A stretch of DNA of 64,000 nucleotides from the NCBI GenBank assembly GCA_028707275.1, contig JAQTUP010000002.1, positions 59,198 to 123,197 on the forward strand, read 5' to 3'. Both the position numbers and the translations under genes were made by a program. Numbering within the stretch: the stretch's first letter is position 1; every line of letters starts with the position of its first letter. Below are positions 1 through 64,000 of this stretch, one piece after another. The stretch is from Gallionella sp. (lineage in GTDB: Bacteria > Pseudomonadota > Gammaproteobacteria > Burkholderiales > Gallionellaceae). The notes beneath the pieces were generated by a model. It saw nothing but the letters and a program-made list of their open reading frames with translations, ran no database searches and was not told the origin of the DNA.

Positions 1-1233
1 AACTGCGGTGATTTTCTGCTGGCATTGGAAGCCCGCGAACGGGCACGCACCGGGATCAGCACGCTCAAGGTTGAATATAACCGCGTACACGGTTTTTACA
101 TCGAAGTCAGCGCCGCACAAAGCGTCAACGTACCCGAGGATTACCGTCGGCGCCAGACCCTGAAGAACGCCGAGCGTTACATCACGCCGGAACTCAAGAC
201 CTTCGAGGACAAGGCGCTGTCCGCCAACGAGCGCGCACTGGCTCGCGAGAAATATCTCTATGACCAGTTGCTGGACCAGTTAGCGCCCTATATTTCGCAA
301 CTGCAACGCATCAGCACGGCCATTGCCGAGCTGGACGTGTTAGCCACCTTTGCCGAACGCGCCGCCACGCTGAACTTCAGCGCGCCGCAATTCACGGACG
401 ACGAACAAATCATCATCAAGGAAGGTCGACATCCGGTCGTACAAGCCCAGGTGGACAGGTTCACGCCAAACGATACCGAGTTGTCCTGCGCGCGCCGCAT
501 GCTGCTGATTACAGGCCCCAACATGGGAGGTAAATCCACCTACATGCGTCAGGTGGCGATCATTGTTCTGCTGGCCCATGTCGGCTGTTTCGTTCCGGCG
601 CAGCAGGCGATAATAGGCGAAACAGACCAGATTTTCACCCGTATCGGCGCATCCGACGATCTGGCCAGCGGACGCTCCACCTTCATGGTCGAGATGACAG
701 AAGCGGCCAATATCCTGCACAACGCGACTGACAAAAGCCTGGTGCTGGTCGATGAAATCGGGCGCGGCACCTCCACCTTCGACGGGCTGGCCTTGGCCCA
801 CGCCATCGCCTGCCACCTGCTGGAAAAAAACAGAAGTTACACCCTGTTTGCCACGCACTATTTCGAGCTCACGCGCCTGAATGAGGAATTCGCCCAGCTC
901 GCCAACGTGCATCTGGCGGCGATCGAACATCAGCACAGCATCGTGTTTTTGCATTCGGTCAACGAAGGGGCGGCCAGCCAGAGCTACGGGCTGCAAGTCG
1001 CAGCCCTGGCCGGTGTTCCGGCGCAAGTCATCAAGGCGGCCAAAAAACAACTGCGCGCACTGGAACAAAACAGCGCCGCACAAAACCCACAGGGCGATTT
1101 ATTTGCCGCAGTACCTGACGAACCCGAGGAACACCCCGTGCTTGGCGCGTTACGGGAACTACAGCCGGATGAAATGAGCCCCAGGGATGCACTTGAAAAG
1201 CTGTATCAATTAAAAGCATTAACGCTCGCTTGA
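1..1233 (+). CDS. mutS: DNA mismatch repair protein MutS, C-terminal ~410 aa; the 5' end lies outside the window
   Basis: The translation contains the MutS ATPase Walker A (GPNMGGKST), the [12 protein letters not shown] motif and the C-terminal dimerisation region. The reading frame is open from window position 1. Confidence 0.9.
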
Positions 1234-2147
1234 CCATCATGCACATTTCACTCGATAGTTTTGTAGCTCACCCCTTATTCGTCAAAGGGGTGGAAGCGGC
1301 TTTAGCCACCGTGCTGATCTTTATCGTGGTGCGTTTTGTCCAGACGGCCGCATCGAAGAAGATCGAGGACAAAGAGCTGCGCTACAAGATGCGCAAAACC
1401 GTCGGCCTGTCAGGTTACTTGCTCGCTCTCACCGTCGTGCTGACCATTTTCAGCGCGCAGATGACCAATCTTACGGTGATTATCGGCGCGCTCAGCGTGG
1501 GGATCGGCTTTGCCTTGCGCGAAGTCATACAAAGCCTGATCGGCTGGATCGCCCTGTCATTCTGGGGGCTGTACAAACCCGGCGAGCGGATTCAAATCGC
1601 CGGCATCATGGGGGACGTGATCGACATCGGCCTGCTGACCACCACCGTAATGGAGTGCGGCGGGTGGATCAAGGGGGATTTATACAATGGTCGCCTGGTT
1701 CGTTTATCGAACAGTCTGGTGTTCAGAGAACACATCATCAATTACACCTCGGACTTCCCCTTTTTGTGGGACGAGATTGTCATCCCGGTGAGAACCACGT
1801 CCGACCATCGCTTAGCCCGCACCCTTATCGAACAGGCCGCCATTTCTGCATTGCCCGACATCAGCGACCAATTGAAAGAGGCATGGCGCAACTTTGCGCA
1901 CCACTACCGCGTCGATGACGCCCGGCTGGAGCCTTCGGTGACGATGAATTTCGATGCCAACTGGATTGAGTTCACCTTGCGTTACGTCGTCGATTACCGC
2001 GCGAGGCGGTCGACCAAAGACCTGTTGTTTACGCGGATTCTGACCGCCATCGGCAAAACCGACGGCCAGGTACAAGTCGCATCAGCCACCCTTAAGATTA
2101 CGGAAATCGCGCCACCATCACCTCTGGCGCCGACCAACGGGATTTAA
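1230..2147 (+). CDS. Mechanosensitive ion channel family protein (MscS-like)
   Basis: A 305-aa ORF with N-terminal transmembrane helices and a conserved MscS pore/beta-domain-like region ([18 protein letters not shown]...[21 protein letters not shown]). Confidence 0.7.
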
Positions 2148-2157
2148 TCTCGCAATT

Positions 2158-2550
2158 TCAACGCAGAAGCGTATCTTCTATCTCATGCAGTAACAAAGGC
2201 AGTTCATTTTGGCAGTGTTTGAGGCAACCTGCCCGTTCACCGCCACAGCGCAACCCTATCGAGACACCTGTTTGCAACTTTTCCCACGCCTCGGGTGCGA
2301 TGTGTTTTCCGGCCTGCTGCCGGTTGCGCAGATAACGCGCATAGCGCGCCATGCTGCGAAAATAATGTTCCAGCCGGGGCAAGTGCACAGCACGCGCGCC
2401 GCCGAACAAGGTGTCAAATTCCTGGTGCAACTGATCCAGTTGCACGCGATCCAGCGGTACGCCGGATCGAACAATGGCGGCAGCCCGTTGCATGCGCTCA
2501 CAACAATCCTCACAAAAGGCCTGTGACAGAGCCTCAAAAATCTTATCCAT
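2158..2550 (-). CDS. Hypothetical Cys-rich 130-aa protein, translationally coupled to cheB
   Basis: The ORF overlaps the cheB start by 8 nt on the same strand. It has six Cys residues in CxxCC and CxxxxxxCxxxC spacing. No recognisable family. Confidence 0.5.
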   Translation of the reverse strand: MDKIFEALSQAFCEDCCERMQRAAAIVRSGVPLDRVQLDQLHQEFDTLFGGARAVHLPRLEHYFRSMARYARYLRNRQQAGKHIAPEAWEKLQTGVSIGLRCGGERAGCLKHCQNELPLLLHEIEDTLLR

Positions 2551-3619
2551 CCAAAAGCGCCTGTTCGCGCACCAGGCGACTCAAATAGGCGGGCAGATGA
2601 TCCAGCGCCACCACCTTGTCCACCGCATCCAGTGCAATGGCCGTGCCCGGCATGCCGTAGACGACGGCGCTCATCTCGTCCTGCACCACCGTGTGACTGC
2701 CGGCACTACGCATAGCCAACAAGCCATCCGCGCCATCCTCCCCCATGCCGGTCAGCAATACGCCGATGGCACGATGCTGACAGATCTGCGCCACCGAATT
2801 GAACATGGGGCTGACTGACGGACGAAAGCCATTGCACGGCGACGCCTGACTCAGGCACACCATCAGTCCGGATGAACCGCGACTGAGCAAAAGGTGCTGG
2901 TCGTCGGGCGCAAAATAAATTGTGCCCGCCTTGAGCGTTTCGTCCTGTTCTGCCAGCTTGACGTTGAGCTGGGTATTATCAGACAGCCAGGCTGCCAGGC
3001 CACCGACAAATCCCTTTGAGATATGTTGCGTGACAAGGATGGGCACAGGAAAATGGCCGGGCAACAGCGAAAAAATTTGCTGTAGCGCCTGCGGACCACC
3101 GGTCGAGCAGCCCATTGCCACCAGCTCATATATCTGACCGGGCTGAGGGAGGGGCGCGTCATAGATTTCAGCCTCAATCGTACGCTCGATTTTTTTCCGA
3201 CTGAACAATTTCACCTGTGACATGGCACGCACGGTATCCACCAGATCGCGGCGTATGGACTCGAAATCAGGATGGGCGAAGCCGCGCGGTTTTTCCATGA
3301 CGGCCAGCGCGCCTTCTTCTATGGCTCGAAAAGTGATGCGCAACTCTTCATCATCCACACTGGAACTGACCACCACGATAGGCACCGGATTGTCAGCCAG
3401 AATCAAACGGGTCGCCTCGAAGCCATCCATCACCGGCATGCGGATGTCCATGGTAATCACATCAGGCGTCAGATCATGTGCCATCTGCACGCCTTCCAGG
3501 CCGTTTTTGGCGTGCCCCACCACCTGCATGTCCGCCTGCTGCTCAAAGATCGCCCGAAGCAGGAGCGCTACGACCGATGAATCTTCCACGATGAGAATAC
3601 GTAACATAATTCCTTTCAA
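2543..3619 (-). CDS. cheB: Chemotaxis response regulator protein-glutamate methylesterase CheB (REC plus methylesterase)
   Basis: It has an N-terminal receiver domain (ILIVEDSSVVALLL...MDIRMPVMDG) and a C-terminal CheB methylesterase domain (IAMGCSTGGPQAL...LLTGMGEDGA). Confidence 0.9.
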   Translation of the reverse strand: MKGIMLRILIVEDSSVVALLLRAIFEQQADMQVVGHAKNGLEGVQMAHDLTPDVITMDIRMPVMDGFEATRLILADNPVPIVVVSSSVDDEELRITFRAIEEGALAVMEKPRGFAHPDFESIRRDLVDTVRAMSQVKLFSRKKIERTIEAEIYDAPLPQPGQIYELVAMGCSTGGPQALQQIFSLLPGHFPVPILVTQHISKGFVGGLAAWLSDNTQLNVKLAEQDETLKAGTIYFAPDDQHLLLSRGSSGLMVCLSQASPCNGFRPSVSPMFNSVAQICQHRAIGVLLTGMGEDGADGLLAMRSAGSHTVVQDEMSAVVYGMPGTAIALDAVDKVVALDHLPAYLSRLVREQALLDG

Positions 3620-3641
3620 TTGCGCGCAAAACCAGTTGAGT

Positions 3642-5951
3642 TCAAATCAGCTGTTCCACGACGTCCAGCAATACCTTGGTTTCAAATTGACCCTTGACAA
3701 TATAGGCCTCGGCGCCAACTTCAATGCCGCGCAGCCGGTCTTCCTCGCGGGCGAGCGAGGTCACGATGATGACCGGCACCGCTTTGAGCCGCTCGCTCTG
3801 TTTAATCAGTGCGGTCAGTTCAAACCCGTTCATTTCCGGCATTTCAATATCCGTCACAACCAGATCAAATGTTTGTTCTTGCAGCATGAGCCATCCCTGA
3901 CGTCCGTTAACCGCCACACTGACCTTGTAGCCTGCATGCTCCAGGATACTTTTCTCCAGAGTACGGGTCGTAATGGAATCATCCACCACCAGCACAGACG
4001 GCACCGGAGCACTCTCGGCGCCGTCATCGCGCGGTGTGGCAAGACTTGCGCTCAACGCCGAGTCCACCAGATCCGACGGGTTGAGCACCATGATCACCTC
4101 ACCGCTGCCGGTCAGCGTGCCACCGTTGACATTACGCACTGACAGCAGGGGCGGGCGAAACGGCTTGACGACGATTTCACGCTCACCGATCACTTCATCG
4201 ACCAGAAAAGCCACACTATCCCAGCCTTTGGCCACCACGACCACAGGCATGGATTTTTTATGGCTGACTTCAGATTCGGCCAGGCTCAGGATCGCGGCCA
4301 GATCGCGCAACGGAATACTGTGCCCGCGATGCAAGATGGCATGACTGGCTTCGATTTTGATAATCTGGCAAGACTCGATCTCCATCACCTTGTCCACGGC
4401 TGATACCGGAATGGCAAACACCACCCCGCCTGCGCGTACCAGCACGCCATGCTCGGTGGCCAGCGTGATAGGCAGTCTGAGAATAAAGCGCGTACCATGC
4501 CCCTCTTCGGTTTCCAGCTGCACAGAGCCTTTGAGCTTGCGCAGATTTGCAACGACCACGTCCAGCCCCACGCCGCGTCCGGACATGCTGGTGATGATGT
4601 CACGGCTGGAAAAACCGGGACGAAAGATCAGGTTCATGATTTCCTCGCGCCCCATGGAGGCGAGCTCTGCATCGACGACCAGCTTCTTTTTGCGTGCGCA
4701 GTCCGCAATCTTTTCAGCCGAGATGCCAGCGCCATCGTCCTCTACGGTCAATACGACCTGACTGCCTTCGCTGAGAACCGAAATATGCAGACGACCCTCG
4801 GCGGGTTTACCATCCTCCAGCCTTTGTTGCGGCAATTCAATGCCGTGATCGAGCGCATTGCGCAGCAGGTGAATCAACGGGTCGCGGATACCTTCGAGCA
4901 CCATGCGATCAATTTCAATCTCGTCACCGCTGATTTCAAAATTGATTTTCTTACCCAGCTCACGCGCGATGTCCCGCACCTGGCGCGACAGCGGGCGCAG
5001 TAAACTCGCCACGGGAACCTGCCGCATCATGCGTACATTCTGCTGCAAGGATTCCACCAGCAATCCCAGACGACTGCAACTCGAACGCATTTCCCGGTGT
5101 GTCCGGGCACTGGAAGAATCAAGCTCCGCAATCGCATCTGCACTGCGCTTTTGCGCGGCAGCATCAGGGGGCGACGCCCTGTGGGGCACGACCAGCGCCT
5201 GTACACTGTTGCGCAACTGCTGCAAGGAAGCTAAATGATCGTCCATTTCAATTTTTGTGACCTGCAGCGCTTCCATCATCGCGGCCAGATTTTCGAGCTT
5301 CTCCCGGCTGATCCTCACCACCTCCGCTGACGGCCTGGCACGGGCTGACTCCGAAGTATTAACTGATTCGGCGTCTTCATCAGCGCCCGTCGGCGCGATG
5401 CGTTCGACGGGAGGTACGGCGGGCGCCATCGAAGAAGAGGCGGTTTTCTGCGTCGCATGAACGGGTAACGCATTAATGACAGCTGAATCAGCCGGTCCGG
5501 CGCCCTCCTCTGCCACTGACGTCACGGGCATCGCGGACGGCTGTTCGACGAGTGAGGCGACCTTTTCCAGTCGCAGGATCAGCCCCTCCTTGTCGAAGGA
5601 TCGCCCGGCATCAAAGGCTGCCATCGCCTGACGAATCGCGTCCATGGCTTCGAGCACAATATCGGTCACCTCCCCGTCCGGATTGCGCGACTCCCGTTTT
5701 AACACGGCAAAAATACTCTCCAGATGGTGTGCGATGTCGGATACATCATTCACTTCGACCCCGCGCGCAGCACCCTTGATATTATGCGCGGCACGAAATA
5801 CGCCTTCGAGCACCTGACGCTGCTCGTCGCCCGCCGCCCCCTTCTCCAACACCAGCAAACCATCGGTAATCACCTGGAGTTGCTCCTCCAGTTCGATGGC
5901 AAAGGTGTCCATCAGCATGCGCATCAATTCCTGATCAAATCCTAATGGCAT
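3642..5951 (-). CDS. cheA: CheA-CheY hybrid histidine kinase (Hpt, dimerisation, HATPase, CheW-like, C-terminal REC; WspE-like)
   Basis: The Hpt motif (HNIKGAARGVEV), the HATPase_c G-boxes (GRGVGLDVV), a CheW-like domain and a C-terminal receiver (VLVVDDSITTR...DIEMPEMNG) are all present. Confidence 0.9.
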   Translation of the reverse strand: MPLGFDQELMRMLMDTFAIELEEQLQVITDGLLVLEKGAAGDEQRQVLEGVFRAAHNIKGAARGVEVNDVSDIAHHLESIFAVLKRESRNPDGEVTDIVLEAMDAIRQAMAAFDAGRSFDKEGLILRLEKVASLVEQPSAMPVTSVAEEGAGPADSAVINALPVHATQKTASSSMAPAVPPVERIAPTGADEDAESVNTSESARARPSAEVVRISREKLENLAAMMEALQVTKIEMDDHLASLQQLRNSVQALVVPHRASPPDAAAQKRSADAIAELDSSSARTHREMRSSCSRLGLLVESLQQNVRMMRQVPVASLLRPLSRQVRDIARELGKKINFEISGDEIEIDRMVLEGIRDPLIHLLRNALDHGIELPQQRLEDGKPAEGRLHISVLSEGSQVVLTVEDDGAGISAEKIADCARKKKLVVDAELASMGREEIMNLIFRPGFSSRDIITSMSGRGVGLDVVVANLRKLKGSVQLETEEGHGTRFILRLPITLATEHGVLVRAGGVVFAIPVSAVDKVMEIESCQIIKIEASHAILHRGHSIPLRDLAAILSLAESEVSHKKSMPVVVVAKGWDSVAFLVDEVIGEREIVVKPFRPPLLSVRNVNGGTLTGSGEVIMVLNPSDLVDSALSASLATPRDDGAESAPVPSVLVVDDSITTRTLEKSILEHAGYKVSVAVNGRQGWLMLQEQTFDLVVTDIEMPEMNGFELTALIKQSERLKAVPVIIVTSLAREEDRLRGIEVGAEAYIVKGQFETKVLLDVVEQLI

Positions 5952-5982
5952 GATTGCTCGTTTCAGTTATGGGTTAAGCTGC

Positions 5983-7518
5983 CTACAGTTTGTAAGTGCT
6001 GACGCTGTCGCGCAGCCGCTCGGCCACACGGCGCAGGTCTGCCGACGACTGCTTGCTTTGTTGCGCGGTGGTGACAAATTGCGCCGTCACTTTATTGATT
6101 TCTTTCATCGCCAGGGTCACCTGTTCGATGCCGATAAATTTTTGCCGCACTACAGCCGAAATTTGCTGGCTTGCGATGGCCGTTTCACGCACGACTTCAC
6201 CCAACTTGCGCACCACCTCCCCGCTTTTTTGCACCGACAGCATCCCGGCATCCACCCCTTTGCTGCCCTCTTCGGTGGCCATCACTGCGCGATCCGTTGC
6301 ATGCCGTATATCCTGGAGTATCTTTTGCACCTGAGCGGTCGATTGCTGCGATTGCTCCGCCAGCTCACGCACTTCGGCCGCGACGACGGCAAATCCCTTA
6401 CCTGCTTCGCCGGCTTTGGCAGCCTCAATGGAGGCATTGAGCGCCAGCATCTTGGATTGCTGGGCAAGGTTGGTCACGACAGCCGTAATTTCACCGATTT
6501 GCTGTGTCTGCTCGCTGAGCGCCAGTATGGTTTGCGCGATACCTTCGACGCGCTCGCGGATCGCTATCATACCCAAAATAGCCTGTTCTACCGCAACACT
6601 GCCTTGTTCGCTTTCGCGTCTGGCGCGTTCGGCCGACTCCCCTAACACCTGCATTTTCTCCATGGTCTGAGCCGACATGGCCTTGATTTCATCAAGCGAA
6701 GAAGTGGTTTCGTTGACCGCTGCCGCCTGTTCGGAAGCACCGGCCGACTGGCCGTTGATCGACTGCTGCAATTGCTCCAGCGTGCTGTAAATGGTATTGA
6801 TCGCCTCTGTCGTATCCGAGGCCACATGCGCCAGACTTTCTGTCATGCCATTGAGATTACTGCCCAGCTTTGCCAGATCGTCGCTGCCCACCACATCAAG
6901 CCTATGGCTCAAATCGCCCTCGGCCACGCTTGCAATGAAAGTCTGATAGGTCGCCAGTCTGGCCTCAATCTCATCTTTTGACATGCTGACCCCGTTCAGG
7001 TCAGTCATCAAACCATGTATATAGGTATCCATGGACAACTGGGAATCGATGGAGATGATCTTATGCAAGGCTTGCAAAGCCGCCTCCCGCGCACGGGCAT
7101 TCCACCGGTACTGGCGCTGGATCAACTTGACGATCTGGCAACTGTACACACTGTAACTGCCCAAATACCAGCGCGGAGTAAGACCAATTTTGTTGTGGAT
7201 CACACCGATTTTCAACCGCCGTTCAAAATAGGCGTCGCCATAATCTCCATCGAACATTTCCAGCAGATAGCGTTTCTGGGTCGTCTTGAGCCTGTCAATG
7301 TTTGAACCGGCCTCCCCGATGACATTCATCAGTTCGGTATATCGCTCGATATTGGCGTAAAAAGCATCGACAATGACGTCCGAATGCTGCTGGATAAAGG
7401 GACGCAAGGCTTTTAACGCTTGTATGTCCTGATCGCCAAAATCGACAAACTTCTTGCGCGAGGCCTGTTCGTTCGCATCAATACCCATCAACTGGGTCAG
7501 GGACTGGCTAAATTTCAT
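5983..7518 (-). CDS. Soluble globin-coupled methyl-accepting chemotaxis protein (HemAT-like heme-based sensor)
   Basis: It has no TM segments. The N-terminus is a sensor-globin fold (FYANIERYTEL..., LTPRWYLGSY). The C-terminus carries the highly conserved MCP signalling motif (LALNASIEAAKAGEAGKGFAVVAAEVRELAEQS). Confidence 0.85.
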   Translation of the reverse strand: MKFSQSLTQLMGIDANEQASRKKFVDFGDQDIQALKALRPFIQQHSDVIVDAFYANIERYTELMNVIGEAGSNIDRLKTTQKRYLLEMFDGDYGDAYFERRLKIGVIHNKIGLTPRWYLGSYSVYSCQIVKLIQRQYRWNARAREAALQALHKIISIDSQLSMDTYIHGLMTDLNGVSMSKDEIEARLATYQTFIASVAEGDLSHRLDVVGSDDLAKLGSNLNGMTESLAHVASDTTEAINTIYSTLEQLQQSINGQSAGASEQAAAVNETTSSLDEIKAMSAQTMEKMQVLGESAERARRESEQGSVAVEQAILGMIAIRERVEGIAQTILALSEQTQQIGEITAVVTNLAQQSKMLALNASIEAAKAGEAGKGFAVVAAEVRELAEQSQQSTAQVQKILQDIRHATDRAVMATEEGSKGVDAGMLSVQKSGEVVRKLGEVVRETAIASQQISAVVRQKFIGIEQVTLAMKEINKVTAQFVTTAQQSKQSSADLRRVAERLRDSVSTYKL

Positions 7519-7546
7519 GCAACTCTCCGGTTAATTTTCAGAAATT

Positions 7547-8206
7547 TCAAAGAACCTGACGCTGCACGCGCAACGCCGGATCATCCATCAATGCTGCCAG
7601 ATTTAACAGCGTGACGCAGGCGTTGTGAATACCGAGTACATATTCCATATTCGTCACCCCGTTCGACATGAGAGGCGCGGACACATCAGCCTCATGATAT
7701 TTTTCGTTACCATCCACAGCATCCACCAGCAGGCCTGCGCGCATCTGGCCGTGCTTGACCACGATAATGCGCGCATCAACCCCCGACGGAACCGCTGGCA
7801 TACGAAAAAATTGTTTCAGATCCAGTATCGTCAGCAATTCGCCACGATGATTGATCACCCCGGCCACAAATGCAGGCGTGCACGGCACACGGGCAAGATG
7901 CCCCACATAGAGTAACTCTTCCAAATAAGGATAGGGGATACCATAGCGTTCCGCCCCCAGGCGAAAACGCAGGTACTGGCCCCAGGCTTCGTGCTGTGGC
8001 CCGCTCACGGGCCTGGCAATCAACTCGGCACGCGCGGCCAGCATCTTCTGAGAGGCAGCATCCTGCGGCATCAGTGCCGCTGCAAATTGAACAGGAGCCA
8101 AAACAGAAGGGCCGGGCAGCGGCATATCCCCCGCAGGCGGCGGTTCTGAATCCGGCCTGATATCCCTGGCGCCATGCGGCGGATGTTTTTTTCTGATTTT
8201 CGCCAT
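7547..8206 (-). CDS. cheW: CheW-like coupling protein with a Pro-rich N-terminal extension
   Basis: The CheW domain is in the C-terminal 150 aa (GVINHRGELLTILDL...LLVDAV). The N-terminal ~60 aa are low-complexity and Pro-rich. Confidence 0.8.
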   Translation of the reverse strand: MAKIRKKHPPHGARDIRPDSEPPPAGDMPLPGPSVLAPVQFAAALMPQDAASQKMLAARAELIARPVSGPQHEAWGQYLRFRLGAERYGIPYPYLEELLYVGHLARVPCTPAFVAGVINHRGELLTILDLKQFFRMPAVPSGVDARIIVVKHGQMRAGLLVDAVDGNEKYHEADVSAPLMSNGVTNMEYVLGIHNACVTLLNLAALMDDPALRVQRQVL

Positions 8207-8230
8207 ATTTCCTGCCCGTGTTTCGAAAAA

Positions 8231-9739
8231 TTAACGTGAAGCTCCCCGCCTGCCACTGCGGGCACTGCGGGCACTGCGGGCACTGCCGAGCATGCTGATT
8301 TCATTTTGCAAAACCTGTGCGAAACGGCTATAAGTCATTCCGCCCGCGTTGTGCAGCTTGCGTTCCGGTTCTCCTGATTGTGCAAGCTTCAGCGCCGTCC
8401 CCAGGCTTTTGATGCCCTCTGTTAAATTGCCACTTCGCACTTTTAACATGCCGATTTCATAGTGCGCTTCGAGAAATGAGCGATCCAGATACAACGCGCG
8501 GCGCAGAGCATCCTCTGCCTCCTCGATATGATCGAGCTCTGAGAGAATCAGACTCTGAATCAGGTAAGCATGTTTGTTGCCAGGATCCAGTTGCAAGCTT
8601 CGAACACAAGCTCTTTGAGCCTCGTCCAGACGCCCGAGATTCGCCAGCGCGCGGGCGCTCATTTGCCATAGCTTGCTGTTTTCATCCCCTCTCTTGCAGG
8701 CGGCTTCGACCTGCACCAGCACCGCCGACCAGTCCGCGCGATCGAATAACTCGATCAGCTCATCCATCTGTTCATCGGATTGAACAGCGGCGCTATTTTC
8801 CACGGCCATCGTCGGCGCCGGATCCGGCTCTGAATCTGACGACAGCGCCGCATCCGGACACACTCTGGCCTGGTTCGCGGACGGCGCCCCCGGTGCAGAA
8901 GCTTTGTAAAAATAACCCGCAAAGTTCGTTTGCCGCAATTCAAGTGGCGTATGCATGTATTCGACTGGGTCTGACGCGCCCAGCATCAGCACGCCACCTT
9001 CGACAAGACACGATGCATATTGCGCCATACTGCGCCTGACGGCCTCGCGATCCAGATAGATAAACACGTTGCGGCACAGGATCAGATCCATCGCATTGGT
9101 CTGCCCCAGTATCGACGGATAAACATCTGCACTCAGATTAAGGTAAGCAAAATGCGCCATCTGCCTGATCTGGCTGTGAATTTCATATTTATTCCCCGCC
9201 GGAGTAAACCAGCGCTCGCGCACCGCCTGCGGTGTCGCGCGAAAGGACCAGTCCGAATAGCGCCCGCACATCGCGCGAGCCACGACTTCACTGTTGATGT
9301 CGGTTCCCAGCAAATGGATGCGCCACTGCACAATATCCGGAATAAGCTCCAGCAACAACAAGGCCATCGTGTAGAGCTCCTGCCCCTCCGAGCATCCGGC
9401 ACTCCAGACGCGCAATGACAAATTCCCACTTGCACGCTTTGCGTCTATCATCCGGGGCAGCAACGTCTCTCGCAGCAATTCGATCTGGCAGCTGTCGCGA
9501 AAAAAATAACTCTCGCCTACTGTCACCCCTGAAATCAAATATTGAAGAGGCTCGCTCCAATCAGCAGCGCGTTGAAGCTCATCCAGATAGTGCGCCGCGT
9601 TGCGATAAAAAAAATGTGCACATCCCTTGCGCAGCGTATCGCGCAGATTGGACAACTGATGATCTTGCAGGACGATACCGGTACGCCGCGCAATCAGCCG
9701 ACAAAATGCATCTTCAAGTTCGGCGGCAAGACTATCCAT
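8231..9739 (-). CDS. cheR: CheR-type MCP methyltransferase with a C-terminal TPR domain (WspC-like)
   Basis: CheR SAM-binding motifs (ESYFFRD, RVWSAGCSEGQE, LCRNVFIYL) are followed by TPR repeats. The C-terminal tail contains a 9-mer tandem repeat encoding ARSARSARS. Confidence 0.9.
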   Translation of the reverse strand: MDSLAAELEDAFCRLIARRTGIVLQDHQLSNLRDTLRKGCAHFFYRNAAHYLDELQRAADWSEPLQYLISGVTVGESYFFRDSCQIELLRETLLPRMIDAKRASGNLSLRVWSAGCSEGQELYTMALLLLELIPDIVQWRIHLLGTDINSEVVARAMCGRYSDWSFRATPQAVRERWFTPAGNKYEIHSQIRQMAHFAYLNLSADVYPSILGQTNAMDLILCRNVFIYLDREAVRRSMAQYASCLVEGGVLMLGASDPVEYMHTPLELRQTNFAGYFYKASAPGAPSANQARVCPDAALSSDSEPDPAPTMAVENSAAVQSDEQMDELIELFDRADWSAVLVQVEAACKRGDENSKLWQMSARALANLGRLDEAQRACVRSLQLDPGNKHAYLIQSLILSELDHIEEAEDALRRALYLDRSFLEAHYEIGMLKVRSGNLTEGIKSLGTALKLAQSGEPERKLHNAGGMTYSRFAQVLQNEISMLGSARSARSARSGRRGASR

Positions 9740-9763
9740 GCAGATACAGATATGTGTCGCCCA

Positions 9764-10231
9764 TCATTGCTCGGCGCCCTGATACAGCCCGGAATTGATC
9801 AGCCAGGCCGCATCGAGCAGGAATGCCAGCCCCGTATCCGTATGCGCACAGGCACGAAACGCCGCATCATGGCGTCCCAGTTCGCCGGTAAGCTGCAAGT
9901 CCGACTCTTGCAGCATCTGAATTCCTTTAATGTCCTGAACGATGACCCCCATGCGTTTTAGCCCGTGCATGCACACCACAATAGGCGTATCCAGCGTATA
10001 AGGTAATGACGGCAGACCCAGACGAATCGCAAGATCAATCACGGGCACACTGCTGCCCGCATAATTCATGATACCCGCCACATGCGGTGCACTGCCCGGC
10101 ATGACATGCAGCGCCACAAGCGAAATAGTGCGTTCCACATACCCCAGCTCAATGCAGGCCAGCATCCCCCCCATCTTCAACACCAACACCTGGCAGTTTC
10201 CCGACAAAACCTCGTCAATATCGGCTCTCAT
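9764..10231 (-). CDS. cheW: CheW coupling protein
   Basis: A 155-aa single-domain CheW (VAGIMNYAGSSVPVIDL...IVQDI). Confidence 0.85.
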   Translation of the reverse strand: MRADIDEVLSGNCQVLVLKMGGMLACIELGYVERTISLVALHVMPGSAPHVAGIMNYAGSSVPVIDLAIRLGLPSLPYTLDTPIVVCMHGLKRMGVIVQDIKGIQMLQESDLQLTGELGRHDAAFRACAHTDTGLAFLLDAAWLINSGLYQGAEQ

Positions 10232-10234
10232 GGC

Positions 10235-11311
10235 TTAGTCCTTCGCATACCATTCCATGACCCCGCAGCCCTGAATTTCTTCCAGAACATCGACACTGCG
10301 ATCCTGACTGACTCTCTCTGGCCGCAGCAAGGCTTCGGGACGCTCGCGTACAATAGACAGAAATATTGCCATCAAAGTTGGGTCCCAAAATCCGCTGGCC
10401 GTTTCCTGCTCCATGATCTGTATGACTTTATCTCGCGGGAACGCGGGTTTATAGGGGCGTTCACTGGACAGAGCGTCAAAAATATCGACAATCTGGAACA
10501 CGCGGGCGATCAGGGGGATTTCCTCGCCTGCCAGTCCTGCCGGATAGCCCGTGCCATTCCATTTTTCATGGTGGCATCGCACGATATCGGCCGTGCGTTG
10601 CATGGTACGCAACGGGCTGCACAGCGCCGCGCCTATCACCGTATGCTGCTTCATGATCTGCCATTCCGCAGCATCCAGCGCCCCCTTCTTGAGCAGGATA
10701 TTATCCGGAATACCCAGTTTCCCGATGTCGTGCAGAACCCCGCCGCGCCGCAAGGCATCGAGTTCTTCGGCACCCATCCCCAGCGCCCGGCCAAAGACTA
10801 CCCCGGTGTGAGCCAGGCGATCGCAATGGTCTCCGGTATTGGCATCGCGCGCCTCGACCATGCGCGCCAGCGCGAACAACACCGATTTGGCGTCGTCCAG
10901 CTGGTCGGTCAAACGCTTGCGCTCGATGGCGGCCCTGACTCTTGCTGTGAGCTCGATCGAATTGAATGGCTTGGTGACATAATCGTCCGCCCCCACATCC
11001 ATCCCCCTGACCACATCGTCGGGCGACCCCAAAGACGTCACCATGATGATGGGCAACAATTTCAGGCCGAGTTCCTCGCGGATACGGCGACAGGTTTCAA
11101 AGCCGTCAAGACCTGGCATGATGACATCGAGCAACACCAGATCAAAGGCTTCGTGGCGCAACATTTCCAACGCCTGCATCCCGTCGCAGGCCTCGACGAG
11201 ATGGTATTCCGGAGGTCTCAACACATAACCCAATAGCTTGCGGTTAGTCGCCATATCATCGACGGTGAGCACTTTAGAGCCAGTCAAGGCTGATTCCGAC
11301 ACCAAACTCAT
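10235..11311 (-). CDS. Response regulator with an HD-GYP domain (c-di-GMP phosphodiesterase)
   Basis: It has an N-terminal REC (VLTVDDMATNR...LDVIMPGLDG) and a C-terminal HD-GYP domain (HDIGK, HHEKWNGTGYP). Only 3 nt separate it from the downstream cheW. Confidence 0.85.
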   Translation of the reverse strand: MSLVSESALTGSKVLTVDDMATNRKLLGYVLRPPEYHLVEACDGMQALEMLRHEAFDLVLLDVIMPGLDGFETCRRIREELGLKLLPIIMVTSLGSPDDVVRGMDVGADDYVTKPFNSIELTARVRAAIERKRLTDQLDDAKSVLFALARMVEARDANTGDHCDRLAHTGVVFGRALGMGAEELDALRRGGVLHDIGKLGIPDNILLKKGALDAAEWQIMKQHTVIGAALCSPLRTMQRTADIVRCHHEKWNGTGYPAGLAGEEIPLIARVFQIVDIFDALSSERPYKPAFPRDKVIQIMEQETASGFWDPTLMAIFLSIVRERPEALLRPERVSQDRSVDVLEEIQGCGVMEWYAKD

Positions 11312-11331
11312 ACGACCCCTATCTTCCTTAA

Positions 11332-11452
11332 CCGATGTGACTGCGTCACATCAGTTATGTATTCAAATCAACTTCGCCGGGGGCAGCCCGGCTGCTGGCG
11401 ACTTTCTTTTGTGTCGCCAAAAGAAAGTCGCTAAAGAAAAGGCGCCCCCGGT
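11332..11452. repeat. Truncated copy (5' ~120 bp) of a ~380-bp MITE-like repeat family
   Basis: It shares the terminal palindrome (gatgtgactgcgtcacatcag), the core caaatcaacttcgccgggggcagcc and the hairpin cgactttcttttg-N6-caaaagaaagtcg with the copies at 40900, 52846 and 58093. Confidence 0.6.
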
Positions 11453-11544
11453 AAAAACCTTTTTTCATCCGCCCCGATCTCCGGCCGATGAACCAGTATG
11501 CGCCGACAGGCGGCCAAAACATCTGCCGCGCAGCTGAGCTCACT

Positions 11545-13209
11545 TTATGCAGGATAGCTGGCATCGGCGAGCACCACCTGATTGCGCCCTGCATGTTTGG
11601 CTTTATACAGCGCCATATCTGCCGCATCCGTCAATCTGGATGCATTGTCAAAATTTTTCATCTCGGCCAGGCCACAGCTGAAGCTGGCTGAAAATTCCTG
11701 GTCTTTTGCCAGGTGGCGCAGTTGTGAAAAGTCATGACGAATGGCGTCCATGACTTTCATCGCGGCAGCCCCATCGGCATCGATAAGAACCACGGCAAAT
11801 TCCTCCCCCCCGTAACGCCCGACCAAATCGTTCTCGCGCAGGCGCTGTTTTAGCAGCCTGGACAGGCTCTTTATCACGCGATCGCCCACCGGATGTCCGT
11901 AGCTGTCGTTGACCTTCTTGAAGTGATCGATATCCAGCATCGCGAAGGTGATGCTCCTGGCATGCCTTTTGGCCTGGGCGATTTGACCGACCAGCTGATC
12001 CTTGATGGCGATATGGTTGAGCAACCCGGTCAGACCGTCGCGCACCATGAAAGAACGCAGCAACAAGGAGCGTTTGATCCGGCTGTTAATGGACGAGACG
12101 AGCTGATGAGCCTCGATCGACTTGGTCAGGAAGTCGTCCGCCCCCAGAACGAGCGCTGCAAGCTGCTTGTCCAGATTGGTTTCGGAGGACAAAAATACGA
12201 TGGGGATGCTGACGAAGGCGTCAATTTGCCGGATGACTTTGGCCAACTCAAGCCCGCTGCATCCGGGCATATAAATATCCACCAGAATCAGGTCAGGAGA
12301 AAAATCCTGCAATGGTCGCATCACGTCAAGCGGGTCGTTCACCACCTTGACGGACATACCGGCATGTTCGAGCACGCGGGCGTGATAATTCGACAGATTC
12401 ACATCATCATCCACGATCAAAACTCTGGGAGCCGGTGCGACTGAAGCTGAGGTCAGTTCGTCGAGCTTGTCGACCAGAACACCCAGATTCACGGGTTTCA
12501 TCAGGTAGGCCACGCCGCCTGCCCTTACCGCTTCGAGCCTTACTTCCAGCTCGCTGTGCGACGAAAGGAAAATGACCTGCAGCGGCGTCTGCCGGTTGCG
12601 TTGCAATTCCGGCATGACATGCACCCCACCCAGAGGATCCTCGGGAAAGTTGATGTCCATCAACACCACGCCCCTGGAATCCTGTCGTATGGCACGGCGA
12701 AAATCCTCCAGCGTGTAAAACAGCTTCACGTCATATTCGAAATACTTCAGCTGCGTTTTGAGTTCCCAGGCGAGCTCGCGATCATGCTCCACGACGAAAA
12801 TGCGGCGAGTGTTGCGCGCTTTCGCACGAACAGCCTTGACCGGGATTAAATTAACCTGCGCAGAACCGGGCTTGTCAGGCTGATTTGCCGCCAGGCTCAC
12901 CCCTGCGAGCAGAAGGCTCACCTTGTCGCGCTGCACCGCATTCAACTCCGTTTTTGCCTGTCCCAGAAAATAAAGATAGTTTTCCAGTTCGCGCGCCGAA
13001 TCGCTGAGCGCAGAAAAGCCAAACGTCTTGCCAGACCCCGTCAGGCCGTGCACCAGACGGTGCAAATTCAAAAACTCATCCTGATCCCAGCCTATAATTG
13101 GAAACTGGCGCCAGGACTGTTCTATCTGTTTGATTTTTTCAGGCAACTGCCCGGCATATGCCTGGCTTAACAGCTTTAGCATGAGCTGAAGTTCATTGAC
13201 CTCAGACAT
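11545..13209 (-). CDS. Hpt-REC-REC-GGDEF diguanylate cyclase response regulator
   Basis: An N-terminal Hpt-like motif (LHRLVHGLTGSGKTFG) is followed by two receiver domains and a GGDEF domain (RYGGEEFAVVL). Confidence 0.8.
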   Translation of the reverse strand: MSEVNELQLMLKLLSQAYAGQLPEKIKQIEQSWRQFPIIGWDQDEFLNLHRLVHGLTGSGKTFGFSALSDSARELENYLYFLGQAKTELNAVQRDKVSLLLAGVSLAANQPDKPGSAQVNLIPVKAVRAKARNTRRIFVVEHDRELAWELKTQLKYFEYDVKLFYTLEDFRRAIRQDSRGVVLMDINFPEDPLGGVHVMPELQRNRQTPLQVIFLSSHSELEVRLEAVRAGGVAYLMKPVNLGVLVDKLDELTSASVAPAPRVLIVDDDVNLSNYHARVLEHAGMSVKVVNDPLDVMRPLQDFSPDLILVDIYMPGCSGLELAKVIRQIDAFVSIPIVFLSSETNLDKQLAALVLGADDFLTKSIEAHQLVSSINSRIKRSLLLRSFMVRDGLTGLLNHIAIKDQLVGQIAQAKRHARSITFAMLDIDHFKKVNDSYGHPVGDRVIKSLSRLLKQRLRENDLVGRYGGEEFAVVLIDADGAAAMKVMDAIRHDFSQLRHLAKDQEFSASFSCGLAEMKNFDNASRLTDAADMALYKAKHAGRNQVVLADASYPA

Positions 13210-13621
13210 GACGTCTTTCCCAGATGGTCTGAACCTGGCCGGACAAAGTCATCGGGTCGAATGGTTTCGGGATAACGTCCAGCGCACCCAGCGCCTTATA
13301 GCCTGCGACCTCGCCCGGCTGCACCTTGGCTGTCATGAAGATCACAGGGGTCGTCGCAAATTCCGGGATTTCGCGCAGGTGAGCCAGGGTCGTCGGGCCA
13401 TCCATGCCGGGCATCATCACATCCATCAATATGAGCTGGGGTTTGAATTCGGGCGCGCGTATCAGGGCATCCTTCCCGGAACTGCATATTTCCAGCGTGT
13501 ATCCACCGACCATTTCCAGCGCCAATCTTGCCACCACCTGGATATCCGGCTCATCCTCCACATACAGCACCCGCACCAATTTTTCCGTCATACCCCTCCC
13601 TTTTCGAAATTCCCGATGCAC
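13202..13621 (-). CDS. Single-domain response regulator (CheY-like receiver)
   Basis: A 139-aa REC domain (VLYVEDEPDIQ...MDVMMPGMDG...FMTAK). Its stop overlaps the start of the downstream GGDEF gene. Confidence 0.8.
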   Translation of the reverse strand: MHREFRKGRGMTEKLVRVLYVEDEPDIQVVARLALEMVGGYTLEICSSGKDALIRAPEFKPQLILMDVMMPGMDGPTTLAHLREIPEFATTPVIFMTAKVQPGEVAGYKALGALDVIPKPFDPMTLSGQVQTIWERRHV

Positions 13622-13692
13622 GCGGCATCATATGTGAAAACAGCCCGAAACTCCACGCACCCCTTATCGCCCGAAGCAGCACCCGCATTTTC

Positions 13693-15288
13693 TCATGCTT
13701 CGTCGGCACCGGCAGGGATAGGCTGTCGCCAGAGCGGAAACTCGACATAAAAAACAGTGAGCACATCGGGCTTGGAATCAAAGCCTATCTTCCCGCCCAT
13801 TTGTTCGACGATGGCGCGGGAGATGACCAGCCCAAGCCCCGTTCCGCCCTTCTTGCGCGTATCTGATGAATCAGCCTGAGAAAATTTTTGAAAAATCTGA
13901 CCGCGAAATTGCCCCGGTATGCCGCAGCCTTGATCAGATACAGAGATACGCACACGAGAGTCATCGGCGTTCACCGCCACGAGCACTTTCGCGCCTGCCG
14001 GGGAAAACTTGGCCGCATTGGAGAGCAGATTGGCCATCACCTGCAAAAACCGGTTGATATCCAAAAACAGCGTTACGTCAGATAAATCGCCTGCCAGCTC
14101 GTACGTGACCCCGAACTGTTGTGCATAGGCCATGTTGCCCTCCAGCGCCTGTTTCAACAAGGGAATCAAGCGGATGGTCTGCGGATGAAAATCCATCTTC
14201 CCCGCCTCTATCTTTTCCATATCGAGAATATCATTCACCAGCAAGATCAGGCGCTCGCAATTCTTGTAAGCGACATCGACCAGCGATTTTGCCTGAGGCG
14301 GCAACTCACCGGCGACCCCTCCTGCCATCAGGCCTAAGGATCCTCGTATCGAGGTCAAAGGAGTGCGCAATTCATGACTGACCGTCGAGATAAACTCGGC
14401 TTTCATACGCTCTATTTTGACGCGCCCGGTAATATCGCGAACGATCCTGGATGTGCCTGTAATCTTTCCATCTTCATCCAGAATAGGCGAAATACTGACC
14501 GAGACATCGACCAACTGCCCGCCTTTACTCAGGCGAACCGTTTCAAAATGTTCGATGCGTTCGCCGCGAAGAATGCGCGCAAGAATCCCTGATTCCTCAT
14601 TTTCACGACCTGGCGGGATGAGCATAGCCATCCGCTGGCCGACCGCTTCCTGTTTCGTGTATCCGAACAGAGCGACAGCGGCAGGATTCCAGGTGGTAAT
14701 GACGCCATCCAGCGTCTTGCTGATGATCGCATCCTCGGACGATGCGATGATTGAAACATAACGCGCCTGGAACAGGGCGTGTTCCGAGGCGCGCGCAAGC
14801 TGCCGCCCCCATTCGAGCTCTTCGCTCACGCATTGCGCCAGATCACGCAGCATGTTCAATTGTTCGGCGCTCACCTCGCGCGGCTGGTAATCTATCACGC
14901 ACAGCGTTCCTGCCCGCTGTCCTGTGCGCAGCGTCAGCGGATACCCGGCATAGAAGCGTATATGAGGCACACCACTCACCAGCGGATTGTCGGCAAAACG
15001 CGGATCGAGGGCGGCGTCAGGAATGAGAAAAACCCGGTCATCGAGTATGGCGTGACCACAAAAAGAGATATTGCGAGGGGTTTCAGACACTTCCAGCCCC
15101 TGACTGGATTTAAACCATTGCCGCTGACTGTCGATCAGCGAGACCAGCGCGACGGGTACGCCAAACAGATGCTGAGCCAGCCGGGTCAGGCGATCGAAAC
15201 GCTCTTCAGGTGGCGTATCGAGTATAGCCAGCGCGCGCAGCGCTGCGATACGATCTGCTTCATCAAATGGGTCGGGTGGCTCTAACAA
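13693..15288 (-). CDS. Cytoplasmic GAF-PAS sensor histidine kinase
   Basis: It has GAF and PAS domains, a HisKA H-box (STVSHELRTPLTSI) and HATPase_c (GTGLGLVISRAIVEQMGG). No TM segments. Confidence 0.85.
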   Translation of the reverse strand: MLEPPDPFDEADRIAALRALAILDTPPEERFDRLTRLAQHLFGVPVALVSLIDSQRQWFKSSQGLEVSETPRNISFCGHAILDDRVFLIPDAALDPRFADNPLVSGVPHIRFYAGYPLTLRTGQRAGTLCVIDYQPREVSAEQLNMLRDLAQCVSEELEWGRQLARASEHALFQARYVSIIASSEDAIISKTLDGVITTWNPAAVALFGYTKQEAVGQRMAMLIPPGRENEESGILARILRGERIEHFETVRLSKGGQLVDVSVSISPILDEDGKITGTSRIVRDITGRVKIERMKAEFISTVSHELRTPLTSIRGSLGLMAGGVAGELPPQAKSLVDVAYKNCERLILLVNDILDMEKIEAGKMDFHPQTIRLIPLLKQALEGNMAYAQQFGVTYELAGDLSDVTLFLDINRFLQVMANLLSNAAKFSPAGAKVLVAVNADDSRVRISVSDQGCGIPGQFRGQIFQKFSQADSSDTRKKGGTGLGLVISRAIVEQMGGKIGFDSKPDVLTVFYVEFPLWRQPIPAGADEA

Positions 15289-15346
15289 TATAGCTCTCCT
15301 ACTTTGTCTGTTTCAGGGCTTTCATCTGCGGTGCAATCGGTTCACC

Positions 15347-17278
15347 TCAATATTTCACCTCGTCCTTCCACATCTTTGCTTCAAAACGCACCACGCGGTT
15401 TCTCCCTGCCTCCTTGGCGTGATACATGGCAACATCGGCATATTTTACAGCCTGCCAGAAAGTATCACTGTCCAGCGGAAACTCTGAAATTCCAATGGAG
15501 ATAGTTTTTTGCAGCACTTCGCCGGGCAGCTGCACCTTCATTTTTTCAACGTCGGCGCGTATTTTTTCGGCCACTTTGTCGGTGGCCTCCCCTGTCGAGT
15601 CCTGCATAATCACGAGAAACTCCTCTCCACCATAACGTATCACAAGGTCAGCCGCGCGCACCGATGCCTGTATGGTTCTGGCCAGCGCCTTGAGAACCAG
15701 ATCCCCCGCGTCATGACCGTAGGTATCATTCACCATCTTGAAGTAATCAAGGTCGAGCATCAGCACCGAGAGCTGGCTCTTGCGACGCTGATTGGAAGCT
15801 ACCAGAGTTTCGGCGAATTCTTCCAGAAAACGGCGGTTGTGCAGACCTGTCATGGCATCGGTCAGATTGGAGGCGCGCAACGTATCCATCAGCCGCTTGG
15901 CCTCAATGACGGGTGCGGCTTCGCGCAAATAAACATTCAGATAGGGTAGAAATTCATGGATGCGTTCACCATCGTCCCGATGTGAGACCAGTTGCAGCAC
16001 GCTACCCACCATGCCCGACTGAATAATCGGAATACACACATGCACACGATCAGCCCCATCACGGTCAGATTGAAAGGCGTAACAGATTCCGGGCACGTTG
16101 ATCGAATCGATGATGTGCCCGGTGCGCCGGGCGCGACAACTTTCAGCATGAAGCAGAATTTGTGGGTCGCACCAGCGACAGGGGGCATCGATCTCGCCAT
16201 CTACCACCAGGGGCGCCATTCGACTGGTGCCCGTCACCATTTCATAGATCGAAAAATCATGGATAGCGAAGCGTTCCTGCAAAACCGATGACAGTCGCCG
16301 GTATATTTCCGGCTTGGTTTCATCCTCTTCGATCGCCTGCTTGAAATGCGCGGCCTCAATCAGTCCGGCGACGCGACTGATCGTGGAATTGAGCAAATTC
16401 TCATGCTCGTGTGTCGGCGTTTGCTGCAAAAGTTGTGCGACATCCTGGCTGATGGTTGTCAGTCCATTTTGAATGAATTTCAGCAGACTGTTCAAGTCCG
16501 CCGCAACCTGCCCTATTTCATCATCGGTACGTCGCTCGATATTGGCATGAAAATCCCCCTGAATGGCGCGTTCAACGGTCTCCTGCACATCGCGCGCGGT
16601 GACGATCACAGGTTTGACCAGCCGCCGGAAAAACCACAGCATCACCAGCATAAACGAAACGATTGCCAGCACCATGACAGACGAAGTCATGTAGGCACTG
16701 CGCATCATCTCGCTCATGGACATCGTAATCGTAATCACGCCCAGCACTGTCCCTTCCGCTACATTGTGGCATTGCAGGCAGTTGATATGTCCGGCACGAG
16801 TGGCAATATAGGGCAGCGTGCCGCGAAAGGCCAGTCCGTCGTTTTCGTCGATCAGTTTATAGTAAGCCTGTCCGTCCTGCATGACCTGCGCCTCAATTTT
16901 GTCCCTGATTTGAACTCGTTTCGAGTCCTTGCCAAACTGTGCGGCAACGCTGTCAGAGCGGATCACCCTGACTGTACGCATTCCTTCCACAGAGGCCAGA
17001 TGACCCAGAAAATCATCCCGATTTTCTGCAGAATTGTGCAGCATGGATTCACTAAGACTGATGCCGACAATATCGGCAATTGAACGGATATGCTCACGCT
17101 CGGTTGTAATGGTGAATTGGCGAAATGACAGAAAACTCACCACCACGACGACCACGATCATGGACAGGGTTATTACAATGGAAAAGGTCGTAACTTTGGT
17201 ATCGAGTTTCATTCTGGCAACCCTAAAAAGTCTTTTTGAATTAACTCTGACGTATTGTGACATAACAGATGGCTGCAT
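15347..17278 (-). CDS. Membrane sensor diguanylate cyclase with a periplasmic CxxCH (heme c) motif, HAMP, a Cys-rich cytoplasmic domain and GGDEF
   Basis: Two TM helices bracket a ~140-aa periplasmic domain containing CLQCH. The cytoplasmic part has HAMP and a GGDEF domain (RYGGEEFLVIM). The start codon is uncertain, and an internal Met at 17212 is possible. Confidence 0.8.
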   Translation of the reverse strand: MQPSVMSQYVRVNSKRLFRVARMKLDTKVTTFSIVITLSMIVVVVVVSFLSFRQFTITTEREHIRSIADIVGISLSESMLHNSAENRDDFLGHLASVEGMRTVRVIRSDSVAAQFGKDSKRVQIRDKIEAQVMQDGQAYYKLIDENDGLAFRGTLPYIATRAGHINCLQCHNVAEGTVLGVITITMSMSEMMRSAYMTSSVMVLAIVSFMLVMLWFFRRLVKPVIVTARDVQETVERAIQGDFHANIERRTDDEIGQVAADLNSLLKFIQNGLTTISQDVAQLLQQTPTHEHENLLNSTISRVAGLIEAAHFKQAIEEDETKPEIYRRLSSVLQERFAIHDFSIYEMVTGTSRMAPLVVDGEIDAPCRWCDPQILLHAESCRARRTGHIIDSINVPGICYAFQSDRDGADRVHVCIPIIQSGMVGSVLQLVSHRDDGERIHEFLPYLNVYLREAAPVIEAKRLMDTLRASNLTDAMTGLHNRRFLEEFAETLVASNQRRKSQLSVLMLDLDYFKMVNDTYGHDAGDLVLKALARTIQASVRAADLVIRYGGEEFLVIMQDSTGEATDKVAEKIRADVEKMKVQLPGEVLQKTISIGISEFPLDSDTFWQAVKYADVAMYHAKEAGRNRVVRFEAKMWKDEVKY

Positions 17279-17375
17279 TTTATGCCAATTTCAAAGATAG
17301 CTGAGAATAATTGACTCCATATAAAATCACAGCCAAAGACCGATTAACACACGCGACGAATACCAACTATTTCAG

Positions 17376-18375
17376 TAAGCGGCCAATGCTCCCACATTGA
17401 ATTCGTTGGCGAAAGCTAAGAGCAGTCCACCAATTTTTAAGTGGACACTTTCATGGAATCATCTCATCCCATTCGCCGTCGTCGGCAACATGCGCCAAAA
17501 TTAACATCCGCTGGCCAGTCACTCAGGCTCACGCTTTTGGACAATGCCTGGCTGTGTGGCTCAAATGATTTGGCCGGAACAGGTATTTCTGTACATGGCG
17601 CCGGTGGACATGCGCTGGGGCATGGATCGCTTGTCGTTGCTGATTCAGCAGAGGATGGCCGTTCTCCCTGCGACGGCACGGCCCACGGCTTTACCAACCG
17701 CAACAACTCGCGCTTAAAACTGCTGATCTGGGATGGCACAGGTCTATGGTTGTGTCATCGCCGTCTGCATAAAGTGCGCTTTCGCTGGCCGATTCCCGGC
17801 GAAACTCTGTTCCGCATGAGCGCTGAACAATGGCGCTGGCTGATTGCCGGGGTGGACTGGCAGCGGCTGTGCGCGACGCCTATCTGCGCCGTATGCGCTA
17901 CGGAGTCAAGAGCGAAACGCTGAGTCCGGAGCAACGACAGCTGTTCGAAGACGATGTCATTCAGAATATCGCCGCCGTGGAAGCCGAGCTGCCCGCGACA
18001 CCGGCCAAGCCGAGAGCCCGCAGGCCGCCAGACTTTGCCCGAGTATCTGGAACGGGTTGAAGTGCGCCACGAACCGGATTGCTCAACCTGTCAGTCCGAT
18101 CTGGTCAAGATCGGCGAAGATGTCAGCGAACAGCTGGATATCGAACCGGCCAGATTCTTTGTGATTCGCCACATCCGCCCGCAATATGCCTGCCGCCAGT
18201 ACGAAACCGTGACGGCCGCGCCGGTGGCGCCCGCCACTCAAAGCCTGTTTGCCACCTCAAAACTCAACGGCATCGAGCCCGCCGCCTGGCTCAAAGATAC
18301 ACTGGAAAAACTCCCCGTTTGGACCATGCGGCGCATCGACGAGTCGCTGCCTCTCAAACCCGCCGCATAAACTGG
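17376..18375 (+). mobile_element. Degraded IS66-family element (left IR, TnpB fragment with frameshifts, internally deleted TnpC)
   Basis: A GTAAGCG-type terminal repeat lies at about 17376. There is a TnpB-like peptide (LLIWDGTGLWLCHRRLHKVRFRWP...AEQWRWLIAGVDWQRL). TnpC pieces (zinc-finger CxxC...RHIRPQYACRQYE and the C-terminal LFATSKLNGIEPAAWLKDTL) are fused by a deletion. Confidence 0.65.
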
Positions 18376-18414
18376 CACATCTGAACAGGTGGTATGGCCG
18401 GACACATACATCGC

Positions 18415-18510
18415 CACTTCCTTTCTAAATCCTTCATTCCAAAACGACATGACTTTGTCGGGCTACGCCGACTGCAAGCAAAGGTATTTTGTCCATGCCG
18501 ACAATCATTC
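18415..18510. repeat. Copy 1 of a ~95-nt intergenic repeat (second copy at 27625-27725)
   Basis: About 80% identity to 27625-27725 (ccttcattccaaa...gtcgggctacgcc.acgacaagg.aaaggtattttg...gcaatcat), including a conserved palindrome gtcgggctacgccgac. Confidence 0.4.
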
Positions 18511-19026
18511 TGTCGGAGATATTGGCGAGACTTGCCCCAGCTTCTTCTGCCAGAACATCGCCTTGCCCATCTTGGGATCAAGTTCGTATCCGGCAAAGCC
18601 GCTGGCCTTGTATGCCGCTTGCGCCAGAGTATTGCCCTCCAGCACTTCCAGCGTGAGCTTGCAGCAGCCAAGGCGTAGCGCGATTTCTTCTGCCTTGGCA
18701 AGCAAGCGCTTGGAAATGCCGCGCCCCCGGTATCGGCTCGCCACAATGATGTCGTGAATGTTCAGCAGCGGTTTGCACGCGAAGGTTGAAAATCCTTCAA
18801 AGCAAACCGCCATGCCAGCGGGCGATCCATCCACGAAGGCGAGTACGAGATGCACGCCTTGCCGTTTGCGCAATTCGGTAACGAGATTGTCTTTCACGAA
18901 TTCCGGCAATTCCGCCCCGCCGCCCATGTCGTCTTTGGCATACTCATTCAGCAGATAAACGATGGCCGATGCGTGGGTTGGCAACGACAGGTCAGCGCTG
19001 ATTATTTCTTCTGCGCCAATCAGCAT
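18505..19026 (-). CDS. GNAT family N-acetyltransferase
   Basis: A 173-aa protein with acetyl-CoA binding motif A (IVASRYRGRGISKRLL). Confidence 0.75.
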   Translation of the reverse strand: MLIGAEEIISADLSLPTHASAIVYLLNEYAKDDMGGGAELPEFVKDNLVTELRKRQGVHLVLAFVDGSPAGMAVCFEGFSTFACKPLLNIHDIIVASRYRGRGISKRLLAKAEEIALRLGCCKLTLEVLEGNTLAQAAYKASGFAGYELDPKMGKAMFWQKKLGQVSPISPTE

Positions 19027-19721
19027 GTCACGCCACCATCAACCACGATCACGCTGCCGGTCGAATACGCATTGCCGAACAAATACAGATAGGCTGCGGC
19101 AATTTCTTTAGTGGCGCCCAGGCGGTTCAACGGCAAGCTGGGGGCAAGTTTTTTCACATAATCGACACGTCCGGGAATCGGCGTATCGGCATCCACGAAG
19201 CCGGGACAAACGGTGTTTACGCGAAGGGGTGCTAGCTCAATGGCAATCGCGCTGACGAGCGCCTCGGTCGCGGCATTCATGGCGCTCACCGCCGAATAGC
19301 CCGGGTAACTGCGCCGTGCGGCAACGCCCGACGTGAGCACGATGGAACCGTGCGGGCGGATGTGGCGGACCGCATGTTTTGCCAGGCGATACTGTCCCCA
19401 GAATTTCGCATCAAACGCCGCGCCGACTACGGCCAGATCGTTTTCAAGAAATTTACCGGAGGGTAAATGCGGCTTGATGGTTGCAGCCAAATGGTCGAAT
19501 GGGCCGACGCGCGCAAAAAAATCGATCACCGCTTGCTCGTCCGAAACATCGACTTGCTCCACGGTAACGCTGCCACCGAACTGTTTGGCTGCGGCTTGCA
19601 GTTTGTCCAGCGAGCGCGAGGCAATTACAACCTCCGCACCGGCGTTGAGCGCTTGCTGCGCTACGGCAAAGCCGATGCCGGAACTGCCTCCGACGACGAG
19701 TATTTTTGAATTGCTGAGCAT
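19020..19721 (-). CDS. SDR family NAD(P)-dependent oxidoreductase
   Basis: It has the TGxxxGxG-like N-terminus (VVGGSSGIGFAVA), the YxxxK active site and an NAG-like motif. Confidence 0.85.
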   Translation of the reverse strand: MLSNSKILVVGGSSGIGFAVAQQALNAGAEVVIASRSLDKLQAAAKQFGGSVTVEQVDVSDEQAVIDFFARVGPFDHLAATIKPHLPSGKFLENDLAVVGAAFDAKFWGQYRLAKHAVRHIRPHGSIVLTSGVAARRSYPGYSAVSAMNAATEALVSAIAIELAPLRVNTVCPGFVDADTPIPGRVDYVKKLAPSLPLNRLGATKEIAAAYLYLFGNAYSTGSVIVVDGGVTC

Positions 19722-19865
19722 AACGATTCCCCGAAATGGTTATGCTGAATAGTAACGGACTGTTAGCGAGAATTGGGGAGTATCAAAAGTTATTTTGTTC
19801 CTGCTGCTCCAAAATACCTGCCTGGAAAACATTGATTAAGTCCGTTCGCACTGAGATTATCAAAG

Positions 19866-20000
19866 GGTGTTTCATTTACCCGGCCAGATGAACTCCACCC
19901 GAATGCCGCTCGGCTCAAGACACATCATGTGTTTCGCAGGTCCCGCCCCAGTAGTTCCATCCCCTTTTCAAACGCATTGCCGCTCCTGAAGGCGCGCTCC
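19866..20000 (-). pseudogene. Frameshifted 3' remnant of a VOC/glyoxalase-family gene (paralog of 25433-25834)
   Basis: The reverse strand translates to ...ELLGRDL / KHMMCLEPSGIRVEFIWPGK*, which matches the C-terminus of the intact VOC gene (KHMMCYEPSGIRVEFTWPGN*). Roughly 75% nucleotide identity over about 70 nt. Confidence 0.5.
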
Positions 20001-20042
20001 CCTGCCATCGGGACAGCGCACGGCTCCTGGCAGAGTTTTTAA

Positions 20043-20160
20043 CTGATGTTACGCAGTAACATCCGTCGTGCAATCAACTTCGCCGATGGCAGACCGGCGG
20101 CTGGTTACTGGCACCGCCAAAGTAACTGCCTGCCTGCGGCGGGCAGGCCGATCTGCGCCC
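20043..20160. repeat. Truncated copy (5' ~110 bp) of the MITE-like repeat family
   Basis: It begins with the palindrome ctgatgttacgcagtaacatc, followed by caatcaacttcgccg and a ggctggttactg...caaagtaac hairpin homologous to the copy at 52846. Confidence 0.5.
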
Positions 20161-20163
20161 TGC

Positions 20164-21018
20164 CTATGCGGCAAACCGCCTTGCCCCGAGTACGCATAGC
20201 GCGACCGCCAGCGCGGAGGCGACCATCATCGCGCTGACGTGTTCGCCCAGCAGCAGCGCTGCCAGACCCAGCCCGAAAAACGGTTGCAGCAATTGCAACT
20301 GGCTGATAGCCGCAATACCGCCGAGTGCCAGACCGCGATACCAGAAGAAAAATCCGATCAACATGCTGAACAGCGAGACGTAACCCAAGCCCAGCCAGGC
20401 GGACAAGGGAGCTTGTTGAAGATTGCCCGGCAGCGTCCACAGGCACAGCGGCAACATCAACGGCAACGCTAGTACCAGCGCCCAGCAGATGACCTGCCAT
20501 CCGCCCATGCGGCGCGCCAGACGCGCGCCCTCGGCATAACCCAGGCCGCACACGATCACCGCGACCAACATCAGCAGATCGTCGAACAAGGAAACGCCGA
20601 TACTCTGCCCCATCGCAAAACCTGCCACGACCAGACTTCCCGACAAGGAAAACAGCCAGAACAAACCGCGCGGGTTTTTATCGCCGTGCAACACACCGAA
20701 CATCACCGTCGCCACCGGCAACAACCCGACGAACACCGTGGCATGCGCCGCACTCACATGACGCAACGCCAGCGCGAGCAACAGCGGGAAACCCACCACC
20801 ACGCCAAGCGCCACCACCAGCAACGCGCGGCTGTCGCGGCGAGCTGGCTTTGGCTGGCGCAGAGCCAGCAGGATCAACGCGGCGAGCACCCCGGCAATCG
20901 CCGCCCGCGCCAACGTAAAAAAGATCGGATCGAACGTGGCGACCGCCACACGGGTAGCGGGCAACGTGCCGCTGAAAATCAGCACGCCCAGCAGTCCGCA
21001 GCTCCATCCCCTGAGTCC
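20164..21018 (-). CDS. EamA/DMT family transporter; the start codon is uncertain, possibly GTG
   Basis: Ten predicted TM helices with EamA-like repeats. The annotated long ORF runs upstream through GC-rich palindromic repeats (translated LALPLQGGG x2), which are probably non-coding. Confidence 0.65.
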   Translation of the reverse strand, partial: GLRGWSCGLLGVLIFSGTLPATRVAVATFDPIFFTLARAAIAGVLAALILLALRQPKPARRDSRALLVVALGVVVGFPLLLALALRHVSAAHATVFVGLLPVATVMFGVLHGDKNPRGLFWLFSLSGSLVVAGFAMGQSIGVSLFDDLLMLVAVIVCGLGYAEGARLARRMGGWQVICWALVLALPLMLPLCLWTLPGNLQQAPLSAWLGLGYVSLFSMLIGFFFWYRGLALGGIAAISQLQLLQPFFGLGLAALLLGEHVSAMMVASALAVALCVLGARRFAA

Positions 21019-21019
21019 G

Positions 21020-21260
21020 TTAGCCACCACATCCCCTCCCCCTTGCGGGGGGAGGGCTAGGGAGGTGAAGTCGCACTTGGACGCGCGAATAATATCATCC
21101 CCTCCCCCTTGCAGGGGGAGGGCCAGGGAGGGGGTAGAAACGCTGGCGTTCCACGACGCCACCCCCATCCGAGCGTGTGTTGCTGGGGCGCATGCCCCGT
21201 ACAACCACGGTCTACCCCTTGCGGGTGCAACCTTCCCCCTGCAAGGGGGAAGGAACTGGT
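21020..21260. repeat. Three GC-rich palindromic hairpin repeats (cccctcccccttgc-ggggggaggg type) in the divergent promoter region
   Basis: The copies lie at about 21030, 21097 and 21228. Each is a perfect or near-perfect stem-loop. Confidence 0.5.
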
Positions 21261-21416
21261 TCGGCTCTAATGAGCAATCCGGTTTAAATCCTTTGTCCAT
21301 GTTCACACCCGCCGTTTCATCTAAAGAATACCCGCATCTTCCCCTGAAAATTATCAGAGCAACAGTGACAGTCGGGTACAATTCAAAGATACTGTCCGCA
21401 AAACTTAGGGGTACAA

Positions 21417-22829
21417 ATGACAAAAACACCCAACCCGAAAGAGAGCACCCGTGTAGCAGCGGTGATGCAAACCCTGCGCGCGCAACTGGCCGCCCGCGTG
21501 CTGGTGCCGGGCGAACGGCTGCCCTCCATCCGACAGATGGCCGAACGTTTAAGCGTCGCGAAAAACACCATCGTCGAAGCCTATGATCGTCTGGCTGCCG
21601 ACGGCGTGATCACCGCGAAACGCGGCTCGGGCTTTTATGTGTGCGGGCACCTGCCGCCATTGTCGCTGGCCGAGGTAGGGGCATCGCGGGATCGCAGTAT
21701 CGATCCGCTGTGGATCATCCGCCAGTCGCTCGAAGCCAACGGCGACATGCTCAAGCCCGGTTGTGGTTGGCTGCCACCCTCGTGGTTGCCGGAAGCGGAA
21801 ATCCGCAGCACCCTGCGCCGACTGGCCAGAGACCCGCAAGCCGGGTTACTGGAATACGGGCATCCGTATGGGCACTTAGCCTTGCGCGAACAACTCGCTC
21901 GCCGCATGGGCGAGCGCGGCGTCGCAGCCACTGCGCGCCAGATCATTCTGACCGATTCCGGCACCCAGGCCATCGACCTGATTTGCCGTTATCTCGTAGA
22001 GCCGGGCGACACCGTGCTGATCGACGATCCGGGTTACTTCAACTTTCAGGCGCTGCTGCGCGCGCATCGCGTGCGACTGGTCGCCGTGCCATATACCGAA
22101 CAAGGGCCGGATGTGCAGGCGATGGCCGAGTTGCTGGTACAGCACAAGCCGCGCCTGTACATCACCAATACGGTTTTTCACAATCCGACCGGCGCCGTGT
22201 TATCACCCATCGTCGCGCACCGCGTGCTCAAACTGGCCGAGGATCACAACCTGCTGATCATCGAAGACGACATCTATGCCGAATTCGCCCAAAACACCTC
22301 GCCGCTGCTGGCCTCATTCGACGGCCTGAACCGGGTCATCCACATCGGCAGCTTTTCCAAGGTGTTAACGGCTTCGGCGCGCTGCGGCTACATCGCGGTG
22401 CGACAAGACTGGACGGAGAATATCGTCGATCTGAAACTGGCCACCACGCTCAGCAGCAACGGTTTGGGCGCGGAACTGGTGTATTCCCTGCTGCGTCAGG
22501 GCGCCTATCGCCACCACGTCGAAGCGCTGCGCAGCCGTCTGGCCGACACCATGGGACGCACGCTGCACCGGCTGGAAAAACTGGGCATCACCCCCTGGAT
22601 GAAACCACAGGGCGGCATGTTCCTGTGGATGCGCCTGCCGCACGGACTGGACTCCGCCCGCGTATCGCAAGAAGCCCTGCATGAAGGCGTCGTGCTCGCC
22701 CCCGGCAACGTGTTCAGCCTGAGCCAAACGGCGACGCCGTTCATGCGTTTCAACGTCGCGCAGTGTCAGTCAACAAAGGTTTTTGAAGTGCTGGAAAAGG
22801 CGATGGAACGGAGTGAAAAAGCAATGTGA
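21417..22829 (+). CDS. MocR/GabR-family transcriptional regulator (GntR HTH fused to a PLP-dependent aminotransferase-like domain)
   Basis: It has an N-terminal GntR wHTH (LPSIRQMAERLSVAKNTIVEAYDRL) and a C-terminal class I aminotransferase fold with the PLP lysine region (GSFSKVL). It is divergent from the DMT transporter, the canonical pairing. Confidence 0.85.
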   Translation: MTKTPNPKESTRVAAVMQTLRAQLAARVLVPGERLPSIRQMAERLSVAKNTIVEAYDRLAADGVITAKRGSGFYVCGHLPPLSLAEVGASRDRSIDPLWIIRQSLEANGDMLKPGCGWLPPSWLPEAEIRSTLRRLARDPQAGLLEYGHPYGHLALREQLARRMGERGVAATARQIILTDSGTQAIDLICRYLVEPGDTVLIDDPGYFNFQALLRAHRVRLVAVPYTEQGPDVQAMAELLVQHKPRLYITNTVFHNPTGAVLSPIVAHRVLKLAEDHNLLIIEDDIYAEFAQNTSPLLASFDGLNRVIHIGSFSKVLTASARCGYIAVRQDWTENIVDLKLATTLSSNGLGAELVYSLLRQGAYRHHVEALRSRLADTMGRTLHRLEKLGITPWMKPQGGMFLWMRLPHGLDSARVSQEALHEGVVLAPGNVFSLSQTATPFMRFNVAQCQSTKVFEVLEKAMERSEKAM

Positions 22830-23094
22830 TGCTAATTCGTTATCGATTCAGAAGGGCAGCTAATCGGCCCGAGTGGACTTCGTAGATTTACTGAAAAGAT
22901 TGTCTACGCAGGTCGGAGTGATGTCTGCTCCCAAAATAGAATTGGTCGTTGCTTGGCAACGTTTTGATGTCCATGGAATGTCGCCTGCAAACCCGCAAGC
23001 GGTGCATGCGTCTATCTAAATTCGTTGCCCGATTGACGCTCTACAAACGTCAACGAACTGGCCATAGGGTTTCATGAAAGCTTTCAGCGTTAAG

Positions 23095-25170
23095 CTAAGT
23101 ATCTAGCTCAGCTGTTAACAAGCCAGTCAAAGTGTCCAATAAGTCTTTTGGCAACAATTTAGAATAATCAGCCAAGACCGTCTCGGCAACGTGTCGCATC
23201 AGATCGCCTGCGTGTTTGTTTTTTGGTTTTAAGAAACCGAACGCAGTGATAATGCTTCCCTCAAGTTCATGATCATCTTTATGCAAGTATTCTTTTGCTA
23301 CTTGCATAGTCATGCCATTGAGGTACTCCACCTCAATGGTTTCCCGAGGCAACTGCGCGGGGCCCAATATTAAATTCTGCAAAGCATCAATGGCCCGTTG
23401 CCATCGTTCATGATCCCAGTTAGATATTGACATGTAACTATCCTCTTGATCGAGAATACCTTTGTCTTTTGCAAAGGCCGCATTTTCCCCTGCAATCGTT
23501 ACGACTAGTAATACAGGATCAAATAGTAACGACTCAAGGCCATCTCGAACTCCCGGTGATAAAACGTGCATTCGGCCTTTTGTTGCGCGCTCTCCATCCC
23601 AGTCAACTAGACCGAGAACACTTTGATTTCCTCCGGTAGATAGACCATCAACTAGTCTCATGACTTGTGCGCATCCAGCGTTCTTTTCGCCGCCAGATTC
23701 ATCTGTATTACCCACTTCCACGAAAACCAGCGAACGTTCTGAATTCAAGTGCGCCTTATAGCGCTGAAAAAGCAAGTCGTAGAGATTTGCATCTGTACGA
23801 CTTTCCACAAATATTTGACGTCTTCCATCAAAAGCAATAGAAAGAGTCGGCACGCCAACAGTAAGAAGTGAAAGCGCTAAGCTCTTGCTAACTTTGTCAA
23901 TTCGTGGACCGACAGGGTTCATCGAATAAATTGCTTCCTCAGGTGCGAGCGCTACGGTTGAAGGGCTATGGGTCGTAAGAATGACTGAAACGTTCTTGTC
24001 GCGAACGAGAACATTTTGAATGGTATTTAGCAAAGAAGCCGTCATGGATGGATGCAAGGGCGCATCTACTTCATCAAGTAGCAACAGTTTTGGAAACTCC
24101 TTTGCCTGACGACTGTCCTGTGAGTTGTAAAGACACAAAGCAAACGACATGAGAACTTTTTCACCAGAAGAAAGATCTTGAAATCGCATCTCTACAGTTG
24201 TGGAAAGCTTGTAGAGTTTAGGCTCATACGAGGCGATTTCGTGAAGTGGTGGGTAATCGACTCTAAAATCAAGGCGACATTCTTCTAAGATCTGATTTAC
24301 GAAATCCCAAGGCGGGGAGCCATACTCGGAAACAAACTCTTCTTGAGATAAATATCGCCTTGTAGGTTCCTCCGGTGGGGGATATTTTTGTAATCTGTCA
24401 TTATCGTGGATCAACTCACGATACCTAGTGAAAACGCGGCCAAAAGCTTGTTGAAATGGATCAACACCGCCCCAAAGCAAATTTTTATCTTGAAAAAAAG
24501 TGGACTGTGAAGAAACCAGAAAGGTCTCAGGCGAATACTGTTGAATTTTAGGCACTGCTTTACGCCAATGTTCATCGCCAATTTGATTAAAGGAGTTGCT
24601 ACCTACATTTGAGCCAGCCTGCTTAATATTCTGCTTGATGGAAGCTTCCACTTGCTCCGCTTTTGCGGGATCTGCCAAGACTCCACGCAATACCTCTACA
24701 GTTAGTGAATTAATTTTCTGGATATTAGAACAGTATTCGGCAGGAACTCCTTGATTAAGAGCATGCTGTTTGATGCCCGGCAACTGCTGTTCACGGTGAG
24801 TTTGCATAGTTGTAAACCATTGTGATCGCCTCGATTGATCTTTAGCGGGATCAAAGATGCCGGTATCTGTAGGAATGATTGACGCTGAGTCGAAAAGGCG
24901 AACATCAACGTTTAAATTGTTTGCAAGCGACGACCTTACCTGCCCCCCTTTTATCGCCGTTAGTAAGTGAGTTTTGCCAGATCCATTTCGCCCCGTCAGT
25001 ACTACAAACTTGGGCAAAGTGATCTCCTCCAGTTGCGTTATTGATTTATGAACCGATGCAAAAGTAAGTGTGTTTGACATAGTCTTAAGTTGTGCAAATC
25101 TTTCGTCTTGGAGTTTCAATATACCGGAAGGTATGGAGTAGTGCAGACCTCTGGCATGACAGTTTCCCAA
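23095..25170 (-). CDS. OLD-family ATP-dependent endonuclease (ABC-type ATPase plus C-terminal Toprim), class 1 stand-alone
   Basis: It has Walker A (LTGRNGSGKTHLL), an ABC signature-like LSSGEKVLMSFAL, Walker B (LLLLDEVDAPLH), and C-terminal Toprim-like E (IFVESRTD) and DxD (LVDWDGE) motifs. GC is about 45%, against ~60% in the flanks. An alternative start lies at 25080. Confidence 0.7.
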   Translation of the reverse strand: MGNCHARGLHYSIPSGILKLQDERFAQLKTMSNTLTFASVHKSITQLEEITLPKFVVLTGRNGSGKTHLLTAIKGGQVRSSLANNLNVDVRLFDSASIIPTDTGIFDPAKDQSRRSQWFTTMQTHREQQLPGIKQHALNQGVPAEYCSNIQKINSLTVEVLRGVLADPAKAEQVEASIKQNIKQAGSNVGSNSFNQIGDEHWRKAVPKIQQYSPETFLVSSQSTFFQDKNLLWGGVDPFQQAFGRVFTRYRELIHDNDRLQKYPPPEEPTRRYLSQEEFVSEYGSPPWDFVNQILEECRLDFRVDYPPLHEIASYEPKLYKLSTTVEMRFQDLSSGEKVLMSFALCLYNSQDSRQAKEFPKLLLLDEVDAPLHPSMTASLLNTIQNVLVRDKNVSVILTTHSPSTVALAPEEAIYSMNPVGPRIDKVSKSLALSLLTVGVPTLSIAFDGRRQIFVESRTDANLYDLLFQRYKAHLNSERSLVFVEVGNTDESGGEKNAGCAQVMRLVDGLSTGGNQSVLGLVDWDGERATKGRMHVLSPGVRDGLESLLFDPVLLVVTIAGENAAFAKDKGILDQEDSYMSISNWDHERWQRAIDALQNLILGPAQLPRETIEVEYLNGMTMQVAKEYLHKDDHELEGSIITAFGFLKPKNKHAGDLMRHVAETVLADYSKLLPKDLLDTLTGLLTAELDT

Positions 25171-25432
25171 CTTTCAATTACCAAATTACTCTCCGCAAGA
25201 GCCCACTCGTGCGAACCCGCTTGTGGCTGTTCAGAGCCAATAAGATAATTCTACTGTAAAGGCGGCTTCGGGGTGTGGTGCAGACATTCAAAACAATCTC
25301 GCCAACAGTTATTTTGTAAAACTACGATAGTCCGCTATGGCCGATAACCGGCCCGCCTCCTCATTGCGCAAACTCGTGTCGCCATGCGTACAAGCAGTAT
25401 GGCGAATTTGCACCACATAAGATTCCGTAGGC

Positions 25433-25834
25433 TCAATTCCCCGGCCAAGTGAACTCGACACGGATCCCGCTCGGTTCATAACACATCATGTGTTTCGTCG
25501 GCCCCTTGCCCAGCAGTTCAGGTGCAAACTCGATGGGCGTGCCGTTGTTCAGCAGCGTGGCATGGATGCGATTCAGATCTGCTTCGCTTTCGACCTGGAA
25601 GGCGACATGGTGCAGGCCTGTATTCCTGTCTTTGTCGAACGATGAGCCGGGTTCTTTTCTGATCGCCCAGAGCGTGACCATGGTCTTGCCGTCGCTGACA
25701 TAGATGGCAGGGTATTCAGGGTTCCTGCGCACTTCTTTCCAGCCCAGCAGGGTGATGAAGAAGTGCGCGCTTTCTTCCAGTTTGCTCACGGTAAGACCGA
25801 GGTGGTGTATGCCTTTGGTGACCGGGGTGTTCAT
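25433..25834 (-). CDS. VOC family protein (glyoxalase/bleomycin resistance/dioxygenase fold)
   Basis: A ~134-aa protein (GIHHLGLTVSKLEESAHFF...GLHHVAFQVES). Its start overlaps the isochorismatase-family stop by 4 nt. Confidence 0.75.
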   Translation of the reverse strand: MNTPVTKGIHHLGLTVSKLEESAHFFITLLGWKEVRRNPEYPAIYVSDGKTMVTLWAIRKEPGSSFDKDRNTGLHHVAFQVESEADLNRIHATLLNNGTPIEFAPELLGKGPTKHMMCYEPSGIRVEFTWPGN

Positions 25835-26463
25835 GCGGGCACCGCCAATCCGCGTGCGCGACGGTTGGAGAGGTAGATGGAATCCCGCTCCGGTTTTGTT
25901 CCTGCTGCCTGCATCGCGATCCATTCCCCGGTAGACATGACGGCGGCGAAGCGCGATTGCAGCACGACGCACATCACGCTGTGGATCTCTTCGGCGCTCG
26001 CGCGGCCAGCCCGGTTCTCATAGGGGACGGAACCCGAGGCATCGCTGATGTACTCCACTGCGTAGCCGTCGTGGAAGGCGTGCAGCATGGTCGAGAGGTT
26101 GCAGTTGTGGCTCATGTAGCCGGTCACGGTGAGCGTGTCGATGTCATGCGCGCACAGCCATTTATCCAGATCGGTATTCGCGAATGCACTCGGCATCATT
26201 TTGATCACAAGATGGTCGTGCGGACGCGCGGCAATTGTTTCGTGCAGCGCGCAACCGCTGCTGCCTTCCGCCATGATGGGGGACTGCTTGGGCAGGATGT
26301 TCTGCACGACAACGACCGGGATACCGGCACTGCTGGCCGCATCCATCATCTTGCCAATATTGGCGAGCGACTGTTGCGGGTCGGGGTGTTCGATAGGCAG
26401 TGCGTCCCCGAAGTAATCGTTCTGTACGTCGATGACGATCAAAGCGCGTTTGGGTTGAGGCAT
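25831..26463 (-). CDS. Isochorismatase-family cysteine hydrolase
   Basis: The conserved D-K-C triad context is present (ALIVIDVQNDY...TVTGYMSHNCNLSTM). Confidence 0.8.
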   Translation of the reverse strand: MPQPKRALIVIDVQNDYFGDALPIEHPDPQQSLANIGKMMDAASSAGIPVVVVQNILPKQSPIMAEGSSGCALHETIAARPHDHLVIKMMPSAFANTDLDKWLCAHDIDTLTVTGYMSHNCNLSTMLHAFHDGYAVEYISDASGSVPYENRAGRASAEEIHSVMCVVLQSRFAAVMSTGEWIAMQAAGTKPERDSIYLSNRRARGLAVPA

Positions 26464-26568
26464 GGTGGTCTCCTTGTGGGTGATGGAATGTAAGGTGACG
26501 CATCATCGCCTTGGGCGCGCATTTCAATCAGTGGCCCGAATGACTTTTTTAGATACAATCAGGCCATC

Positions 26569-27540
26569 ATGAAAAAACCAGCCCGCAACGCGGATAGTTA
26601 CGCGGTCGTCGTCTACGACGGCATCAGCCCATTCCATTTGTCGGTGCCGTGCATCCTTTTCAAAAAGGGCGGTAAGGACAACAGGGTGCCGGACTTCAAG
26701 GTGAAGCTGTGCGCAGTCGAGCCGTCTGTCATACAAACCAATGCCGGATACGCTATCCAGGTCACACAAGGCCTTGCCGCACTCAAAGGCGTCGGGACGA
26801 TCATCGTGCCCAGCTGGAACGACACCTCGGTGCCGCCGCCGAAGAGCCTGCTGGATGCCTTGCGCAAGGCGCATCAGCACGGCGCGCGTATCGTCAGTTT
26901 TTGTCTGGGCTCGTTCGTGCTGGCTGCGGCCGGGTTGCTGGCGGGACGGCGGGCGACGACGCACTGGGAATGGGCGGCCGAGTTGGCCGAACGCTATCCG
27001 GATATCGACGTGGAGCCGGATGTTTTGTACGTGGATGAAGGCGACATCGTCACCTCCGCCGGATGTGCGTCCGCCATCGATTGCTGCCTGCATCTGATAC
27101 GCAAGCAGCACGGCGCAGAGGTTGCCAATTCCATCGCGCGACGCATGGTCGTATCGCCATTCCGGCAGGGCGGACAAGCGCAATTCATCGAGCAGCCGGT
27201 ATTCGATTCCGCCGCACCGGACAGGCTGTCGCAGGTGATGGACTGGATGACGCAGCATCTGGATGTCGCGCATACGCTGGATGATCTGGCGGAACGTGCC
27301 TTGATGAGCCGCCGGACTTTTACTCGCCGGTTTCGCCAGGTGACCGGAACGACCGTTGGGACATGGTTGCTGAATCAACGTCTGGCATTGGCGCAACGCA
27401 TACTGGAAATGACCGACAAACCGATTGAGCTGGTGGCGGAAACGGCGGGATTTGCCTCGCCCGCCCTATTCCGCCGCAGTTTTGGACAGGCGTTCGGCGT
27501 AAAACCTTCAGTCTATCGCAGGGAGTTTCGCGGCGAGTAA
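26569..27540 (+). CDS. GlxA-family transcriptional regulator (DJ-1/PfpI domain plus AraC HTH)
   Basis: The N-terminal DJ-1/PfpI-like domain has a Cys (SFCLGSFVLA). The C-terminal AraC-type HTH is present (RRTFTRRFRQVTGTTVGTWLLNQRLALAQRIL). Confidence 0.8.
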   Translation: MKKPARNADSYAVVVYDGISPFHLSVPCILFKKGGKDNRVPDFKVKLCAVEPSVIQTNAGYAIQVTQGLAALKGVGTIIVPSWNDTSVPPPKSLLDALRKAHQHGARIVSFCLGSFVLAAAGLLAGRRATTHWEWAAELAERYPDIDVEPDVLYVDEGDIVTSAGCASAIDCCLHLIRKQHGAEVANSIARRMVVSPFRQGGQAQFIEQPVFDSAAPDRLSQVMDWMTQHLDVAHTLDDLAERALMSRRTFTRRFRQVTGTTVGTWLLNQRLALAQRILEMTDKPIELVAETAGFASPALFRRSFGQAFGVKPSVYRREFRGE

Positions 27541-27624
27541 ATCAGGCCGTCGATGAAATGAGCGTCCGCTACCGGGAAAATTTTTGAATGGGCAAAACTA
27601 AATAAGCCAGATCCGCCGCCGAGC

Positions 27625-27725
27625 CCTCCCTCTTACTTTTTCAATCCTTCATTCCAAACTGGCATTACTTTATCGGGCTACGCCAACGACAAGGAAAGGT
27701 ATTTTGACCAGGTCTGCAATCATCC
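27625..27725. repeat. Copy 2 of the ~95-nt intergenic repeat (see 18415-18510)
   Basis: Alignment to 18415-18510 at about 80% identity. Confidence 0.4.
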
Positions 27726-27879
27726 TGAGTTCAAAAAGCAAGCCACGTAATTACACTGATTATCACGGATAATCAAAAAATTAACTCGAACTCACCATCA
27801 CCTTTTTGATGATGGAACGAAAACTTATAACTTGATGTTTTATCTGATTTTATCCGCGCCCATATGTGGCGCAGAGTTT

Positions 27880-29475
27880 TTAAGGTTTATCGCTCACCGA
27901 GTGAAAATCCAGATCAAAGCGCTGCAAGTATTGTTTGAGTCGATGCGAGTCGTTGGCGCTGGTTTTTTGCATGCGGCTCCGGTTGAACAGGGTGCGCCCG
28001 GCCTCAGCCAGATTCCGGCTGTTTCGGCAAACCTGTATGACTTTTGCAAGCTGTAACTGATCGAACAAGTCGAGTTCGTCCAGAGCCTGTGGCGACAGCA
28101 CTTCGCGCAGTATGTCGGTGGACGCCGCATCACTCTTCGCGAAACTCGACCAGCCTTTTTGCAAGCGCAATATTTCTTCTGCGACAACCTCTTCCGTGAT
28201 GCGACCACCGGTCGCCAGTGTCGCCATACGCGTGATGCTGGAGTTGAGATCGCGAAAGTTGGCGCGCCACAACGCGGCTACAGAATTCGCAAAAGCCAGA
28301 TAGACTGCCCGGGCTGCCTTGTTGAAGCTGACCTTGTGACCGGCCTTGACGGTGAACTGGTGCAACTCGTGCTCAATGTTGGGTTCAAGGTCTTCAAGCC
28401 GATTTTTCAGCGAGGGCAATTCGTATGTCCACAAGTTGATGCGCGCGAGCAAATCTTCGCGAAATCTTCCCTGCAGGACCTGCTCATACAAATCGCGATT
28501 GGTTCCGGCAATCAACTGAAAGCTGCTGCTGACTTCATGATCTGAGCCGAAAGGCATGAAGGATTTCTCTTCTATCGCCCTGAGCAACATCGCCTGTTCG
28601 TCTGTACCCAATTCGCCCACCTCATCCAGGAACAGCAGTCCTCTGTCTGCTTCGCGCAGCAGCCCTGCGCGCGGACTCTGTGCGCCGGTAAAGGCGCCTT
28701 TGACATGGCCGAACAGTGCCGACATTGCGTTGTCGCCGCGCAGCGTGGCGCAGTTGACTTCAACCAGACGGCCGGTCAATTGCCCGCGTTGCTTCTTGAG
28801 TTCATAGATGCGTTTAGCGAGGCGCGATTTGTCGGCGCCAGTAGGTCCGGTCAGCAGAATCGGCGACGATGACTTGATAGACACGCGCTCCAGTTGCGAG
28901 ATCAGACTATTGAAGGCGGCGTTGCGGGTTTCGATGCCGCTTTTGAGATAGGTGATGCCATCCATCGCCTCGCGCTCGAAACGCTGAGCGATTTGATCGT
29001 AGCGCGACAGATCCAGGTCGATGACCTGATAACTGCCCCTCGGGTCATTATCTGCGGGCGAGGTTTGCAGCAGTTTGCCCGGGATGTAGCGCGCCTCGGT
29101 TAACAAATAAAGGCAGATTTGCGCAACATGTGTGCCCGTGGTGATGTGCACGTAATAGGAATTTTGCTCGGGATCGAAGCTATAGCTGCGGGTGAAATCC
29201 AGAAGCTGGCTGTACACCTCTTCAAAATCCCACGGGTTCTGGTAGTTCACAATGTAAGGCGTGATCCGCGTTTGTGGCGAGAGCGCCTGCATGTCGCGCA
29301 CCGTGAGGGCAGCCAGTTCAGCCTCATCCGGGTGGTGGATCAGGACAAATTCCGCGACGGGCAGCTCGGCTTGCATCAGTAACGAAACACTGGGTCGCCA
29401 GCGCTGGGAGCGGCAGCGTCCCAACCCGCCGTGATCCAGCCTCGAACCCAGAATGCCGATAACCACATTATTCAT
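27880..29475 (-). CDS. rtcR: Sigma-54-dependent transcriptional regulator RtcR (N-terminal CARF domain, AAA+ sigma-54 activator, C-terminal HTH)
   Basis: Colinear similarity to E. coli RtcR across the CARF region (NPWDFEEVY...HITTGTHVAQICL...IDLDLSRY), the AAA+ core (ILLTGPTGADKS, the GAFTGA motif) and the C-terminus. Confidence 0.9.
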   Translation of the reverse strand: MNNVVIGILGSRLDHGGLGRCRSQRWRPSVSLLMQAELPVAEFVLIHHPDEAELAALTVRDMQALSPQTRITPYIVNYQNPWDFEEVYSQLLDFTRSYSFDPEQNSYYVHITTGTHVAQICLYLLTEARYIPGKLLQTSPADNDPRGSYQVIDLDLSRYDQIAQRFEREAMDGITYLKSGIETRNAAFNSLISQLERVSIKSSSPILLTGPTGADKSRLAKRIYELKKQRGQLTGRLVEVNCATLRGDNAMSALFGHVKGAFTGAQSPRAGLLREADRGLLFLDEVGELGTDEQAMLLRAIEEKSFMPFGSDHEVSSSFQLIAGTNRDLYEQVLQGRFREDLLARINLWTYELPSLKNRLEDLEPNIEHELHQFTVKAGHKVSFNKAARAVYLAFANSVAALWRANFRDLNSSITRMATLATGGRITEEVVAEEILRLQKGWSSFAKSDAASTDILREVLSPQALDELDLFDQLQLAKVIQVCRNSRNLAEAGRTLFNRSRMQKTSANDSHRLKQYLQRFDLDFHSVSDKP

Positions 29476-29611
29476 ATCGATAGAGCGCTATCCGAAAAGA
29501 TATCTAATTCTACTGCGAAACCATGCCAGACATATACCACGAAAATTATCATCCAGAAAATAACCATAATTATCAATTAGATGTAAAATTTATGGATTGC
29601 ATCAGCTTTGC

Positions 29612-29627
29612 TGGCACAGCGATTGCA
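29612..29627 (+). promoter_or_regulatory. Sigma-54 (RpoN) -24/-12 promoter for rtcB
   Basis: TGGCAC-N5-TTGCA matches the consensus exactly, about 55 nt upstream of the rtcB ATG and divergent from rtcR. Confidence 0.7.
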
Positions 29628-29682
29628 ATGTAACCGGTACGCAGCAGAGATACCGAATAACAAAAATACCAGAGGTTGAACA

Positions 29683-30909
29683 ATGAATACACCATACGAA
29701 GTTATACACGATGCAGGGTCGCACCTTATCAAATCCTGGACGCGCGGCGTTCCGTTCGACGACAACTCCAGGCAGCAATTGCGCAATATCGCGCGGATGC
29801 CGTTTATTCACAAATGGGTAGCTGCGATGCCGGACGTACATTTGGGTAAAGGCGCCACGATAGGCAGCGTGATCCCGACCCTGGGTGCGGTAATCCCGGC
29901 AGCGGTAGGCGTGGATTTGGGATGCGGGATGATGGCGGTAAAAACCTCGTTGACGGCAGCGCAATTGCCGGATTCGCTGGGTGCGATGCGTAGCCAGATC
30001 GAGAAACGTGTGCCGCACGGGCGCTCGGCAGATTTGCGCGGTGGGCGCGATACCGGAAGCTGGGGGCGCGCGCCGGACGAAGTAATGACGGCGTGGGAGC
30101 CGCTGCGCGCAGGGTTTGAACGCCTGTGCGAAAAGCACCCGTTCCTGAAGAACACCAACAACCTCTGCCACCTTGGAACTTTGGGTACGGGCAACCATTT
30201 TGTGGAAATTTGCCTGGACGAATCCGATGCGGTTTGGGTGATGTTGCACAGCGGTTCGCGCGGCGTGGGGAATCGCATCGGCACACACTTTATCGAGGCC
30301 GCAAAGAAGGACATGGAGCGCTGGTTTATCAGCCTGCCGGACAAGGATTTGGCATATATCCCGGAGGGTAGCGAAAACTTCAGTGCTTATATCAGGGCTG
30401 TTTCCTGGGCGCAGGATTTTGCCCGCGTGAACCGCGAGCTGATGATGGCGAATACCTTGAGCGCGATGCGCGAAGTGATGAAAGTAAATTTTATCGTCGA
30501 CGTGGAGGCCGTGAATTGCCACCACAACTACATCAGCCAGGAGCACCATTATGGCAAAGACGTCTGGGTCACGCGCAAGGGCGCGGTGAGCGCGCGTCTG
30601 GGCGAGATGGGCATCATCCCGGGAAGCATGGGGGCGAAATCCTTCATCGTGCGCGGGCTGGGCAACGAGGAAAGTTTTTGTAGTTGCAGCCACGGTGCCG
30701 GCCGCGTGATGTCGCGTACCGAAGCCAAGCGTCGTGTGACGCTAGCCGAACATATCAAAGCCACGGAAGGCGTGGAATGCCGCAAAGATGCTGACGTAAT
30801 TGATGAAACGCCATCCGCTTACAAACCCATCGATCAGGTGATGGCGGCGCAAGCGGATCTGGTAGAAATCGTGCATACCTTGAAGCAGGTGGTCTGCGTC
30901 AAGGGATGA
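29683..30909 (+). CDS. rtcB: RNA-splicing ligase RtcB (3'-phosphate/5'-OH RNA ligase)
   Basis: A 408-aa protein with the conserved RtcB metal and GTP-binding histidines and the Cys-containing N-terminal motif. It is the canonical divergent partner of rtcR. Confidence 0.95.
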   Translation: MNTPYEVIHDAGSHLIKSWTRGVPFDDNSRQQLRNIARMPFIHKWVAAMPDVHLGKGATIGSVIPTLGAVIPAAVGVDLGCGMMAVKTSLTAAQLPDSLGAMRSQIEKRVPHGRSADLRGGRDTGSWGRAPDEVMTAWEPLRAGFERLCEKHPFLKNTNNLCHLGTLGTGNHFVEICLDESDAVWVMLHSGSRGVGNRIGTHFIEAAKKDMERWFISLPDKDLAYIPEGSENFSAYIRAVSWAQDFARVNRELMMANTLSAMREVMKVNFIVDVEAVNCHHNYISQEHHYGKDVWVTRKGAVSARLGEMGIIPGSMGAKSFIVRGLGNEESFCSCSHGAGRVMSRTEAKRRVTLAEHIKATEGVECRKDADVIDETPSAYKPIDQVMAAQADLVEIVHTLKQVVCVKG

Positions 30910-31015
30910 CAAGAGTTTGGTGCAAGGCTATGGCCTGCGGTGCAGATTCAACAGTCTGCCTGACGCCGCCGCCTCTGGCGACCTGCGTATCGGTGATAGC
31001 CCGACACTAAATAAT

Positions 31016-31088
31016 GCCGCCATAGCTCAGTCTGGTAGAGCACCGGGTAAAACCGGGCGTCGCGGGTTCGAATCCCGCTGGCGGCGCC
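31016..31088 (+). ncRNA. tRNA-like element with canonical acceptor, D and T arms but a shortened anticodon arm (4-bp stem, 6-nt loop GUAAAA); tRNA mimic or tRNA pseudogene
   Basis: GCCGCCA/TGGCGGC acceptor, GCTC-AGTCTGGTA-GAGC D-arm, GCGGG-TTCGAAT-CCCGC T-arm. The anticodon arm is 14 nt (CCGG-GTAAAA-CCGG) rather than 17. There is no encoded CCA. It abuts the next element with no spacer. Confidence 0.45.
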
Positions 31089-31162
31089 TTCGCTATAGCT
31101 CAGCCGGGTAGAGCGCTGAACTCATACTTCAGTTGTCGCCGGTTCGATTCCGGCTAGTGAAA
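31089..31162 (+). tRNA. tRNA-Met/Ile2-like (anticodon CAU) with an unusual U1-A72 first pair and a G4-U69 wobble
   Basis: A full cloverleaf: acceptor TTCGCTA/TAGTGAA, D-arm GCTC-AGCCGGGTA-GAGC, anticodon arm CTGAA-CTCATAC-TTCAG (CAU, A37), T-arm GCCGG-TTCGATT-CCGGC. Confidence 0.5.
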
Positions 31163-31414
31163 CTACCCTGTCACGGTAGTTGTAGAAAAGCATGACACCG
31201 GCAAGTCTCCCGGTGAAAGGTGTAATAAAACCGGGGCGTAACAGCAACACCCAAACCTCGATTTCTGCACACCCGACATCAGCCCGGAGGTTGCCTTGTA
31301 GCAAGGTTAGACGTGCGCGCGATTGGCTTCAGGCAGCTTGCCCGCACGCCACGACGTTATAAGCCGACAAACGGGCGGAGGCTTGCCACTTTAATTATGC
31401 AGAAGGGACGCATC

Positions 31415-32587
31415 ATGAAGTTGTTTGACATCGAATACAAAGAAATCATCATTTCCGAATCGCAACGCGGGTTGCTGTTCAAGGACAAGCAGTTCGCCAG
31501 GGTATTGATGCCCGGCGTACACAAGATGCTCGATTACATGAACCGCTACCAGGTGCAGGTGTTCGAGGTACTGAAAACTTTGCAGGAGGGCGTATCCAAA
31601 GAGGTCATTTACCTGGCAGAGCTGCACACCGGGGCTTTTGCAGCGCACTTGCAGGCATGGGAAACCGCCGAGAACGAAATCGGGCTGGTGTACCAGAACA
31701 ACGTACTCAAAGACATCAAGGCACCTGCGCTGCGCGGCGCATACTGGAAAACGCAGCATGAAATCCGTGTCGAAAAAATCGACATCGGCGAGGATTTTGC
31801 CGTCGACAAAAAACTGGCGGCCTTGCTATCCAATTGCAAGGATGATCTGCTGAAACTGGCCGCAGCCAATGCTATCGCGAGTGCCACCGTACCCGAGCGC
31901 CATGTCGGTTTTATGGAGGTGGACGGTGTAGCGGTTGCAACGCTGGCTACAGGAGCGCATGTTTGGTGGAAGTTCAACCGCAAAATCGCGGTGACACTGC
32001 TGGATTGCCGTTTGCAGAACATGGAAGTCAACGGGCAGGAAATCCTGACCAGAGATCGCGTGAGCCTGCGTGTCAATTTGTCCGCTACCTGGCAGATCAA
32101 GCAGGCCGAGGTGGTAAAGGCCGAGTTGGCCGATGCCCGGGACTTTTTGTACCGCGAACTACAGCTGGCTTTGCGCGCTGTTGTCAGTACGCAGACGCTG
32201 GATGAACTTCTGGTCGACAAAAACTCGTTGAACCAGCAAGTGCAGGCCATCGTAGCGAACAAAGCGGCAGAATATGGGATCGAGGTCAAATCCGTCGGTG
32301 CGCGCGACATCGTGTTGCCCGGAGAAATGAAAGCCATCCTGACGCAGGTCGTCGAGGCGCAAAAAGTGGCCGAAGCCAACCTGATCAGGCGTCACGAAGA
32401 AACCCAGGCCACGCGCTCGCTGCACAACACGGCCAAGGTGATGGAGGGCAACCCCGTATTGCTGCGTTTGAAGGAGCTTGAGATTCTGGAGAAGATTTCA
32501 GGTCGCATCAGCACGCTGAATGTTTATGGCGGACTGGACGGTGTCATGAACGATATGGTCAGATTGACTGACCGTAGCGCAAAGTAG
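31415..32587 (+). CDS. Soluble SPFH/band-7 domain protein with a ~180-aa inserted domain
   Basis: An SPFH N-terminal strand (IISESQRGLLFKDKQFARVLMPGVHKM) and a C-terminal SPFH core plus coiled coil (DRVSLRVNLSATWQI ... IVLPGEMKAILTQVVEAQKVAEANLIRRHEE) are present. No TM segment. The longer annotated ORF start at 31313 is unlikely. Confidence 0.7.
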   Translation: MKLFDIEYKEIIISESQRGLLFKDKQFARVLMPGVHKMLDYMNRYQVQVFEVLKTLQEGVSKEVIYLAELHTGAFAAHLQAWETAENEIGLVYQNNVLKDIKAPALRGAYWKTQHEIRVEKIDIGEDFAVDKKLAALLSNCKDDLLKLAAANAIASATVPERHVGFMEVDGVAVATLATGAHVWWKFNRKIAVTLLDCRLQNMEVNGQEILTRDRVSLRVNLSATWQIKQAEVVKAELADARDFLYRELQLALRAVVSTQTLDELLVDKNSLNQQVQAIVANKAAEYGIEVKSVGARDIVLPGEMKAILTQVVEAQKVAEANLIRRHEETQATRSLHNTAKVMEGNPVLLRLKELEILEKISGRISTLNVYGGLDGVMNDMVRLTDRSAK

Positions 32588-32753
32588 CGCCCGGTGTCAG
32601 ACTGGTCGCCCCGAAAGTCTGAATTAAAATTCAAGCAACGATGACATAGCCTTTGGGTTTGAAATCCGGGCACCGGATGAGCCGCGCAAGGGGAGCGCAG
32701 CAGGGAATACCGGCGATAAAAAAGGAGCCAGGCGATTGACCTGACTCCTTGTT

Positions 32754-32798
32754 TGGCAGGAACGAGCAGACTCGAACTGCGGACCCCTTGGATGTCGA
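32754..32798. repeat. 45-nt direct repeat of the tRNA-Val 3' end (distal attachment-site-like boundary of a genomic island)
   Basis: The sequence tggcaggaacgagcagactcgaactgcggaccccttggatgtcga matches 37937-37981, the 3' part of the intact tRNA-Val, at 43 of 45 positions. Confidence 0.7.
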
Positions 32799-32938
32799 AA
32801 TAGCATTCAGCCTGTAACACATTGATTTAATTTATAATGCGCCATGGTCTTCCGTTACAACCATGCACTACAACGCACAACGATGCATAACCAAAACCGT
32901 CAAAAGTCCGGCAGACTAACATAACTCATTCACAGCAC

Positions 32939-33469
32939 TCATTCCCATTCAGTCTTAGCCCGTGCAATCACTTCACTGAGCAGACTGGGACGGATGTGCA
33001 AAGTTGTTTGTTGCGGGATGGCAGCTAAAAGCGCTAAAATTTCAAAGGAAGTACGTAGCTTTTGGCGAACCGCACGGAGCAACAGCCCCAAAGTGCCATG
33101 CGCACTGATATTCAAACTTTTAGCAGCTAATCGTGCAGCAGTATCATCGGTGAGCAACATTCCGACTGAGTGATCCAAACATAGCGTCAGCGCTTCCCGC
33201 TCGCCGTTATGCAAAGTATAAATCGCCGCCATGGCATTAATTCTGGCTGAAGGTGTCGGCGGTAACTGACGAATCAAATTGACGTTTGCATGTTGCAATG
33301 CCTGCGGGCGATGATGCTGTACCTCAAGCCAAACCGCATTGGGTACAAATACAGCTGCGTAATCACTCAACACGTCCAAGGCATTCAACTCATCCAAATG
33401 TATCAATGGACCAGCATCAGCAACAACCACAGAGTGCCTAGTTACTGCCATGCAATCCCCACTCAACAT
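32939..33469 (-). CDS. PIN-like toxin (DUF3368 family) of a type II toxin-antitoxin pair
   Basis: PIN-like acidic residues (VVADAGPLIHLDEL...LLTDD). It overlaps the upstream small antitoxin gene, the typical UPF0175/DUF3368 pairing. Confidence 0.6.
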   Translation of the reverse strand: MLSGDCMAVTRHSVVVADAGPLIHLDELNALDVLSDYAAVFVPNAVWLEVQHHRPQALQHANVNLIRQLPPTPSARINAMAAIYTLHNGEREALTLCLDHSVGMLLTDDTAARLAAKSLNISAHGTLGLLLRAVRQKLRTSFEILALLAAIPQQTTLHIRPSLLSEVIARAKTEWE

Positions 33470-33635
33470 CTTCCTGAATAAAAGACTCAGTTAGTACATC
33501 TTGATGCGATTCCAAATAGCGGCGAAGTGACTCATTGACCACTTCTTCCATGTTACTTGCCCAACCTTGTCTCACTAGGGTTTGCGCCTGCTGCCAAAGT
33601 TGATCGGGTATTTCAGCGTGAATAGCGCTACTCAT
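33438..33635 (-). CDS. UPF0175-family antitoxin
   Basis: A 65-aa protein (IPDQLWQQAQTLVRQG...EEVVNESLRRYLESH) lying immediately upstream of the PIN toxin and overlapping it. Confidence 0.55.
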   Translation of the reverse strand: MSSAIHAEIPDQLWQQAQTLVRQGWASNMEEVVNESLRRYLESHQDVLTESFIQEDVEWGLHGSN

Positions 33636-33767
33636 GACTAGCCTCCTAATTAACTCTACAAATACACACTGTGACTATATCGTTAATCCACACTTTGCGC
33701 AGTAGATTGTCGATTATTAAAATAAGATCACCGTGGCGGTAACTTTCTACGGCCTTTTTTGAGAAAC

Positions 33768-34322
33768 TTAAACCCCCTCAGGAAGAGGTTTAAACCTATC
33801 TCCTTCTTGCGGCCAGCGCTTTGCTCGGCTTTGGAATGCCCGTAGTTCATCAATATCCAAAGTGGCGGCAATAACGAAATCATTATCCCCACCCCGCACA
33901 CGTGCAATATCTCGCATAAATGGCTCTTTAGCTGGCGATCTGACGCGACTATCGCCGTACTTCCGATTATTTACCAGAATGGTATATGCATGCACATCGA
34001 GTGCGGCAGATTCAATCAGGGCGGAAAAAGTATCTAAATCCTGATTCCAGCTTAACACCATCAAAGCGTCAACTTTACCTTGGAACTTCACTCGCTCTTT
34101 ACTGTTCTGCAACTCAGAACAAGCCATGACACCAAAGTATGCATCATTGTGAATATATACAGGCTTAGTGCGCTTGTATTTTATCTTTGAAAAGGCCCAA
34201 GTCTTACCAAATCTAGAGGTGAGCTGTTTATCCTCACCGACAGCAGGTTCCAGTTTTGGCTGCCAAATCTTTACAGTAGAGGGAAAACCAAGCCGGTTGT
34301 CTAATGTGGACCCTGTAGTCAA
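33768..34322 (-). CDS. Hypothetical protein (184 aa) on the island, with an IS3 insertion 14 bp upstream of its start
   Basis: An ORF with no recognisable family. GC is about 45%. The annotated start may not be the original one, because IS3 abuts it. Confidence 0.45.
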   Translation of the reverse strand: MTTGSTLDNRLGFPSTVKIWQPKLEPAVGEDKQLTSRFGKTWAFSKIKYKRTKPVYIHNDAYFGVMACSELQNSKERVKFQGKVDALMVLSWNQDLDTFSALIESAALDVHAYTILVNNRKYGDSRVRSPAKEPFMRDIARVRGGDNDFVIAATLDIDELRAFQSRAKRWPQEGDRFKPLPEGV

Positions 34323-34340
34323 GACAGTTATGTGCTGAGT

Positions 34341-35363
34341 TTAAGCTATGTACTCGACTTCACTTACAGCTGGACGGCGCTGCCCCGGTTTTGCCTTTGC
34401 TTTTTCTTCTGCTTTTACCTTGCTTATTGGTGCTTTCCCCGTCTCTGATTCAGATTCTGTTTCTGATTTTTCTTTTTTTCCGGCGCGAGGATATTTGTCC
34501 AGAATCATTGCGCCTCCGCCGATTGCGGTTCGATACACGACGTCAGGCGTCACGTTTTTCAACGACTGGTGCGGACGTCTGACGTTGTAAAAGTCAAAGT
34601 ACTCCGTCAGCCCGATCATCAGTTCGACCATCGTGGAATAGCCCTTCAGATAGACATCCTCATGCTTGACGCTGCGCCAGAGCCGCTCAACGCAGAGCCG
34701 CTCAACGAAGATGTTGTCGAAGGCTCGCCCCTGGCCATCCATGCTAATGACGATCCCCTCCCTTTGCAAAACACCTGTAAAGGCCTCGCTGGTGAACTGC
34801 GAGCCCTGGTCGCTGTTGAAGATCTCCGGCTTGCCATGGGCGCGAATAGCCTCTTCAAGGCAATCGACGCAAAACGTCGCATCCATGCTGTTGCTGATTC
34901 GCCAGCCGAGCACGCGCCGAGAGTACCAGTCGATAATCGCCACCAGGTACACGAAGCCTCGCGGCAACCGGAGATAGGTGATATCCGTACTCCAGACCTG
35001 GTTCGGCCTGACCACCGCAACCCCGCGCAGCAGATAGGGATAGACCTTGTGCTCAGGGTGCGCGCGACTGGTGTTCGGCCCCGGCGCAATAGCCGCCAAA
35101 CCCATTGCCTGCATCAAGCGTTGTACCCGTTTTCGATTGACGATGTGTCCTGCGGTCTTGAGAAAAATCACCATCTTGCGGCTGCCGTAAAACGGATGGA
35201 GGGTATATTCTTCGTCAATCAGGCGGCTGTGCAACAGGTCAAGCTCGTCCAGCGGCTTCGGCTTTTGATGCGCATAGATGGTGGCTCGCGATACCGCCGA
35301 CAGCCGACATTGCTGCGCTACGCTCATCGTGTCCGCATGCGTAACCCATGCTTGCCGCATCAT
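34341..35363 (-). CDS. IS3-family transposase OrfB (DDE integrase core)
   Basis: The rve domain is present (WSTDITYL...DWYSRRVLGW...HGKPEIFNSDQGSQFTS). Confidence 0.85.
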   Translation of the reverse strand: MMRQAWVTHADTMSVAQQCRLSAVSRATIYAHQKPKPLDELDLLHSRLIDEEYTLHPFYGSRKMVIFLKTAGHIVNRKRVQRLMQAMGLAAIAPGPNTSRAHPEHKVYPYLLRGVAVVRPNQVWSTDITYLRLPRGFVYLVAIIDWYSRRVLGWRISNSMDATFCVDCLEEAIRAHGKPEIFNSDQGSQFTSEAFTGVLQREGIVISMDGQGRAFDNIFVERLCVERLWRSVKHEDVYLKGYSTMVELMIGLTEYFDFYNVRRPHQSLKNVTPDVVYRTAIGGGAMILDKYPRAGKKEKSETESESETGKAPISKVKAEEKAKAKPGQRRPAVSEVEYIA

Positions 35364-35659
35364 GACAGGCTGATCCCAGACTTTTTTTTGAGCCAGTCCA
35401 GTTCCACCTTCAGTTTGCCAATCTCGCTGTACAGCAATTCTGGTTCCTTATACGCGGCCACCGGTTTGGGGCCGCGCTTGCCTTCAAACAGCGTCTTGGC
35501 CTGATCCTGGATCTCCTTCTTCCACAAACCTACTTGCGCCGGATGAACGCCGTACTCCAGACCAATCTGATTGACCGTCTTCGTTCCTCGAATTGCTTCA
35601 AGACCCACCTTCGCCTTAAGTTCCGGCGTGTGGAACTGCCGCTGCTTTGATTCGCTCAT
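35360..35659 (-). CDS. IS3-family transposase OrfA (HTH)
   Basis: A 99-aa protein with an HTH and a leucine-zipper tail (KLKVELDWLKKK). Its end is at the frameshift site. Confidence 0.8.
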   Translation of the reverse strand: MSESKQRQFHTPELKAKVGLEAIRGTKTVNQIGLEYGVHPAQVGLWKKEIQDQAKTLFEGKRGPKPVAAYKEPELLYSEIGKLKVELDWLKKKSGISLS

Positions 35660-35752
35660 TTTGCTTATTCCCTATGAACAGCGCACAGCTTAAACCATTG
35701 TCTTAAAAACTGGGGCCACTATAGGCTCATGCGATCCCCAAGGTCAGCAACA

Positions 35753-37600
35753 TTAAGCCGCCCAAATTAAGCGACATAGTTCGAAAAGCAATTTTTGCCT
35801 GTCTTCCAACTCTTCTTTCCCAAATTTATCCATTGCCCGAAAAGTAAGCCCATGAGCATCGGAAAAACCAGCAAAATCTAATTTACTTTTATAACTATCC
35901 TCACGAAGTGTCTCATTCCAATACAGAGTATTGGAATAGGATTTTAGTTTTGCCGAATATATCTCGTTATTGCTGGATTGATTGTCCCGGCCCTTTAACA
36001 GTAATACACCACCAAGACGATTACGCTCTTGCTCGAAACGCTCCTCATCTCCATCAAACAGAGCTAAATTTTCAGCATTACGCGAAAGGATATGTTCGAC
36101 ATGAAAACCGTTTTTCGCACCGCGTAAAGTTACCAAATCCTTTAACTCATGCTTCATTTTCAACTTCATTCCATCGGCGAGGAGACGTTCTACTCTTCCA
36201 AATAGATATCGAACGAAACGGGTATTCAAACGGTCAATCGACATTTGACGGAATAGCGGATAACCGAACGCATTGCCAATAGGAATTGCTCTTCGCTCTG
36301 CCAGCTCCGCAATCAGGTGTGTCTCAATAATTGCAGAAATATCTGCGGCGGGTTTTTCCCTAATCTCAATACTAATGTCGTACAGACGAGATGCAAATTC
36401 ATTTGAATCGTATCCGCCTTGTATCTGCAAAAGCGAGAACATCCTGTCAAGCCCTGCCGAAACGGCATGGATTTTTTCAACCTCCTCTGGGTCATTAACG
36501 GCACATGCCGAAATGATGAGCATAAACTGGGTGTCCAACTCGTTGAGGTTGTTGAAATAGACTGCTGGGTATGCCGAATTCACCTGCGTTGTGGCACTCC
36601 ACAAACGAGCATACAAACTGGTGAAATATTTAAACGCACCATTCAGGAACAACTTAACTTCACCCGTGTTGTGATCAAGCTTCAATGACGCGTTTATATC
36701 GGATTTGAACATCTCACGGTGGTAATCACCATCGAAACGCTGTCCAGATTTTTTGTTGCTAGCAAACTTTGCTTTCAGCCAGTAACGAAAGAAGCTATCG
36801 ATTTCATCTCCCCTGAATGAATTGACTGCTTGTAGCTGATTTTCCCAGAGTTCGTTGAACTTACCGCTATCAAGTTCAATCTTATCAATCTGCCCAAGCA
36901 ATTTTCCTTTCAGAATTTCATAAGGTTTGAGTCGAACACCTCTGTCATTGATAACCTCAAATACCATTGGCACATGATTGGTTTCTACGGACAGGTTTAT
37001 CAAAACCAAGCGGAATAAAAAATAATGAACAAATGTATCAAATTGATGCAACGAGCCCAACCGTTTATCTAATTCCAAACTTATTAATTGATAATTTTTA
37101 ACCATATTGGCAGCAGTAATGCCCGTACTAATGTTTATCCCCGATGGATCACTGCCCGCCATCAAAGCTTCAAGTACAAGCCTATGCTTCACATGGTTCA
37201 TCCAGAACTCATGCTCAGTGCCTGAGTACCCTGAAATTTTTCGCTCTATCCAACCTGCTGTTTTTGAGCCCAGCAATTTTGCTTTGGTTAACAGACTAAA
37301 CAGAATCAGCGTCAAGGTTGTTAACCTTTGTTGACCATCAACCACAAATACCCGACCGCCTACTGTGTTAGTCACATAAGTATTGAGGTAGTACCACGGG
37401 TAGCGAGAATTAATATTCTCCTTGTTCGGCTCCAAGGAAGAGAATTTCTTGTAAGCATCATCAAATTGATAAAATACATCATCAAGAAGCCGTTTGACTG
37501 GCTCCTCAGTCCATTTGTAATCTCGTTGATAAAAATCTATGAAATAGACTGTTGTTGAAAAGGTTTGATCTAAATTCTGTTTGTCTGGCTGAATTTCCAC
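35753..37600 (-). CDS. GmrSD-like type IV (modification-dependent) restriction endonuclease: DUF262 (ParB-like NTPase, DGQQR) plus DUF1524 (HNH-like)
   Basis: The N-terminal FVVDGQQRLTTL motif and the C-terminal HNH-like FHVEHILSRN...N...N motif are present. GC is very low, about 36%. Confidence 0.75.
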   Translation of the reverse strand: MEIQPDKQNLDQTFSTTVYFIDFYQRDYKWTEEPVKRLLDDVFYQFDDAYKKFSSLEPNKENINSRYPWYYLNTYVTNTVGGRVFVVDGQQRLTTLTLILFSLLTKAKLLGSKTAGWIERKISGYSGTEHEFWMNHVKHRLVLEALMAGSDPSGINISTGITAANMVKNYQLISLELDKRLGSLHQFDTFVHYFLFRLVLINLSVETNHVPMVFEVINDRGVRLKPYEILKGKLLGQIDKIELDSGKFNELWENQLQAVNSFRGDEIDSFFRYWLKAKFASNKKSGQRFDGDYHREMFKSDINASLKLDHNTGEVKLFLNGAFKYFTSLYARLWSATTQVNSAYPAVYFNNLNELDTQFMLIISACAVNDPEEVEKIHAVSAGLDRMFSLLQIQGGYDSNEFASRLYDISIEIREKPAADISAIIETHLIAELAERRAIPIGNAFGYPLFRQMSIDRLNTRFVRYLFGRVERLLADGMKLKMKHELKDLVTLRGAKNGFHVEHILSRNAENLALFDGDEERFEQERNRLGGVLLLKGRDNQSSNNEIYSAKLKSYSNTLYWNETLREDSYKSKLDFAGFSDAHGLTFRAMDKFGKEELEDRQKLLFELCRLIWAA

Positions 37601-37936
37601 GATTTAATTCCTGATTATTGTTGTTCTATGAGGATGCAGTGCCTGTCGCAACCAAACCCCTTAGCTTTGGCAGAAACTTTGATGAAAGTAATTTAGGCTA
37701 TTCTTTTAGTGTTGCTGGGGCGGGTAAGCTAGTGCGAAGTAATGGAAGCAACTTATCAAAAAACTCAGATGGAACAGCTACAGTTCCTATATTACGATTT
37801 AAAGCGAAAAAAGAGGAGAAAAAAAAGTGGGGGGGGCAAATTTTTTGTATGTTCCTTTGTATGTTCAAAAACAACCACAAATCAAAAAAGGACTTGCGGA
37901 GATTATCCGTAAGTCCTTAATTTTAAACATAAATTC

Positions 37937-38013
37937 TGGTAGGAACGAGCAGACTCGAACTGCTGACCCCTTGGATGTCGACCAAGTGCTCTAACCAACT
38001 GAGCTACGCTCCT
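37937..38013 (-). tRNA. tRNA-Val (anticodon GAC), CCA encoded
   Basis: The reverse complement, AGGAGCGTAGCTCAGTTGGTTAGAGCACTTGGTCGACATCCAAGGGGTCAGCAGTTCGAGTCTGCTCGTTCCTACCA, folds as a canonical cloverleaf with GAC in the anticodon loop. Confidence 0.9.
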
Positions 38014-38064
38014 TTTGAAGAGCGCGAATTATATCCACATCCCTCGCACTTGGCAACCTCAATA

Positions 38065-39462
38065 TTATTCGGACGAATCTCTGAAGCCGCCGGACGCCAG
38101 ATTGTCGAAGCGGGTGAACTCACCGCGAAAGGCCAGCGCCACCGTACCGATAGGGCCGTTACGCTGCTTGCCGATGATAATTTCGGCAATCCCCCGCTCG
38201 TCCGTGTCCTTGTTGTAGACTTCGTCGCGGTAAATAAACAAAATCAGATCGGCATCCTGCTCGATCGCACCCGATTCGCGCAAATCCGACATCACCGGGC
38301 GCTTGTTCGGACGCTGCTCCAGACTACGGTTGAGCTGCGAGAGCGCCACTACCGGACATTGCAACTCCTTCGCCAGGCTCTTCAAACCGCGCGAGATTTC
38401 GGAAATTTCCGTCGCGCGGTTCTCGCTGGCCTTGCCCGCGTTGGAGCTCATCAGTTGCAAATAATCGACCACAATCAGCCCCAGCTGACCGTGCTGGCGG
38501 TGCAGGCGGCGCGCGCGCGCGCGTAAATCCAGAGAAGACAAGGCGGCTGATTCGTCGATAAACAGCGGCGCATCGTTGAGCTTGCCCAGCGCGTGGGTCA
38601 GCCTCCCCCAGTCGTCATCTTGCAGCTTGCCTGAACGCAAATCATGCTGGTTGAGCTTACCTACCGAGCCCAACATACGCATCGCCAGCTGTGCCGCGCC
38701 CATTTCCATACTGAAAATAGCCACCGGCAGCTTGCTGTCCAGCGCAATGTTTTCGGCAATATTGATCGAGAAAGCCGTCTTACCCATACTGGGCCGACCC
38801 GCCACGATCACCAGATCGCCCGGCTGCAAGCCTGAAGTCATTTTATCCAGATCGGTAAATCCGGTGGGCGTACCCGTGACATCGCTGGTGTTCTCGCGCC
38901 CGTACAGCGTCTCGATGCGCTCGACCACCTGGGTCAGCAGGGGCGGCATGGACATGAAGCCCTGCTTGCCTTTTGATCCGGCCTCGGCAATCTCGAAAAC
39001 ACGACCCTCGGCCTCATCCAGCAACTGCGCGGCATCTCGCCCCGTCGGATTGTAGGCGCTGGCAGCAATCTCAGTCCCCACTTCCACCAGTTTGCGCATG
39101 ATGGAACGCTCGCGCACGATTTCGCCATAGCGGCGAATGTTGGCCGCCGAGGGCACGTTCTGCACCAGACTACCCAGATAAGCCAGGCCACCGGCCTTGC
39201 CCAGCTCGTCGCTGTTTTCCAGGGCTTCTGCCACGGTAATCACGTCCACAGGCTTGGCCTGTTCGCTCATGCGCACGATATGCCGGTAGATCAGCCTGTG
39301 CTCGCGACGATAAAAATCGTCCTCGGTAATCAGGTCAGCGATTTTATCCATAGAACTGGATTCGAGCATCAGCCCGCCCAGCACCGATTGCTCGGCCTCT
39401 ACCGAATGTGGCGGCAGTTTAATCTGATCGACTTGCGCGTCTGAATTGGAAAAATTTTGCAT
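38065..39462 (-). CDS. dnaB: Replicative DNA helicase DnaB
   Basis: The N-terminal DnaB domain and the RecA-like C-terminus are present (GRPSMGKTAF, ...VVALSQLNR..., IIIGKQRNGPIG). The likely start is MQNFSN, and the longer ORF extension is unlikely. Confidence 0.9.
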   Translation of the reverse strand: MQNFSNSDAQVDQIKLPPHSVEAEQSVLGGLMLESSSMDKIADLITEDDFYRREHRLIYRHIVRMSEQAKPVDVITVAEALENSDELGKAGGLAYLGSLVQNVPSAANIRRYGEIVRERSIMRKLVEVGTEIAASAYNPTGRDAAQLLDEAEGRVFEIAEAGSKGKQGFMSMPPLLTQVVERIETLYGRENTSDVTGTPTGFTDLDKMTSGLQPGDLVIVAGRPSMGKTAFSINIAENIALDSKLPVAIFSMEMGAAQLAMRMLGSVGKLNQHDLRSGKLQDDDWGRLTHALGKLNDAPLFIDESAALSSLDLRARARRLHRQHGQLGLIVVDYLQLMSSNAGKASENRATEISEISRGLKSLAKELQCPVVALSQLNRSLEQRPNKRPVMSDLRESGAIEQDADLILFIYRDEVYNKDTDERGIAEIIIGKQRNGPIGTVALAFRGEFTRFDNLASGGFRDSSE

Positions 39463-39599
39463 AACGATGAACGGCGAATTAACGAGCGCTATTTTACCTT
39501 GCCGCACGATAAAACAACGGAAATAAAAAAAGGACTGTTTCCAGTCCTTTTTTTGCAAGCTACGCCTGTCCACGAGGCGGGGTTGAACCCGCCTTGTTT

Positions 39600-40049
39600 T
39601 TAGTGTTCGCCGAGTACCGAAACCGTGATGTCCACAATAACGTCTGTGTGCAACGCAACGCTGACTTGATGATCGCCCACATTCTTCAGGTGACCTTCAG
39701 CCATACGCACTTGCGCCTTATCGACTGCGAAACCAGCAGCTGCCAGCGCTTCAGCGATGTCAGCATTGGTGACGGAACCGAACAGACGACCGTCCACACC
39801 CGCTTTTTGCGAGACTTGTACGGTCAAACCAGCCAGCTTTTCGCCGCGTGCCTGAGCATCAGCCAACTTGGCTTTATCGGCGGCTTCAATTTCAGCGCGA
39901 CGCACTTCGAATTCAGCCATATTGGCTGTCGTAGCGCGCTTTGCCTTGCCTTGAGGGATCAAGAAGTTACGTGCATAACCATTCTTGACATTGACAACAT
40001 CACCCAATTGACCCAGGTTGATGACTTTTTCCATCAAAATTATTTGCAT
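39600..40049 (-). CDS. rplI: 50S ribosomal protein L9
   Basis: [36 protein letters not shown] is the hallmark L9 N-terminus. Confidence 0.9.
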
Positions 40050-40060
40050 GTCCGATACTC

Positions 40061-40336
40061 CTAGTGCAAATCAGTATAGGGCAGCAAAGCCAGGAAACGC
40101 GCGCGCTTCACGGCAGTGCTCAATTGACGCTGGAAGCGTGTCTTGGTGCCGGTGATGCGAGCCGGAATCAGCTTGCCATTTTCAGATACGAATTCCTTGA
40201 GGATATTCACATCCTTGTAATCTACTTCTGCGATCTTCTCTACTGTGAAGCGGCAGAATTTGCGACGCTTGAACAGATTGTTACGAGAAAAACGCTTCTT
40301 CTTGTCATCGTTACTTTTGCCTGATGGACGAGCCAT
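40061..40336 (-). CDS. rpsR: 30S ribosomal protein S18
   Basis: The S18 motif is present (RRKFCRFT...[25 protein letters not shown]). Confidence 0.9.
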
Positions 40337-40413
40337 GATGTTCCCTTTTACCAAATGTTGATAAGCTAAACCGGTGCGCGAAAAACCGCGTAACCCCGGT
40401 CAGGCGACTAGAT

Positions 40414-40794
40414 TTAAGCTTCTACGCTTTCTTCTTTAGCCGGAACAACCTCTTCACTCAGCACTGAACGGGATTTTTCTTCCTTCATCATTGCCGATGG
40501 GATCGTAACAGCTGTCTTGGTCTTGACTGTCAGATGACGCAATACTGCATCATTGAAGCGGAACGCGTGTTCCAGCTCATCCAATGTTTCCTGATTGCAT
40601 TCGATATTCATCAGGACATAGTGTGCCTTGTGAATTTTCTGAATAGCGTAAGCCAATTGGCGGCGGCCCCAATCTTCCAGACGGTGAATTTGACCGCCCT
40701 TGGATGTGACCAGTGTGCGATAGCGCTCGATCATTGCAGGCACTTGCTCGCTTTGATCTGGATGCACGATAAACACGATTTCGTAATGTCGCAT
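40414..40794 (-). CDS. rpsF: 30S ribosomal protein S6
   Basis: [25 protein letters not shown] is the hallmark S6 N-terminus. Confidence 0.9.
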
Positions 40795-40899
40795 TACATC
40801 TCCTTGTGGTTATGAAAGCCCCCTGCCATGCGAGACAGTGGAGCAAGGCTGTTTTGGCCGACTATCGGCCCAACAGGGGCGCGGATTATATATGAATGA

Positions 40900-41278
40900 C
40901 AGATATTACGCCATCAGTTATTCAGATAAATCAACTTCGCCGGGGGCAGCCCTGTCTGCCGACAGGCAGGCCGACGGCTGGTCACTTTCTTTTGTGTCGC
41001 CAAAAGAAAGTAATCCAAGAAAAGGCGACCCCGGTTTGCCGCGCCGCCAGGCTGCCAGCAGTCAGGCGGTGTACCCTCGGTAGTCGCAAACAAGCGGAGC
41101 TGCGCAACTCGCACGAACCGCACAGCGGCCACGCGCTCAAACAGTGCTCGCCTAACCCCACCGCTTGTTTGCGGCTATCTTCGGCGGCGCACAGGGGCTG
41201 TGAGTGACGCGCAACCCGCCTTAAAACAGATCTGATGACTCATCAAGCCTGATTTTTAGAGCGTGTGCGTAACATCAG
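40900..41278. repeat. Full-length (~380 bp) copy of the MITE-like repeat family
   Basis: It contains the caaatcaacttcgccgggggcagcc core, the cgactttcttttg/caaaagaaagt hairpin, the long cagcaaacaa...ttgtttgc inverted repeat and the terminal gcgtaacatcag. It is colinear with the copies at 52846-53202 and 58093-58500. Confidence 0.7.
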
Positions 41279-41490
41279 TGAATAACAAAAAATCAATCAC
41301 CAATTGCAGGCAGACAATGGTAAGCGCCAGACAGCCTCATGCAAACCCGCACAACCTCACAGGAACAGGCAACTGATTTCAAGGGGGAGAAGTAAAGAGA
41401 AGGCCTGACAGGTCAGGCAGGTCAGATATGCAGAACGCGCGAACTGAACAATGCTAAAGAAGCAATCTGCACGCGAAACATCAATTTGAC

Positions 41491-41579
41491 TGGTGCCCAG
41501 AACCGGAATCGAACCGGTACGGAGATCGCTCCCCGACGGATTTTAAGTCCGTTGTGTCTACCAATTTCACCACCCGGGC
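41491..41579 (-). tRNA. tRNA-Leu (anticodon UAA), long variable arm
   Basis: The reverse complement folds with an ACGGA-CTTAAAA-TCCGT anticodon arm and a long extra arm. 89 nt including CCA. Confidence 0.85.
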
Positions 41580-41586
41580 GGATGTT

Positions 41587-41660
41587 TGGAGGTGCGTCCC
41601 AGAGTCGAACTGGGCTAACTGGATTTGCAATCCAGGGCATAACCGATTTGCTAACGCACC
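41587..41660 (-). tRNA. tRNA-Cys (anticodon GCA)
   Basis: The reverse complement is GGTGCGTTAGCAAATCGGTTATGCCCTGGATTGCAAATCCAG...CTCCA, which is close to E. coli tRNA-Cys. Confidence 0.9.
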
Positions 41661-41707
41661 GTACTTCTGAAGAACAAAAGGGAAAGCGTGATGCTTTCCC
41701 TTGAATA

Positions 41708-41783
41708 TGGAGCGGGAGAAGAGGCTCGAACTCTCGACCTATACCTTGGCAAGGTATCGCTCTACCAACTGAGCTACTCCCGC
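41708..41783 (-). tRNA. tRNA-Gly (anticodon GCC)
   Basis: The reverse complement is GCGGGAGTAGCTCAGTTGGTAGAGCGATACCTTGCCAAGGTATAGGTCGAGAGTTCGAGCCTCTTCTCCCGCTCCA. Confidence 0.9.
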
Positions 41784-41825
41784 AGTGGAGCATCGCAAAA
41801 CGTAAAAACTAAACTCCGGTGCAAC

Positions 41826-41901
41826 TGGAGCGGGAGAAGAGGCTCGAACTCTCGACCTATACCTTGGCAAGGTATCGCTCTACCAACTGAGCTACTCCCG
41901 C
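41826..41901 (-). tRNA. tRNA-Gly (anticodon GCC), second identical copy
   Basis: Identical in sequence to 41708-41783. Confidence 0.9.
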
Positions 41902-41961
41902 TTTGCGAGGCGCGAATTATAAGGGTTTACAGAACCGTGTCAACTACTTTTTTAAAAAATT

Positions 41962-42738
41962 TCACAATTTAAATAAACGGGAGAAGTTTTCGCAGGTAGC
42001 CTGCCCTACTTCTGCCACACTGACACCACGCAGCAGCGCGATTTCTTCGGCCACATGTTTGACGTAGGCCGGCTGATTGAGCTTGCCGCGAAAAGGCACT
42101 GGCGCCAGATAAGGCGAGTCGGTTTCGATCAGGATACGCTCCAGCGGCACGCGCTGTGCGACCTCCTTGATCTGCACGGCGTTCTTAAACGTCACAATCC
42201 CCGAGAATGAAATATAAAATCCCATGTCGAGCGCGGCCTGAGCCACCTCCCAGTTTTCAGTAAAGCAGTGCATCACCCCGCCCGCTTCTGCAGCATTTTC
42301 TTCCTTCATGATGCGCAAGGTATCCTCTGCCGCCGAACGGGTATGCACAATCAGCGGCTTGCCACATTCGCGGGCGGCGCGGATGTGGTTGCGAAAACGC
42401 TCGCGCTGCCACTCAAGGTCTCCGGTCAGACGAAAGTAATCGAGTCCCGTCTCACCGATGGCGATAATTTTCGGATGTTGCGCCAGTTCGACCAGACGCG
42501 CGACTGTCGGTTCTTCAACCGCTTCGTAGTCAGGATGCACGCCCACCGAAGCGTAAATATTGGGATACCGGGAGGCTAACGCCAGCACTTGCGGAAAATC
42601 GGCCAGATTGACCGAGACACAAAGGGCGCTTTGAACGTCGTTCTGCTGCATTTTCGCCAGCACGTCGTCGATATTCTCCGACAGCTCGTGAAAATTGATG
42701 TGGCAATGGGAATCTATGAAGGGCATGTGAGCTGACAA
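41962..42738 (-). CDS. tatD: TatD-family metal-dependent hydrolase/DNase
   Basis: The [12 protein letters not shown] start and the TIM-barrel His motifs are present. It is adjacent to holB, as in E. coli ycfH. Confidence 0.85.
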   Translation of the reverse strand: MSAHMPFIDSHCHINFHELSENIDDVLAKMQQNDVQSALCVSVNLADFPQVLALASRYPNIYASVGVHPDYEAVEEPTVARLVELAQHPKIIAIGETGLDYFRLTGDLEWQRERFRNHIRAARECGKPLIVHTRSAAEDTLRIMKEENAAEAGGVMHCFTENWEVAQAALDMGFYISFSGIVTFKNAVQIKEVAQRVPLERILIETDSPYLAPVPFRGKLNQPAYVKHVAEEIALLRGVSVAEVGQATCENFSRLFKL

Positions 42739-43706
42739 TAAGTAAACAGGAGTGATTCCATGAAAAGTTTGGGGTTCAACGTGTGCTGCGCCTCACGTTT
42801 GGCCGTTTGCAAACAGCCTTGCAACCGCGCCAGATTCAGCGGGTCCAGCGTTGCGACCAGCTGGATGATAGCGGCCTGTTCAGCAGGATGATAGCGCAGT
42901 CTGCCGGTCAGTTTTTGCGAGGAAAGATCGTAACACCATTGCTGCAACCATTGTACCACCTGCACCTGCTCGGTCTTTTGCAGAGCGTCCGCCAGCGCAA
43001 ACACGTCCATCTTTGCAGGCAGCCTCAAGGCGCGCAGCAATTTGGCGCGAGCATCCTGACTGACGTCCGCCGCGCTTTGCATTGCCTGCAAAGGCGAGAA
43101 GCCGGAAATCGCCAGTACGTCAGCCGGATTTTTCACCCCCTGAGCGCCCAGCCAGCGCGCAGCGGTCGCCGCATCCGGTGTCGCAAGACCAAAGGACAAA
43201 CAGCGACTGAGCAAAGTCGGCAACAAGGACTGCGGTTTGTGCGTCACCAGAATGAACAGCAATCCTGCCGGGGGTTCTTCGAGATTTTTCAGCAAGGCAT
43301 TCGCCGCGTTGGTATTCATCGCTTCGGCCGGATGAATGATCACCACCCGCCGCCCTCCCTGATGCGCCGTCATCCCCAGAAAGTCATTCAGGCCGCGAAT
43401 CTGATCCACGGATATCTGGCGACTGGGTTTCTTGCCGACCTCGGCCTCTTCGGTCAGGGATTCAGGCTGCAAGGAACGAAAATCAGGATGCGTGCCTTGC
43501 TCGAACCAGTGACACGCCGGACACTTGCCGCAGGCAAAGCCGTTGCCCTGCGGGTGTTCACACAACAAGGCGCGCGCATAATTCATCGCAAGATCGAACT
43601 TGCCTATGCCTTTTTGCCCCTGAAACAGCAAGCCTTGCGAGGCGCGACCGCGCAGGGACTGCAAACGCGCCCAGTCATCCGTCTGCCAGGGATAGAGTTC
43701 GCTCAT
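42714..43706 (-). CDS. holB: DNA polymerase III subunit delta'
   Basis: An AAA+ clamp-loader fold with a Zn-finger-like region ([10 protein letters not shown]). Conserved position between tmk and tatD. Confidence 0.8.
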
Positions 43707-44302
43707 TCAATGGCCTCAATAATTACAGCCAGCTGCTGCTGCACCGACGCCAGCGATTGCGCCGCATCGATCACGACATAACGCGCTGGATTTTCCGCCA
43801 CACGCCGGTGATAGCCTGCGCGCACCCGCTCGAAGAACTCGCCCTGCTCTTGTTCGAAGCGATCCAAAGAGACATTGTTTGCCAGACGCTGCCGCGCGAC
43901 TTCGATGGGCACATCGAAAAACAGCGTCAGGTCAGGCTGCAATGGCACCCACTGTTCGAGTTGGGCCAGCTTCTCCCAGCTCATACCGCGTCCCGCGCCC
44001 TGATAAGCAAAGCTCGCGTCACTGAAGCGATCCGAGATCACCCGTTTGCCCGCACGCAAAGCGGGCTGAATGACTTGCTCCACATGCTCCAGACGGGAGG
44101 CAAACATCAACATCGCCTCCGTGCCCATGCTCATCGGCTGATTGAGCACGATTTCGCGCAGTTGCTCGCCCAGCGGCGTGCCGCCCGGCTCGCGCGTGAC
44201 GATCACATCCATACCACGCTCGCGCAGCGCATCGGCAAACCAGGCCAGATGCGTGCTCTTGCCCGCCCCGTCCACACCTTCAAAAGTAATAAATTTGGTC
44301 AT
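43703..44302 (-). CDS. tmk: Thymidylate kinase
   Basis: P-loop [14 protein letters not shown], the DRF motif, and the lid region are present. Confidence 0.9.
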
Positions 44303-44385
44303 TGGAAACAGTTGATAGTTGATAGTTGTCAGCTGGTAGCTGGATTTACTGCTCGGTTGTGTTCATGCTCCCGACATGAAGCATA

Positions 44386-44796
44386 CTATTCAAAGGGATT
44401 CTTGATTTCCACACCGGTTCCGCGAAAATCATCCACATTTCGCGTCACCACGGCCAGATCGTGAATCAGCGCAATCGCGGCAATCTGTTTATCTATCGGA
44501 TGTTCAGGGTGAGGTGACATCAATCGCCCCCACACTTGAGCGCACTCTTCATCAAAGGTCAAAATTTTATCGGCATAATCAGACACCAGCAAATCCAGCC
44601 ATTTTTCAAGCTTCCTGGTTTGTGGCAGATCACCACGATGACGAAGGTTTTCTAATCCCCGCCGAATTTCACCTATCGTTTGCGCAGAGAGATAGAGATC
44701 CTCGGGAGCTGTGGTTTGGAAAAATTTCTGAACGCCTGAGTTTGCCTTGATGCCTTTGCGAGCCTCGCTGATGACATTGGTATCGACCAGGTACAT
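44386..44796 (-). CDS. vapC: Type II toxin VapC (PIN-domain ribonuclease)
   Basis: MYLVDTNVISE...PIN acidic residues, with a small upstream partner gene. Confidence 0.8.
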   Translation of the reverse strand: MYLVDTNVISEARKGIKANSGVQKFFQTTAPEDLYLSAQTIGEIRRGLENLRHRGDLPQTRKLEKWLDLLVSDYADKILTFDEECAQVWGRLMSPHPEHPIDKQIAAIALIHDLAVVTRNVDDFRGTGVEIKNPFE

Positions 44797-44799
44797 GGA

Positions 44800-45012
44800 T
44801 TATGAGTTCCGAAAATTAAAGTCGGCATCTTCACCCACATTGGGCATGCTGGACAACACCTCGGCAACCGTGCGACGTTTTGGACGCTGCAAAACCATAC
44901 GCAAAATTTCTCGATGCTCCGCTTCCGCGCTTCTTCCGTGGGAAGCTGCCAGTTGCTTCAGCGCAAGGGCTACATCTTCCTCAACATTGCGAACAACTAA
45001 GTTGGTAGCCAC
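44800..45012 (-). CDS. vapB: Antitoxin (VapB/FitA-like, ribbon-helix-helix)
   Basis: A 70-aa protein (MATNLVVRNVEEDVALALKQLAASHGRSAEAEHREIL) lying 3 nt upstream of vapC. Confidence 0.6.
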   Translation of the reverse strand: MATNLVVRNVEEDVALALKQLAASHGRSAEAEHREILRMVLQRPKRRTVAEVLSSMPNVGEDADFNFRNS

Positions 45013-45109
45013 TTCAATCCCTCATCATGTAATCAATGATTACAGACTACCGGATAAATGATTGCATTGCAATCACCCCTCCAACGGTATAACAGTTACC
45101 GGCTACTGG

Positions 45110-46090
45110 CTATTTTTGGTATTGATTCACCGCCCGGTTATGTTCATCCAGATTACCGGAGAACTTTGAGCTGCCATCGCCGCGCGCGACGAAATACAGG
45201 GCATCCGTTACCGCCGGATGAAGCGCGGCATCGAGCGAGGCTCGCCCCGGCATGGCAATCGGCGTGGGCGGCAACCCGCTGCGGGTGTAGGTGTTATAAG
45301 ACGTGTCGGCGATCAAATCGCGCCGCCTGAGATTCCCGTCAAAACTCAATCCCAGCCCGTAAATCACAGTCGGATCTGTTTGCAGCAACATATGCGTGCG
45401 CAGGCGATTGAGAAACACGGCGGCAATCATGGGACGATCGCCCGGGGTGCCGGTTTCCTTCTCCACGATGGAGGCCAGAATCAGCGCCTGATAAGGCGTG
45501 GCAAGAGGCAGGTCCGGATTTCGCGCCTGCCATGCTTCATCGAGTCGTTTTTGCATCAGGCGGTAGGCAGACTTCAACAATGCCAGATCGCTGCTGCCTG
45601 CTGCGACAAAATAGGTTTCCGGAAAGAAAAGCCCTTCGGGGTGCATTTCTGATGCACCGATGCGCTGCATAATTTCGCTGTCAGACAAATTAAGCGTGTC
45701 ATGCCGGAGGTTGGGACTGGCGTCGAGCGTACTGCGCAACTGCCTGAAATTCCAACCCTCGATGATCTTGACCTGACTCTTGCTGGCGCTGCCCTGGACA
45801 ATCAACTCCAGCAGCTCCTTTTTAGAGACCGCATGATCAAGCAGATAGACACCCGCCTTTATTTGTCCGGCATGCCCCAACAGGCGGGCAAAAAGGACAA
45901 ACAACCTGGGGTGCTCCAGCAATCCTGCCTGTTCCAGTTTTCGTGCGACCGCAGTCAGGCTGCTGCCCTGATTCAGCGAAAATTCCAGAGGCAAGCTGGG
46001 GGGCGTCACCGGAGTATAAACATAGTAAAGCACACCGCCCGCAAGGAGCACCAATACCAGCAATAACGCCTTGAATTTACCCATTCTCAC
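45110..46090 (-). CDS. mltG: Endolytic murein transglycosylase MltG (YceG)
   Basis: An N-terminal TM helix and the YceG domain are present. It sits downstream of pabC, as in E. coli. Confidence 0.85.
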   Translation of the reverse strand: MRMGKFKALLLVLVLLAGGVLYYVYTPVTPPSLPLEFSLNQGSSLTAVARKLEQAGLLEHPRLFVLFARLLGHAGQIKAGVYLLDHAVSKKELLELIVQGSASKSQVKIIEGWNFRQLRSTLDASPNLRHDTLNLSDSEIMQRIGASEMHPEGLFFPETYFVAAGSSDLALLKSAYRLMQKRLDEAWQARNPDLPLATPYQALILASIVEKETGTPGDRPMIAAVFLNRLRTHMLLQTDPTVIYGLGLSFDGNLRRRDLIADTSYNTYTRSGLPPTPIAMPGRASLDAALHPAVTDALYFVARGDGSSKFSGNLDEHNRAVNQYQK

Positions 46091-46890
46091 TCCACGTCAA
46101 GCGCTGTGCGCAGCTTCGCCACACCGTCAAAACTGCCCCAGCATTTTTGCTCAAAACGGGCGACCGGCCACAAACCGAATACGCTGTTGGTCAAAAACAC
46201 TTCGTCGGCCGCAGACAATTCATCAAGCGCTACCTCCCGCACCTCGACCGGCATGCCAGTTTTCCCGGCAGCTGCCATCACGCGATCGCGCGCCACGCCC
46301 GCCACACCACAGCGCGACAAATCAGGCGTAATCAGGCGATTGTTGCTGATTAAAAATATGTTGCTGCGCGTGCCTTCGATCACCCTGCCGCGATCATCCA
46401 GCAGCAGGCCTTCGGCGGCATCAGAGCCTGCGAACTCTGCGGCCGCCAGCACGTTTTCCAGACGATTCAGATGTTTGATTCCGGCAAGCCTTGGCTGGTG
46501 CCCCAGGCTCAAGGCACAAAGGTGCAGCGCAACGCCGTACACCGCCCAATGTTCAGGATATACCGGCACAGGCGCAACATCCCAAAGATGGGTAGGCGCG
46601 ACACATGAATCGGGCGCGTAGCCTCTGGCACCCGAACCGCGCGTGACTATCAGCTTGAAAACAGCATCGGGATGATGCTGCAACAAACCGTCCAACTCGG
46701 CTGACAGGCAGGAGAAATCCGGGCATGCAATACCCAGAGCGGCGCAATCGCGCAGAAGTTTTTGGTAATGCAACGGCCAGTGCAGCGGCGCCCCATTTGC
46801 GACGCGCAGGGTGCGAAACACCCCGTCGCCATAGAGCAGGCCGCGATCACGGATGCTGATCAGATTGCCTGGTGAACCGTTGACCAGCAT
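46087..46890 (-). CDS. pabC: Aminodeoxychorismate lyase (class IV aminotransferase fold)
   Basis: A 267-aa fold-type IV PLP enzyme in the conserved fabF-pabC-mltG context. Confidence 0.75.
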   Translation of the reverse strand: MLVNGSPGNLISIRDRGLLYGDGVFRTLRVANGAPLHWPLHYQKLLRDCAALGIACPDFSCLSAELDGLLQHHPDAVFKLIVTRGSGARGYAPDSCVAPTHLWDVAPVPVYPEHWAVYGVALHLCALSLGHQPRLAGIKHLNRLENVLAAAEFAGSDAAEGLLLDDRGRVIEGTRSNIFLISNNRLITPDLSRCGVAGVARDRVMAAAGKTGMPVEVREVALDELSAADEVFLTNSVFGLWPVARFEQKCWGSFDGVAKLRTALDVE

Positions 46891-46907
46891 GGCAATTTAA
46901 CGGTTCA

Positions 46908-48152
46908 TCAGACCTTGCTGAACACCAGCGTACCGTTAGTTCCGCCAAAACCGAAGTTATTGTTCATCGACACGTCGATCTTCATGTCGCGGGCTTCATT
47001 GGCACAGTAGTCCAGATCGCACGCCGGATCCTGCTCGAAGATATTGATGGTAGGCGGAGAAATTTGATGGTGGATGGCCAGTACCGAGAAAATCGACTCG
47101 ATACCCCCGGCGCCTCCCAGCAAATGTCCCGTCATTGACTTGGTCGAGTTAACGACCAGACGGCTTGCGTGAGCGCCAAAGGCCAGCTTGATCGCCTCTG
47201 TTTCGTTCTTGTCGCCCAGCGGGGTGGACGTGCCATGCGCGTTAACGTACTGCACCTCGTCAGGATTCAGCCCTGCATTCTTCAGCGCGTTCAGCATGCT
47301 GCGCTTCGGGCCGTCGCTGTTGGGAGACGTGATGTGATACGCATCGCCGCTCATGCCATAGCCTGTGACTTCGGCATAAATTCTGGCGCCGCGCGCCTTG
47401 GCGTGCTCATACTCCTCCAGCACCAGCGCGCCTGCTCCCTCACCGATCACGAAGCCATCCCTGTCCTTATCCCACGGACGGCAGGCTGTCGCCGGATCGT
47501 CGTTGCGCGTACTAAGCGCGCGCGCAGAAGAGAAGCCGCCCACAGCCAAAGGACCGATAGTCGCTTCCGAACCGCCCGCGATCATCACGTCCGCATCGCC
47601 GTATTCGATCATGCGAGCCGACTCGCCGATACAATGCGTGCCGGTCGTACAGGCAGACACCATCGCCAGATTCGGCCCCTTCAATCCGTACATCACAGAC
47701 AAATTGCCGGAAATCATATTGATGATCGTCCCGGGAATGAAGAAGGGGGAAATTTTGCGCGGACCCGACGCCAGATAATCGTTATGTGTATCTTCGATCA
47801 TGGGCAAGCCGCCTATCCCCGAACCGATGTTCACCCCTATGCGCTCCGCGTTCTGTTCTGTCACTTCCAGACCAGAATCCGCAAACGCCTCCATACCGGC
47901 TACCAGCCCGAAATGGATAAAACGCCCCATACGACGGGCATCCTTGGCCGGCAGGTATTGTGTCACGTCAAAATCACGCACTTCACCCGCAATCTGGCTG
48001 GCAAACTGACTCGCATCGAAATGCGAAATTTTAACGATCCCCGACTTGCCAGCGACAATGTTCTGCCAGGCAAGCGGAATACCGATACCGACAGGGGAGA
48101 CTATCCCCAGGCCGGTCACAACAACTCTACGTTTAGACAAATTATCCGCCAA
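46908..48152 (-). CDS. fabF: 3-oxoacyl-ACP synthase II
   Basis: The KAS II active-site Cys (SACTTGTH) and the His-His motifs are present. It lies downstream of acpP. Confidence 0.95.
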   Translation of the reverse strand: MADNLSKRRVVVTGLGIVSPVGIGIPLAWQNIVAGKSGIVKISHFDASQFASQIAGEVRDFDVTQYLPAKDARRMGRFIHFGLVAGMEAFADSGLEVTEQNAERIGVNIGSGIGGLPMIEDTHNDYLASGPRKISPFFIPGTIINMISGNLSVMYGLKGPNLAMVSACTTGTHCIGESARMIEYGDADVMIAGGSEATIGPLAVGGFSSARALSTRNDDPATACRPWDKDRDGFVIGEGAGALVLEEYEHAKARGARIYAEVTGYGMSGDAYHITSPNSDGPKRSMLNALKNAGLNPDEVQYVNAHGTSTPLGDKNETEAIKLAFGAHASRLVVNSTKSMTGHLLGGAGGIESIFSVLAIHHQISPPTINIFEQDPACDLDYCANEARDMKIDVSMNNNFGFGGTNGTLVFSKV

Positions 48153-48169
48153 CTCAAAAAATGAAACGG

Positions 48170-48415
48170 TTACTTTTGATGTGCCAATACGTAATCAATC
48201 GCTTGCTGCACAGTGGTAATTGTTTCTGCATCTTCGTCAGGGATTTCGCATTCGAACTCTTCTTCCAGCGCCATGACCAGTTCAACGGTGTCGAGGGAAT
48301 CAGCACCCAGATCATTCACAAAAGAAGAATCGTTCTTAACTTCAGATTCGTTCACGCCAAGTTGCTCGGATACGATCTTTTTTACGCGTTGTTCAATAGA
48401 CATTTGAGACTCCAC
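48170..48415 (-). CDS. acpP: Acyl carrier protein
   Basis: The [20 protein letters not shown] phosphopantetheine attachment motif is present. Confidence 0.95.
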
Positions 48416-48514
48416 CCTGTTGTAAGTTTATAAAGCGGATGGAATTGTATCAAAGTTGCTGCAAATTCCCAACAACATCCGCAAATTGAAAAATAAATCT
48501 GTCAAATCAGCTCA

Positions 48515-51073
48515 TTATTCACCACGTAAAATGCGCATGGGCGAGATTTCAGCCAGCCTTCGGGTATTTAACCATCCTGCGAGCATCACCAGCGCCAGGC
48601 CGCCTGCGACGCCGAGCAGCCAGACCAGGCCGTTTGACCGGTAGGGAATTTCAAGAACATGACGCGCCAGCACCCAACCCAGCAAGGAGGCGCTCGCTGC
48701 CGAAAACAGTCCGCTAATCGCTCCCAGCACCGCAAATTCCGCCAGATACAAGCGGCGCAGATAAGCGCCCTCTGCACCCAGGGTGCGCAAAATCGCCGCC
48801 TCCTGCATGCGCTCGTCCCTGGTCGCCAGCAGCGCCGCATACAGCACTACCACACCGCACAACAAGGTATACAGAAACACCGCGCTGACTGCCTGAGTAA
48901 TTTGTCCGATAATGGCGCGAACCTGCGCAATCACAGCCCCGGTATCGATGAGCAGCAAATTGGGAAAATTCAGCGCCAGCTCATCGCCCGAGCGCAGCTT
49001 GTCGGGCGGCAGGTAAAAACTGGCGAGGTAGCTTGCCGGAAAATCCTGCAACAGGTGCGGTGTGCCTATCACAAAAAAATTCACCCGCATCGAATCCCAA
49101 TGCACTTTTCGCAAGCTGGTGATACGCGCCGAAAAGCGACTGCCTGCCACGTCATAGCTAAGTGTATCGCCCAGATGAATCCCCAGCGTCCTGGCAATAC
49201 CTTCTTCGACAGAGAGCTGGCCGCTGTTTGCTGAATCCTGATTCCTGAATCCTGAATCCTGTTTTCCGCCCCACCATTTACCCTGCACCAGCTCGTTCCA
49301 CACCGGCATCTTGTCCGCATAGGACAGGTTGAATTCGCGCTCGACCAGCGCCCGCGCACGAGGCTCAGGATAATGTTCGCCGCTGACAGGGCGGCCATTG
49401 ATTGCCACCAGCCGCCCTTTTATCATCGGCAACAGTTCGGGCGCCGGGACAGACTGGTGCTTGAAAAAATCCAGCACCGCTACCCGTTGATCGGGCTGGA
49501 TATTCACCACGAAGCGGTTCGGCGCATCGGCCGGCAACTTTCCCTGCCAGCTGTCGAGCAGGTCGCCGCGCACCAGCGTCAACACCAGCAAGGCCATGCC
49601 GCCCAGACTGAGCGCTACCACCTGGACGGCCACACTGCGCCCGTGCCGCACCATGTTATTGAGCGCATGTCGCCAATGCGAAGTAAAAAAAGACGCGTGA
49701 CGCGCCAGCAGCTTCAGCAGCAGCCAGGCCAGCGCGCCGAACACCGGCAACCCCACAAGCAATCCTGCCAGCACAAACAATCCCAGCTTCAGGGAACCTG
49801 CCTGCCACAAAAACAGACCCGAAATCACCAACCCTGCCAGGCCGTAGATCAGCCACACGGATGCCTCGGGCGCACCCAATTCGCGGCGCAACACCCTGAG
49901 CGGCGACACCCGGCGCAATTGCAGCAGGGGCAGGTAGGCGAAACCTGCCAGCAGCGCAAAACCGCTGACGGCCGCCTTTACCATCGGCCAGATTGAAGGT
50001 TGCGGCAGCGTCGAGTCGGGCATGATAAGGGAGACCAACATCGCCTGCGTGACATAACCTGACAACAGCCCCGCCAGGACGGACAGACCTCCTGCGAGCA
50101 AAAACTGGTACAAAAACAGGCGCAATACTTGTCCTTGCTGCGCCCCCAGACAACGCATCACCGCACATCCGTCCAGATGGCGCGCGACATAACGCCTGGC
50201 CGCGAGCAAAATAGCCACTCCGGCAAGAATGGCCGTGGTCAGCGCGGCAAGACCTAAAAAGTGCTCGGCGCGTTCCAGAGCCGTGCGTATCTCGGGTCGC
50301 GCGTCCGTCACATCCTCCAGTTTTTCATTGCCGGTCATCACAGGCTCCAGCGCGGCGCGCAAAGCCACGACCGCCCCGGCATCTCCTGCGAACATCAGGC
50401 GATACGACATCCGGCTGCCTTCCTGAAGCAGCCCTGTGGCGGCAAGGTCGAGCTCATTCATCAACACGCGCGGCGCGAAGCTGGCAAAACCCACCGACTG
50501 ATCTATGTCGCGGACGATACGCGCGGCCACACGCAAGCGTCGCGCACCGACCCCCAGCTCATCACCAGGATGCAACCCCAGCCTGCGCATCAAACGATCA
50601 TCCACCCACACCGTGCCGGGCAGAGGACTCAACGATTGATCTTCATGATCGCCTCCTCGCCCCTTTAAGGGAGAGGGTAAAAGCCTTTTGCTCTCCGCCC
50701 CCCCCAGCCCATCGTCAGCCACTATCTTGCCGCGCAGCGGATACCCCGCCTCCACGGCCAGAATGTCGGCCAGCAGCACCTGTTCGCGGTGCGACACCAT
50801 GCTGGGAAACTCCCGGCTCTGCACCACGCGCACGCCCTTTGCGCGCGCTGTCTCACGATAGCTCGGCGAAAACGGGCGCGTGGACGTGATGCGCAGATCC
50901 GCACCCAGCAGGCTCGTGGCCTGTTGCACCAGCCCCTCGCGCACCCGGTCGGCGAACAGTCCCACCGTTGAAAGACTGCCGACGGCCAGCACCAGCGCCA
51001 GCAACAACACGCGCCATTCGCCTGACTGCCAGTCGCGACGCATTAAATTGAGAGACAGACGGAGCAGTTTCAT
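48515..51073 (-). CDS. FtsX-like ABC transporter permease (YbbP-like, two FtsX domains)
   Basis: An 852-aa protein with ten TM helices and duplicated FtsX architecture. It carries an in-frame GC-rich palindromic insertion around 50650-50700 (SPLKGRGGDHEDQSLSPLPG). Confidence 0.8.
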   Translation of the reverse strand: MKLLRLSLNLMRRDWQSGEWRVLLLALVLAVGSLSTVGLFADRVREGLVQQATSLLGADLRITSTRPFSPSYRETARAKGVRVVQSREFPSMVSHREQVLLADILAVEAGYPLRGKIVADDGLGGAESKRLLPSPLKGRGGDHEDQSLSPLPGTVWVDDRLMRRLGLHPGDELGVGARRLRVAARIVRDIDQSVGFASFAPRVLMNELDLAATGLLQEGSRMSYRLMFAGDAGAVVALRAALEPVMTGNEKLEDVTDARPEIRTALERAEHFLGLAALTTAILAGVAILLAARRYVARHLDGCAVMRCLGAQQGQVLRLFLYQFLLAGGLSVLAGLLSGYVTQAMLVSLIMPDSTLPQPSIWPMVKAAVSGFALLAGFAYLPLLQLRRVSPLRVLRRELGAPEASVWLIYGLAGLVISGLFLWQAGSLKLGLFVLAGLLVGLPVFGALAWLLLKLLARHASFFTSHWRHALNNMVRHGRSVAVQVVALSLGGMALLVLTLVRGDLLDSWQGKLPADAPNRFVVNIQPDQRVAVLDFFKHQSVPAPELLPMIKGRLVAINGRPVSGEHYPEPRARALVEREFNLSYADKMPVWNELVQGKWWGGKQDSGFRNQDSANSGQLSVEEGIARTLGIHLGDTLSYDVAGSRFSARITSLRKVHWDSMRVNFFVIGTPHLLQDFPASYLASFYLPPDKLRSGDELALNFPNLLLIDTGAVIAQVRAIIGQITQAVSAVFLYTLLCGVVVLYAALLATRDERMQEAAILRTLGAEGAYLRRLYLAEFAVLGAISGLFSAASASLLGWVLARHVLEIPYRSNGLVWLLGVAGGLALVMLAGWLNTRRLAEISPMRILRGE

Positions 51074-51453
51074 ACCCCCTCCCCTCGCCCGTTTACGGGA
51101 GAGGGGACTAAGGAGAGGGTATTTTGGATAAGCGCAAGCCGTATCTGCTCCAGCACTCTCTCCATTTCACCCAGCACCTCGTTATCCCAGAAACGCAGGA
51201 CGGTGTAACCTTCGCCTCTCAACCACGAATCGCGTTGTTGATCATAATCGACACTCTCAGCATGTTGTCCGCCATCCAATTCAATGATTAATTTTTCTTC
51301 CGAGCAGATAAAGTCCACAATAAATCGACCTGCGGGCTTTTGCCGTTTGAATTTTATTCCCATAAATCGATGAGCACGAAGGTGATACCAAAGTCTTCGC
51401 TCCGCATCAGTTTGATTGCGACGTAATATTTTTGCATTGTCCAGCAAGCTCAT
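51070..51453 (-). CDS. DUF559 (Vsr-like endonuclease-fold) domain protein
   Basis: A 128-aa core (LRRNQTDAERRLWYHLR...FKRQKPAGRFIVDFICSEEKLIIELDGGQHAE). The gene is bracketed by palindromic hairpins and wedged between ybbA and ybbP. Confidence 0.7.
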   Translation of the reverse strand: MSLLDNAKILRRNQTDAERRLWYHLRAHRFMGIKFKRQKPAGRFIVDFICSEEKLIIELDGGQHAESVDYDQQRDSWLRGEGYTVLRFWDNEVLGEMERVLEQIRLALIQNTLSLVPSPVNGRGEGV

Positions 51454-51499
51454 ACCCCCTCTCCCCCCACCCTCTCCCGTAAACGGGCGAGGGTGCAAC

Positions 51500-52204
51500 T
51501 CACACCACGCGCCCTGCAAAAAGGCGCAGCTGTCTGGCGCAGCGCCCGGCCAATGACTCGTCATGCGTCACCAGAATCAGGGTAGTGCCCTGCGAGCGAT
51601 TTAACTCGAACATCAAATCGACGATCTGCGCGCCGGTGGCCGCGTCCAGATTGCCGGTCGGCTCGTCGGCAAACAGAATTTTGGGGCGGACGACGAAGGC
51701 GCGCGCCAGGGCCACCCGCTGCTGCTCGCCTCCTGAGAGATGTTTGGGCAGATGGTGGGCGCGGCTCGACAGCCCGACCTGGCTTAGCGACTCGGTGGCG
51801 CGCGCCCGCGCATCCGCTACACCCTGCAATTCCAGCGGCAACATGACGTTTTCCAGCGCGCTGAGCGCCGGCAGAAGCTGAAACGACTGAAACACGAAGC
51901 CCGAGAGCGCCCCCCGCAGGCGGGCACGCCCGTCTTCATTCAGGACAAACAGATCCTCCCCCCGGAGCCGGACCGTGCCACTGCTGGGTTCATCGAGCCC
52001 CGCCAGCAAGCCGAGCAGGGTGGATTTTCCCGAACCCGACGCGCCCAAAATGGCGAGACTCTCGCCCGCCAACACCGTAAAACTGACTTCGTGCAAAATA
52101 GTCAGGGGCAGCTCACCACTTAACACTTGCTTACTTAGGCTCACCGCCTGCACAATTGCTGTCATGAAAAATATTGTTCTCTCGAAAAGTTCAGGTTTGG
52201 TCAT
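51500..52204 (-). CDS. ABC transporter ATP-binding protein (YbbA/LolD-like)
   Basis: Walker A (GASGSGKSTLL), LSGGEQQRVALARA and Walker B are present. Confidence 0.85.
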   Translation of the reverse strand: MTKPELFERTIFFMTAIVQAVSLSKQVLSGELPLTILHEVSFTVLAGESLAILGASGSGKSTLLGLLAGLDEPSSGTVRLRGEDLFVLNEDGRARLRGALSGFVFQSFQLLPALSALENVMLPLELQGVADARARATESLSQVGLSSRAHHLPKHLSGGEQQRVALARAFVVRPKILFADEPTGNLDAATGAQIVDLMFELNRSQGTTLILVTHDESLAGRCARQLRLFAGRVV

Positions 52205-52211
52205 TCACGGA

Positions 52212-52832
52212 ATGACCGCATTCATTTTCATCCTGCTGTGGGTCACGGGCACAGCACAGGCGGCACCAGCCGCTAAAACGGTGCAAACCGCAAAAAACAT
52301 TCTGATATTCGGGGACAGCCTGTCAGCAGGATATGGCATAGACTCCACGCAAAGCTGGCCTGGCCTGTTACAGCAGGAACTCGACAAAAACCGTATCGGA
52401 TTTAAAGTGCTCAATGCCAGCATCAGCGGCGAGACCTCCCTGGGAGGCAGGCTGCGCATTACAAAATTACTGGAGCAATACCAGCCTAGCATCGTTGTCG
52501 TGGAACTCGGCGCCAACGATGGCCTGCGCGGATTCAGCACGGCAGACATCGAAGACAATCTGAATGAGATTCTGGTACAAATCAACCAGCTGGGCGCTAA
52601 AAGGTTGTTGATCGGCATGAAACTTCCGCCCAATTACGGTGAACCCTACATCACTCAGTTTCAAAGCGTCTTTCCCCGCCTCGCGGCTAAGCACAGGATC
52701 AGCCTGCTGCCCTACCTTTTGGAAGGCGTGACAGCCGACCAATTTCAGGCCGACAACCTGCACCCCACCGCCGCCTCACAACCGCAAATCATGCGCAACG
52801 TGCTGCAAGCCTTAAAACCGCTGCTGCGATGA
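52212..52832 (+). CDS. tesA: GDSL-family thioesterase/arylesterase (TesA-like), secreted
   Basis: A signal peptide is followed by GDSLSAGYG and the C-terminal DxxH catalytic pair (DNLHPT). It is divergent from ybbA, as in E. coli. The exact start is uncertain, and 52164 is also possible. Confidence 0.8.
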   Translation: MTAFIFILLWVTGTAQAAPAAKTVQTAKNILIFGDSLSAGYGIDSTQSWPGLLQQELDKNRIGFKVLNASISGETSLGGRLRITKLLEQYQPSIVVVELGANDGLRGFSTADIEDNLNEILVQINQLGAKRLLIGMKLPPNYGEPYITQFQSVFPRLAAKHRISLLPYLLEGVTADQFQADNLHPTAASQPQIMRNVLQALKPLLR

Positions 52833-52845
52833 CCTGAAACAGGAT

Positions 52846-53202
52846 CTGATGTGACGCAGTCACAATCAGTCCTGTGTTCAAATCAACTTCGCCGGGGGCA
52901 GCCCGGCTGCTGGTTACTTTTTCTTGTATCGCCAAGAAAAAGTAACCCAAAAGAAGGCGACCCCGGTTTGCCGCGCCGCCAAGCTGCCAGGCGGCGTTCC
53001 CTTGATACTCAGCAAACAACGGGGCTGCGGAACTCGCACGATCCGCACAGCGCCCACGTGCTCAAACAGTCCTCGCCCAAAAGCGCCGTTGTCTGCTGAC
53101 TATCTTCGGCAGCGCACAGGGGTTGTAGGTGGAGCGCCAGGGTTACTTCTCAAAATAACTCATCAACCCTGATTTTTAGAGCTTGTGCGTAATATCAATC
53201 AG
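52846..53202. repeat. Full-length copy of the MITE-like repeat family
   Basis: It begins with the palindrome ctgatgtgacgcagtcaca and is colinear with 40900-41278 at roughly 85% identity. Confidence 0.7.
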
Positions 53203-53234
53203 GACTCAGGAAACTGAAAACTGAAAACCGGCAC

Positions 53235-54176
53235 TTATCGCAGCGTGATTTTGCTCTGGGTTGAAAAACCGGTCGCACTCATGACACCCGCGCCGAAGCG
53301 TTTTGCCAGCCGGTCAGCAAAACCTTCCTTCACGGTGAAGTCCACCACTTCTTCGGCCTTGATCACATCGCGCGCCACCGATTCCACACTGCCATAGCCG
53401 TCTGCCAGCCCCATCATTACACCCGCCTGACCATTCCAGACCAGACCGCTGAAGGTATCCGGCGTTTCCTTAAGACGCTTGCCGCGCCCGGTTCTCACCA
53501 CATCGATGAACTGCTGGTGTATCTGGGCCAGCATTTGTTTGGCATATTCCTGCTGGTCGGGACGCATCGTCGAGAAGGGATCCATGAACCCCTTGTTGGC
53601 ACCCGCAGTCACCAGGCGGCGTTCCACGCCCAGTTTTTCCATCGTTCCGGTAAAGCCGAAGCCATCCATCAACACGCCGATGGAACCGATCAGACTGGCC
53701 TTGTCCACAAAAATCTTGTCGGCGGCGACCGCCACATAATAACCGCCGGACGCGCAGACATCGTCAACCACCACATACAGGGGAATCGCCGGATACTTGA
53801 CGCGCAAACGACGAATCTCGTCGTTGATTTGCCCGGCCTGCACAGGACTGCCGCCCGGACTGTTGATACGCAGGATCACCCCTTGCGTTCCCTTATCCTT
53901 GAAGGCTTCTTGCAAACTCGGAATCAGATTGTCGGCGCTGGCCGCACTATCGGATGAAATCACGCCCTGCATATCCACCAGGGCTGTGTGTCGGCCGGTG
54001 CTCAAAGGAGTTTCGCTCTTGCCTGTCCACCCCATGACGACAAACAGGATGATAAAAAGGTAGCCGAAGGTCAGCACCTTGAAGAAAATACCCCAGTGCC
54101 GCGCACGACGCTGCTCCTGAATCGCCGACATCGCCAACTTCTCCAGCACATCGCGTTCCCAATTTTGCTCTGCCAT
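53235..54176 (-). CDS. sppA: Signal peptide peptidase SppA (S49, 36K type)
   Basis: An N-terminal TM helix and the S49 catalytic Ser/Lys region are present (INSPGGSPVQAG...GSIG). Confidence 0.85.
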   Translation of the reverse strand: MAEQNWERDVLEKLAMSAIQEQRRARHWGIFFKVLTFGYLFIILFVVMGWTGKSETPLSTGRHTALVDMQGVISSDSAASADNLIPSLQEAFKDKGTQGVILRINSPGGSPVQAGQINDEIRRLRVKYPAIPLYVVVDDVCASGGYYVAVAADKIFVDKASLIGSIGVLMDGFGFTGTMEKLGVERRLVTAGANKGFMDPFSTMRPDQQEYAKQMLAQIHQQFIDVVRTGRGKRLKETPDTFSGLVWNGQAGVMMGLADGYGSVESVARDVIKAEEVVDFTVKEGFADRLAKRFGAGVMSATGFSTQSKITLR

Positions 54177-54202
54177 TTTACTTCCTTAAAAAATCAGTGA
54201 AT

Positions 54203-54868
54203 TTAAGCGCAGGCTTTAAACCAGGCTCGTAATTGTGCAAAATCATTCATTAACGCCAGCGGTTCCAGTTCCAGCAACTGTTCCGCAGGATGCGCGCCGA
54301 AAGCGACCGCGACCACATCGACACCTGCATTTTGCGCCAACAACACATCGTGCGTGGTGTCCCCCACCATCAGGGTGCGCTCAGCACTGACAGCCAATTC
54401 CTCCATCAGTTCAATCAACATGGCAGGATTCGGCTTGGAAAAAGTCTGCTCGGCCGTGCGCGTGGCGTGAAAATAGGACTTCATCCCGGATGATTCAAGC
54501 GCCCTTTGCAAGCCGGCCGTGTTCTTGCCTGTGGCCACGCCCAGCGCATAACCTGCCTCGTGCAGCTCAATAATCGTCTCGCGCGCGCCCTCGAACAGGG
54601 GAATCATCTGATCCTGCGACAAAAAATGGTGGCGATAACGCGCAACCAAAGGTTCATACATCGCCTCCGGCGCGTCCGGCACGGCATGGCGCAGCGCCTG
54701 CATCAACCCCAGACCGATCACATGGCGCGCAGTTTCATCGGAAGGGATGGTCAGGCCAAGATCGCGGCAGGCCGACTGAATCGAACCTGCGATAATCGCC
54801 GTAGAATCCATCACCGTACCGTCCCAGTCGAACACAATTAAATCGTAGCGTTTACTCATTACTGTCAA
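54203..54868 (-). CDS. HAD-IA family hydrolase (phosphoglycolate phosphatase-like)
   Basis: DLIVFDWDGTV motif I, with motifs II and III also present. Confidence 0.8.
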   Translation of the reverse strand: MTVMSKRYDLIVFDWDGTVMDSTAIIAGSIQSACRDLGLTIPSDETARHVIGLGLMQALRHAVPDAPEAMYEPLVARYRHHFLSQDQMIPLFEGARETIIELHEAGYALGVATGKNTAGLQRALESSGMKSYFHATRTAEQTFSKPNPAMLIELMEELAVSAERTLMVGDTTHDVLLAQNAGVDVVAVAFGAHPAEQLLELEPLALMNDFAQLRAWFKACA

Positions 54869-54932
54869 CTATGCAAAGCGAGGATAATACCACCTTCGAA
54901 CATCCCTCCCAAACCTGTGCCACAATACGCGC

Positions 54933-56387
54933 ATGAAAAAGACACCACACACAAAATCAAACGGAGTTTCAGCTAAGACAGGTGAACCCCGTCGCACTGA
55001 TACATCACCTCGCACAAGCCGTCCGGCAAAACCCGGGCTCACCGGGGCCAAACCGGCTCAACCGACAAAACCCGGGAGTGGGAGTGCAAAACACGATACG
55101 GCAAAGCCGCGTCGCGCCGAAACCAAAACAGCACCCGGCAGATCGTCGACTCAGGCCAATGCCGCGCGTCGCCCGACAAAACCGGCTCCCGCAAAACTGC
55201 CCGCTCAGGCCGAAGGCGCAAAGCCGCGTCGCGTCGGCACCAAACTCACCCGGCTACTCAGCCTGAATGTCGCCGCGCCCAAAGCTGCAACCCCGGCGGC
55301 TGCCCGGCATCAGACCGAGACAATTTCTCATGCAAACTGGCTGCTGTATTGTCGCCCAGGCTTCGAACAGGATTGCGCGCAGGAGGCGGTCGCTCAGGCA
55401 AGATCACAGCGCCCGGTGCTGGCCGAACAGCCCGAGATCACGGCTAACAGCGGCTATGCGGTGGTCACACTCAACGAGCAGGCATTAAGCTATCGCGAAC
55501 TGATTTTCGCACGCCAGTTAATCCGCCTGCATCACACCATAGATCAGCTGCCCGAACGCGACCGGCTCACCCCGATACTCGCCGCCATCCTCGCCCTGCC
55601 CGGCAACTTTAGTGCGCTGTGGCTGGAAGTGCCTGACACCAACGACGGCAAAACCCTCTCGGCCTTTATCCGGCGTTTTCAGCCGCTGCTCGAAGACGCT
55701 TTGCGCGAACGAGGACGATTGACGGCAGACGCAGGGAGCGAAAAGTTGCCCCGCTTGCATATTTTCTTCACCGACAAGTCCTCAGCGCTGATAGGCACGA
55801 GCGATCCTTACAACAGCGCCGCCGCCATCATGGGGATCGTGCGCCAGTCCATGCCGGGCGAAGCGCCCAGCCGCTCGACGCTGAAACTGGCCGAGGCGAT
55901 CGAGGTATTTCTGGACAAGAGCGAGCAGACTCGATTGCTCAGAGCCGGGATGACAGCGGTGGATCTTGGCGCAGCGCCAGGCGGCTGGACATGGCAGATG
56001 GTCAGGCGCGGTATCCGCGTGACAGCCGTGGACAATGGCGATATGAAAGGCGCGATGGCGAAAAACCCGCTGGTCGAGCATCTCAAGCAGGACGGCTTCA
56101 AGTACGCACCCCGAAAAACCGTGGACTGGCTGATCTGCGACATGGTGGAAAAACCTGCAAAAGTTGCCGAACTGATCGGCACCTGGTTCACTTCCGGGTG
56201 GTGCCGCAATGCTATTTTTAACTTGAAACTGCCGATGAAACAGCGCGTACAAGCGCTCGATGGCGCTCTGGGCGGCATCAAAAGCCGCCTCGACATGGAG
56301 GGGATCAGCTACAAGATGACCGCCAAACAGCTCTACCACGACAGGGAGGAAGTCACAGTCTTCCTCTCCAGGACCAAAAACAGGTAA
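54933..56387 (+). CDS. rlmM: 23S rRNA (cytidine2498-2'-O)-methyltransferase RlmM with a ~130-aa Lys/Pro/Ala-rich N-terminal extension
   Basis: The core is colinear with E. coli RlmM (LYCRPGFEQDCAQE, PSRSTLKLAEA, AVDLGAAPGGWT, LICDMVEKPAKVAELI, FNLKLPMKQR, QLYHDREEVTVFL). The upstream in-frame region is a basic low-complexity sequence. Confidence 0.85.
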   Translation: MKKTPHTKSNGVSAKTGEPRRTDTSPRTSRPAKPGLTGAKPAQPTKPGSGSAKHDTAKPRRAETKTAPGRSSTQANAARRPTKPAPAKLPAQAEGAKPRRVGTKLTRLLSLNVAAPKAATPAAARHQTETISHANWLLYCRPGFEQDCAQEAVAQARSQRPVLAEQPEITANSGYAVVTLNEQALSYRELIFARQLIRLHHTIDQLPERDRLTPILAAILALPGNFSALWLEVPDTNDGKTLSAFIRRFQPLLEDALRERGRLTADAGSEKLPRLHIFFTDKSSALIGTSDPYNSAAAIMGIVRQSMPGEAPSRSTLKLAEAIEVFLDKSEQTRLLRAGMTAVDLGAAPGGWTWQMVRRGIRVTAVDNGDMKGAMAKNPLVEHLKQDGFKYAPRKTVDWLICDMVEKPAKVAELIGTWFTSGWCRNAIFNLKLPMKQRVQALDGALGGIKSRLDMEGISYKMTAKQLYHDREEVTVFLSRTKNR

Positions 56388-56477
56388 TCTGCGTGGCGAT
56401 ATTTTTGAGCGTCACTGATATGTCTGGATCACATCAGTTATCATTAAACCTGTCGCCATACAATTGAGAGTCTGACC

Positions 56478-57674
56478 ATGAACGAACTGGTATACCCGCG
56501 CGAACGCACACTCGGCACCATCACCCTGGTGCTGGGTCTTCTGGCCTGGCTGGCTCTTATCCTTGGCACCTTCGGTGGTGCACTGATAGGACTCGCGCTG
56601 GGGTTCCTCTTCTACCTGTTCGCTCAATCTGCGCTGATAGCTCATCTGAAGGGAAATGGCGTCGAACTGTCCGAATCCCAGTTCCCCGACCTGTACGCGC
56701 AATTTACAGCCTGTTGCGATCAACTACAAATAAAGACTCGCCCACAGGCATACATCCTCAACGGCAACGGCGGACTCAACGCGTTCGCCACCCGGTTTCT
56801 CGGCACGCAATACGTGGTATTGATGTCGGACGTCATCGATGCGATGGATCAACATACCGATGGCGTACGCTTCTACATCGGACACGAACTGGGTCACCTG
56901 CGCATGAAACATCTGAGCGGACACCTGTTACGCTGGCCTGTGCTCTGGCTGCCCCTCCTGGGGGCGGCCTACTCCCGCGCACGCGAGAGCACCTGCGACC
57001 GCCACGGACGGGCCTGCTGCGCATCACCCGAAGGCGCGCTCAGAGCGCTCGCGGCGCTCTCAGCTGGCACTGAGCGCTGGAAACAACTCGATATCTCAGC
57101 CTATCTTGACCAGATCAGATACTCATCAGGCTTTTGGATGTCATTTCACGAACTGACCGCAGGCTACCCCTGGATCACCAAACGCGCAGCCCGAGTGATG
57201 GACACGGGCGCACCGATGCCCCGGCGGAATGTATTCGCCTGGCTGCTGGCAGCGATCACGCCCTATGCGGGACGACTGGGCGGAGGATACGGCCTGCTGA
57301 TCATGATCTATATCGCAGGCGTTCTGGCCGCCATTGCGATTCCAGCGTATCACGACTACACGACCAAGGCCAGGCTCAGCACCGCTGTCACCGCTACAGA
57401 AAACGCCCGCACAGTGCTTGCCAACTATTACCGGGCCAATCAAAAGACACCGGAATCGCTGGAAACAGCAGGTATCCGCTCGCCGATGACCGATGGCACA
57501 CGGCTTGCACTCGACGCGGAAAAAATGATACTGACCGTTGGCACCGACCGTGGAGATCTGGTCTTCACCCCGGTTGTTGACGCCGAAGGGCTAATTAGCT
57601 GGGATTGTACGAACGGCGAAGGTCTGGAGCCTGCACAGCTGCCCGCCTCATGCCGCAGCAGCCAAAATGACTAG
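56478..57674 (+). CDS. M48-family zinc metallopeptidase fused to a C-terminal type IV pilin-like domain
   Basis: N-terminal TM helices and a HEXXH motif (FYIGHELGHLRMKH) are present. The C-terminal ~140 aa have a pilin alpha1-like hydrophobic helix (LLIMIYIAGVLAAIAIPAYHDYTTKA) and a C-terminal disulfide-loop pattern (WDCTNGEGLEPAQLPASC). Confidence 0.7.
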   Translation: MNELVYPRERTLGTITLVLGLLAWLALILGTFGGALIGLALGFLFYLFAQSALIAHLKGNGVELSESQFPDLYAQFTACCDQLQIKTRPQAYILNGNGGLNAFATRFLGTQYVVLMSDVIDAMDQHTDGVRFYIGHELGHLRMKHLSGHLLRWPVLWLPLLGAAYSRARESTCDRHGRACCASPEGALRALAALSAGTERWKQLDISAYLDQIRYSSGFWMSFHELTAGYPWITKRAARVMDTGAPMPRRNVFAWLLAAITPYAGRLGGGYGLLIMIYIAGVLAAIAIPAYHDYTTKARLSTAVTATENARTVLANYYRANQKTPESLETAGIRSPMTDGTRLALDAEKMILTVGTDRGDLVFTPVVDAEGLISWDCTNGEGLEPAQLPASCRSSQND

Positions 57675-57891
57675 CGGGCTGCTGCAAAACTATTGCGCTT
57701 GTCGATACTGCGTCAAAAGTGACTCAAAATGCTCATTTACTACATGTAAACTCCGCTTTTTCGTCGCTTTTTTCCTTGCCTCGGCTTCGCTCGTAACGTT
57801 TTTCAGCAGCCTGCCAGCTGGGCCGTGGGGCTGTAAAATGCTGTTGTCCGCAGATTAACGCGCCACGTTCAACCCATAGAAACAGAAATTT

Positions 57892-58089
57892 ATGCACATA
57901 AACGAAGCGCAGGATAAAAGAAGAAGCGAAACCATAGGCGAGTTATCCGCATTGCTTTTGCTCGCACAAGAAACAGGGAGCCGTCTGGCCTGCGAAACAC
58001 ACGAAGACACCTACGATCTGGTGCAGGAACTCAACCAGCTCCTGCACCAATCCCGCGTAAAACTGGAACTGATACGAAAATTAAAATAA
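57892..58089 (+). CDS. Small hypothetical protein (65 aa)
   Basis: An isolated ORF in an AT-richer intergenic region. No family recognised. Weak support. Confidence 0.3.
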   Translation: MHINEAQDKRRSETIGELSALLLLAQETGSRLACETHEDTYDLVQELNQLLHQSRVKLELIRKLK

Positions 58090-58092
58090 CCT

Positions 58093-58500
58093 CACTGATG
58101 TTACGCACAAGCTTCAAAAATCAGAGGGGTGATAAGTTTTTTGAAAGATAACCTTGGCGCTTCACCTCAAGCCCCTGCGAGCCGCCGAGGATAGCCAGCA
58201 AACAACGGTGCTTTTGGGCGAGGACTGTTTGAGCACGTGGACGCATAGCGGATCGTGCGAGTTCCGCCGCCCCGTTGTTTGCTGACTGTCGAGGGCACCC
58301 CCGCCTGCATGCCCTGTCTGCCGACAGGCAGGCGCAGGTAGGGTCGGCGGGAGCGGCAAGCCGGGGTCGCTTTTTCTTTAGCGACTTTCTTTTGGCGACT
58401 CAAAAGAAAGTCGCCAGCAGCCGGCCTGCCTGTCGGCAGACAGGGCTGCCCCCGGCGAAGTTGATTTTGATACACGACTGATGTGACTCGGTAACATCAG
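58093..58500. repeat. Full-length copy of the MITE-like repeat family, inverted orientation
   Basis: Its reverse complement is colinear with 52846-53202 and 40900-41278. The terminal palindromes are cactgatgttacgca and gactcggtaacatcag. Confidence 0.7.
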
Positions 58501-58518
58501 TCGCCTCAATTTTGCCCC

Positions 58519-59478
58519 TTACGCAGGCGTTTCGTCCAATCTCGCAATAAAACTCGCCAGCTCCGGCGGCAGCGGGGCGCTGATATGCATCGCCTCCCCG
58601 GTTAACGGATGGGTGAACGCGATACTTTGGGCATGCAAAAACATGCGTTTTAGCCCCCGCTTCATCAGCTCACGGTTGCGTGCAAAATCGCCATACTTGT
58701 CGTCCCCGGCAATCGGGAAGCCCAGATGCGACAGATGAACCCGTATCTGATGGGTGCGACCGGTTTTTAACTGCGCCTCCAGCAGGCTGAATGCGGGCAG
58801 AGCGGTTGCGGGCCAGTTCTTTTGCAGCGTGAAAATGGTGTGCGAGGCCTGACCGCCTTCGCGGACGGTCACGCGCTTCTCGCCCTCAGGGGTATCGAAT
58901 TTATGCAGCGGCAATTTGACATGCTGCTTGACGTTCAGCCATTTTCCCAACACCAGCGCGAGATAACGCTTGTCGCTGTTGCCCTCCCTCATGATCTCGT
59001 GCATCGCCGTGAGCGCTGAACGCTTTTTCGCCAGCAGCAACACGCCTGAGGTCTCCCTATCCAGCCTGTGCACCAGTTCCAGAAATTTGGCCTGCGGTCG
59101 CGCCCGGCGCATTTGTTCGATCACGCCAAAGCTCACCCCGCTGCCGCCGTGCACGGCCAGACCAGATGGTTTGTTAATTACCAGCAGCGCGTCATCTTCA
59201 TAGATGATGGGCAATTCCAGCGCAGGAATGTAGACCTCGCTCACTTCCTGTTTTTGTGCGACGCGCACAGGCGGGATGCGCAACAAATCGCCCAGTTTGA
59301 GGCGATAGGTCTGATCGACACGTTTCTTGTTGACCCGCACTTCTCCTCGCAAAATGCGGTAAATATGGCTCTTGGGCACGCCTTTCAAGTGGCGAAACAG
59401 GAAGTTGTCGATACGCTGTTCTTCCCCACTTTCGTCGATTGTCAGGAAAGTCACAGATTCTTTGCTTAAACTATTCAT
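58519..59478 (-). CDS. rluC: 23S rRNA pseudouridine synthase RluC (RluA family, S4 domain)
   Basis: The S4 N-terminus and the catalytic HRLDRETSG motif are present. It is divergent from rne, as in E. coli. Confidence 0.9.
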   Translation of the reverse strand: MNSLSKESVTFLTIDESGEEQRIDNFLFRHLKGVPKSHIYRILRGEVRVNKKRVDQTYRLKLGDLLRIPPVRVAQKQEVSEVYIPALELPIIYEDDALLVINKPSGLAVHGGSGVSFGVIEQMRRARPQAKFLELVHRLDRETSGVLLLAKKRSALTAMHEIMREGNSDKRYLALVLGKWLNVKQHVKLPLHKFDTPEGEKRVTVREGGQASHTIFTLQKNWPATALPAFSLLEAQLKTGRTHQIRVHLSHLGFPIAGDDKYGDFARNRELMKRGLKRMFLHAQSIAFTHPLTGEAMHISAPLPPELASFIARLDETPA

Positions 59479-60065
59479 TATGCTTATACTTCGCCGTTCG
59501 CGCGTTTTGGATTGGGTAAGTTTGGGATATATTCCCGCCGAATATTATCTGAATCAGTCCTATGAATTGGTTCAGACAGCTGGCAAAGGCGCGATGCGCC
59601 GCCCCCACCAACCGCAGCCCGGTTAATATCGCTCACCGGAACCAGCAGTGATAGTAATTGATTTACGCGCTCAAAGCACCTGTGGATTTTTGTGACAGGG
59701 CAGACGAGTTGCAGCACCTTGCTGATTGAGCCAGATATATACAGGAGCCGCCTCCTGGCCGCCCTGTAAAAATCCAGGAATTCTCCTGTGTTGCAACGAA
59801 TGCCGCATCACCCGAAACATTTTTGACCAGACTACTTAAAGAGAACCGATTTGACAAACCATTAACGTAAATCTCGCGTAGCGATTCGTTTGCCTCCTCG
59901 CCCACTTGTGGGAGAGAATTGGGGCTAAGGAAACGGGTACGGCGAGCTTTATCATCAGGTATACACCATACCCGTTAGTGTGCGCTGTCAGCAGTGCCTC
60001 TCACACGCCCAACCCGCGTGTAGCTTGAGTCTTGCCCGTGTCAGAGCGCGGGAGAAAAATATAAA
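59479..60065 (+). promoter_or_regulatory. Long rne leader region (promoter and structured 5'UTR, probable autoregulatory element)
   Basis: A 587-nt non-coding gap lies upstream of rne. The family is known for long autoregulated leaders. No ORF of note. Confidence 0.45.
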
Positions 60066-62645
60066 ATGAAACGCATGCTATTCAATGCGACACAACCGGA
60101 AGAACTCCGTGTCGCCATCGTAGACGGTCAGAAACTCATTGACCTCGACATTGAAATCGCCGGTAAAGAACAACGCAAAAGCAACATCTACCAGGCCGTC
60201 ATCACCCGCATCGAGCCCAGCCTGGAAGCCTGCTTCGTCGAATACGGCGGAAACCGCCACGGCTTCTTGCCCTTCAAGGAAGTAGCCCCCCAGTTTCACC
60301 AGCCCGGCTGCGGCCCTCGCCCTTCCATCAAGGAAGCCCTGCGCGAAGGCCAGGAGTTGCTGGTCCAGATTGAAAAGGACGAGCGCGGCAACAAGGGAGC
60401 GGCCTTAACCACTTACATCAGTCTGGCAGGTCGTTACATCGTGCTCATGCCGAACAACCCGAACGGCGGAGGTGTTTCACGCCGCATCGAGGGCGATGAA
60501 CGCGCCGAATTACGAGAAGTGCTCTCCCATCTTGAAGTACCGGCAGGCATGAGCATCATCGCACGCACCGCAGGTATCGGGCGCAACGAAGAAGAACTGC
60601 AATGGGATCTTAACTACCTGAACCAGCTCTGGACGGCCATTGCCGATGCGGCAAAGACAGAGAAGGCGCCTTCCCTGATTTATCTGGAAAGTTCTCTGGT
60701 GGTGCGCGCGATCCGCGATTATTTCAACCCGGAAATCGGCGAAATCCTGATCGACACAGACGAGGTCTACCAGCAGGCGCACGCGTTCATGAGCACGGTG
60801 ATGCCGGACAATGTCAATCGCATCAAGCGCTATGTGGATGACGTGCCGCTGTTCTCCCGCTTCCAGATCGAACACCAGATCGAATCGGCTCACGCGCGCG
60901 AAGTACGCCTGCCCTCCGGCGGTGCCATCGTCATCGACCATACCGAAGCATTGACTGCGATCGACATCAACTCGGCGCGCGCCACCAAAGGCTCCGACAT
61001 CGAAGCGACCGCGTTCAACACCAACCTGGAAGCGGCAGAAGAAATTGCGCGTCAAATGCGCCTGCGCGACCTGGGCGGCCTGATCGTGATCGACTTTATC
61101 GACATGGAAAACAGCAAGAACCAGCGCGATGTGGAAAACCGTCTGCGCGACTCGCTGCGTTTTGACCGCGCCCGCGTGCAAACAGCCAAGATCTCGCGTT
61201 TCGGCCTGCTCGAATTGTCCCGCCAGCGTTTGCAGCCCTCCCTGGGCGAGAGCAACTACATCACCTGCCCGCGTTGCAGCGGAATCGGTCACATCCGTGG
61301 CACCGAATCGTCCGCCTTGCACATCCTGCGCATTATTCAGGAAGAAGCGATGAAGGACAGCAGCGCGGCGATACACGCTCAGGTACCGGTCGATGTTGCA
61401 ACCTTTTTGCTCAACGAGAAGAGAGGCGATCTGCACCGCATCGAATCGCGTCTGGGTGTGCCCATCACGCTGATCCCGAACCCGCACCTGGAAACGCCCA
61501 ACTACAGCATCAACCGCCTGCGCCAGGATGAGTTGAGCGGGGATACGCATCTGCCCAGTTACAGCATGGTAGAAAAACCTGAAGAAGGCAAGGCTGCACA
61601 GGAACCGCAAAAAGGCGTTCGCGCGCAAGCCGCCGTCAAGGGTATTACACCTGTCGCACCGGCTCCGATGAAAGTCGAACCGGTAGCCACACCTGCCGCA
61701 CCTACGATCTTCGGTCAGATTACCGGATGGTTTAAATCCCTGGTGGCAGCGGAACCTGCTCAGCCGACAGTCGCGCCCCCTCGCCCTCAGCGTGAACGCA
61801 CGACCGAACGCGGCGAACGCAGCGAAGGCGGCCAGCGCAAGCGACGCGAACGCGGCGACAAGCCGGAGCGCAGCGCTGCACAGGCGTTTGCCAAACAGGC
61901 AGAGAAAGCCATGGAGAAGCAGGCTGCGCCTGAAAAACCGGTAGAAAAAGCGATCGAGAAGTCAGCGCCGACAGAAGCCAGACAGCAAAAACCCCGTCCG
62001 CCCAGGAAGCCTGCCGAGCCTCGCATTGTGGAGGAAAAGGCCGTCATCGAAGCACCGGTTGTTGCAAGCGATGTCGAAACCGAAGCGGAAAAAATGGAGA
62101 AGAGCAGCGCTCGTCGCCGTGGTCGCCGTGGCGGTCGTCGCGAACGTGAAAAGCGCGATGTCATTCCCGGTACAGAAATGAACGCGGAAGAGACCTCTGA
62201 AAACGCGACGAATGCCAGCGTTGCCGCACCTCAGCGGGCAAAGCCGACAGAATATGTCGCGATGCCCAGGGTTAAAACTGTGGCAGCGGCACCCGTTGCG
62301 GCAGTTACACCTGTTGAAACAGCGGTAGTTGAAACGGCTGAAATGGCAGAAGCGGTTGCCGCACCTGCTGTTGAAGTTGCAGCGGCTGTCGAAGTTGCCG
62401 CAGTTGAAGCCGTTGCCGAAGCCGTTTCCGTGCCTGTTGTCGAAGTTGCAACAGTTGCCGCCGTTGCAGCAGCTCCGGCAAAAACAGAATCGCTGGTTCA
62501 GATCGAAACAGTATCTGCAAGACCTGCGGTTGATACGCCGACCAACCGCTCGCAACCTGTCAACCGTCGCCGCACACGCAAACTTGAAGTGTATGTAGAA
62601 AATGAACCGCTGGTTCAGATCGAAACACAACACCCCAAGGGTTAA
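60066..62645 (+). CDS. rne: Ribonuclease E
   Basis: The N-terminal catalytic domain is colinear with RNase E ([18 protein letters not shown]1, DNase I-like, Zn-link [12 protein letters not shown]). The C-terminal half is an Arg- and Ala-Val-Glu-rich scaffold. Confidence 0.9.
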
Positions 62646-62660
62646 GTTTCACCTGTAAAT

Positions 62661-62692
62661 AAAAAAGCCTCACAGTTGTGAGGCTTTTTTAT
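62661..62692. terminator. Bidirectional rho-independent terminator between convergent rne and the LMW-PTP gene
   Basis: An aaaaaagcctcac-agtt-gtgaggctttttt hairpin with A-run and T-run on both sides. Confidence 0.7.
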
Positions 62693-62699
62693 TGGGCGC

Positions 62700-63203
62700 T
62701 TACAAAAATCTATCCGGTTCGTGCTGCCGAATGTGTTGCAACAGGCCTTGCGCCGCATCTTCCACCATATCCAGCACTGTTTCAAAGCCTTGCGCGCCCC
62801 CGTAATACGGATCGGGCACTTCACGCTCTCGGTAGTGACGGGAAAAATCGAGAAATAAACCCGGTGTCTTCTTGCATCCGCGCGGCGCCAGGCGTTGCAA
62901 AATGGCAAGATTAGCCTGATCCATCGCCAGCACATAATCAAAACGCTCGAAATCCGAACTTTCCACCTGCCGGGCGCGCAAGCCGCTCATGTCATAACCG
63001 CGCTGCCCCGCCGCCTGCTGTGAGCGCGAATCCGGTGCATGACCGATGTGATAATCATGCGTGCCCGCCGAATCGATCAAGATTGAATCCGACAAACCGG
63101 CACGCTCCACGTAATGGCGAAACACCGCCTCCGCCGTGGGAGAGCGGCAGATGTTGCCCATACAAACCAGTAAAACGGAAATCTTGTTATTCATCTCACT
63201 CAT
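62700..63203 (-). CDS. Low-molecular-weight protein-tyrosine phosphatase
   Basis: The P-loop VCMGNICRSP and a DP motif are present. Confidence 0.85.
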   Translation of the reverse strand: MSEMNNKISVLLVCMGNICRSPTAEAVFRHYVERAGLSDSILIDSAGTHDYHIGHAPDSRSQQAAGQRGYDMSGLRARQVESSDFERFDYVLAMDQANLAILQRLAPRGCKKTPGLFLDFSRHYREREVPDPYYGGAQGFETVLDMVEDAAQGLLQHIRQHEPDRFL

Positions 63204-63223
63204 ACCAGACCCGAACTCGAAAA

Positions 63224-63250
63224 ACCGAAAAACCGGCCTGCAGCCGGTTT
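63224..63250. terminator. Putative rho-independent terminator downstream of the PFK gene
   Basis: An aaaaaccggcc-tgcag-ccggttttt hairpin. Confidence 0.45.
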
Positions 63251-63272
63251 TTCAGAGGAGGTTAGTCGTAAA

Positions 63273-64000
63273 TTACAGGCGTCCGATCACCGGCAACTCG
63301 CCGACCAGGGGCGCTGCATAATCTATCCACGCCTGTGTCACGTCGTTGCCTGCCGCGTTGATGTATTCATCCTTCATGTGAGTCGCTTCCCGGGCGACGG
63401 ACGAGAGCGGCGTGATGAAGCATTCGCTGGCATAAGGCGTGCTCGACAGGCGCCGGATAGCCACGGAACCGGGTTGGCCGGTAGTCGCGGCGTGATTCAC
63501 GGCATACTCGCCCACCTCTCGCGCCTCCCTCGCATCCACCGCAGAGATGACCGTCGGGAAAGAGCGCTGCAAATAGCCGAAGGTATCGGCGCGCACGCGC
63601 ATTTTCTGCCCCGGGAATGCAGCCTTGACCAATGCTGCCAGTGTATCGCCCAACGCGCCGCTGCCGGACAACTGGATATTGCCGTGCGAATCGCGCTCGC
63701 CGCTGGTGGAAATCGGATTGCCCTCCTTGTCGGTAATTCCTTCGGAAACGGCGATCACGCAGCGACCGTACTGAGCCATGGTGTCGCGCACATCCTGCTG
63801 GAAGGACTCGACATTGAAGACGCGCTCCGGCAGATAGATCAGATGCGGGCCGTCCCCGTCAGCCTGACGCGCAAGCGCTGAGGCTGCGGTCAAAAATCCT
63901 GCGCTGCGCCCCATCACCACGTTGACCTTGATGCCCTGCAAGGCGTTATTGTCGCGATCATCGCCCATGAATGCCAGCGCCACGAAGCGCGCAGCGGAAG
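63273..64000 (-). CDS. pfk: 6-phosphofructokinase (likely PPi-dependent), C-terminal part; the N-terminus is beyond the window end
   Basis: PFK-A family motifs are present (MGR, GGDGS-context loss, GYxxR; ...SFDTVISAVDAREA...). The ORF stays open to the window edge. Confidence 0.8.
   Translation of the reverse strand, partial: SAARFVALAFMGDDRDNNALQGIKVNVVMGRSAGFLTAASALARQADGDGPHLIYLPERVFNVESFQQDVRDTMAQYGRCVIAVSEGITDKEGNPISTSGERDSHGNIQLSGSGALGDTLAALVKAAFPGQKMRVRADTFGYLQRSFPTVISAVDAREAREVGEYAVNHAATTGQPGSVAIRRLSSTPYASECFITPLSSVAREATHMKDEYINAAGNDVTQAWIDYAAPLVGELPVIGRL

Follow-up and report, generated by a model that had tools for sequence, protein, structure and literature searches.

A conserved chemosensory cassette with a globin-coupled receptor and a REC-HD-GYP gene beside two cyclase modules in Gallionella

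The 15-kb run of signalling genes at positions 2158-17278 of the window (the whole 64-kb stretch of Gallionella sp. DNA that was analysed) is probably made up of three adjacent modules, all acting on c-di-GMP and evolving separately. Twelve genes, and not the eleven of the original prediction, follow one another on the minus strand according to the open reading frames and Pfam, and every signalling gene detectable among the scanned ORFs of the window falls within this run. Pfam and NCBIfam were used to assign domains along the run, and the domain content agrees with that proposed earlier except on two counts: the supposed Cys-rich ORF (2158-2550) turned out to be a CheA-P1/Hpt-like helical bundle with six Cys, and Hpt and REC domains are present in just one of the two cyclases thought to carry them. 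The tight packing that had been described is borne out by the computed inter-gene spacing (-8 to 71 nt), the single exception being a gap of 233 nt. One transcription unit shared by all 12 genes is an assumption.

The chemosensory cassette

Module 1 (2158-11311, eight genes, all on the minus strand) begins with a REC-HD-GYP response regulator (10235-11311; Pfam REC 1.2e-28, HD_5 5.9e-31), followed by a CheW-like coupling protein of 155 aa (9764-10231; Pfam CheW 4.3e-24; syntenic in all relatives), a CheR methyltransferase with C-terminal TPR repeats (8231-9739; Pfam CheR 7.3e-44 plus TPR families), a second CheW-like protein of 219 aa with an N-terminal extension (7547-8206; Pfam CheW 1.7e-27; also supported by synteny), a soluble HemAT-like globin-coupled chemoreceptor (MCP) of the Pfam arrangement Protoglobin-HAMP-MCPsignal (5983-7518), a hybrid CheA assigned by Pfam as Hpt-HATPase-CheW-REC (3642-5951), a CheB methylesterase with an N-terminal REC (2543-3619; Pfam CheB_methylest 1.2e-58; NCBIfam CheB subfamilies) and, lastly, the stand-alone CheA-P1-like protein of 130 aa (2158-2550), for which five helices were modelled by AF2 (pLDDT 88.7).

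In the translation of the REC-HD-GYP gene the HD and HHE...GYP motifs and the receiver Asp/Thr/Lys are all intact, and its nearest solved relatives in the PDB are active phosphodiesterases (V-cGAP3, 5Z7C, 9e-45; PmGH, 4MCW, 2e-41; PA4781, 4R8Z); it would be the output phosphodiesterase of the cassette. By E-value its best match among solved HD-GYP proteins hydrolyses 3'3'-cGAMP, so that c-di-GMP is not certain to be its substrate. The hybrid CheA consists of P1 (Hpt, His56), a long Ala/Pro/Ser-rich linker, P3-P4, a CheW-like P5 and a C-terminal REC, with no P2 domain detectable by Pfam between P1 and P3; its core matches CheA cores in the PDB at about 1e-69, and the protein is 100% identical to one from a Gallionella sp. 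MAG.

The sensor domain of the MCP matches HemAT-Bs (1OR4) at E = 8e-26, and its Tyr54 (B10) and His108 (F8) align to Tyr70 and His123 of HemAT, so that the distal Tyr and proximal His are kept. No TM segment was predicted in this protein, which indicates a soluble receptor; the cytoplasmic location foreseen for it is thereby supported, and its haem-based nature is made probable by the conserved ligands. Two insertions of 14 residues each set its signalling domain apart from that of Tsr (36H), and it aligns without gaps to the chain of PcaY_PP, a receptor that we take to be of the 40H class, and by this alignment the MCP is assigned to the 40H length class.

The P1-like protein scores 23.4 bits against Pfam Hpt, under the cut-off of 24.6, and its gene begins within the end of cheB, the two sharing 8 nt. 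Its 43 homologues are essentially confined to Gallionellaceae and share a HQExD-TLxGGARAV motif as well as Cys13, Cys16 and Cys102. An invariant Asp46 appears to occupy the canonical phospho-His position, in a register (GGARAVHL/GAARGVEV) that is weak from sequence alone. At one locus (L031) the protein is fused to a REC domain, which supports receiver binding.

The eight-gene cassette was found in synteny in other Gallionellaceae (Gallionella MAGs), in GCA_002632355.1, in Spartinivicinus and at about 20 metagenome loci; in Methylospira and a Planctomycetes MAG the che core is present and the HD-GYP gene absent. Identities of the HD-GYP orthologues (80, 73, 69 and 48%) track those of CheA (69, 63, 57 and 45%), and together with the synteny they make the HD-GYP gene, the response regulator that had been placed next to the che core, a true co-conserved member of the cassette. 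The cassette has different neighbours in each of the relatives examined, and the HD-GYP gene of the relatives always follows unrelated genes after an intergenic region of roughly 90-290 nt.

In a survey of 87 loci anchored on CheR-TPR, the core CheW, CheR-TPR, CheW, MCP, CheA-REC and CheB is combined with interchangeable outputs: REC-HD-GYP lies immediately upstream of it in 17 of the 59 assessable loci, while many others have a REC-HK instead or no detectable c-di-GMP gene. Globin receptors and HD-GYP tend to be found together in the survey (13/3/6/20; Fisher p = 3.6e-4, uncorrected for phylogeny). A gene for a c-di-GMP enzyme abuts the che core in all of the eight genome loci examined (the window, L005, L007, L009, L010, L011, L012 and L015). 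Many relatives add a CheY and a CheC/CheX phosphatase after CheB, a PAS-GGDEF gene always following the CheY-CheC pair, and some contain a gene for a ParA-like ATPase within the cassette, which fits a cytoplasmic array. No experimental description of the eight-gene cassette was found in the literature. The original prediction regarded the whole combination as no described archetype; this is half right, the combination of 12 genes being idiosyncratic to this genome and the eight-gene cassette widespread.

The neighbouring cyclase modules and the gap

Module 2 (11545-15288, minus strand) comprises a cytoplasmic GAF-PAS-HisKA-HATPase histidine kinase (13693-15288; domains from Pfam, no TM segment; H-box SHELRTPL as read from the translation), a single-domain REC (13202-13621; Pfam REC 2.4e-22) and an Hpt-REC-REC-GGDEF diguanylate cyclase (11545-13209; domains from Pfam; Hpt motif HGLTGSG, GGEEF, RxxD). 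The stop of the REC gene overlaps the start of the cyclase gene by 8 nt, and the same pair with the identical overlap recurs at L013, L014, L098 and L100. The cyclase shares 60-71% identity with a large family from Gallionellaceae/Nitrotoga, whose members come after sensor kinase-REC genes, versus only about 27% with the REC-REC-GGDEF proteins that are linked to che genes in L041 and L054. The che loci of relatives have no homologue of the kinase, and homologues of module 2 in four further genomes accompany their own kinases and not che genes. In another Gallionella genome (L015/L013) the module is again found at a distance of about 6 kb from the cassette, which leaves room for a functional link. 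Module 2 probably forms an independent His-Asp-His-Asp relay from the GAF-PAS kinase through the single REC, the presumed intermediate receiver, to the Hpt and REC domains of the cyclase as the putative terminal output.

Module 3 (15347-17278, minus strand; Pfam GGDEF 1.3e-47) is a sensor diguanylate cyclase with two TM segments, between which lies a periplasmic domain bearing CLQCH, a motif of c-type haem attachment, followed by HAMP, a GAF-like domain with four conserved Cys, and a GGDEF domain with GGEEF and an RxxD I-site. Many of the 1050 representatives of its family begin at query residue 23, for which reason the true start is probably Met23 (17212). Among 37 homologues (24-48% identity) C145/C148/H149 and C393 are invariant and C348/C359/C377 nearly so. 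Some homologues match Mcp40H-20_sensor, Tll0287-like or GAF in Pfam, and for the periplasmic domain of the Gallionella protein itself no significant Pfam match was obtained. It is a neighbouring module outside the conserved che cassette and would act as a one-component periplasmic haem-c sensor cyclase.

The gap between modules 1 and 2 (11312-11544, no strand assigned), characterised by its inverted repeats and RNA fold (-102 kcal/mol, z = -5.0), does contain the repeat that had been noticed there: a REP/MITE-like element of nested hairpins (11364-11452), which is dispersed over the 64-kb window in three copies in all (0 expected by chance) and for which Rfam gave no matching family. A 13-bp palindrome (11329-11357) lies close upstream of the HD-GYP ribosome-binding site. 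Neither a canonical promoter nor a canonical terminator was found within the gap. It is likely to be the boundary between transcription units; read-through from the upstream genes into the cassette is possible.

Proposed circuit and alternative explanations

As the probable explanation we propose that the cassette is a pathway of the ACF type (a non-flagellar architecture), in which an array of globin receptors controls the phosphorylation of the HD-GYP protein, with modules 2 and 3 supplying the same c-di-GMP pool independently. The soluble HemAT-like 40H receptor, the two CheWs and the hybrid CheA-REC would form cytoplasmic arrays, and O2 (or NO/CO) bound at the receptor haem would alter CheA autophosphorylation. 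From His56 of CheA-P1 the phosphoryl group could pass to REC-HD-GYP, with changed c-di-GMP hydrolysis as the output (partner and direction of regulation both being putative), to CheB for adaptation, opposed by CheR-TPR, and to CheA's own REC as a sink or regulator. The P1-like protein would be an accessory, probably binding receiver domains and modulating phosphoryl flow. For a microaerophile that oxidises iron within gradients of O2 and Fe(II), the output is plausibly a decision between motile and attached or stalk-forming life.

That all 12 genes form one supra-operon and one O2/NO/redox circuit setting c-di-GMP in both directions, as originally predicted, now seems unlikely. CheA, or its REC by way of Hpt domains, would in that case phosphorylate both the HD-GYP protein and the Hpt-REC-REC-GGDEF cyclase, a chemically sensible relay for a hybrid CheA-REC and an Hpt-bearing cyclase, and one with a precedent in Halomonas HtChe2, where a cyclase of this architecture is the output of a CheA-REC pathway (PMC5907407). 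The shared strand, the short spacings, the clustering of all signalling genes of the window and the cyclase module near the cassette of the second Gallionella genome speak for it as well. However, none of the relatives examined (L005, L007, L010 and L011 among them) has the upstream 6 kb at the orthologous position, and L015 has the module beyond the opposite end of the cassette, past a helicase gene on the other strand. Both here and in four further genomes the cyclase follows a kinase of its own and is translationally coupled to its own REC, its closeness to kinase-linked rather than che-linked homologues points the same way, and the two blocks are parted by the mobile-looking repeat in the gap.

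HemAT mediates aerotaxis in Bacillus and Halobacterium, and the cassette might accordingly be read as an F-class flagellar aerotaxis system with a HemAT receptor, the HD-GYP gene being co-located, separate and fed by another kinase. The single-domain CheY and CheC/CheX after CheB in relatives could indicate motor control, the 219-aa CheW and CheB score higher against E. coli than against Ralstonia Wsp proteins, and F6 systems also use 40H receptors (PMC11253619). We nevertheless regard this reading as improbable: there are no flagellar genes by Pfam among the roughly 37 ORFs scanned in the 64-kb window, this copy of the cassette is without any CheY, the CheY-CheC pair of relatives is always followed by PAS-GGDEF, and the HD-GYP gene, which keeps its place at the head of the cassette, co-evolves with the other genes. 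Moreover, the cluster has CheR-TPR, a CheA-REC lacking P2 and a multidomain response regulator, all of them reported for ACF pathways (PMC3447774, PMC10782961). The predicted ACF character of the che core, which in addition has two CheWs and the 40H receptor, is supported by this architecture. Clusters in which CheR is fused to TPR are of ACF type and contain multidomain response regulators, including one REC-HDc case that was catalogued in 2012 as a "phosphatase" and not studied (PMC3447774).

Still less probable is the same architecture with an HD-GYP protein that cleaves 3'3'-cGAMP, or that serves chiefly to bind c-di-GMP or as a trigger and not for bulk c-di-GMP hydrolysis. The top PDB E-value does belong to the cGAMP-specific V-cGAP3, and the NCBIfam model for NosR-family c-di-GMP phosphodiesterases gives 166 bits against a cut-off of 400, but the difference from PmGH is marginal, GGDEF/EAL genes flank the cassette across the eight genome loci and point to c-di-GMP, the cassette ends with PAS-GGDEF in many relatives, and no cGAMP synthase (DncV/CD-NTase) was found among the window ORFs scanned.

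Comparison with known systems

Among characterised systems, Wsp and Halomonas HtChe2 come closest, and both show pathways of this kind in control of c-di-GMP (PMC8846402, PMC5907407, bioRxiv 10.1101/2024.04.09.588698). Like Pseudomonas Wsp (WspA-F, WspR), the cassette has two CheWs, CheR-TPR, a CheA that lacks P2 and ends in a REC, CheB, a 40H receptor and a REC-bearing c-di-GMP enzyme as output, with flagellar genes absent nearby. It differs in its receptor (soluble and globin-coupled versus membrane-bound 4HB), in its output (an HD-GYP phosphodiesterase encoded first versus a REC-GGDEF cyclase encoded last), in the position of the MCP gene between the second cheW and cheA, and in the additional P1-like protein. 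The label "Wsp-like" is thus apt for the architecture but not for kinship, the Che proteins of E. coli being at least as near as those of Wsp: for the CheA core, identity is 33% with WspE versus 34% with E. coli F7 CheA, and identities to the Wsp reference copy, the Ralstonia solanacearum megaplasmid cluster (L096), are 28% for CheR and 21-22% for CheW.

HtChe2 (Halomonas titanicae KHS3; PMC5907407; bioRxiv 10.1101/2024.04.09.588698), a cluster type patchily distributed across Proteobacteria, shares the 40H receptor, CheA-REC, CheR-TPR, two CheW-like proteins and a c-di-GMP output, and its Hpt-REC-REC-GGDEF has the architecture of the cyclase adjoining the cassette. Its gene order is different (MCP-CheB-CheR-CheA-CheY-DGC-CheW-CheW), it has a receptor whose periplasmic domain binds purines, unlike the globin MCP, HD-GYP is absent, and its cyclase lies inside the operon, whereas that of the window belongs to a kinase-linked family and stands beyond the repeat-filled gap.

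Bacillus subtilis HemAT (1OR4) is likewise a soluble globin joined to an MCP signalling domain, with proximal His and distal Tyr kept; with a classical CheA and CheY it serves a flagellar pathway (F1), whereas the cassette receptor has HAMP and a 40H domain and is encoded among CheA-REC, CheR-TPR and HD-GYP. Geobacter GSU0582/GSU0935 and Tll0287-like proteins, which are PAS-like periplasmic sensors with haem c, resemble the module 3 cyclase in the single periplasmic CxxCH between two TM helices followed by HAMP, but in the cyclase a GAF-like domain that has four conserved Cys leads to a GGDEF output, and its periplasmic domain is below every Pfam threshold. RpfG of Xanthomonas, PA4781 and PmGH-type proteins have in common with the cassette's HD-GYP protein the REC-HD-GYP architecture, the intact HD/GYP motifs and the phospho-acceptor Asp. 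The partners of the RpfG type are classical sensor kinases such as RpfC, whereas that of the cassette protein would, judging by gene order, be a chemosensory CheA with methylation-based adaptation.

Composition of the signalling gene run

Twelve consecutive ORFs were called on the minus strand at 2158-17278 (one more than the eleven of the original prediction), spaced by anything from an 8-nt overlap to 71 nt, with the exception of a 233-nt gap at 11312-11544. Pfam matched the domain content that had been predicted: a TM/CxxCH/HAMP/GGDEF protein (15347-17278; Pfam and motif), here called the haem-c cyclase, is followed by a relay module (11545-15288) consisting of a GAF-PAS histidine kinase, a single REC protein (139 aa) and an Hpt-REC-REC-GGDEF protein (554 aa), and beyond the gap by the chemosensory (che) cassette (2158-11311), which begins with REC-HD-GYP and continues with CheW, CheR-TPR, a second CheW (219 aa), a Protoglobin-HAMP-MCP, a CheA of Hpt-HATPase-CheW-REC architecture (3642-5951), REC-CheB and, in last place, a 130-aa ORF (2158-2550). 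MCP, CheA, CheW, CheR and CheB are all co-encoded (Pfam E-values 1e-22 to 1e-58), and their catalytic motifs were seen in the translations. The window is part of a Gallionella sp. metagenome-assembled genome, and the CheA and Hpt-REC-REC-GGDEF proteins are each 100% identical to NCBI proteins encoded on one 790-kb contig. In the other 49 kb of the window, neither a local phmmer screen nor Pfam searches over the remaining large ORFs revealed further signalling genes, so the clustering is real. Adjacency on one strand is no evidence of wiring in a genome in which signalling accounts for about 10% of the genes (PMC3770913), and the common transcription unit for the whole run was an assumption of the original prediction. 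The finding itself is real, but a better description of the run is that a conserved globin-MCP/HD-GYP chemosensory cassette has, in this genome, two unrelated c-di-GMP-producing sensor modules as neighbours.

The receptor is cytoplasmic and predicted to be haem-based, as had been proposed: it has no hydrophobic segment, it matches Protoglobin (8.7e-44, Pfam), and its sensor domain aligns with HemAT of B. subtilis (1OR4; E = 8e-26), the predicted haem ligands, proximal His108 (F8) and distal Tyr54 (B10), lying opposite HemAT His123 and Tyr70. This globin sensor is fused to an MCP signalling domain, and haem/O2/NO/CO binding is predicted. Relative to E. coli Tsr (36H), the signalling domain carries a 14-residue insertion in each arm; its alignment to P. 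putida PcaY, which we take to be a 40H receptor, is gapless, and the receptor was therefore assigned to the 40H class. Receptors of this class serve F6, Tfp and ACF systems, WspA homologues included (PMC11253619).

The REC-HD-GYP regulator shows an HD_5 match (5.9e-31, Pfam), a receiver with the phospho-acceptor Asp and, in alignment to PmGH, the H, HD, H, HH...GYP and D positions. Among proteins of solved structure, its closest relatives are PmGH, V-cGAP3 and PA4781; because V-cGAP3 is among them, the substrate (c-di-GMP versus 3'3'-cGAMP) was taken from gene context, which points to c-di-GMP.

The 130-aa ORF had been predicted as Cys-rich; three conserved cysteines are indeed present, but it is better described as a P1-like protein, with a P1 helical-bundle fold in structure comparison and a Pfam Hpt score just below threshold. 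It has 43 homologues, essentially all in Gallionellaceae, and an AlphaFold2 model based on their alignment reached a pLDDT of 88.7. An hhalign comparison of the family with CheA P1 domains covered 8 columns and was not significant (E = 0.12), so the fold assignment rests on structure comparison. By motif matching, LHQEFDTLFGGARAV, which is conserved in the family, corresponds to AAHNIKGAARGV in the cassette CheA: in DTLFGGARAV of the P1-like protein, set against HNIKGAARGV of CheA, an invariant Asp46 occupies the position of the His, and His42 lies one helical turn earlier. Asp46 probably replaces the phospho-His in this protein, with weak profile-profile support. In one metagenome contig (L031:20628-21497) the P1-like protein is fused in frame with a CheY-like receiver, the HQExD motif being kept, and in most relatives a CheY-like gene lies downstream of the ORF, which together suggest that the protein may bind receiver domains. 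The fusion is also a 'Rosetta stone' hint that the stand-alone P1-like copies act on receivers. The protein represents a conserved, so far unnamed family that may be a new mode of regulating CheA phosphotransfer.

Conservation of the cassette and variety of its outputs

The contexts of CheA homologues were compared in Gallionella/Gallionellales (L005, L007, L015), GCA_002632355.1 (L010), Spartinivicinus poritis (L011), Methylospira mobilis (L009) and a Planctomycetes MAG (L012). One gene order, REC-HD-GYP, CheW, CheR-TPR, CheW, globin-MCP, CheA-REC, CheB, recurs in five loci (L005, L007, L010, L011 and L015), with two optional extras, a ParA-like ATPase after CheR-TPR and a second, NIT-type MCP after the globin-MCP; the small P1-like ORF follows CheB in the Gallionellaceae loci and in L010. 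The tblastn identities of the HD-GYP protein (80, 73, 69 and 48%) track or exceed those of CheA at the same loci (69, 63, 57 and 45%), as expected of an integral cassette member, and the predicted association of an HD-GYP regulator with the che core is borne out by its conservation as the first gene. None of the four upstream genes (the relay module and the haem-c cyclase) has an orthologue at those loci (tblastn). At least one c-di-GMP enzyme gene abuts the core in all eight genome-derived loci examined. The window copy carries neither CheY nor the CheC/GGDEF tail, and its end lies 10 nt from a convergent MscS-like gene. The ATPase, which is ParA/MinD-like and missing from the window, is located between cheR-TPR and the second cheW in many relatives (L007:5698-6348, L010:4787-5434 and several metagenome loci); it is reminiscent of the ParA-like proteins that partition cytoplasmic chemoreceptor clusters.

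A scan of genome contigs with a single CheR-TPR sequence returned only three TPR-only matches and no relatives, and an exact search with the HD-GYP protein of the window gave nothing beyond a single 4-kb contig from the same organism. When metagenome contigs were scanned with an alignment of eight CheR-TPR orthologues, 80 loci were obtained, which were annotated with HMMs built from sequences gathered in this analysis. The recurring core comprises CheW, CheR-TPR, CheW, MCP, CheA-REC and CheB, and the outputs are interchangeable. REC-HD-GYP was found immediately upstream of the core in 17 of the 59 loci with an assessable position (and at other places in a few more); the other outputs were CheY, CheC and PAS-GGDEF (downstream), REC-REC-GGDEF, REC-EAL and REC-histidine-kinase hybrids. 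A WspR-like REC-GGDEF output was found only in a distant family member (L044). The globin receptor and HD-GYP occur together in 13 of the scorable loci, HD-GYP alone in 3, the globin alone in 6 and neither in 20 (Fisher p = 3.6e-4, a value that ignores shared ancestry). The interchangeable outputs follow the pattern reported by Muñoz-Martínez et al. for CheR-TPR clusters, which show modular outputs and were equated with the ACF class (PMC3447774); one REC-HDc regulator is tabulated in these clusters, where it is named a phosphatase (PMC3447774).

The junction and the upstream sensor modules

The gap between cassette and relay (11312-11544) does hold a repeat, as predicted: an 89-nt copy of a dispersed nested-hairpin element (11364-11452), together with a 13-bp palindrome beside the ribosome-binding site of the HD-GYP gene. 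Two further copies, against zero expected by chance, lie at 40927-41035 (+) and 58360-58468 (-). The element is intergenic and about 90-110 nt long, with a 14-bp stem GCGACTTTCTTTTG/CAAAAGAAAGTCGC nested inside CCGGGGGC/GCCCCCGG; the che-locus copy lacks a 20-nt internal hairpin present in both others. By its appearance it is a REP/MITE-type repeat of this genome. The predicted fold of the gap RNA is much more stable than those of shuffled controls (z = -5.0). Among relatives, the HD-GYP gene is invariably separated by a 90-290-nt intergenic region from unrelated genes before it, and we infer a promoter belonging to the cassette itself. Consensus scans for promoters and terminators did not locate it; their counts were at or below shuffle expectation and carry no information on operon structure. 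A motif search upstream of the HD-GYP orthologues found no conserved sigma-54 or sigma-28 sites, and the only Rfam matches were tRNAs, with no riboswitch in the region.

An IS66-family remnant (17441-18370, +) lies directly upstream of the signalling run and comprises orf2 (TnpB_IS66) and a 138-aa transposase that is internally deleted, with only the zinc-finger and C-terminal motifs remaining, which fits a locally rearranged region. Elsewhere in the window, a low-GC island at 34341-37600 (GC 0.41 at 36-38 kb) encodes an IS3-type integrase (rve) and a GmrSD-family restriction endonuclease and is probably a mobile defence island; an AAA_21/SMC_N ATPase lies at 23095-25170. The gene for RtcR, a sigma-54 activator, is divergent from rtcB at 27880-31162, with two tRNA genes right after (31016-31162); four more tRNA genes (41494-41901) adjoin one copy of the hairpin repeat. 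An ORF at 56478-57674 (+) is unusual in matching M48 peptidases at its N-terminus and, weakly, a pilin domain at its C-terminus; it might be a true fusion or the result of the ORF caller joining two genes.

With 57-71% identity, the Hpt-REC-REC-GGDEF protein falls into a large Gallionellaceae/Nitrotoga family. In four other genomes its gene overlaps the preceding single-REC gene by 8 nt and comes after a sensor kinase with variable input domains (CHASE-PAS and MASE3-PAS elsewhere, GAF-PAS in the window). With an H-box (SHELRTPL), a REC (LMDVMMPG), an Hpt (HGLTGSG) and a terminal REC motif (LVDIYMPG) in the translations, the module has every station of a His-Asp-His-Asp relay, a kinase of its own included, and a predicted path of phosphotransfer. 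In two loci of other Gallionella genomes (L013:12483-14901 and L014:2624-5054) the relay adjoins genes for a REC, a double-zinc-ribbon protein and an ATPase of MshEN-T2SSE type; MshEN binds c-di-GMP, and this context suggests that the relay cyclase feeds a pilus or secretion ATPase.

The original prediction had joined all these genes into an integrated circuit controlling c-di-GMP in both directions, which is unsupported: the four upstream genes are without orthologues at the che loci compared by tblastn, and the relay has a kinase of its own. Another reading takes the cyclase as an output of the cassette, on the model of Halomonas HtChe2, in which an Hpt-REC-REC-GGDEF cyclase serves as che output (PMC5907407). 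This was rejected as the primary reading on the kinase context of the cyclase and on its identity of about 27% to the REC-REC-GGDEF proteins of che clusters (L041, L054) versus 60-71% to kinase-linked homologues. Cross-talk between cassette and relay is possible in view of HtChe2 (PMC5907407) and of the genome represented by L015 and L013, where the relay lies about 6 kb past the cassette, on its other side and beyond an opposite-strand helicase gene; conservation does not indicate it. That the hybrid CheA-REC would also feed the neighbouring cyclase, as in HtChe2, and so exert reciprocal control of synthesis and breakdown, appears improbable.

The haem-c cyclase is a one-component sensor cyclase with a predicted haem. 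The CxxCH motif is invariant in 37 homologues (24-48% identity), and of the cytoplasmic cysteines in their alignment C393 is invariant and C348, C359 and C377 are nearly so; they lie in the GAF-like domain that separates HAMP from GGDEF and suggest a second metal, Fe-S or redox site besides the predicted periplasmic haem. A few homologues reach Pfam models (Geobacter-type and Tll0287-type haem-c sensors, and GAF); the isolated periplasmic and middle domains of the window protein gave no significant Pfam match, so the link to haem-c sensor families comes through homologues only. The homologues begin at Met23 of the window protein, and the annotated start is probably 22 codons too far upstream. 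In another Gallionella MAG (L098:1844-3397) a PAS-GGDEF-hemerythrin protein precedes the relay, in parallel to the haem-c GGDEF of the window; an O2/redox-sensing cyclase upstream of the relay may be a recurring pairing.

Pathway class and relation to known chemosensory systems

Several architectural hallmarks bear on the class of the pathway. The CheR match (7.3e-44) is accompanied by several TPR families (Pfam), a fusion reported predominantly in ACF clusters (PMC3447774), and the first gene of the cluster encodes a conserved multidomain response regulator, REC-HD-GYP. CheA consists of P1, a long linker, the kinase core, P5 and a C-terminal receiver, with Hpt, HATPase_c, CheW and REC as its only Pfam domains; a 175-residue low-complexity linker occupies the P2 position, where Pfam did not detect P2, though HMMER detects this domain poorly (PMC10782961). 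Elsewhere in the window, no flagellar genes turned up when the larger ORFs were scanned with Pfam, and the supplement of PMC10782961 holds no entry for the relevant genera. On its architecture, the cassette would belong to the non-flagellar ACF class.

The pathway had also been called Wsp-like, which holds in outline only. Compared with the wsp cluster on the Ralstonia megaplasmid (MCP-CheW-CheR-CheW-CheA/REC-[CheB]-REC-GGDEF) and the E. coli che genes, the CheA core shows 33% identity to WspE versus 34% to E. coli CheA, and a neighbour-joining tree with these two does not place the cassette; the second CheW is 22% identical to WspB versus 36% to E. coli CheW, and CheR, CheW and CheB are likewise no closer to their Wsp counterparts. 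Descent from Wsp was rejected on these identities and the tree, and the cassette, as judged from its proteins, is Wsp-like in its outline of working and not a Wsp orthologue.

We consider it possible, though still doubtful, that the cassette is an uncharacterised, widespread pathway type in which an adapting cytoplasmic O2-binding globin array would drive c-di-GMP degradation through REC-HD-GYP, with a stand-alone Asp-for-phospho-His P1 mimic gating phosphotransfer to receivers, maybe in a redox-sensitive manner via its conserved cysteines. Such a cassette would add a chemosensory route to c-di-GMP breakdown with a tractable, identifiable input (a HemAT-type haem sensor), and would make input-output logic and methylation-based adaptation in second-messenger control directly testable. 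Among the hosts are microaerophilic iron oxidisers, which have to keep their place where O2 and Fe(II) gradients oppose each other and to alternate between swimming and growth as stalks or biofilms; it is plausible that an O2-to-c-di-GMP pathway is part of this behaviour.

The literature searched yielded no experimental study of any chemosensory pathway that has an HD-GYP output or such a globin receptor; the experimentally shown c-di-GMP-controlling chemosensory pathways that were found (Wsp, HtChe2 and Chp) all act via diguanylate cyclases. Wsp has the order wspABCDEFR, with a membrane receptor (WspA) and a WspR-type REC-GGDEF output, whereas the cassette has the order response regulator-CheW-CheR-CheW-MCP-CheA-CheB-P1-like, a receptor without TM segment and a REC-HD-GYP regulator. 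In HtChe2, the Hpt-REC-REC-GGDEF cyclase lies inside the che operon and is specific to it, whereas in the window such a cyclase lies next door to the cassette, across the 233-nt gap, and belongs to a kinase-linked family.

Follow-up and report, generated by a model that had tools for sequence, protein, structure and literature searches.

We found a soluble globin-coupled chemoreceptor, encoded in a chemosensory gene run with c-di-GMP enzyme genes beside it, in the window (the whole stretch of 64,000 nucleotides that was analyzed). The protein is cytoplasmic, and the analysis confirmed that it joins a sensor globin to a HAMP domain and an MCP signalling domain of 40 heptads. It is probable (roughly 0.68) that this protein is an O2-responsive haem sensor which serves as the dedicated receptor of a non-flagellar (ACF) chemosensory pathway with c-di-GMP turnover as its output. 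From this arrangement, and from its recurrence in many bacteria of low-oxygen gradients, we suspect a route with adaptation, not described before, by which oxygen would govern the decision to attach or swim. Beyond the architecture and the conserved gene linkage, we infer that the protein binds haem, which gas it senses, the sign of its signal, which proteins receive phosphate, and a biofilm or other phenotypic output.

Architecture of the receptor

The receptor ORF sits on the minus strand, starts with ATG and is preceded by a GGAGA Shine-Dalgarno sequence 6 nt upstream. Its product is 100% identical to GenBank MDD4928410.1 (Gallionella sp. MAG). The gene and its parts are as follows:

5983..7518, minus strand: globin-coupled MCP, 511 aa, soluble (ORF and translation; Pfam Protoglobin, HAMP and MCPsignal)
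7012..7470, minus strand: sensor-globin domain, residues 17-169 (Pfam Protoglobin, PF11563)
7357-7359, minus strand: codon of distal Tyr54 (B10), equivalent of HemAT-Bs Tyr70
7195-7197, minus strand: codon of proximal His108 (F8), equivalent of HemAT-Bs His123
6823..6978, minus strand: HAMP domain, residues about 181-232 (AS1 helix 181-199, connector, AS2 from 214)
5986..6822, minus strand: MCP signalling domain, residues 233-511, assigned 40 heptads, hairpin tip at Glu371

The sequence-only reading had described a 511-residue MCP without a transmembrane segment, in which a sensor globin is fused to an MCP signalling domain, and both statements were borne out. The highest 19-residue Kyte-Doolittle mean is 0.99, compared with 2.3-2.9 in nearby membrane proteins. 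Both profiles that this reading had proposed as a check matched the protein, Protoglobin with E=8.7e-44 (149.7 bits vs a cutoff of 25; profile positions 4-155 of 158) and MCPsignal with E=1e-35 (residues 294-478). The two globin motifs it had named are present (FYANIERY at residues 53-60 and RWYLGSY at 116-122). It had also placed a distal and a proximal His in the globin; the proximal one stands as His108, but the distal place is taken by Tyr54 (B10) instead of His.

By sequence (phmmer), the globin matched that of HemAT-Bs (1or4) with E=1e-25 and 34% identity. In this alignment, Y54, L77, T80, H108, W117 and Y118 correspond to Tyr70, Leu92, Thr95, His123, Trp132 and Tyr133 of HemAT-Bs; Thr80 is the E11 residue, Trp117 and Tyr118 lie on helix G, and the position of HemAT His86 is occupied by Ala70. 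An AlphaFold2 (AF2) model of the domain (pLDDT 84) had HemAT 1or4 as its top Foldseek match, with an rmsd of 1.1 Å over 148 residues. HemAT-Bs, AfGcHK and GsGCS all superimposed at 1.1-2.0 Å with TM(target) of 0.83-0.94, indicating the 3-on-3 sensor-globin fold. HemAT structures took Foldseek ranks 1-4, and DosC and BpeGReg appeared at ranks 22-49. The protein has the profile of the sensor-globin family, its predicted fold, the proximal His and distal Tyr, and a C-terminal transmitter (HAMP plus MCPsignal). Sequence and predicted fold support the assignment of the receptor N-terminus to the HemAT-type sensor globins, and the protein is most likely a haem-based gas sensor for which O2 is the likeliest predicted ligand.

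It could be argued that the globin is a degenerate, haem-free dimerisation or scaffold module and that the cluster is run by methylation or by neighbouring kinases, since direct evidence of haem binding is missing for the globin-MCP Atu1027 (PMC13401364). We regard this as very improbable: F53 (B9), Y54 (B10) and H108 are invariant across 99 relatives, Trp117 and Tyr118 are kept in at least 96 of them, and haem-bound HemAT overlays the modelled fold with an rmsd of 1.1 Å.

A second alternative, which we consider unlikely, keeps the proposed architecture and assigns it a different signal (NO, CO or haem redox) or a final nucleotide other than c-di-GMP. O2, NO and CO are all ligands of sensor globins, some of which act via redox change (PMC8076648). 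The E11 residue is Thr in 48, Ala in 36, Ser in 9 and Val in 4 of the 99 relatives, and therefore ligand tuning may differ between members of the family; the replacement of HemAT His86 by Ala70 is a further point for this alternative. However, the full O2-stabilising set of HemAT (Tyr B10, Thr E11 and the Tyr133 equivalent) is kept in the receptor, which argues for O2 as its ligand.

The globin and the signalling domain are connected by a genuine HAMP domain, a refinement of the earlier two-part description. Pfam HAMP matched residues 196-229 (27.4 bits vs a cutoff of 25), the AF2 model has helices at 181-199 and 214-239, and the region aligns with the HAMP domain of Tsr. In the signalling domain, the tip motif EAAKAGE begins at residue 365, the distance from the tip to the C-terminus is 140 residues, and the HAMP domain ends ~139 residues before the tip; each arm is 14 residues longer than in Tsr, a 36H receptor. 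The tip motif was located in 53 relatives, and in 42 of these the tip-to-end distance is also 140. The heptad count, which had also been proposed as a check, places the receptor in class 40H, with 20 heptads per arm, as judged by residue counts and the comparison with Tsr. The WspA orthologue is likewise 40H (PMC11253619). Positions 263, 270, 277 and 487 alternate between E and Q across the 99 relatives, and Q263, E270, E277 and Q487 are candidate methylation sites. No pentapeptide was seen at the C-terminus on inspection of the sequence.

The claim that this is the sole receptor holds for the window. A tblastn search of all six frames of the 64 kb with the signalling domain and the globin matched the receptor gene and no second MCP, and Pfam surveys of the other large ORFs found no further MCP or che gene. 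It does not hold family-wide, as 1-3 extra MCP genes lie between the globin-MCP gene and cheA in sister Gallionella and Sulfuricella clusters.

The che gene run

The receptor gene is the fifth in a run of eight, whose order is REC-HD-GYP, CheW, CheR-TPR, CheW, globin-MCP, CheA-REC, CheB and a small CheA-P1-like protein. The other members are:

10235..11311, minus strand: REC-HD-GYP response regulator, first gene of the run (Pfam Response_reg and HD_5)
9764..10231, minus strand: CheW, 155 aa (Pfam CheW E=4e-24; syntenic in all related loci)
8231..9739, minus strand: CheR with C-terminal TPR, 502 aa (Pfam CheR E=7e-44; TPR repeats at 350-460)
7547..8206, minus strand: second CheW, 219 aa (Pfam CheW E=2e-27, residues 77-209; Pro-rich N-terminal extension)
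3642..5951, minus strand: CheA-REC hybrid kinase, 769 aa (Pfam Hpt, HATPase_c, CheW and Response_reg)
2543..3619, minus strand: CheB methylesterase, 358 aa (Pfam CheB_methylest E=1e-58, plus REC)
2158..2550, minus strand: stand-alone CheA-P1/Hpt-like protein, 130 aa, overlapping cheB by 8 nt

The eight genes either overlap or are separated by gaps of at most 31 nt, and this spacing is the sole basis on which we consider them probably co-transcribed. A promoter and terminator consensus scan of 1.8-17.6 kb gave counts equal to those in shuffled sequence, and therefore no operon boundaries were derived from it. No protein of the module has a model of its own in NCBIfam; the matches were to generic MCP, CheA, CheB and CheR models, among which CheB alone exceeded its cutoff (341 bits, cutoff 293). 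Horizontal acquisition of the cluster as an island was considered and rejected, as its GC content (0.54-0.58) is like that of most of the window.

The hybrid kinase consists of Hpt/P1 (with the motif AAHNIKG), HATPase, CheW-like P5 and a C-terminal receiver. A CheA with a C-terminal receiver is an architecture tied to the ACF and F3 classes (bioRxiv 10.1101/2022.05.07.491037). The Hpt-HATPase-CheW-REC layout, together with the absence of flagellar-type auxiliaries (CheZ, CheV and CheD) and flagellar genes from the 64-kb window in Pfam searches, is a feature of the ACF type.

The small protein at the end of the run scored 23.4 bits against Pfam Hpt, slightly under the cutoff. It has an invariant Asp46 at the place expected for the phospho-His, and His42 one helical turn before it. 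Most of its 43 homologues are labelled 'hypothetical', and orthologues are found 3' of cheB in Gallionella, Sulfuricella, Chromatiaceae, Magnetococcus and Mariprofundus. An AF2 model built with database homologues (pLDDT 89.5) had the CheA P1 domain 1i5n as its best fold match (TM 0.72-0.75, E 0.07).

The gene run bears on a further alternative, that the receptor is an ordinary HemAT-type aerotaxis transducer which joins or cross-talks with flagellar arrays, the c-di-GMP genes being mere neighbours. All experimentally validated globin-MCPs, namely HemAT-Bs, HemAT-Hs, GCS-Bh and Atu1027, mediate aerotaxis (PMC13401364). Flagellar F6 systems also use 40H receptors (PMC11253619), and cross-talk with a flagellar array encoded elsewhere in the genome is therefore possible. 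In addition, relatives of Gallionella are motile, inhabit gradients and have many MCPs (PMC3770913), and a gene for a single-domain REC protein is located nearby. Nevertheless, we think that this explanation is quite unlikely, because a complete che module encloses the receptor gene, and this module has a CheA-REC hybrid and is without CheZ, CheV, CheD and flagellar genes.

c-di-GMP enzymes and a probable adjacent phosphorelay

The REC-HD-GYP gene ends 3 nt ahead of cheW. The catalytic motifs of its product are intact (HD194 and HHEKWNGTGYP), and matches by sequence in the PDB were the HD-GYP enzymes 5z7c, 4mcw and 4r8z. The best of these, 5z7c, is a 3'3'-cGAMP phosphodiesterase, and therefore c-di-GMP is not certain as the nucleotide, a point in favour of a different final messenger. 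On the other hand, in NCBIfam the HD-GYP domain was matched best by a family of c-di-GMP phosphodiesterases, and GGDEF genes accompany the module. The REC-HD-GYP protein is most likely, as predicted from its sequence, a c-di-GMP phosphodiesterase and the direct output of the run.

Upstream of the che run are four further genes:

11545..13209, minus strand: Hpt-REC-REC-GGDEF diguanylate cyclase, 554 aa (Pfam; GGEEF, RxxD I-site)
13202..13621, minus strand: single-domain receiver, 139 aa (Pfam Response_reg, 79.6 bits)
13693..15288, minus strand: cytoplasmic GAF-PAS histidine kinase, 531 aa (Pfam GAF, PAS, HisKA and HATPase_c)
15347..17278, minus strand: membrane-anchored GGDEF protein, 643 aa (GGDEF E=1e-47; GGEEF, I-site, two hydrophobic segments)

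The Hpt-REC-REC-GGDEF gene is located 233 nt upstream of the che run, and its product matched DgcR, PleD and WspR in the PDB. Given this gap and the presence of its own HK and REC genes, the protein may not be a target of CheA. More probably it ends a separate HK-REC-Hpt relay, with the GAF-PAS kinase as the probable head of this adjacent phosphorelay. A receiver 50% identical to the single-domain one is part of an HK-REC-Hpt-REC-GGDEF trio beside the globin che module of a Rhodocyclaceae locus (L007). An IS66 remnant borders the GGDEF gene upstream of the che run.

Recurrence of the module in other genomes

The core CheW-CheR-CheW-globinMCP-CheA-CheB was found in 26 distinct related loci, with the receptor inside the module in all 26. 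The genome scan for relatives used a 6-sequence alignment of the receptor N-terminus. The carriers are Gallionella, Zetaproteobacteria, Magnetococcus, methanotrophs, sulfur oxidisers and Paraburkholderia, spanning Beta-, Gamma-, Zeta- and Magnetococcus-type Proteobacteria. In 22 of the 26, a gene for GGDEF or HD-GYP is at most 2.5 kb away, and in 16 the module directly follows a REC-HD-GYP gene. A nearby c-di-GMP enzyme gene was missing from two (L014 and L024) of the 24 loci whose length allowed a judgement. In the Paraburkholderia, Ectothiorhodospiraceae and Mariprofundus versions, a WspR-like REC-GGDEF gene is directly 3' of cheB; the Methylospira and Rhodocyclaceae versions include CheC/CheX-like genes. 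Because the globin che module and the c-di-GMP genes are conserved together across classes of Proteobacteria, their juxtaposition is not due to chance.

This conservation also argues against an aerotaxis transducer with unrelated neighbours, as does the REC-coupled nature of the adjacent GGDEF and HD-GYP genes in the 22 loci. A lone globin-MCP recovered without che neighbours (L032) was remote, with 29% identity. The plasmid collection contained no member of the globin-MCP family; the best full-length matches there, 27-28% identical, were haloarchaeal and Roseibium proteins annotated as 'globin-coupled sensor protein'. Most carriers are organisms of oxic-anoxic interfaces (iron oxidisers, magnetotactic bacteria, methanotrophs and sulfur oxidisers), which favours O2 over NO, CO or redox as the signal.

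Proposed mechanism and significance

In the pathway that we favour, with an O2 sensor governing c-di-GMP turnover, O2 would bind Fe(II) haem held by His108 and be stabilised by Tyr54 and Thr80. The resulting change in the globin would pass through the HAMP domain to the 40-heptad four-helix bundle, whose tip, with the two CheW proteins, would control the CheA-REC hybrid kinase. Phosphorylated CheA might then phosphorylate CheB and the REC domain of the adjacent, probably co-transcribed HD-GYP phosphodiesterase; the nearby GGDEF relay may be a further target, possibly via the kinase's own receiver and the P1/Hpt-like proteins. CheR-TPR and CheB would methylate and demethylate Q263, E270, E277 and Q487, and the pathway would therefore adapt and report a change in O2, not its absolute level. 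As a result, c-di-GMP, and hence the choice between sessile and motile life, could be set by the change in O2 in a microaerophilic iron oxidiser.

To our knowledge, the characterised globins that control c-di-GMP are all one-component enzymes and have no adaptation. If the proposal is true, one pathway would sense O2 directly, compare its level over time through methylation and control sessility. For the carriers, which inhabit narrow O2 gradients, keeping their position is critical, and for iron oxidisers the pathway would bear on how O2 sensing is linked to stalk or biofilm formation; for Zetaproteobacteria, a pan-genome study noted a general enrichment of c-di-GMP genes and no more (PMC8250860). 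The Wsp and Che3 fields are without a known chemical input, and a homologous module with a ligand that can be set would provide a tractable model. Cultivable carriers include Paraburkholderia caballeronis, Magnetococcus marinus MC-1, Methylospira mobilis and Spartinivicinus poritis.

A broader interpretation can be put forward tentatively. The module, its REC-HD-GYP and REC-GGDEF partners and the degenerate P1-like protein might form a distinct, widespread class of pathway that provides a methylation-based oxygen memory for c-di-GMP. With it, microaerophiles of gradients would choose between attachment, the building of stalks or biofilm, and swimming by the direction in which O2 is changing (up or down) and not by its absolute level. 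The receptor might then be the first globin-coupled chemoreceptor with a role other than motility.

Comparison with known systems

Among characterised proteins, the receptor resembles HemAT-Bs (1or4/1or6) in being a soluble sensor globin joined to an MCP domain, with the globin identity and superposition given above and with the proximal His, B10 Tyr, E11 Thr and G-helix Trp and Tyr all shared. It differs from the HemAT type in having a HAMP domain and a bundle assigned 40 heptads, and in the replacement of HemAT His86 by Ala. HemAT-type receptors feed flagellar aerotaxis, whereas this receptor is placed inside a module of CheA-REC, CheR-TPR and two CheW proteins that is flanked by c-di-GMP enzymes.

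Aer2/McpB of Pseudomonas aeruginosa and Vibrio cholerae is also a soluble haem O2 sensor with HAMP that is dedicated to a non-canonical che cluster; it uses a PAS-haem domain and an F7-type cluster with CheY, and we know of no c-di-GMP output for it. In Corallococcus coralloides, the Cc-5 cluster, described in silico, has a cytoplasmic globin-containing MCP in a che cluster without CheY (PMC6194562). However, the Cc-5 receptor combines PAS and globin and was read as serving aerotaxis or energy taxis, and c-di-GMP enzymes are absent (PMC6194562).

The Pseudomonas Wsp system is likewise a Che-like pathway not devoted to motility, with one dedicated 40H receptor, two CheW proteins, a CheR, a CheA-REC hybrid and CheB, and a REC-coupled c-di-GMP enzyme as its readout; the CheR of the window has a C-terminal TPR. 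WspA sits in the membrane, has a four-helix-bundle domain in the periplasm and responds to surface growth (PMC8846402), whereas the receptor studied here is a cytoplasmic globin without a transmembrane segment. Wsp is defined by wspA-F synteny and has been reported in Beta- and Gammaproteobacteria only (PMC8552884); the globin module occurs in Zetaproteobacteria and Magnetococcus as well. In the window the order is CheW-CheR-CheW-MCP-CheA-CheB, with the receptor fourth, which is not that of wspA-B-C-D-E-F, and the run starts with REC-HD-GYP and ends with the P1-like gene, with no terminal REC-GGDEF of the WspR type. Thus, the description of the cluster as Wsp-like in the sequence-only reading stands for its make-up and REC-coupled neighbours, but not for gene order, and the predicted output is a phosphodiesterase.

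Full-text searches of openly available literature found no paper on a globin-coupled MCP in a Wsp- or ACF-type pathway. Comparative genomics of Gallionella and Sideroxydans covers truncated haemoglobins and hemerythrins and not the globin-MCP (PMC3770913), and the paper on the stalk pan-genome of Zetaproteobacteria does not mention CheA or a globin che cluster (PMC8250860). An Acidithiobacillus caldus c-di-GMP paper has globins in its reference list alone, and neither HemAT nor globin appears in the text of a Halomonas paper.

A che cluster of Azospirillum ramasamyi, annotated in a record of the plasmid collection, shares both the order and the architectures of CheW, CheR(TPR), CheW, MCP, CheA(Hpt-HATPase-CheW-REC) and CheB. 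Its CheR, MCP signalling domain, CheA and CheB are 29-38% identical to those of the window, but its MCP has an unrelated N-terminus of ~230 residues. From gene content, we infer that this cluster is an orthologue of Rhodospirillum centenum che3. The gene order of the window is that of the Azospirillum cluster carrying the Che3 gene set, rather than wspA-F. Che3 of R. centenum is of the ACF type, and its CheA3-REC hybrid phosphorylates the receiver of a neighbouring protein; the signal of MCP3 was reported as unknown (PMC3868531), and its sensor domain is not stated in the R. centenum papers. The output there consists of the hybrid kinase CheS3 and CheY3 for encystment, not c-di-GMP enzymes. 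In the window, no CheS3-like gene is present 3' of cheB, and c-di-GMP enzymes flank the module.

Finally, globin-coupled c-di-GMP enzymes include EcDosC, BpeGReg and HemDGC (PMC8846402) and the GCS-HD-GYP of Vibrio fluvialis (PMC10882959). In these proteins, too, a gas-responsive sensor globin controls c-di-GMP synthesis or HD-GYP hydrolysis. The globin of EcDosC, BpeGReg and their like is fused to the enzyme, with no adaptation, whereas the window encodes a kinase cascade with methylation and several receivers, and its globin is nearer to HemAT than to DosC or BpeGReg by Foldseek.

A soluble globin-coupled receptor within a Che gene cluster

The open reading frame at 5983..7518 (minus strand) starts with ATG, with a GGAGA Shine-Dalgarno sequence 6 nt 5' of the start, and encodes a 511-aa protein. 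An identical protein (MDD4928410.1, "protoglobin domain-containing protein") was deposited from a Gallionella sp. MAG, and the host is therefore a microaerophilic iron-oxidising betaproteobacterium. In Pfam searches, residues 17-169 matched Protoglobin (E=8.7e-44, 149.7 bits against a cutoff of 25), residues 196-229 HAMP (27.4 bits, cutoff 25) and residues 294-478 MCPsignal (E=1e-35). No hydrophobic segment was found in this globin-MCP: its highest 19-residue Kyte-Doolittle mean was 0.99, compared with 2.3-2.9 for the nearby MscS-like and membrane GGDEF proteins. Thus, the sequence-only reading, which described a real gene for a globin fused to an MCP signalling domain and lacking a TM segment, was correct on these points. 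The gene belongs to the cluster listed below.

Genes of the cluster, in order of transcription
15347-17278, minus strand: membrane GGDEF protein (first)
13693-15288, minus strand: GAF-PAS histidine kinase
13202-13621, minus strand: single-domain receiver, 139 aa
11545-13209, minus strand: Hpt-REC-REC-GGDEF protein (233-nt gap to next gene)
10235-11311, minus strand: REC-HD-GYP protein
9764-10231, minus strand: CheW
8231-9739, minus strand: CheR-TPR
7547-8206, minus strand: second CheW
5983..7518, minus strand: globin-MCP
3642-5951, minus strand: CheA with Hpt, HATPase, CheW-like and C-terminal REC domains
2543-3619, minus strand: CheB
2158-2550, minus strand: Hpt-like protein, 130 aa

Because the eight genes from REC-HD-GYP to the 130-aa Hpt-like protein are separated by at most 31 nt or overlap, they probably form one transcription unit; a scan of the cluster for consensus promoters and terminators was uninformative. 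The HD-GYP protein has intact motifs (HD194, HHEKWNGTGYP), and in both cyclases GGEEF is intact and preceded by an RxxD I-site at a distance of five residues. No second MCP signalling domain or globin was found in any frame of the 64 kb, and the other large ORFs have housekeeping, mobile-element or defence functions. The proposal that this is the sole receptor therefore holds within the window.

Several other loci in the window were noted. IS66-family pieces (TnpB_IS66, zf-IS66 and a DDE C-terminal part, in short ORFs) adjoin the upstream GGDEF gene at 17441-18370 (plus strand) and look like a decayed insertion sequence. A patch containing an AAA_21/AbiEii-like ATPase, an rve-family integrase and a GmrSD-type restriction endonuclease (23095-25170, 34341-35363 and 35753-37600, all minus strand) is probably a mobile or defence islet; GC content is 0.41 at 36-38 kb versus ~0.56 elsewhere. 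The divergent pair at 27880-30909, RtcR (sigma-54 activator, minus strand) and RtcB RNA ligase (plus strand), is an RNA-repair operon. A 398-aa ORF at 56478-57674 (plus strand) matches Peptidase_M48 at its N-terminus and, weakly, pilin at its C-terminus; the pairing is unusual, and the ORF may be mis-joined or a fusion.

The sensor globin

Among PDB sequences, the N-terminal 190 residues were closest to the HemAT-Bs sensor (1or4, E=1e-25), followed by the globin of the Anaeromyxobacter globin-coupled histidine kinase, a cyanobacterial globin, a Geobacter GCS and a globin-coupled anti-anti-sigma factor. In this alignment, Tyr54 corresponds to HemAT Tyr70 (B10), Leu77 to Leu92, Thr80 to Thr95 (E11), His108 to the proximal His123 (F8), and Trp117 and Tyr118 to Trp132 and Tyr133, whereas HemAT His86 is replaced by Ala70. 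Tyr70, Thr95 and His123 form the O2-binding core of HemAT-Bs (2026 aerotaxis review, PMC13401364). An AlphaFold2 model of residues 1-240, built with 16 family members as input (pLDDT 84), also had the HemAT-Bs sensor as its top PDB match (rmsd 1.1-1.2 Å over 148 residues, 34% identity); AfGcHK and GsGCS came next, and protoglobins, BpeGReg and DosC were more distant. Helices 181-199 and 214-239 of the model form the HAMP helix-connector-helix. The earlier call of a sensor globin with distal and proximal His is thus borne out for the globin but not for a distal His, as the distal residue is Tyr54.

Across 99 aligned full-length relatives, Phe53, Tyr54 and His108 were invariant and Leu77, Gln81, Tyr84, Trp117 and Tyr118 were kept in at least 96, with a variable E11 position (Thr 48, Ala 36, Ser 9, Val 4). 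A census with the globin domain as sole query yielded 3,939 sensor-globin clusters (50% identity, E <= 0.001); since only 28 of them reached E <= 1e-30, this globin type is a compact subfamily.

Signalling domain and candidate adaptation sites

The hairpin-tip motif EAAKAGE begins at residue 365, and Glu371 forms the tip. Between Glu371 and the C-terminus lie 140 residues (20 heptads), about as many separate it from the end of HAMP, and alignment with E. coli Tsr (class 36H) revealed 14 additional residues per arm. The heptad count that had been proposed for assigning the receptor class, made from the tip position and the Tsr alignment, therefore gives a 40H domain, the class reported for a WspA orthologue and many Pseudomonas receptors (PMC11253619). 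The tip motif was detected in 53 relatives, and in 42 of these the tip lay 140 residues from the end. Candidate methylation sites placed by Tsr register are Q263, E270, E277 and Q487, at which the 99 relatives alternate between Glu and Gln (55/44, 79/20, 74/24 and 9/77, respectively), the usual signature of CheR/CheB target sites. The globin-MCP has no C-terminal pentapeptide; the CheR of the cluster has a TPR domain instead.

Conservation of the module

Receptors of the same architecture (~513 aa, 45-87% identical) occur in Gallionella, Rhodocyclaceae, Methylospira mobilis, Mariprofundus, Magnetococcus marinus MC-1 and Magnetofaba, and also in Chromatiales, Legionellales, Spartinivicinus and Paraburkholderia caballeronis. 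Their contexts were obtained in two ways, from look-ups of the exact proteins and from a genome scan using a globin+HAMP alignment, and the window's proteins were placed on them by tblastn. At all 26 distinct loci with a close relative, the receptor lies within the module CheW-CheR-CheW-globinMCP-CheA(REC)-CheB, and in 22 of them a GGDEF or HD-GYP domain is encoded within 2.5 kb of it (two of the other four are on contigs too short to judge). Thus, the linkage of receptor, CheA-REC module and c-di-GMP enzymes is conserved across proteobacterial classes, a recurrence that rules out an accident of the Gallionella genome. The two remote matches, to a Nitrospirae globin (37% identity) and to a Hyphomicrobiales globin-MCP (29% identity), lacked the module.

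The linked enzymes vary. REC-HD-GYP is immediately 5' of the module in Gallionella, Sulfuricella, Rhodocyclaceae, Zetaproteobacteria, Chromatiales and Oceanospirillum, and a WspR-like REC-GGDEF is immediately 3' of cheB in Paraburkholderia, Ectothiorhodospiraceae and Mariprofundus, the last having both. The Magnetococcus locus has a divergent REC-PAS-GGDEF-EAL gene, and Methylospira and Rhodocyclaceae have REC, CheC/CheX-like and PAS-GGDEF genes 3' of cheB. Sister clusters in Gallionella and Sulfuricella MAGs (L012, L015, L017, L030) carry 1-3 extra MCP genes between globin-MCP and cheA, encoding proteins of ~740 aa with two HAMP domains and signalling domains 66-79% identical to that of the globin-MCP; in L017, a ParA/MinD-like ATPase and a PAS histidine kinase are also inserted. 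In these relatives the pathway can evidently integrate more inputs.

Two further receptor types were observed. A globin-MCP subgroup of ~614-645 aa (homologues P0072, P0099, P0106, P0111, P0114 and P0118-P0120), including one member from a Gallionellaceae MAG, has an additional C-terminal CZB (chemoreceptor zinc-binding, PF13682) domain and would possess two cytoplasmic sensor domains. The Legionella anisa plasmid NZ_CP082853.1 (138 kb; locus L034) encodes at 8092-9951 a solitary HAMP-MCP that shares 48% identity with the window's receptor over the HAMP and signalling region. Genes for heavy-metal efflux and for a small response regulator adjoin it, with no che genes nearby.

A small conserved protein after CheB

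The 130-aa protein scored 23.4 bits with Pfam Hpt, marginally below the cutoff of 24.6. Orthologues occupy the same position in Gallionella, Sulfuricella, Chromatiaceae, Magnetococcus and Mariprofundus (for example, 15572-15985 in related locus L003 and 10820-11242 in L006), and nearly all of its 43 database homologues are labelled "hypothetical". Its AlphaFold2 model has five helices (pLDDT 89.5), and the top structural match was the CheA P1 domain (TM 0.72-0.75, with a weak E of 0.07). Since the family motif D-T-L-F-G-G-A is in register with the CheA motif H-S-I-K-G-G-A, an invariant Asp46 occupies the expected phospho-His position; one helical turn before it lies a His with at least 90% conservation, which is replaced by Tyr in two sequences from Gallionella. 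This protein may represent an accessory part of such Che modules that has so far gone undescribed, whether in phosphate relay, phospho-P1 mimicry or CheA regulation.

Proposed pathway and output

Beyond the presence of the domains, we infer each step of the pathway. In the best-supported reading, O2 binding at Fe(II) haem would come first, and the signal would pass through the HAMP domain to the 40H bundle, which, with the two CheW proteins, would control CheA-REC. Phosphorylated CheA would donate phosphate to the REC-HD-GYP phosphodiesterase and CheB, and CheR-TPR and CheB would provide adaptation. Because the tightly linked output gene encodes a predicted phosphodiesterase, an active kinase is expected to lower c-di-GMP, the sign opposite to that of WspR. 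Among solved structures, the sequence of the HD-GYP domain is nearest to a cGAMP phosphodiesterase and next to c-di-GMP enzymes, which leaves c-di-GMP as its putative substrate.

The Hpt-REC-REC-GGDEF gene is preceded by its own GAF-PAS kinase and single-domain receiver (11545-15288, minus strand), and the same trio is found beside the globin module, on the opposite side, in a Rhodocyclaceae MAG (L007, 17901-21545). We therefore read it as a separate His-Asp-His-Asp relay, a probable second phosphorelay that accompanies the module and acts on the same messenger, c-di-GMP. CheA's own receiver could feed the Hpt domain of the Hpt-REC-REC-GGDEF protein.

Comparison with known Che systems

The pathway had been proposed to be Wsp-like. 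In make-up (CheA-REC hybrid, CheR-TPR, two CheW and CheB) it matches Wsp-like alternative cellular function (ACF) systems; CheZ, CheV, CheD and flagellar genes are absent, as in such systems, and the REC-coupled second-messenger enzymes beside the module are a further trait of this kind. CheA with a receiver has been tied to the ACF and F3 categories (bioRxiv 10.1101/2022.05.07.491037). However, gene order and linked output, an HD-GYP protein, did not fit. Wsp is defined by wspA-F synteny and was found only in Beta- and Gammaproteobacteria (Kessler et al., PMC8552884), and WspA is a membrane receptor (PMC8846402), whereas the receptor here is cytoplasmic and encoded by the fourth gene of the module. 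A Wsp system in the strict sense was thus rejected.

A protein search of annotated plasmids and chromids detected an Azospirillum cluster with the same gene order and architectures (CheW, CheR-TPR, CheW, MCP, CheA-REC, CheB, then a receiver protein and a hybrid kinase), its proteins being 29-38% identical to the window's. It carries the Che3 gene set, which in Rhodospirillum centenum serves cyst formation; the authors of that work class Che3 as ACF, with CheA3-REC phosphorylating the receiver domain of CheS3, a neighbouring kinase (PMC3868531). Judging from these sequences, the module would therefore be best described as having the gene order of the Azospirillum Che3-like cluster, with a globin in place of the sensor and c-di-GMP enzymes as output.

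The observation is confirmed and its interpretation supported in silico, with three corrections (gene order, output and distal residue). There are known examples both of soluble haem receptors in che clusters of the non-flagellar kind and of c-di-GMP enzymes controlled by globins, so the finding should not astonish a specialist. For validated globin-MCPs, the aerotaxis review names no function but aerotaxis (PMC13401364). A review of c-di-GMP sensing lists globins solely as one-component cyclases or phosphodiesterases, and gives Wsp, with its membrane receptor, as the ACF example (PMC8846402); a globin-HD-GYP fusion of Vibrio fluvialis has been characterised (PMC10882959). Full-text searches of a library with few subscription journals turned up no account of a c-di-GMP pathway, Wsp- or Che3-like, that contains a globin-MCP. 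Among in-silico descriptions, Corallococcus Cc-5 comes nearest, but it was interpreted as aerotaxis (PMC6194562), and that cluster is built differently. The globin-MCP/c-di-GMP module is a conserved, apparently undescribed wiring, through which the coupling of O2 to attachment in gradient microaerophiles, and the handling of a defined ligand by an ACF pathway, can be put to the test. Its parts are of known kinds; what is new is their combination.

Follow-up and report, generated by a model that had tools for sequence, protein, structure and literature searches.

The locus lies in a 64,000-nucleotide stretch (the window) from a Gallionella sp. MAG (contig JAQTUP010000002.1), an iron-oxidizing bacterium. 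Twelve signaling genes stand in a row on the minus strand, including both c-di-GMP modules described below, and the widest spacing between them is a 233-nt gap (11312-11544). The first gene of the row (15347-17278) encodes a 643-aa membrane HAMP-GGDEF diguanylate cyclase (Pfam GGDEF, 162 bits); its translation contains RYGGEEF and RAAD, and a CLQCH (heme-c type) motif is found within its predicted periplasmic segment. IS66 remnants are located directly upstream of the row. The first gene is followed by genes for a 531-aa GAF-PAS-HisKA-HATPase sensor histidine kinase (13693-15288), a single-domain receiver (called REC129 here), and a 554-aa Hpt-REC-REC-GGDEF cyclase (11545-13209). Across the gap lie the gene for a 358-aa REC-HD-GYP response regulator of the RpfG type (10235-11311) and a chemosensory gene cluster. 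All coordinates in the preliminary description of this DNA were correct, and every feature that it listed was found there on the minus strand. The Pfam domain scores reported here are far beyond chance level.

Pfam assigned an Hpt domain, two Response_reg stretches, and a GGDEF domain to the 554-aa cyclase, which is 100% identical to a Gallionella sp. MAG protein. The Hpt domain (residues 4-107; 12889-13200) scored 38.0 bits against a cutoff of 24.6 and contains the motif LHRLVHGLTGSGKTFG (residues 49-64), which had been quoted as Hpt-like. His54 serves as phospho-acceptor, with Glu76 as its partner; His54 was kept in all 120 homologues, Glu76 was invariant in a 60-sequence alignment, and in CheA P1 domains the aligned positions are the phospho-His and Glu. 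In the AF2 model, residues 11-110 form four helices with block-mean pLDDT of 83-93. This is a genuine Hpt domain. REC1 (residues 136-253; 12451-12804) is supported by conserved residues and its AF2 receiver fold, and REC2 (residues 262-386; 12052-12426) by conserved residues and alignment to DgcR (6zxm). Both receivers retain their phospho-acceptor residues: in REC1, D185 is present in 119 of 120 homologues and K238 in all 120, with S or T at position 216; in REC2, D267, D268, D311, S341, and K363 are each kept in 118-120 of the 120. A helical linker joins REC2 to the GGDEF catalytic domain (11569-12042; Pfam, 143.8 bits), whose fold compares with GGDEF domains at a TM of 0.9. The A-site RYGGEEF and the I-site R458-E-N-D461 (RxxD), for which a check had been proposed, are both intact and are invariant across the family. 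The protein had been called an unusual four-domain cyclase. The four domains were borne out, but the architecture is that of a large conserved family and no rarity: the 120 best matches (57-71% identical) are all Hpt-REC-REC-GGDEF proteins, and more distant members, with 35-39% identity, were found in Rheinheimera, a Pseudomonas, Stutzerimonas, Nitrospirillum, and Spirochaetia.

The single-REC protein and the GAF-PAS kinase that had been listed next after the cyclase were both recovered with Pfam, upstream of it, at 13202-13621 and 13693-15288. The true start of the receiver ORF is probably the ATG at 13591, which gives a protein of 129 aa (13202-13591; Pfam REC, 79.6 bits) matching its orthologues. 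The end of the REC129 gene and the beginning of the cyclase gene share 8 nt (ATGTCTGA). Orthologues of REC129 that are 75-80% identical and have the same 8-nt overlap were found in loci L081, L083, L084, and L089, and L091 has a 129-aa REC gene in the same overlapping position before the cyclase. Thus the arrangement is present in the window and in five of the six other Gallionellaceae contexts; it also occurs in Stutzerimonas azotifigens (L012) and Pseudomonas sp. LD120 (L050). The sensor kinase that accompanies the pair varies between genomes. The PAS-HisKA-HATPase core of the 531-aa kinase is 50-56% identical to that of the kinases encoded before the cyclase gene in L081, L084, and L089, compared with 57-62% for the cyclase and 75-80% for REC129 across the compared genomes. 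According to Pfam the 531-aa kinase has no C-terminal receiver, and is therefore not a hybrid kinase.

Because the cyclase travels with the overlapping REC129 gene and a variable sensor kinase, we infer that it is fed by a His-Asp-His-Asp phosphorelay, which is the best reading of the module. A kinase with no receiver of its own needs a free receiver to reach the Hpt domain. The preliminary description had already proposed a multi-step phosphorelay into the cyclase, and that proposal is strengthened by the conserved, translationally coupled REC129 and by a natural REC-Hpt-REC-REC-GGDEF fusion (P0275; 41% identity from Hpt to GGDEF). Judged from sequence, the order of phosphotransfer would be as follows: the GAF-PAS kinase would autophosphorylate and hand the phosphoryl group to free REC129, from which it would pass to His54 in the cyclase's own Hpt domain and then to a cyclase receiver. 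Both cyclase receivers look phosphorylatable, so that REC1 and REC2 are each candidates for terminal acceptor; REC2 is the more likely, given its DgcR/WspR-type helical linker to GGDEF. Phosphorylation would favor the active GGDEF dimer, and the RxxD I-site would provide product inhibition.

The relay might instead run within the cyclase, from the kinase to REC1 (D185), then to His54 of the Hpt domain and on to REC2 (D311), leaving REC129 as a competing sink, a connector, or a second input. Every phospho-acceptor residue is kept in both receivers, unlike in PleD with its degenerate second receiver, and the cyclase in L092 has neither a kinase nor a receiver gene beside it, and thus no REC129. 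In addition, hybrid kinases with their own receivers occur in most relatives, sometimes together with one more free receiver, so REC129 may be a branch or phosphate sink and not an obligatory intermediate. However, translational coupling ties the REC129 gene to that of the cyclase, no protein of the module is better conserved than REC129, and the natural fusion places a receiver immediately before the Hpt domain. The switch position, too, favors the route through REC129: it is Val in REC129 but aromatic in REC1, REC2, and the HD-GYP receiver. Against that route, REC129 does not contain the FATGUY motif of several known intermediary receivers. We consider the internal route somewhat unlikely and prefer the route through REC129.

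The REC-HD-GYP protein (Pfam REC, 99.9 bits; HD_5, 107.9 bits, with HD also matched) contains the motifs LHDIGK and HHEKWNGTGYP. An orthologue with 78% identity aligns with it over the full length, which backs the ATG at 11311 as its start; at the other end, 3 nt separate its stop from the cheW start at 10231, the spacing that had been reported. Residues H162, H194, D195, H223, H247, H248, and D276 and the R285xxK288 motif were invariant in 118 relatives. The metal ligands, which it had been suggested should be checked, were examined by alignment to PmGH (4mcw) and V-cGAP3 (5z7c): seven of the eight PmGH ligands are kept, and the position of the eighth, Glu185, is occupied by Asn. This substitution predicts a binuclear centre with no third-metal ligand, and fits the binuclear subgroup of bioRxiv 10.1101/2021.11.05.467447. 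The active sites of the HD-GYP protein and of the cyclase are thus not degenerate, and the Hpt domain passes its Pfam profile. The substrate of the HD-GYP protein was assumed to be c-di-GMP; this is an assumption because the best solved-structure match, and the closest solved homologue by sequence, is the 3'3'-cGAMP-specific phosphodiesterase V-cGAP3. Given that match, and the catalytically weak or inactive forms included in the RpfG family, the protein might act on another cyclic dinucleotide such as 3'3'-cGAMP, or serve mainly in protein-protein contacts, and the outputs of the two modules would then be unopposed. We regard this as improbable, since all of the binuclear metal ligands and the GYP and RxxK motifs are invariant in the family, and the parts of the window examined contain no cGAMP synthase.

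The HD-GYP gene had been described as next to the che core. It does adjoin it, but this understates its place: it is the conserved first gene, and the presumed output, of a Wsp-like operon. The genes that follow encode a 155-aa CheW (9764-10231; Pfam CheW, 85 bits), a CheR methyltransferase with a C-terminal TPR region and WspC-like architecture (8231-9739; Pfam CheR, 150 bits, plus TPR families), a second CheW of 219 aa (7547-8206; 96 bits), a soluble globin-coupled chemoreceptor with HemAT-like Protoglobin-HAMP-MCPsignal architecture (5983-7518; Protoglobin, 149.7 bits; MCPsignal, 123.6 bits), a hybrid CheA-REC of WspE-like architecture with Hpt/P1, HATPase, CheW-like, and receiver domains (3642-5951; Pfam and translation), a REC-CheB methylesterase (2543-3619; Pfam CheB, 198 bits; NCBIfam CheB subfamily model above cutoff), and, last in the operon, a 130-aa Hpt-like protein (2158-2550; Pfam Hpt, 23.4 bits, slightly below the cutoff of 24.6). 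The genes from REC-HD-GYP through CheB are in the same relative order in L086, L087, and L090, with an inserted ParA/MipZ-like gene in L087 and L090 and a second MCP in L087, and L088 contains a shuffled version of the set. The chemoreceptor is 86% identical to its L086 orthologue. The small Hpt-like protein is kept after CheB in L086 and L090 and is fused to a receiver in L088; its HQEFD..GGARAV motif was invariant in the three sequences aligned. The chemoreceptor would sense O2 or another gas and control the CheA-REC kinase through the two CheW proteins, with CheR-TPR and CheB providing adaptation, and CheA would phosphorylate the REC-HD-GYP protein, a predicted c-di-GMP phosphodiesterase of the binuclear type. 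Phosphorylation might either raise or lower HD-GYP activity, and the signals named for both modules are predicted ones.

A CheA so close to the cyclase could in principle feed it as well, either through transfer from the CheA-REC receiver to the Hpt domain or by direct action of the CheA catalytic domain on a P1-like Hpt, which would place both outputs on one CheA. The CheA in the window is indeed a hybrid kinase that carries a receiver; the cyclase has che clusters next to it or nearby in the window, L083, and L089; and among natural sequences of solved structures, those closest to the cyclase Hpt belong to CheA P1 domains, whose phospho-His falls on His54 in the alignment. These P1 matches are weak, however (E-values of 0.006 to 0.06), and the cyclase Hpt has no detectable pairwise similarity to the P1 domain of the neighboring CheA or to the small Hpt-like protein. 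What is conserved beside the cyclase is a HisKA-type kinase together with REC129 and not CheA, and the che operon is conserved without an Hpt-REC-REC-GGDEF cyclase. We consider input from CheA highly improbable.

The gap between the cyclase and HD-GYP genes had been said to carry a truncated MITE-like repeat, and this was confirmed. The repeat (11331 to ~11457; repeat families D1, D3, D5, I3, and I4 and a four-copy alignment) keeps one terminal inverted repeat and ~125 nt of an element of roughly 370 nt, after which its sequence diverges. It is 83-94% identical to the other copies over 70-103 nt. The longer copies in the window (40912-41281, 52864-53203, and, inverted, 58090-58501) are ~370-410 nt each, overlap no ORF of 110 aa or more, and are bounded by 11-nt terminal inverted repeats (ACTGATGTKAC). 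The repeat of the gap was absent from the 89 loci compared, and the gap sequence showed no conservation with the upstream regions of orthologous operons. Strong hairpins are predicted in the gap (RNA fold z-score of −4.9). The repeat had been suspected of splitting or rewiring transcription between the two halves, which it may have done; searches of 11312-11544 found no terminator-like site on the minus (coding) strand, no sigma-70-like promoter, and no Rfam match.

These features raise the question of whether the two modules form one functional push-pull unit, as the preliminary description implied. They might be joined by read-through across the terminator-less gap into a transcript of ~15 kb, so that redox (through the kinase relay) and O2 (through the globin MCP) would set c-di-GMP antagonistically, with the MITE hairpins tuning how stable, or how well translated, one half is relative to the other. 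The twelve genes on one strand with no gap wider than 233 nt favor such a push-pull unit, as does the position of the MITE fragment, which covers the stretch from 20 to 146 nt ahead of the HD-GYP start codon, where a native promoter would be expected. The relatives give a mixed picture. The back-to-back placement of opposing outputs is real in the window, but it is not conserved: direct adjacency was found in one of seven cyclase contexts and one of five HD-GYP contexts, the window in both cases. It is absent from the remaining six cyclase contexts, all from Gallionellaceae, and from the remaining four HD-GYP contexts. In GCA_038206935.1 the cyclase module is ~8 kb from the che operon and in the opposite order. 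The operon is followed by a PAS-GGDEF gene in L088 and L090 and by a REC-PAS-GGDEF-EAL gene in L086. Pairing of a cyclase with the HD-GYP che operon therefore recurs, with differing partners, and a GGDEF protein found repeatedly beside the operon suggests that cyclase adjacency may not be functionally neutral. However, the partner cyclase is not the same between genomes, and unrelated genes lie upstream of the HD-GYP gene in the relatives examined, which suggests that the operon normally has its own promoter. Moreover, Gallionellaceae genomes carry ~45 GGDEF/EAL genes in 3 Mb (PMC3770913), so that clustering of such genes is common. A single push-pull unit seems unlikely, although co-transcription across the gap may occur. 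We favor the view that the locus consists of two independent, separately conserved two-component modules placed head to tail, a relay-fed cyclase module and a Wsp-like HD-GYP operon of the "alternative cellular function" type with the opposite output, and assign this whole reading a probability of roughly 0.6. Their direct adjacency is a lineage-specific arrangement; a c-di-GMP maker upstream of an operon led by a predicted c-di-GMP destroyer is a local arrangement and not a new kind of system.

Both units are intact, uncharacterized, and of known kinds. The best fold match to the REC-REC-GGDEF body of the cyclase is Caulobacter PleD (REC-REC-GGDEF; ~450 aligned columns), with the same A-site and RxxD I-site. 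PleD has no Hpt domain and its second receiver is a degenerate adaptor, whereas the 554-aa cyclase keeps all phospho-acceptor residues in both receivers. In the segment from REC2 through the helical linker to GGDEF, the alignment to Leptospira DgcR (6zxm, E = 6e-41) is end to end. Linker-mediated activation on receiver phosphorylation, as in the REC-GGDEF proteins DgcR and WspR (Pseudomonas), is the model adopted for the cyclase, which differs from them in having two more N-terminal domains, Hpt and REC1. The NCBIfam PleD and DgcR models scored 205 bits (cutoff 474) and 196 bits (cutoff 500), respectively, on the cyclase. The proposed relay resembles CdgK-CdgS of Anabaena PCC 7120, a four-step His-Asp-His-Asp relay whose last receiver activates a REC-GGDEF diguanylate cyclase (PMC9927289); there the intermediate receiver and Hpt are within the hybrid kinase, whereas in Gallionella the receiver is free and the cyclase itself carries the Hpt. 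It also follows the plan of Spo0F-Spo0B-Spo0A, in which a kinase acts through a free receiver and a His-phosphotransfer module on a terminal response regulator, and REC129, like intermediary receivers, does not have the aromatic switch residue. In Gallionella, however, the phosphotransfer module is part of the terminal regulator itself, as a monomeric helix bundle of the Hpt type, and that regulator has an enzymatic output.

For the chemosensory operon, the literature searched yielded no characterized che system whose output is an HD-GYP protein. The HD-GYP protein shares its architecture, binuclear-site ligands, and GYP and RxxK motifs with RpfG-family proteins and the PmGH and PA4781 HD-GYP structures; it differs from PmGH in having Asn at the Glu185 position and no third-metal ligand, and characterized RpfG partners an RpfC hybrid kinase, not CheA. 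The chemoreceptor, like HemAT, combines a protoglobin sensor with an MCP signaling domain, which implies a heme-based gas sensor, but HemAT feeds flagellar chemotaxis, whereas the Gallionella receptor is in an operon with an HD-GYP enzyme response regulator. The closest parallel in gene content is the Pseudomonas Wsp system (WspA-F and WspR, ACF class), with an MCP, two CheW proteins, CheR with TPR, CheA-REC, CheB, and a c-di-GMP response regulator. The Wsp output is REC-GGDEF (synthesis) and is encoded last, and its receptor is a membrane 4HB protein; the Gallionella operon has an additional small Hpt-like protein and a soluble globin-coupled receptor, and its output, REC-HD-GYP (degradation), is encoded first.

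The signaling genes lie in an uninterrupted row of twelve on the minus strand, running from 17278 down to 2158 in a window with a G+C content of approximately 55%. The row is headed by a HAMP-GGDEF membrane cyclase of 643 aa (15347–17278), followed by a GAF-PAS-HisKA-HATPase kinase of 531 aa (13693–15288), a single-domain receiver of 129 aa (13202–13591, here called REC129), and the 554-aa Hpt-REC-REC-GGDEF cyclase (11545–13209). After a gap of 233 nt (11312–11544), it continues with a REC-HD-GYP protein of 358 aa (10235–11311), the first product of a che operon that also encodes CheW, CheR-TPR, a second CheW, a Protoglobin-HAMP-MCP receptor, a hybrid CheA-REC, CheB, and, last, an Hpt-like protein of 130 aa (2158–2550). 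A convergent MscS-like gene and mutS lie downstream of the row. The preliminary description was accurate in all of its coordinates and features, including the 3-nt spacing between the HD-GYP gene and cheW, the length of the gap, the Hpt motif at residues 49–64 of the cyclase, its two receivers and GGDEF domain, the single-REC gene, and the GAF-PAS kinase. The 643-aa protein contains CLQCH (CxxCH, heme-c type) in a predicted periplasmic segment and has intact RYGGEEF and RAAD sites, making it a candidate redox-sensing cyclase.

The N-terminal region of the 554-aa cyclase, described earlier as Hpt-like, matched the Pfam Hpt family PF01627 with 38.0 bits (gathering cutoff 24.6). To define conserved residues we used an alignment of the 120 best homologues (57–71% identical) and a second alignment of 60 sequences; PF01627 was present in the precomputed Pfam annotation of 119 of the 120. 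His54, the phospho-acceptor position on the second helix, was kept in all 120, with G58, F63, and G64 also conserved, and E76 was invariant across the 60-sequence alignment. The Lys position of the HxxKG-like motif of Hpt domains is Thr, Ile, or Ser in this family. A search of solved structures aligned VH54GLTGSGKTFGF...LE76N with AHSIKGGAGTFGF...MEN of the CheA P1 domain, such that the phospho-His and partner Glu of P1 coincided with H54 and E76, at weak E-values of 0.006–0.06. An AF2 model built with 60 homologues had confident Hpt helices at residues 4–34, 43–62, 66–85, and 91–107 (block-mean pLDDT of 83–93 over residues 11–110), then a disordered linker (114–133), two receiver folds, and a GGDEF fold; its pTM was 0.39 and only its per-residue confidence was available, so contact between the Hpt and receiver domains is not readable from it. 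Pairwise BLASTP gave no similarity of the cyclase Hpt to the P1 domain of the neighboring CheA or to the small Hpt-like protein, and a specific relationship to either was rejected.

Both receivers of the cyclase retain the acidic pocket, the phospho-Asp (D185 and D311), the Ser/Thr, and the Lys (K238 and K363) in 118–120 of the 120 homologues; for the second receiver (REC2), this set is D267, D268, D311, S341, and K363. In the GGDEF domain the A-site RYGGEEF is intact and invariant in the 60-sequence alignment. The I-site (R458-E-N-D461) lies five residues before it with PleD-like spacing, and R458 and D461 are also invariant. The active site thus appears to be that of an intact diguanylate cyclase, and synthesis of c-di-GMP is predicted. 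The protein has the same REC-REC-GGDEF order as PleD by Pfam, and PleD was its best fold match over approximately 450 columns; its score with the PleD equivalog model NF007135 of NCBIfam was 205.5 bits, below the cutoff of 474. In the PleD family the second receiver is a non-phosphorylatable adaptor, whereas REC2 of this cyclase keeps its phospho-acceptor residues. DgcR, a REC-GGDEF cyclase, aligns end to end with the stretch formed by REC2, the following linker, and the GGDEF domain; the protein scored 196 bits with the DgcR model of NCBIfam (cutoff 500).

The gene context of the cyclase was compared in six other Gallionellaceae/Nitrotoga loci. A gene for the 129-aa receiver was directly upstream of the cyclase gene in the window and in five of the six (L081, L083, L084, L089, and L091). 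The sixth, L092, contains a 66%-identical Hpt-REC-REC-GGDEF gene (1873–3537) with neither a kinase nor a 129-aa receiver gene beside it, so the three-gene module is not universal. The REC129 stop and the cyclase start share an 8-nt overlap (ATGnCTGA), and an overlapping pair was also found in Stutzerimonas and Pseudomonas. Wherever the contig reached far enough, a HisKA-type sensor kinase preceded REC129; the sensory domains of these kinases vary (GAF, CHASE, MASE3), and a comparison of three loci gave 50–56% identity for their cores. Within the module REC129 is the protein conserved best, with 75–80% identity compared to 57–62% for the cyclase. Where both cyclase receivers and the HD-GYP receiver keep an aromatic "switch" residue, REC129 has Val, and loss of this residue has been described for intermediary receivers (PMC9981736). 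The FATGUY motif of such receivers is absent from REC129, which reads FMTAKV. The kinase in the window has no receiver of its own, and in one protein found with the Hpt region (P0275) a receiver is naturally fused directly before the Hpt of a 41%-identical cyclase.

The coupling and conservation of REC129, its missing switch residue, the receiver-less kinase, and the P0275 fusion together support the earlier proposal of a multi-step phosphorelay feeding the cyclase. Gene context and sequence features favor a His-Asp-His-Asp relay, in which the phosphoryl group would pass from the kinase His to the REC129 Asp, then to His54 of the Hpt, and finally to a receiver Asp of the cyclase; we infer this order of transfer. 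A serious rival is an intramolecular route from the first receiver (REC1) through the Hpt to REC2, with REC129 acting as a sink. The cyclase has the parts for such a route in a single chain, both receivers having kept their phosphorylation sites; on the other side stand the coupling and conservation of REC129, its missing switch residue, and the P0275 fusion. We favor REC2 as the terminal acceptor; it aligns with DgcR from end to end, through the linker and GGDEF domain, and the REC-REC-GGDEF body is PleD-like by fold.

The preliminary description had called this four-domain cyclase unusual, a term that does not fit its distribution. The top 120 hits were of one length class, and 119 had the three Pfam families. 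Among the matches listed, full-length relatives with 35–39% identity came from Rheinheimera, Pseudomonas sp. LD120, Stutzerimonas azotifigens, Nitrospirillum, Spirochaetia, and an Actinomycetota MAG. When distant relatives were scanned by Pfam, seven of eight had an Hpt domain above cutoff; the Pseudomonas fragariae protein had no Hpt match. In a search of genome contigs, the matches listed were all distant relatives, with Gallionellaceae absent among them. A search of 1.84 billion cluster representatives with the Hpt region alone gave 1188 hits at E ≤ 0.001, which included proteins of approximately 550 aa, Hpt-REC-REC-GGDEF-EAL proteins of approximately 825 aa, Hpt-REC proteins, and REC-Hpt-REC-REC-GGDEF proteins. 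Four very large proteins, P0241 (4858 aa), P0243 (1533 aa), P0264 (1886 aa), and P0318 (1515 aa), contain 5–16 tandem stretches matching this Hpt subtype. NCBIfam had no named family above cutoff for the cyclase, the HD-GYP protein, REC129, or the small Hpt-like protein, and a full-text literature search for Hpt-REC-REC-GGDEF and related notations found nothing.

The HD-GYP protein has the same REC then HD-GYP order as the RpfG family, with Pfam scores of 99.9 bits for REC, 107.9 for HD_5, and 62.4 for HD. Comparison with PmGH (4mcw) showed that the metal ligands H162, H194/D195, H223, H247/H248, and D276 are kept. These residues, together with G253-x-G-Y-P and R285xxK288, were invariant in 118 relatives. 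Degenerate active sites were thus found neither here nor in the cyclase. The position of Glu185 of PmGH, a ligand of the third metal, is Asn158 in this protein and Thr, Asp, Asn, or Ser in the family; the trinuclear subgroup typified by PmGH has an acidic residue there, and the Asn therefore predicts a binuclear center. Enzymes of the binuclear subgroup usually stop at pGpG (bioRxiv 10.1101/2021.11.05.467447). The closest solved homologue by sequence was V-cGAP3, a cGAMP phosphodiesterase, and the score with the NCBIfam model for a NosR-type HD-GYP regulator was 166 (cutoff 400). Judged from its sequence, the protein is probably a phosphodiesterase-type enzyme that would act in c-di-GMP turnover.

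The operon headed by this gene is conserved as a set in four other genomes. The genes for REC-HD-GYP, CheW, CheR-TPR, CheW, the protoglobin MCP, CheA-REC, and CheB have the same relative order in a Gallionella-like genome (L086, 78% identical), a metagenome contig (L090, 80% identical), and Sulfuricella (L087); a Rhodocyclaceae MAG (L088) has a rearranged version. A second MCP is present in L087. Both L087 (13228–13875) and L090 (13075–13725) have a gene for a ParA/MipZ-like ATPase between CheR-TPR and the second CheW, which is absent from the window and possibly helps to position the chemosensory array. The small Hpt-like protein follows CheB in L086 and L090; L087 ends at that point, and in L088 the Hpt-like domain is fused before a receiver. 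The 130-aa protein in the window scored 23.4 bits with Pfam Hpt, just under the threshold of 24.6, and its H42-QEFD..GGARAV motif does not vary among the window, L086, and L088. Since the hybrid CheA carries its own receiver, the che operon might itself encode a His-Asp-His-Asp relay to the HD-GYP regulator, in which the phosphoryl group would go from the receiver of CheA to the small Hpt-like protein and on to the receiver of the HD-GYP protein.

By Pfam, the operon has the same list of parts as the Pseudomonas Wsp system: an MCP, two CheW proteins, CheR with TPR, a hybrid CheA-REC, and CheB. The Wsp pathway belongs to the ACF class and controls c-di-GMP (PMC8846402). This list and the non-CheY response regulator suggest that the operon is Wsp-like and of the ACF class; none of its proteins had a Wsp-specific hit above cutoff in NCBIfam. 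The receptor is a soluble globin-coupled sensor, and a gas signal, probably O2, would act through CheA to phosphorylate the HD-GYP regulator and alter c-di-GMP turnover. No characterized chemosensory pathway with an HD-GYP output was found in the searchable literature; the main classification papers lay outside the search, so that a prior description is possible.

The gap between the two modules contains part of a repeated element. Three longer copies, at 40912–41281, 52864–53203, and 58090–58501 (inverted), are approximately 370–410 nt long with 11-nt inverted termini (ACTGATGTKAC) and overlap no ORF of 110 aa or more. The copy in the gap (11331 to approximately 11457) retains one terminus and approximately 125 nt before it diverges, as seen in a four-way alignment, and "truncated MITE-like repeat" was a fair description of it. 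The element is a MITE by structure, being short, non-coding, and multicopy with terminal inverted repeats; with four copies in 64 kb, the genome as a whole probably harbors many. None of the 89 loci searched contained the element. Other repeats in the window were two dispersed pairs, each 81% identical (18414–18512 and 27629–27727, 99 nt; 19872–19944 and 25433–25505, 73 nt), and a C/G-rich 36-nt palindromic unit present as a tandem pair at 21030–21131. There are two tRNA clusters, at 31016–31162 and 41494–41901; the latter adjoins a MITE copy and contains two copies identical over 73 nt (41711–41783 and 41829–41901). The only Rfam matches in the whole window were tRNAs.

Counted from the HD-GYP start codon, the MITE fragment spans −20 to −146. 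The coding strand of the gap folds as RNA with −108.5 kcal/mol (z = −4.9), and contains a perfect 14-bp hairpin within a GC-rich stem; the terminal repeat forms a further hairpin of 13 bp. No U-tract follows any of the hairpins, and that strand had no called terminator-like site. The only terminator-like hairpin, on the non-coding strand, was at chance level and was discounted, as was a weak GG-N10-GC (sigma-54-like) match found by eye, which was indistinguishable from chance. No sigma-70-like promoter was found in the gap, the gap had no Rfam match, and its alignment with the upstream regions of orthologous operons revealed no conserved promoter block. Transcription of the che operon may come by read-through from the cyclase genes or start at a promoter, located either in the 87 nt that remain or inside the element.

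Among the contexts compared, this window was the only one in which the cyclase module directly adjoined the HD-GYP operon. Elsewhere the cyclase module is followed by radical-SAM/AMMECR1/Memo genes (L081 and L089), a REC-YaiO-HEAT-glycosyltransferase set (L084), an unrelated convergent che cluster (L083), or unrelated genes (L091 and L092). The HD-GYP operon is preceded by a HAMP-PAS-GGDEF-EAL gene (L086), a hybrid kinase and another REC-HD-GYP gene (L087), or lipid and glycosyltransferase genes (L090). Read as a design, the opposing c-di-GMP outputs placed back-to-back are the weakest part of the preliminary description. One other genome, GCA_038206935.1, has both modules on one contig, approximately 8 kb apart and in the opposite order. 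In all three relatives in which the 3' end of the che operon was visible, a GGDEF-containing protein followed: a REC-PAS-GGDEF-EAL protein in L086 (20134–21077), and a REC or REC fusion, a CheC/CheX-type phosphatase, and then a PAS-GGDEF protein in L088 (18200–20516) and L090 (19837–21077). None of these downstream genes is present in the window, where the operon ends at 2158 and no GGDEF gene follows. These neighbors and GCA_038206935.1 indicate that pairing of the operon with a cyclase recurs with changing partners, and a functional link between the modules is possible. Directly upstream of the signaling row, at 17441–18370 on the plus strand, are IS66-family remnants with a TnpB/Orf2-like ORF and fragments with zf-IS66 and C-terminal transposase domains, which are consistent with local rearrangement. 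The specific pairing in the window looks like a rearrangement flanked by the MITE fragment and the IS66 remnants.

The most far-reaching reading combines these elements. Hpt-REC-REC-GGDEF proteins with a coupled 129-aa receiver would be a widespread, unstudied class of cyclases carrying their own phosphorelay, present in Beta- and Gammaproteobacteria and Spirochaetia and with GGDEF-EAL and REC-fused variants; in this genome a MITE- and IS-associated rearrangement would have joined such a cyclase to an O2-sensing, Wsp-like HD-GYP operon as a single transcription unit, whose che half may be a relay too. We consider this reading as a whole unlikely, with a probability of roughly 15%. If true, it would mean that at the oxic-anoxic interface a hard-wired push-pull controller sets c-di-GMP, and hence whether cells are motile or in a stalk or biofilm state. 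Gallionellaceae inhabit narrow gradients in which O2 and Fe(II) oppose each other, and approximately 10% of their genes serve signaling (PMC3770913). The locus offers two testable circuits for c-di-GMP control in microaerophilic iron oxidizers.

We conclude that the locus is real, intact, conserved, and uncharacterized; the observations of the preliminary description stood, and its interpretation was supported in part. Neither circuit is a new principle, since all of the domains and their logic are known, and the locus would be no great surprise to a specialist. REC-REC-GGDEF (PleD), REC-GGDEF (WspR, DgcR), and REC-HD-GYP (RpfG) proteins are established families of response regulators (bioRxiv 10.1101/2021.11.05.467447), and CdgK-CdgS of Anabaena is a multi-step relay ending on a REC-GGDEF cyclase (PMC9927289). 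For both architectures described here, the searchable literature contained no experimental representative. Unlike known cyclase relays such as CdgK-CdgS, the cyclase in this family carries an Hpt of its own, with a separate receiver dedicated to it as the apparent shuttle; this arrangement would move the "His2" step of the phosphorelay from the kinase to the response regulator. The che pathway differs from Wsp in receptor type and in the direction of its output: Wsp proper ends on the REC-GGDEF protein WspR, whereas here the output is a REC-HD-GYP protein encoded first in the operon, so that a globin receptor apparently controls c-di-GMP degradation in a mirror image of Wsp.
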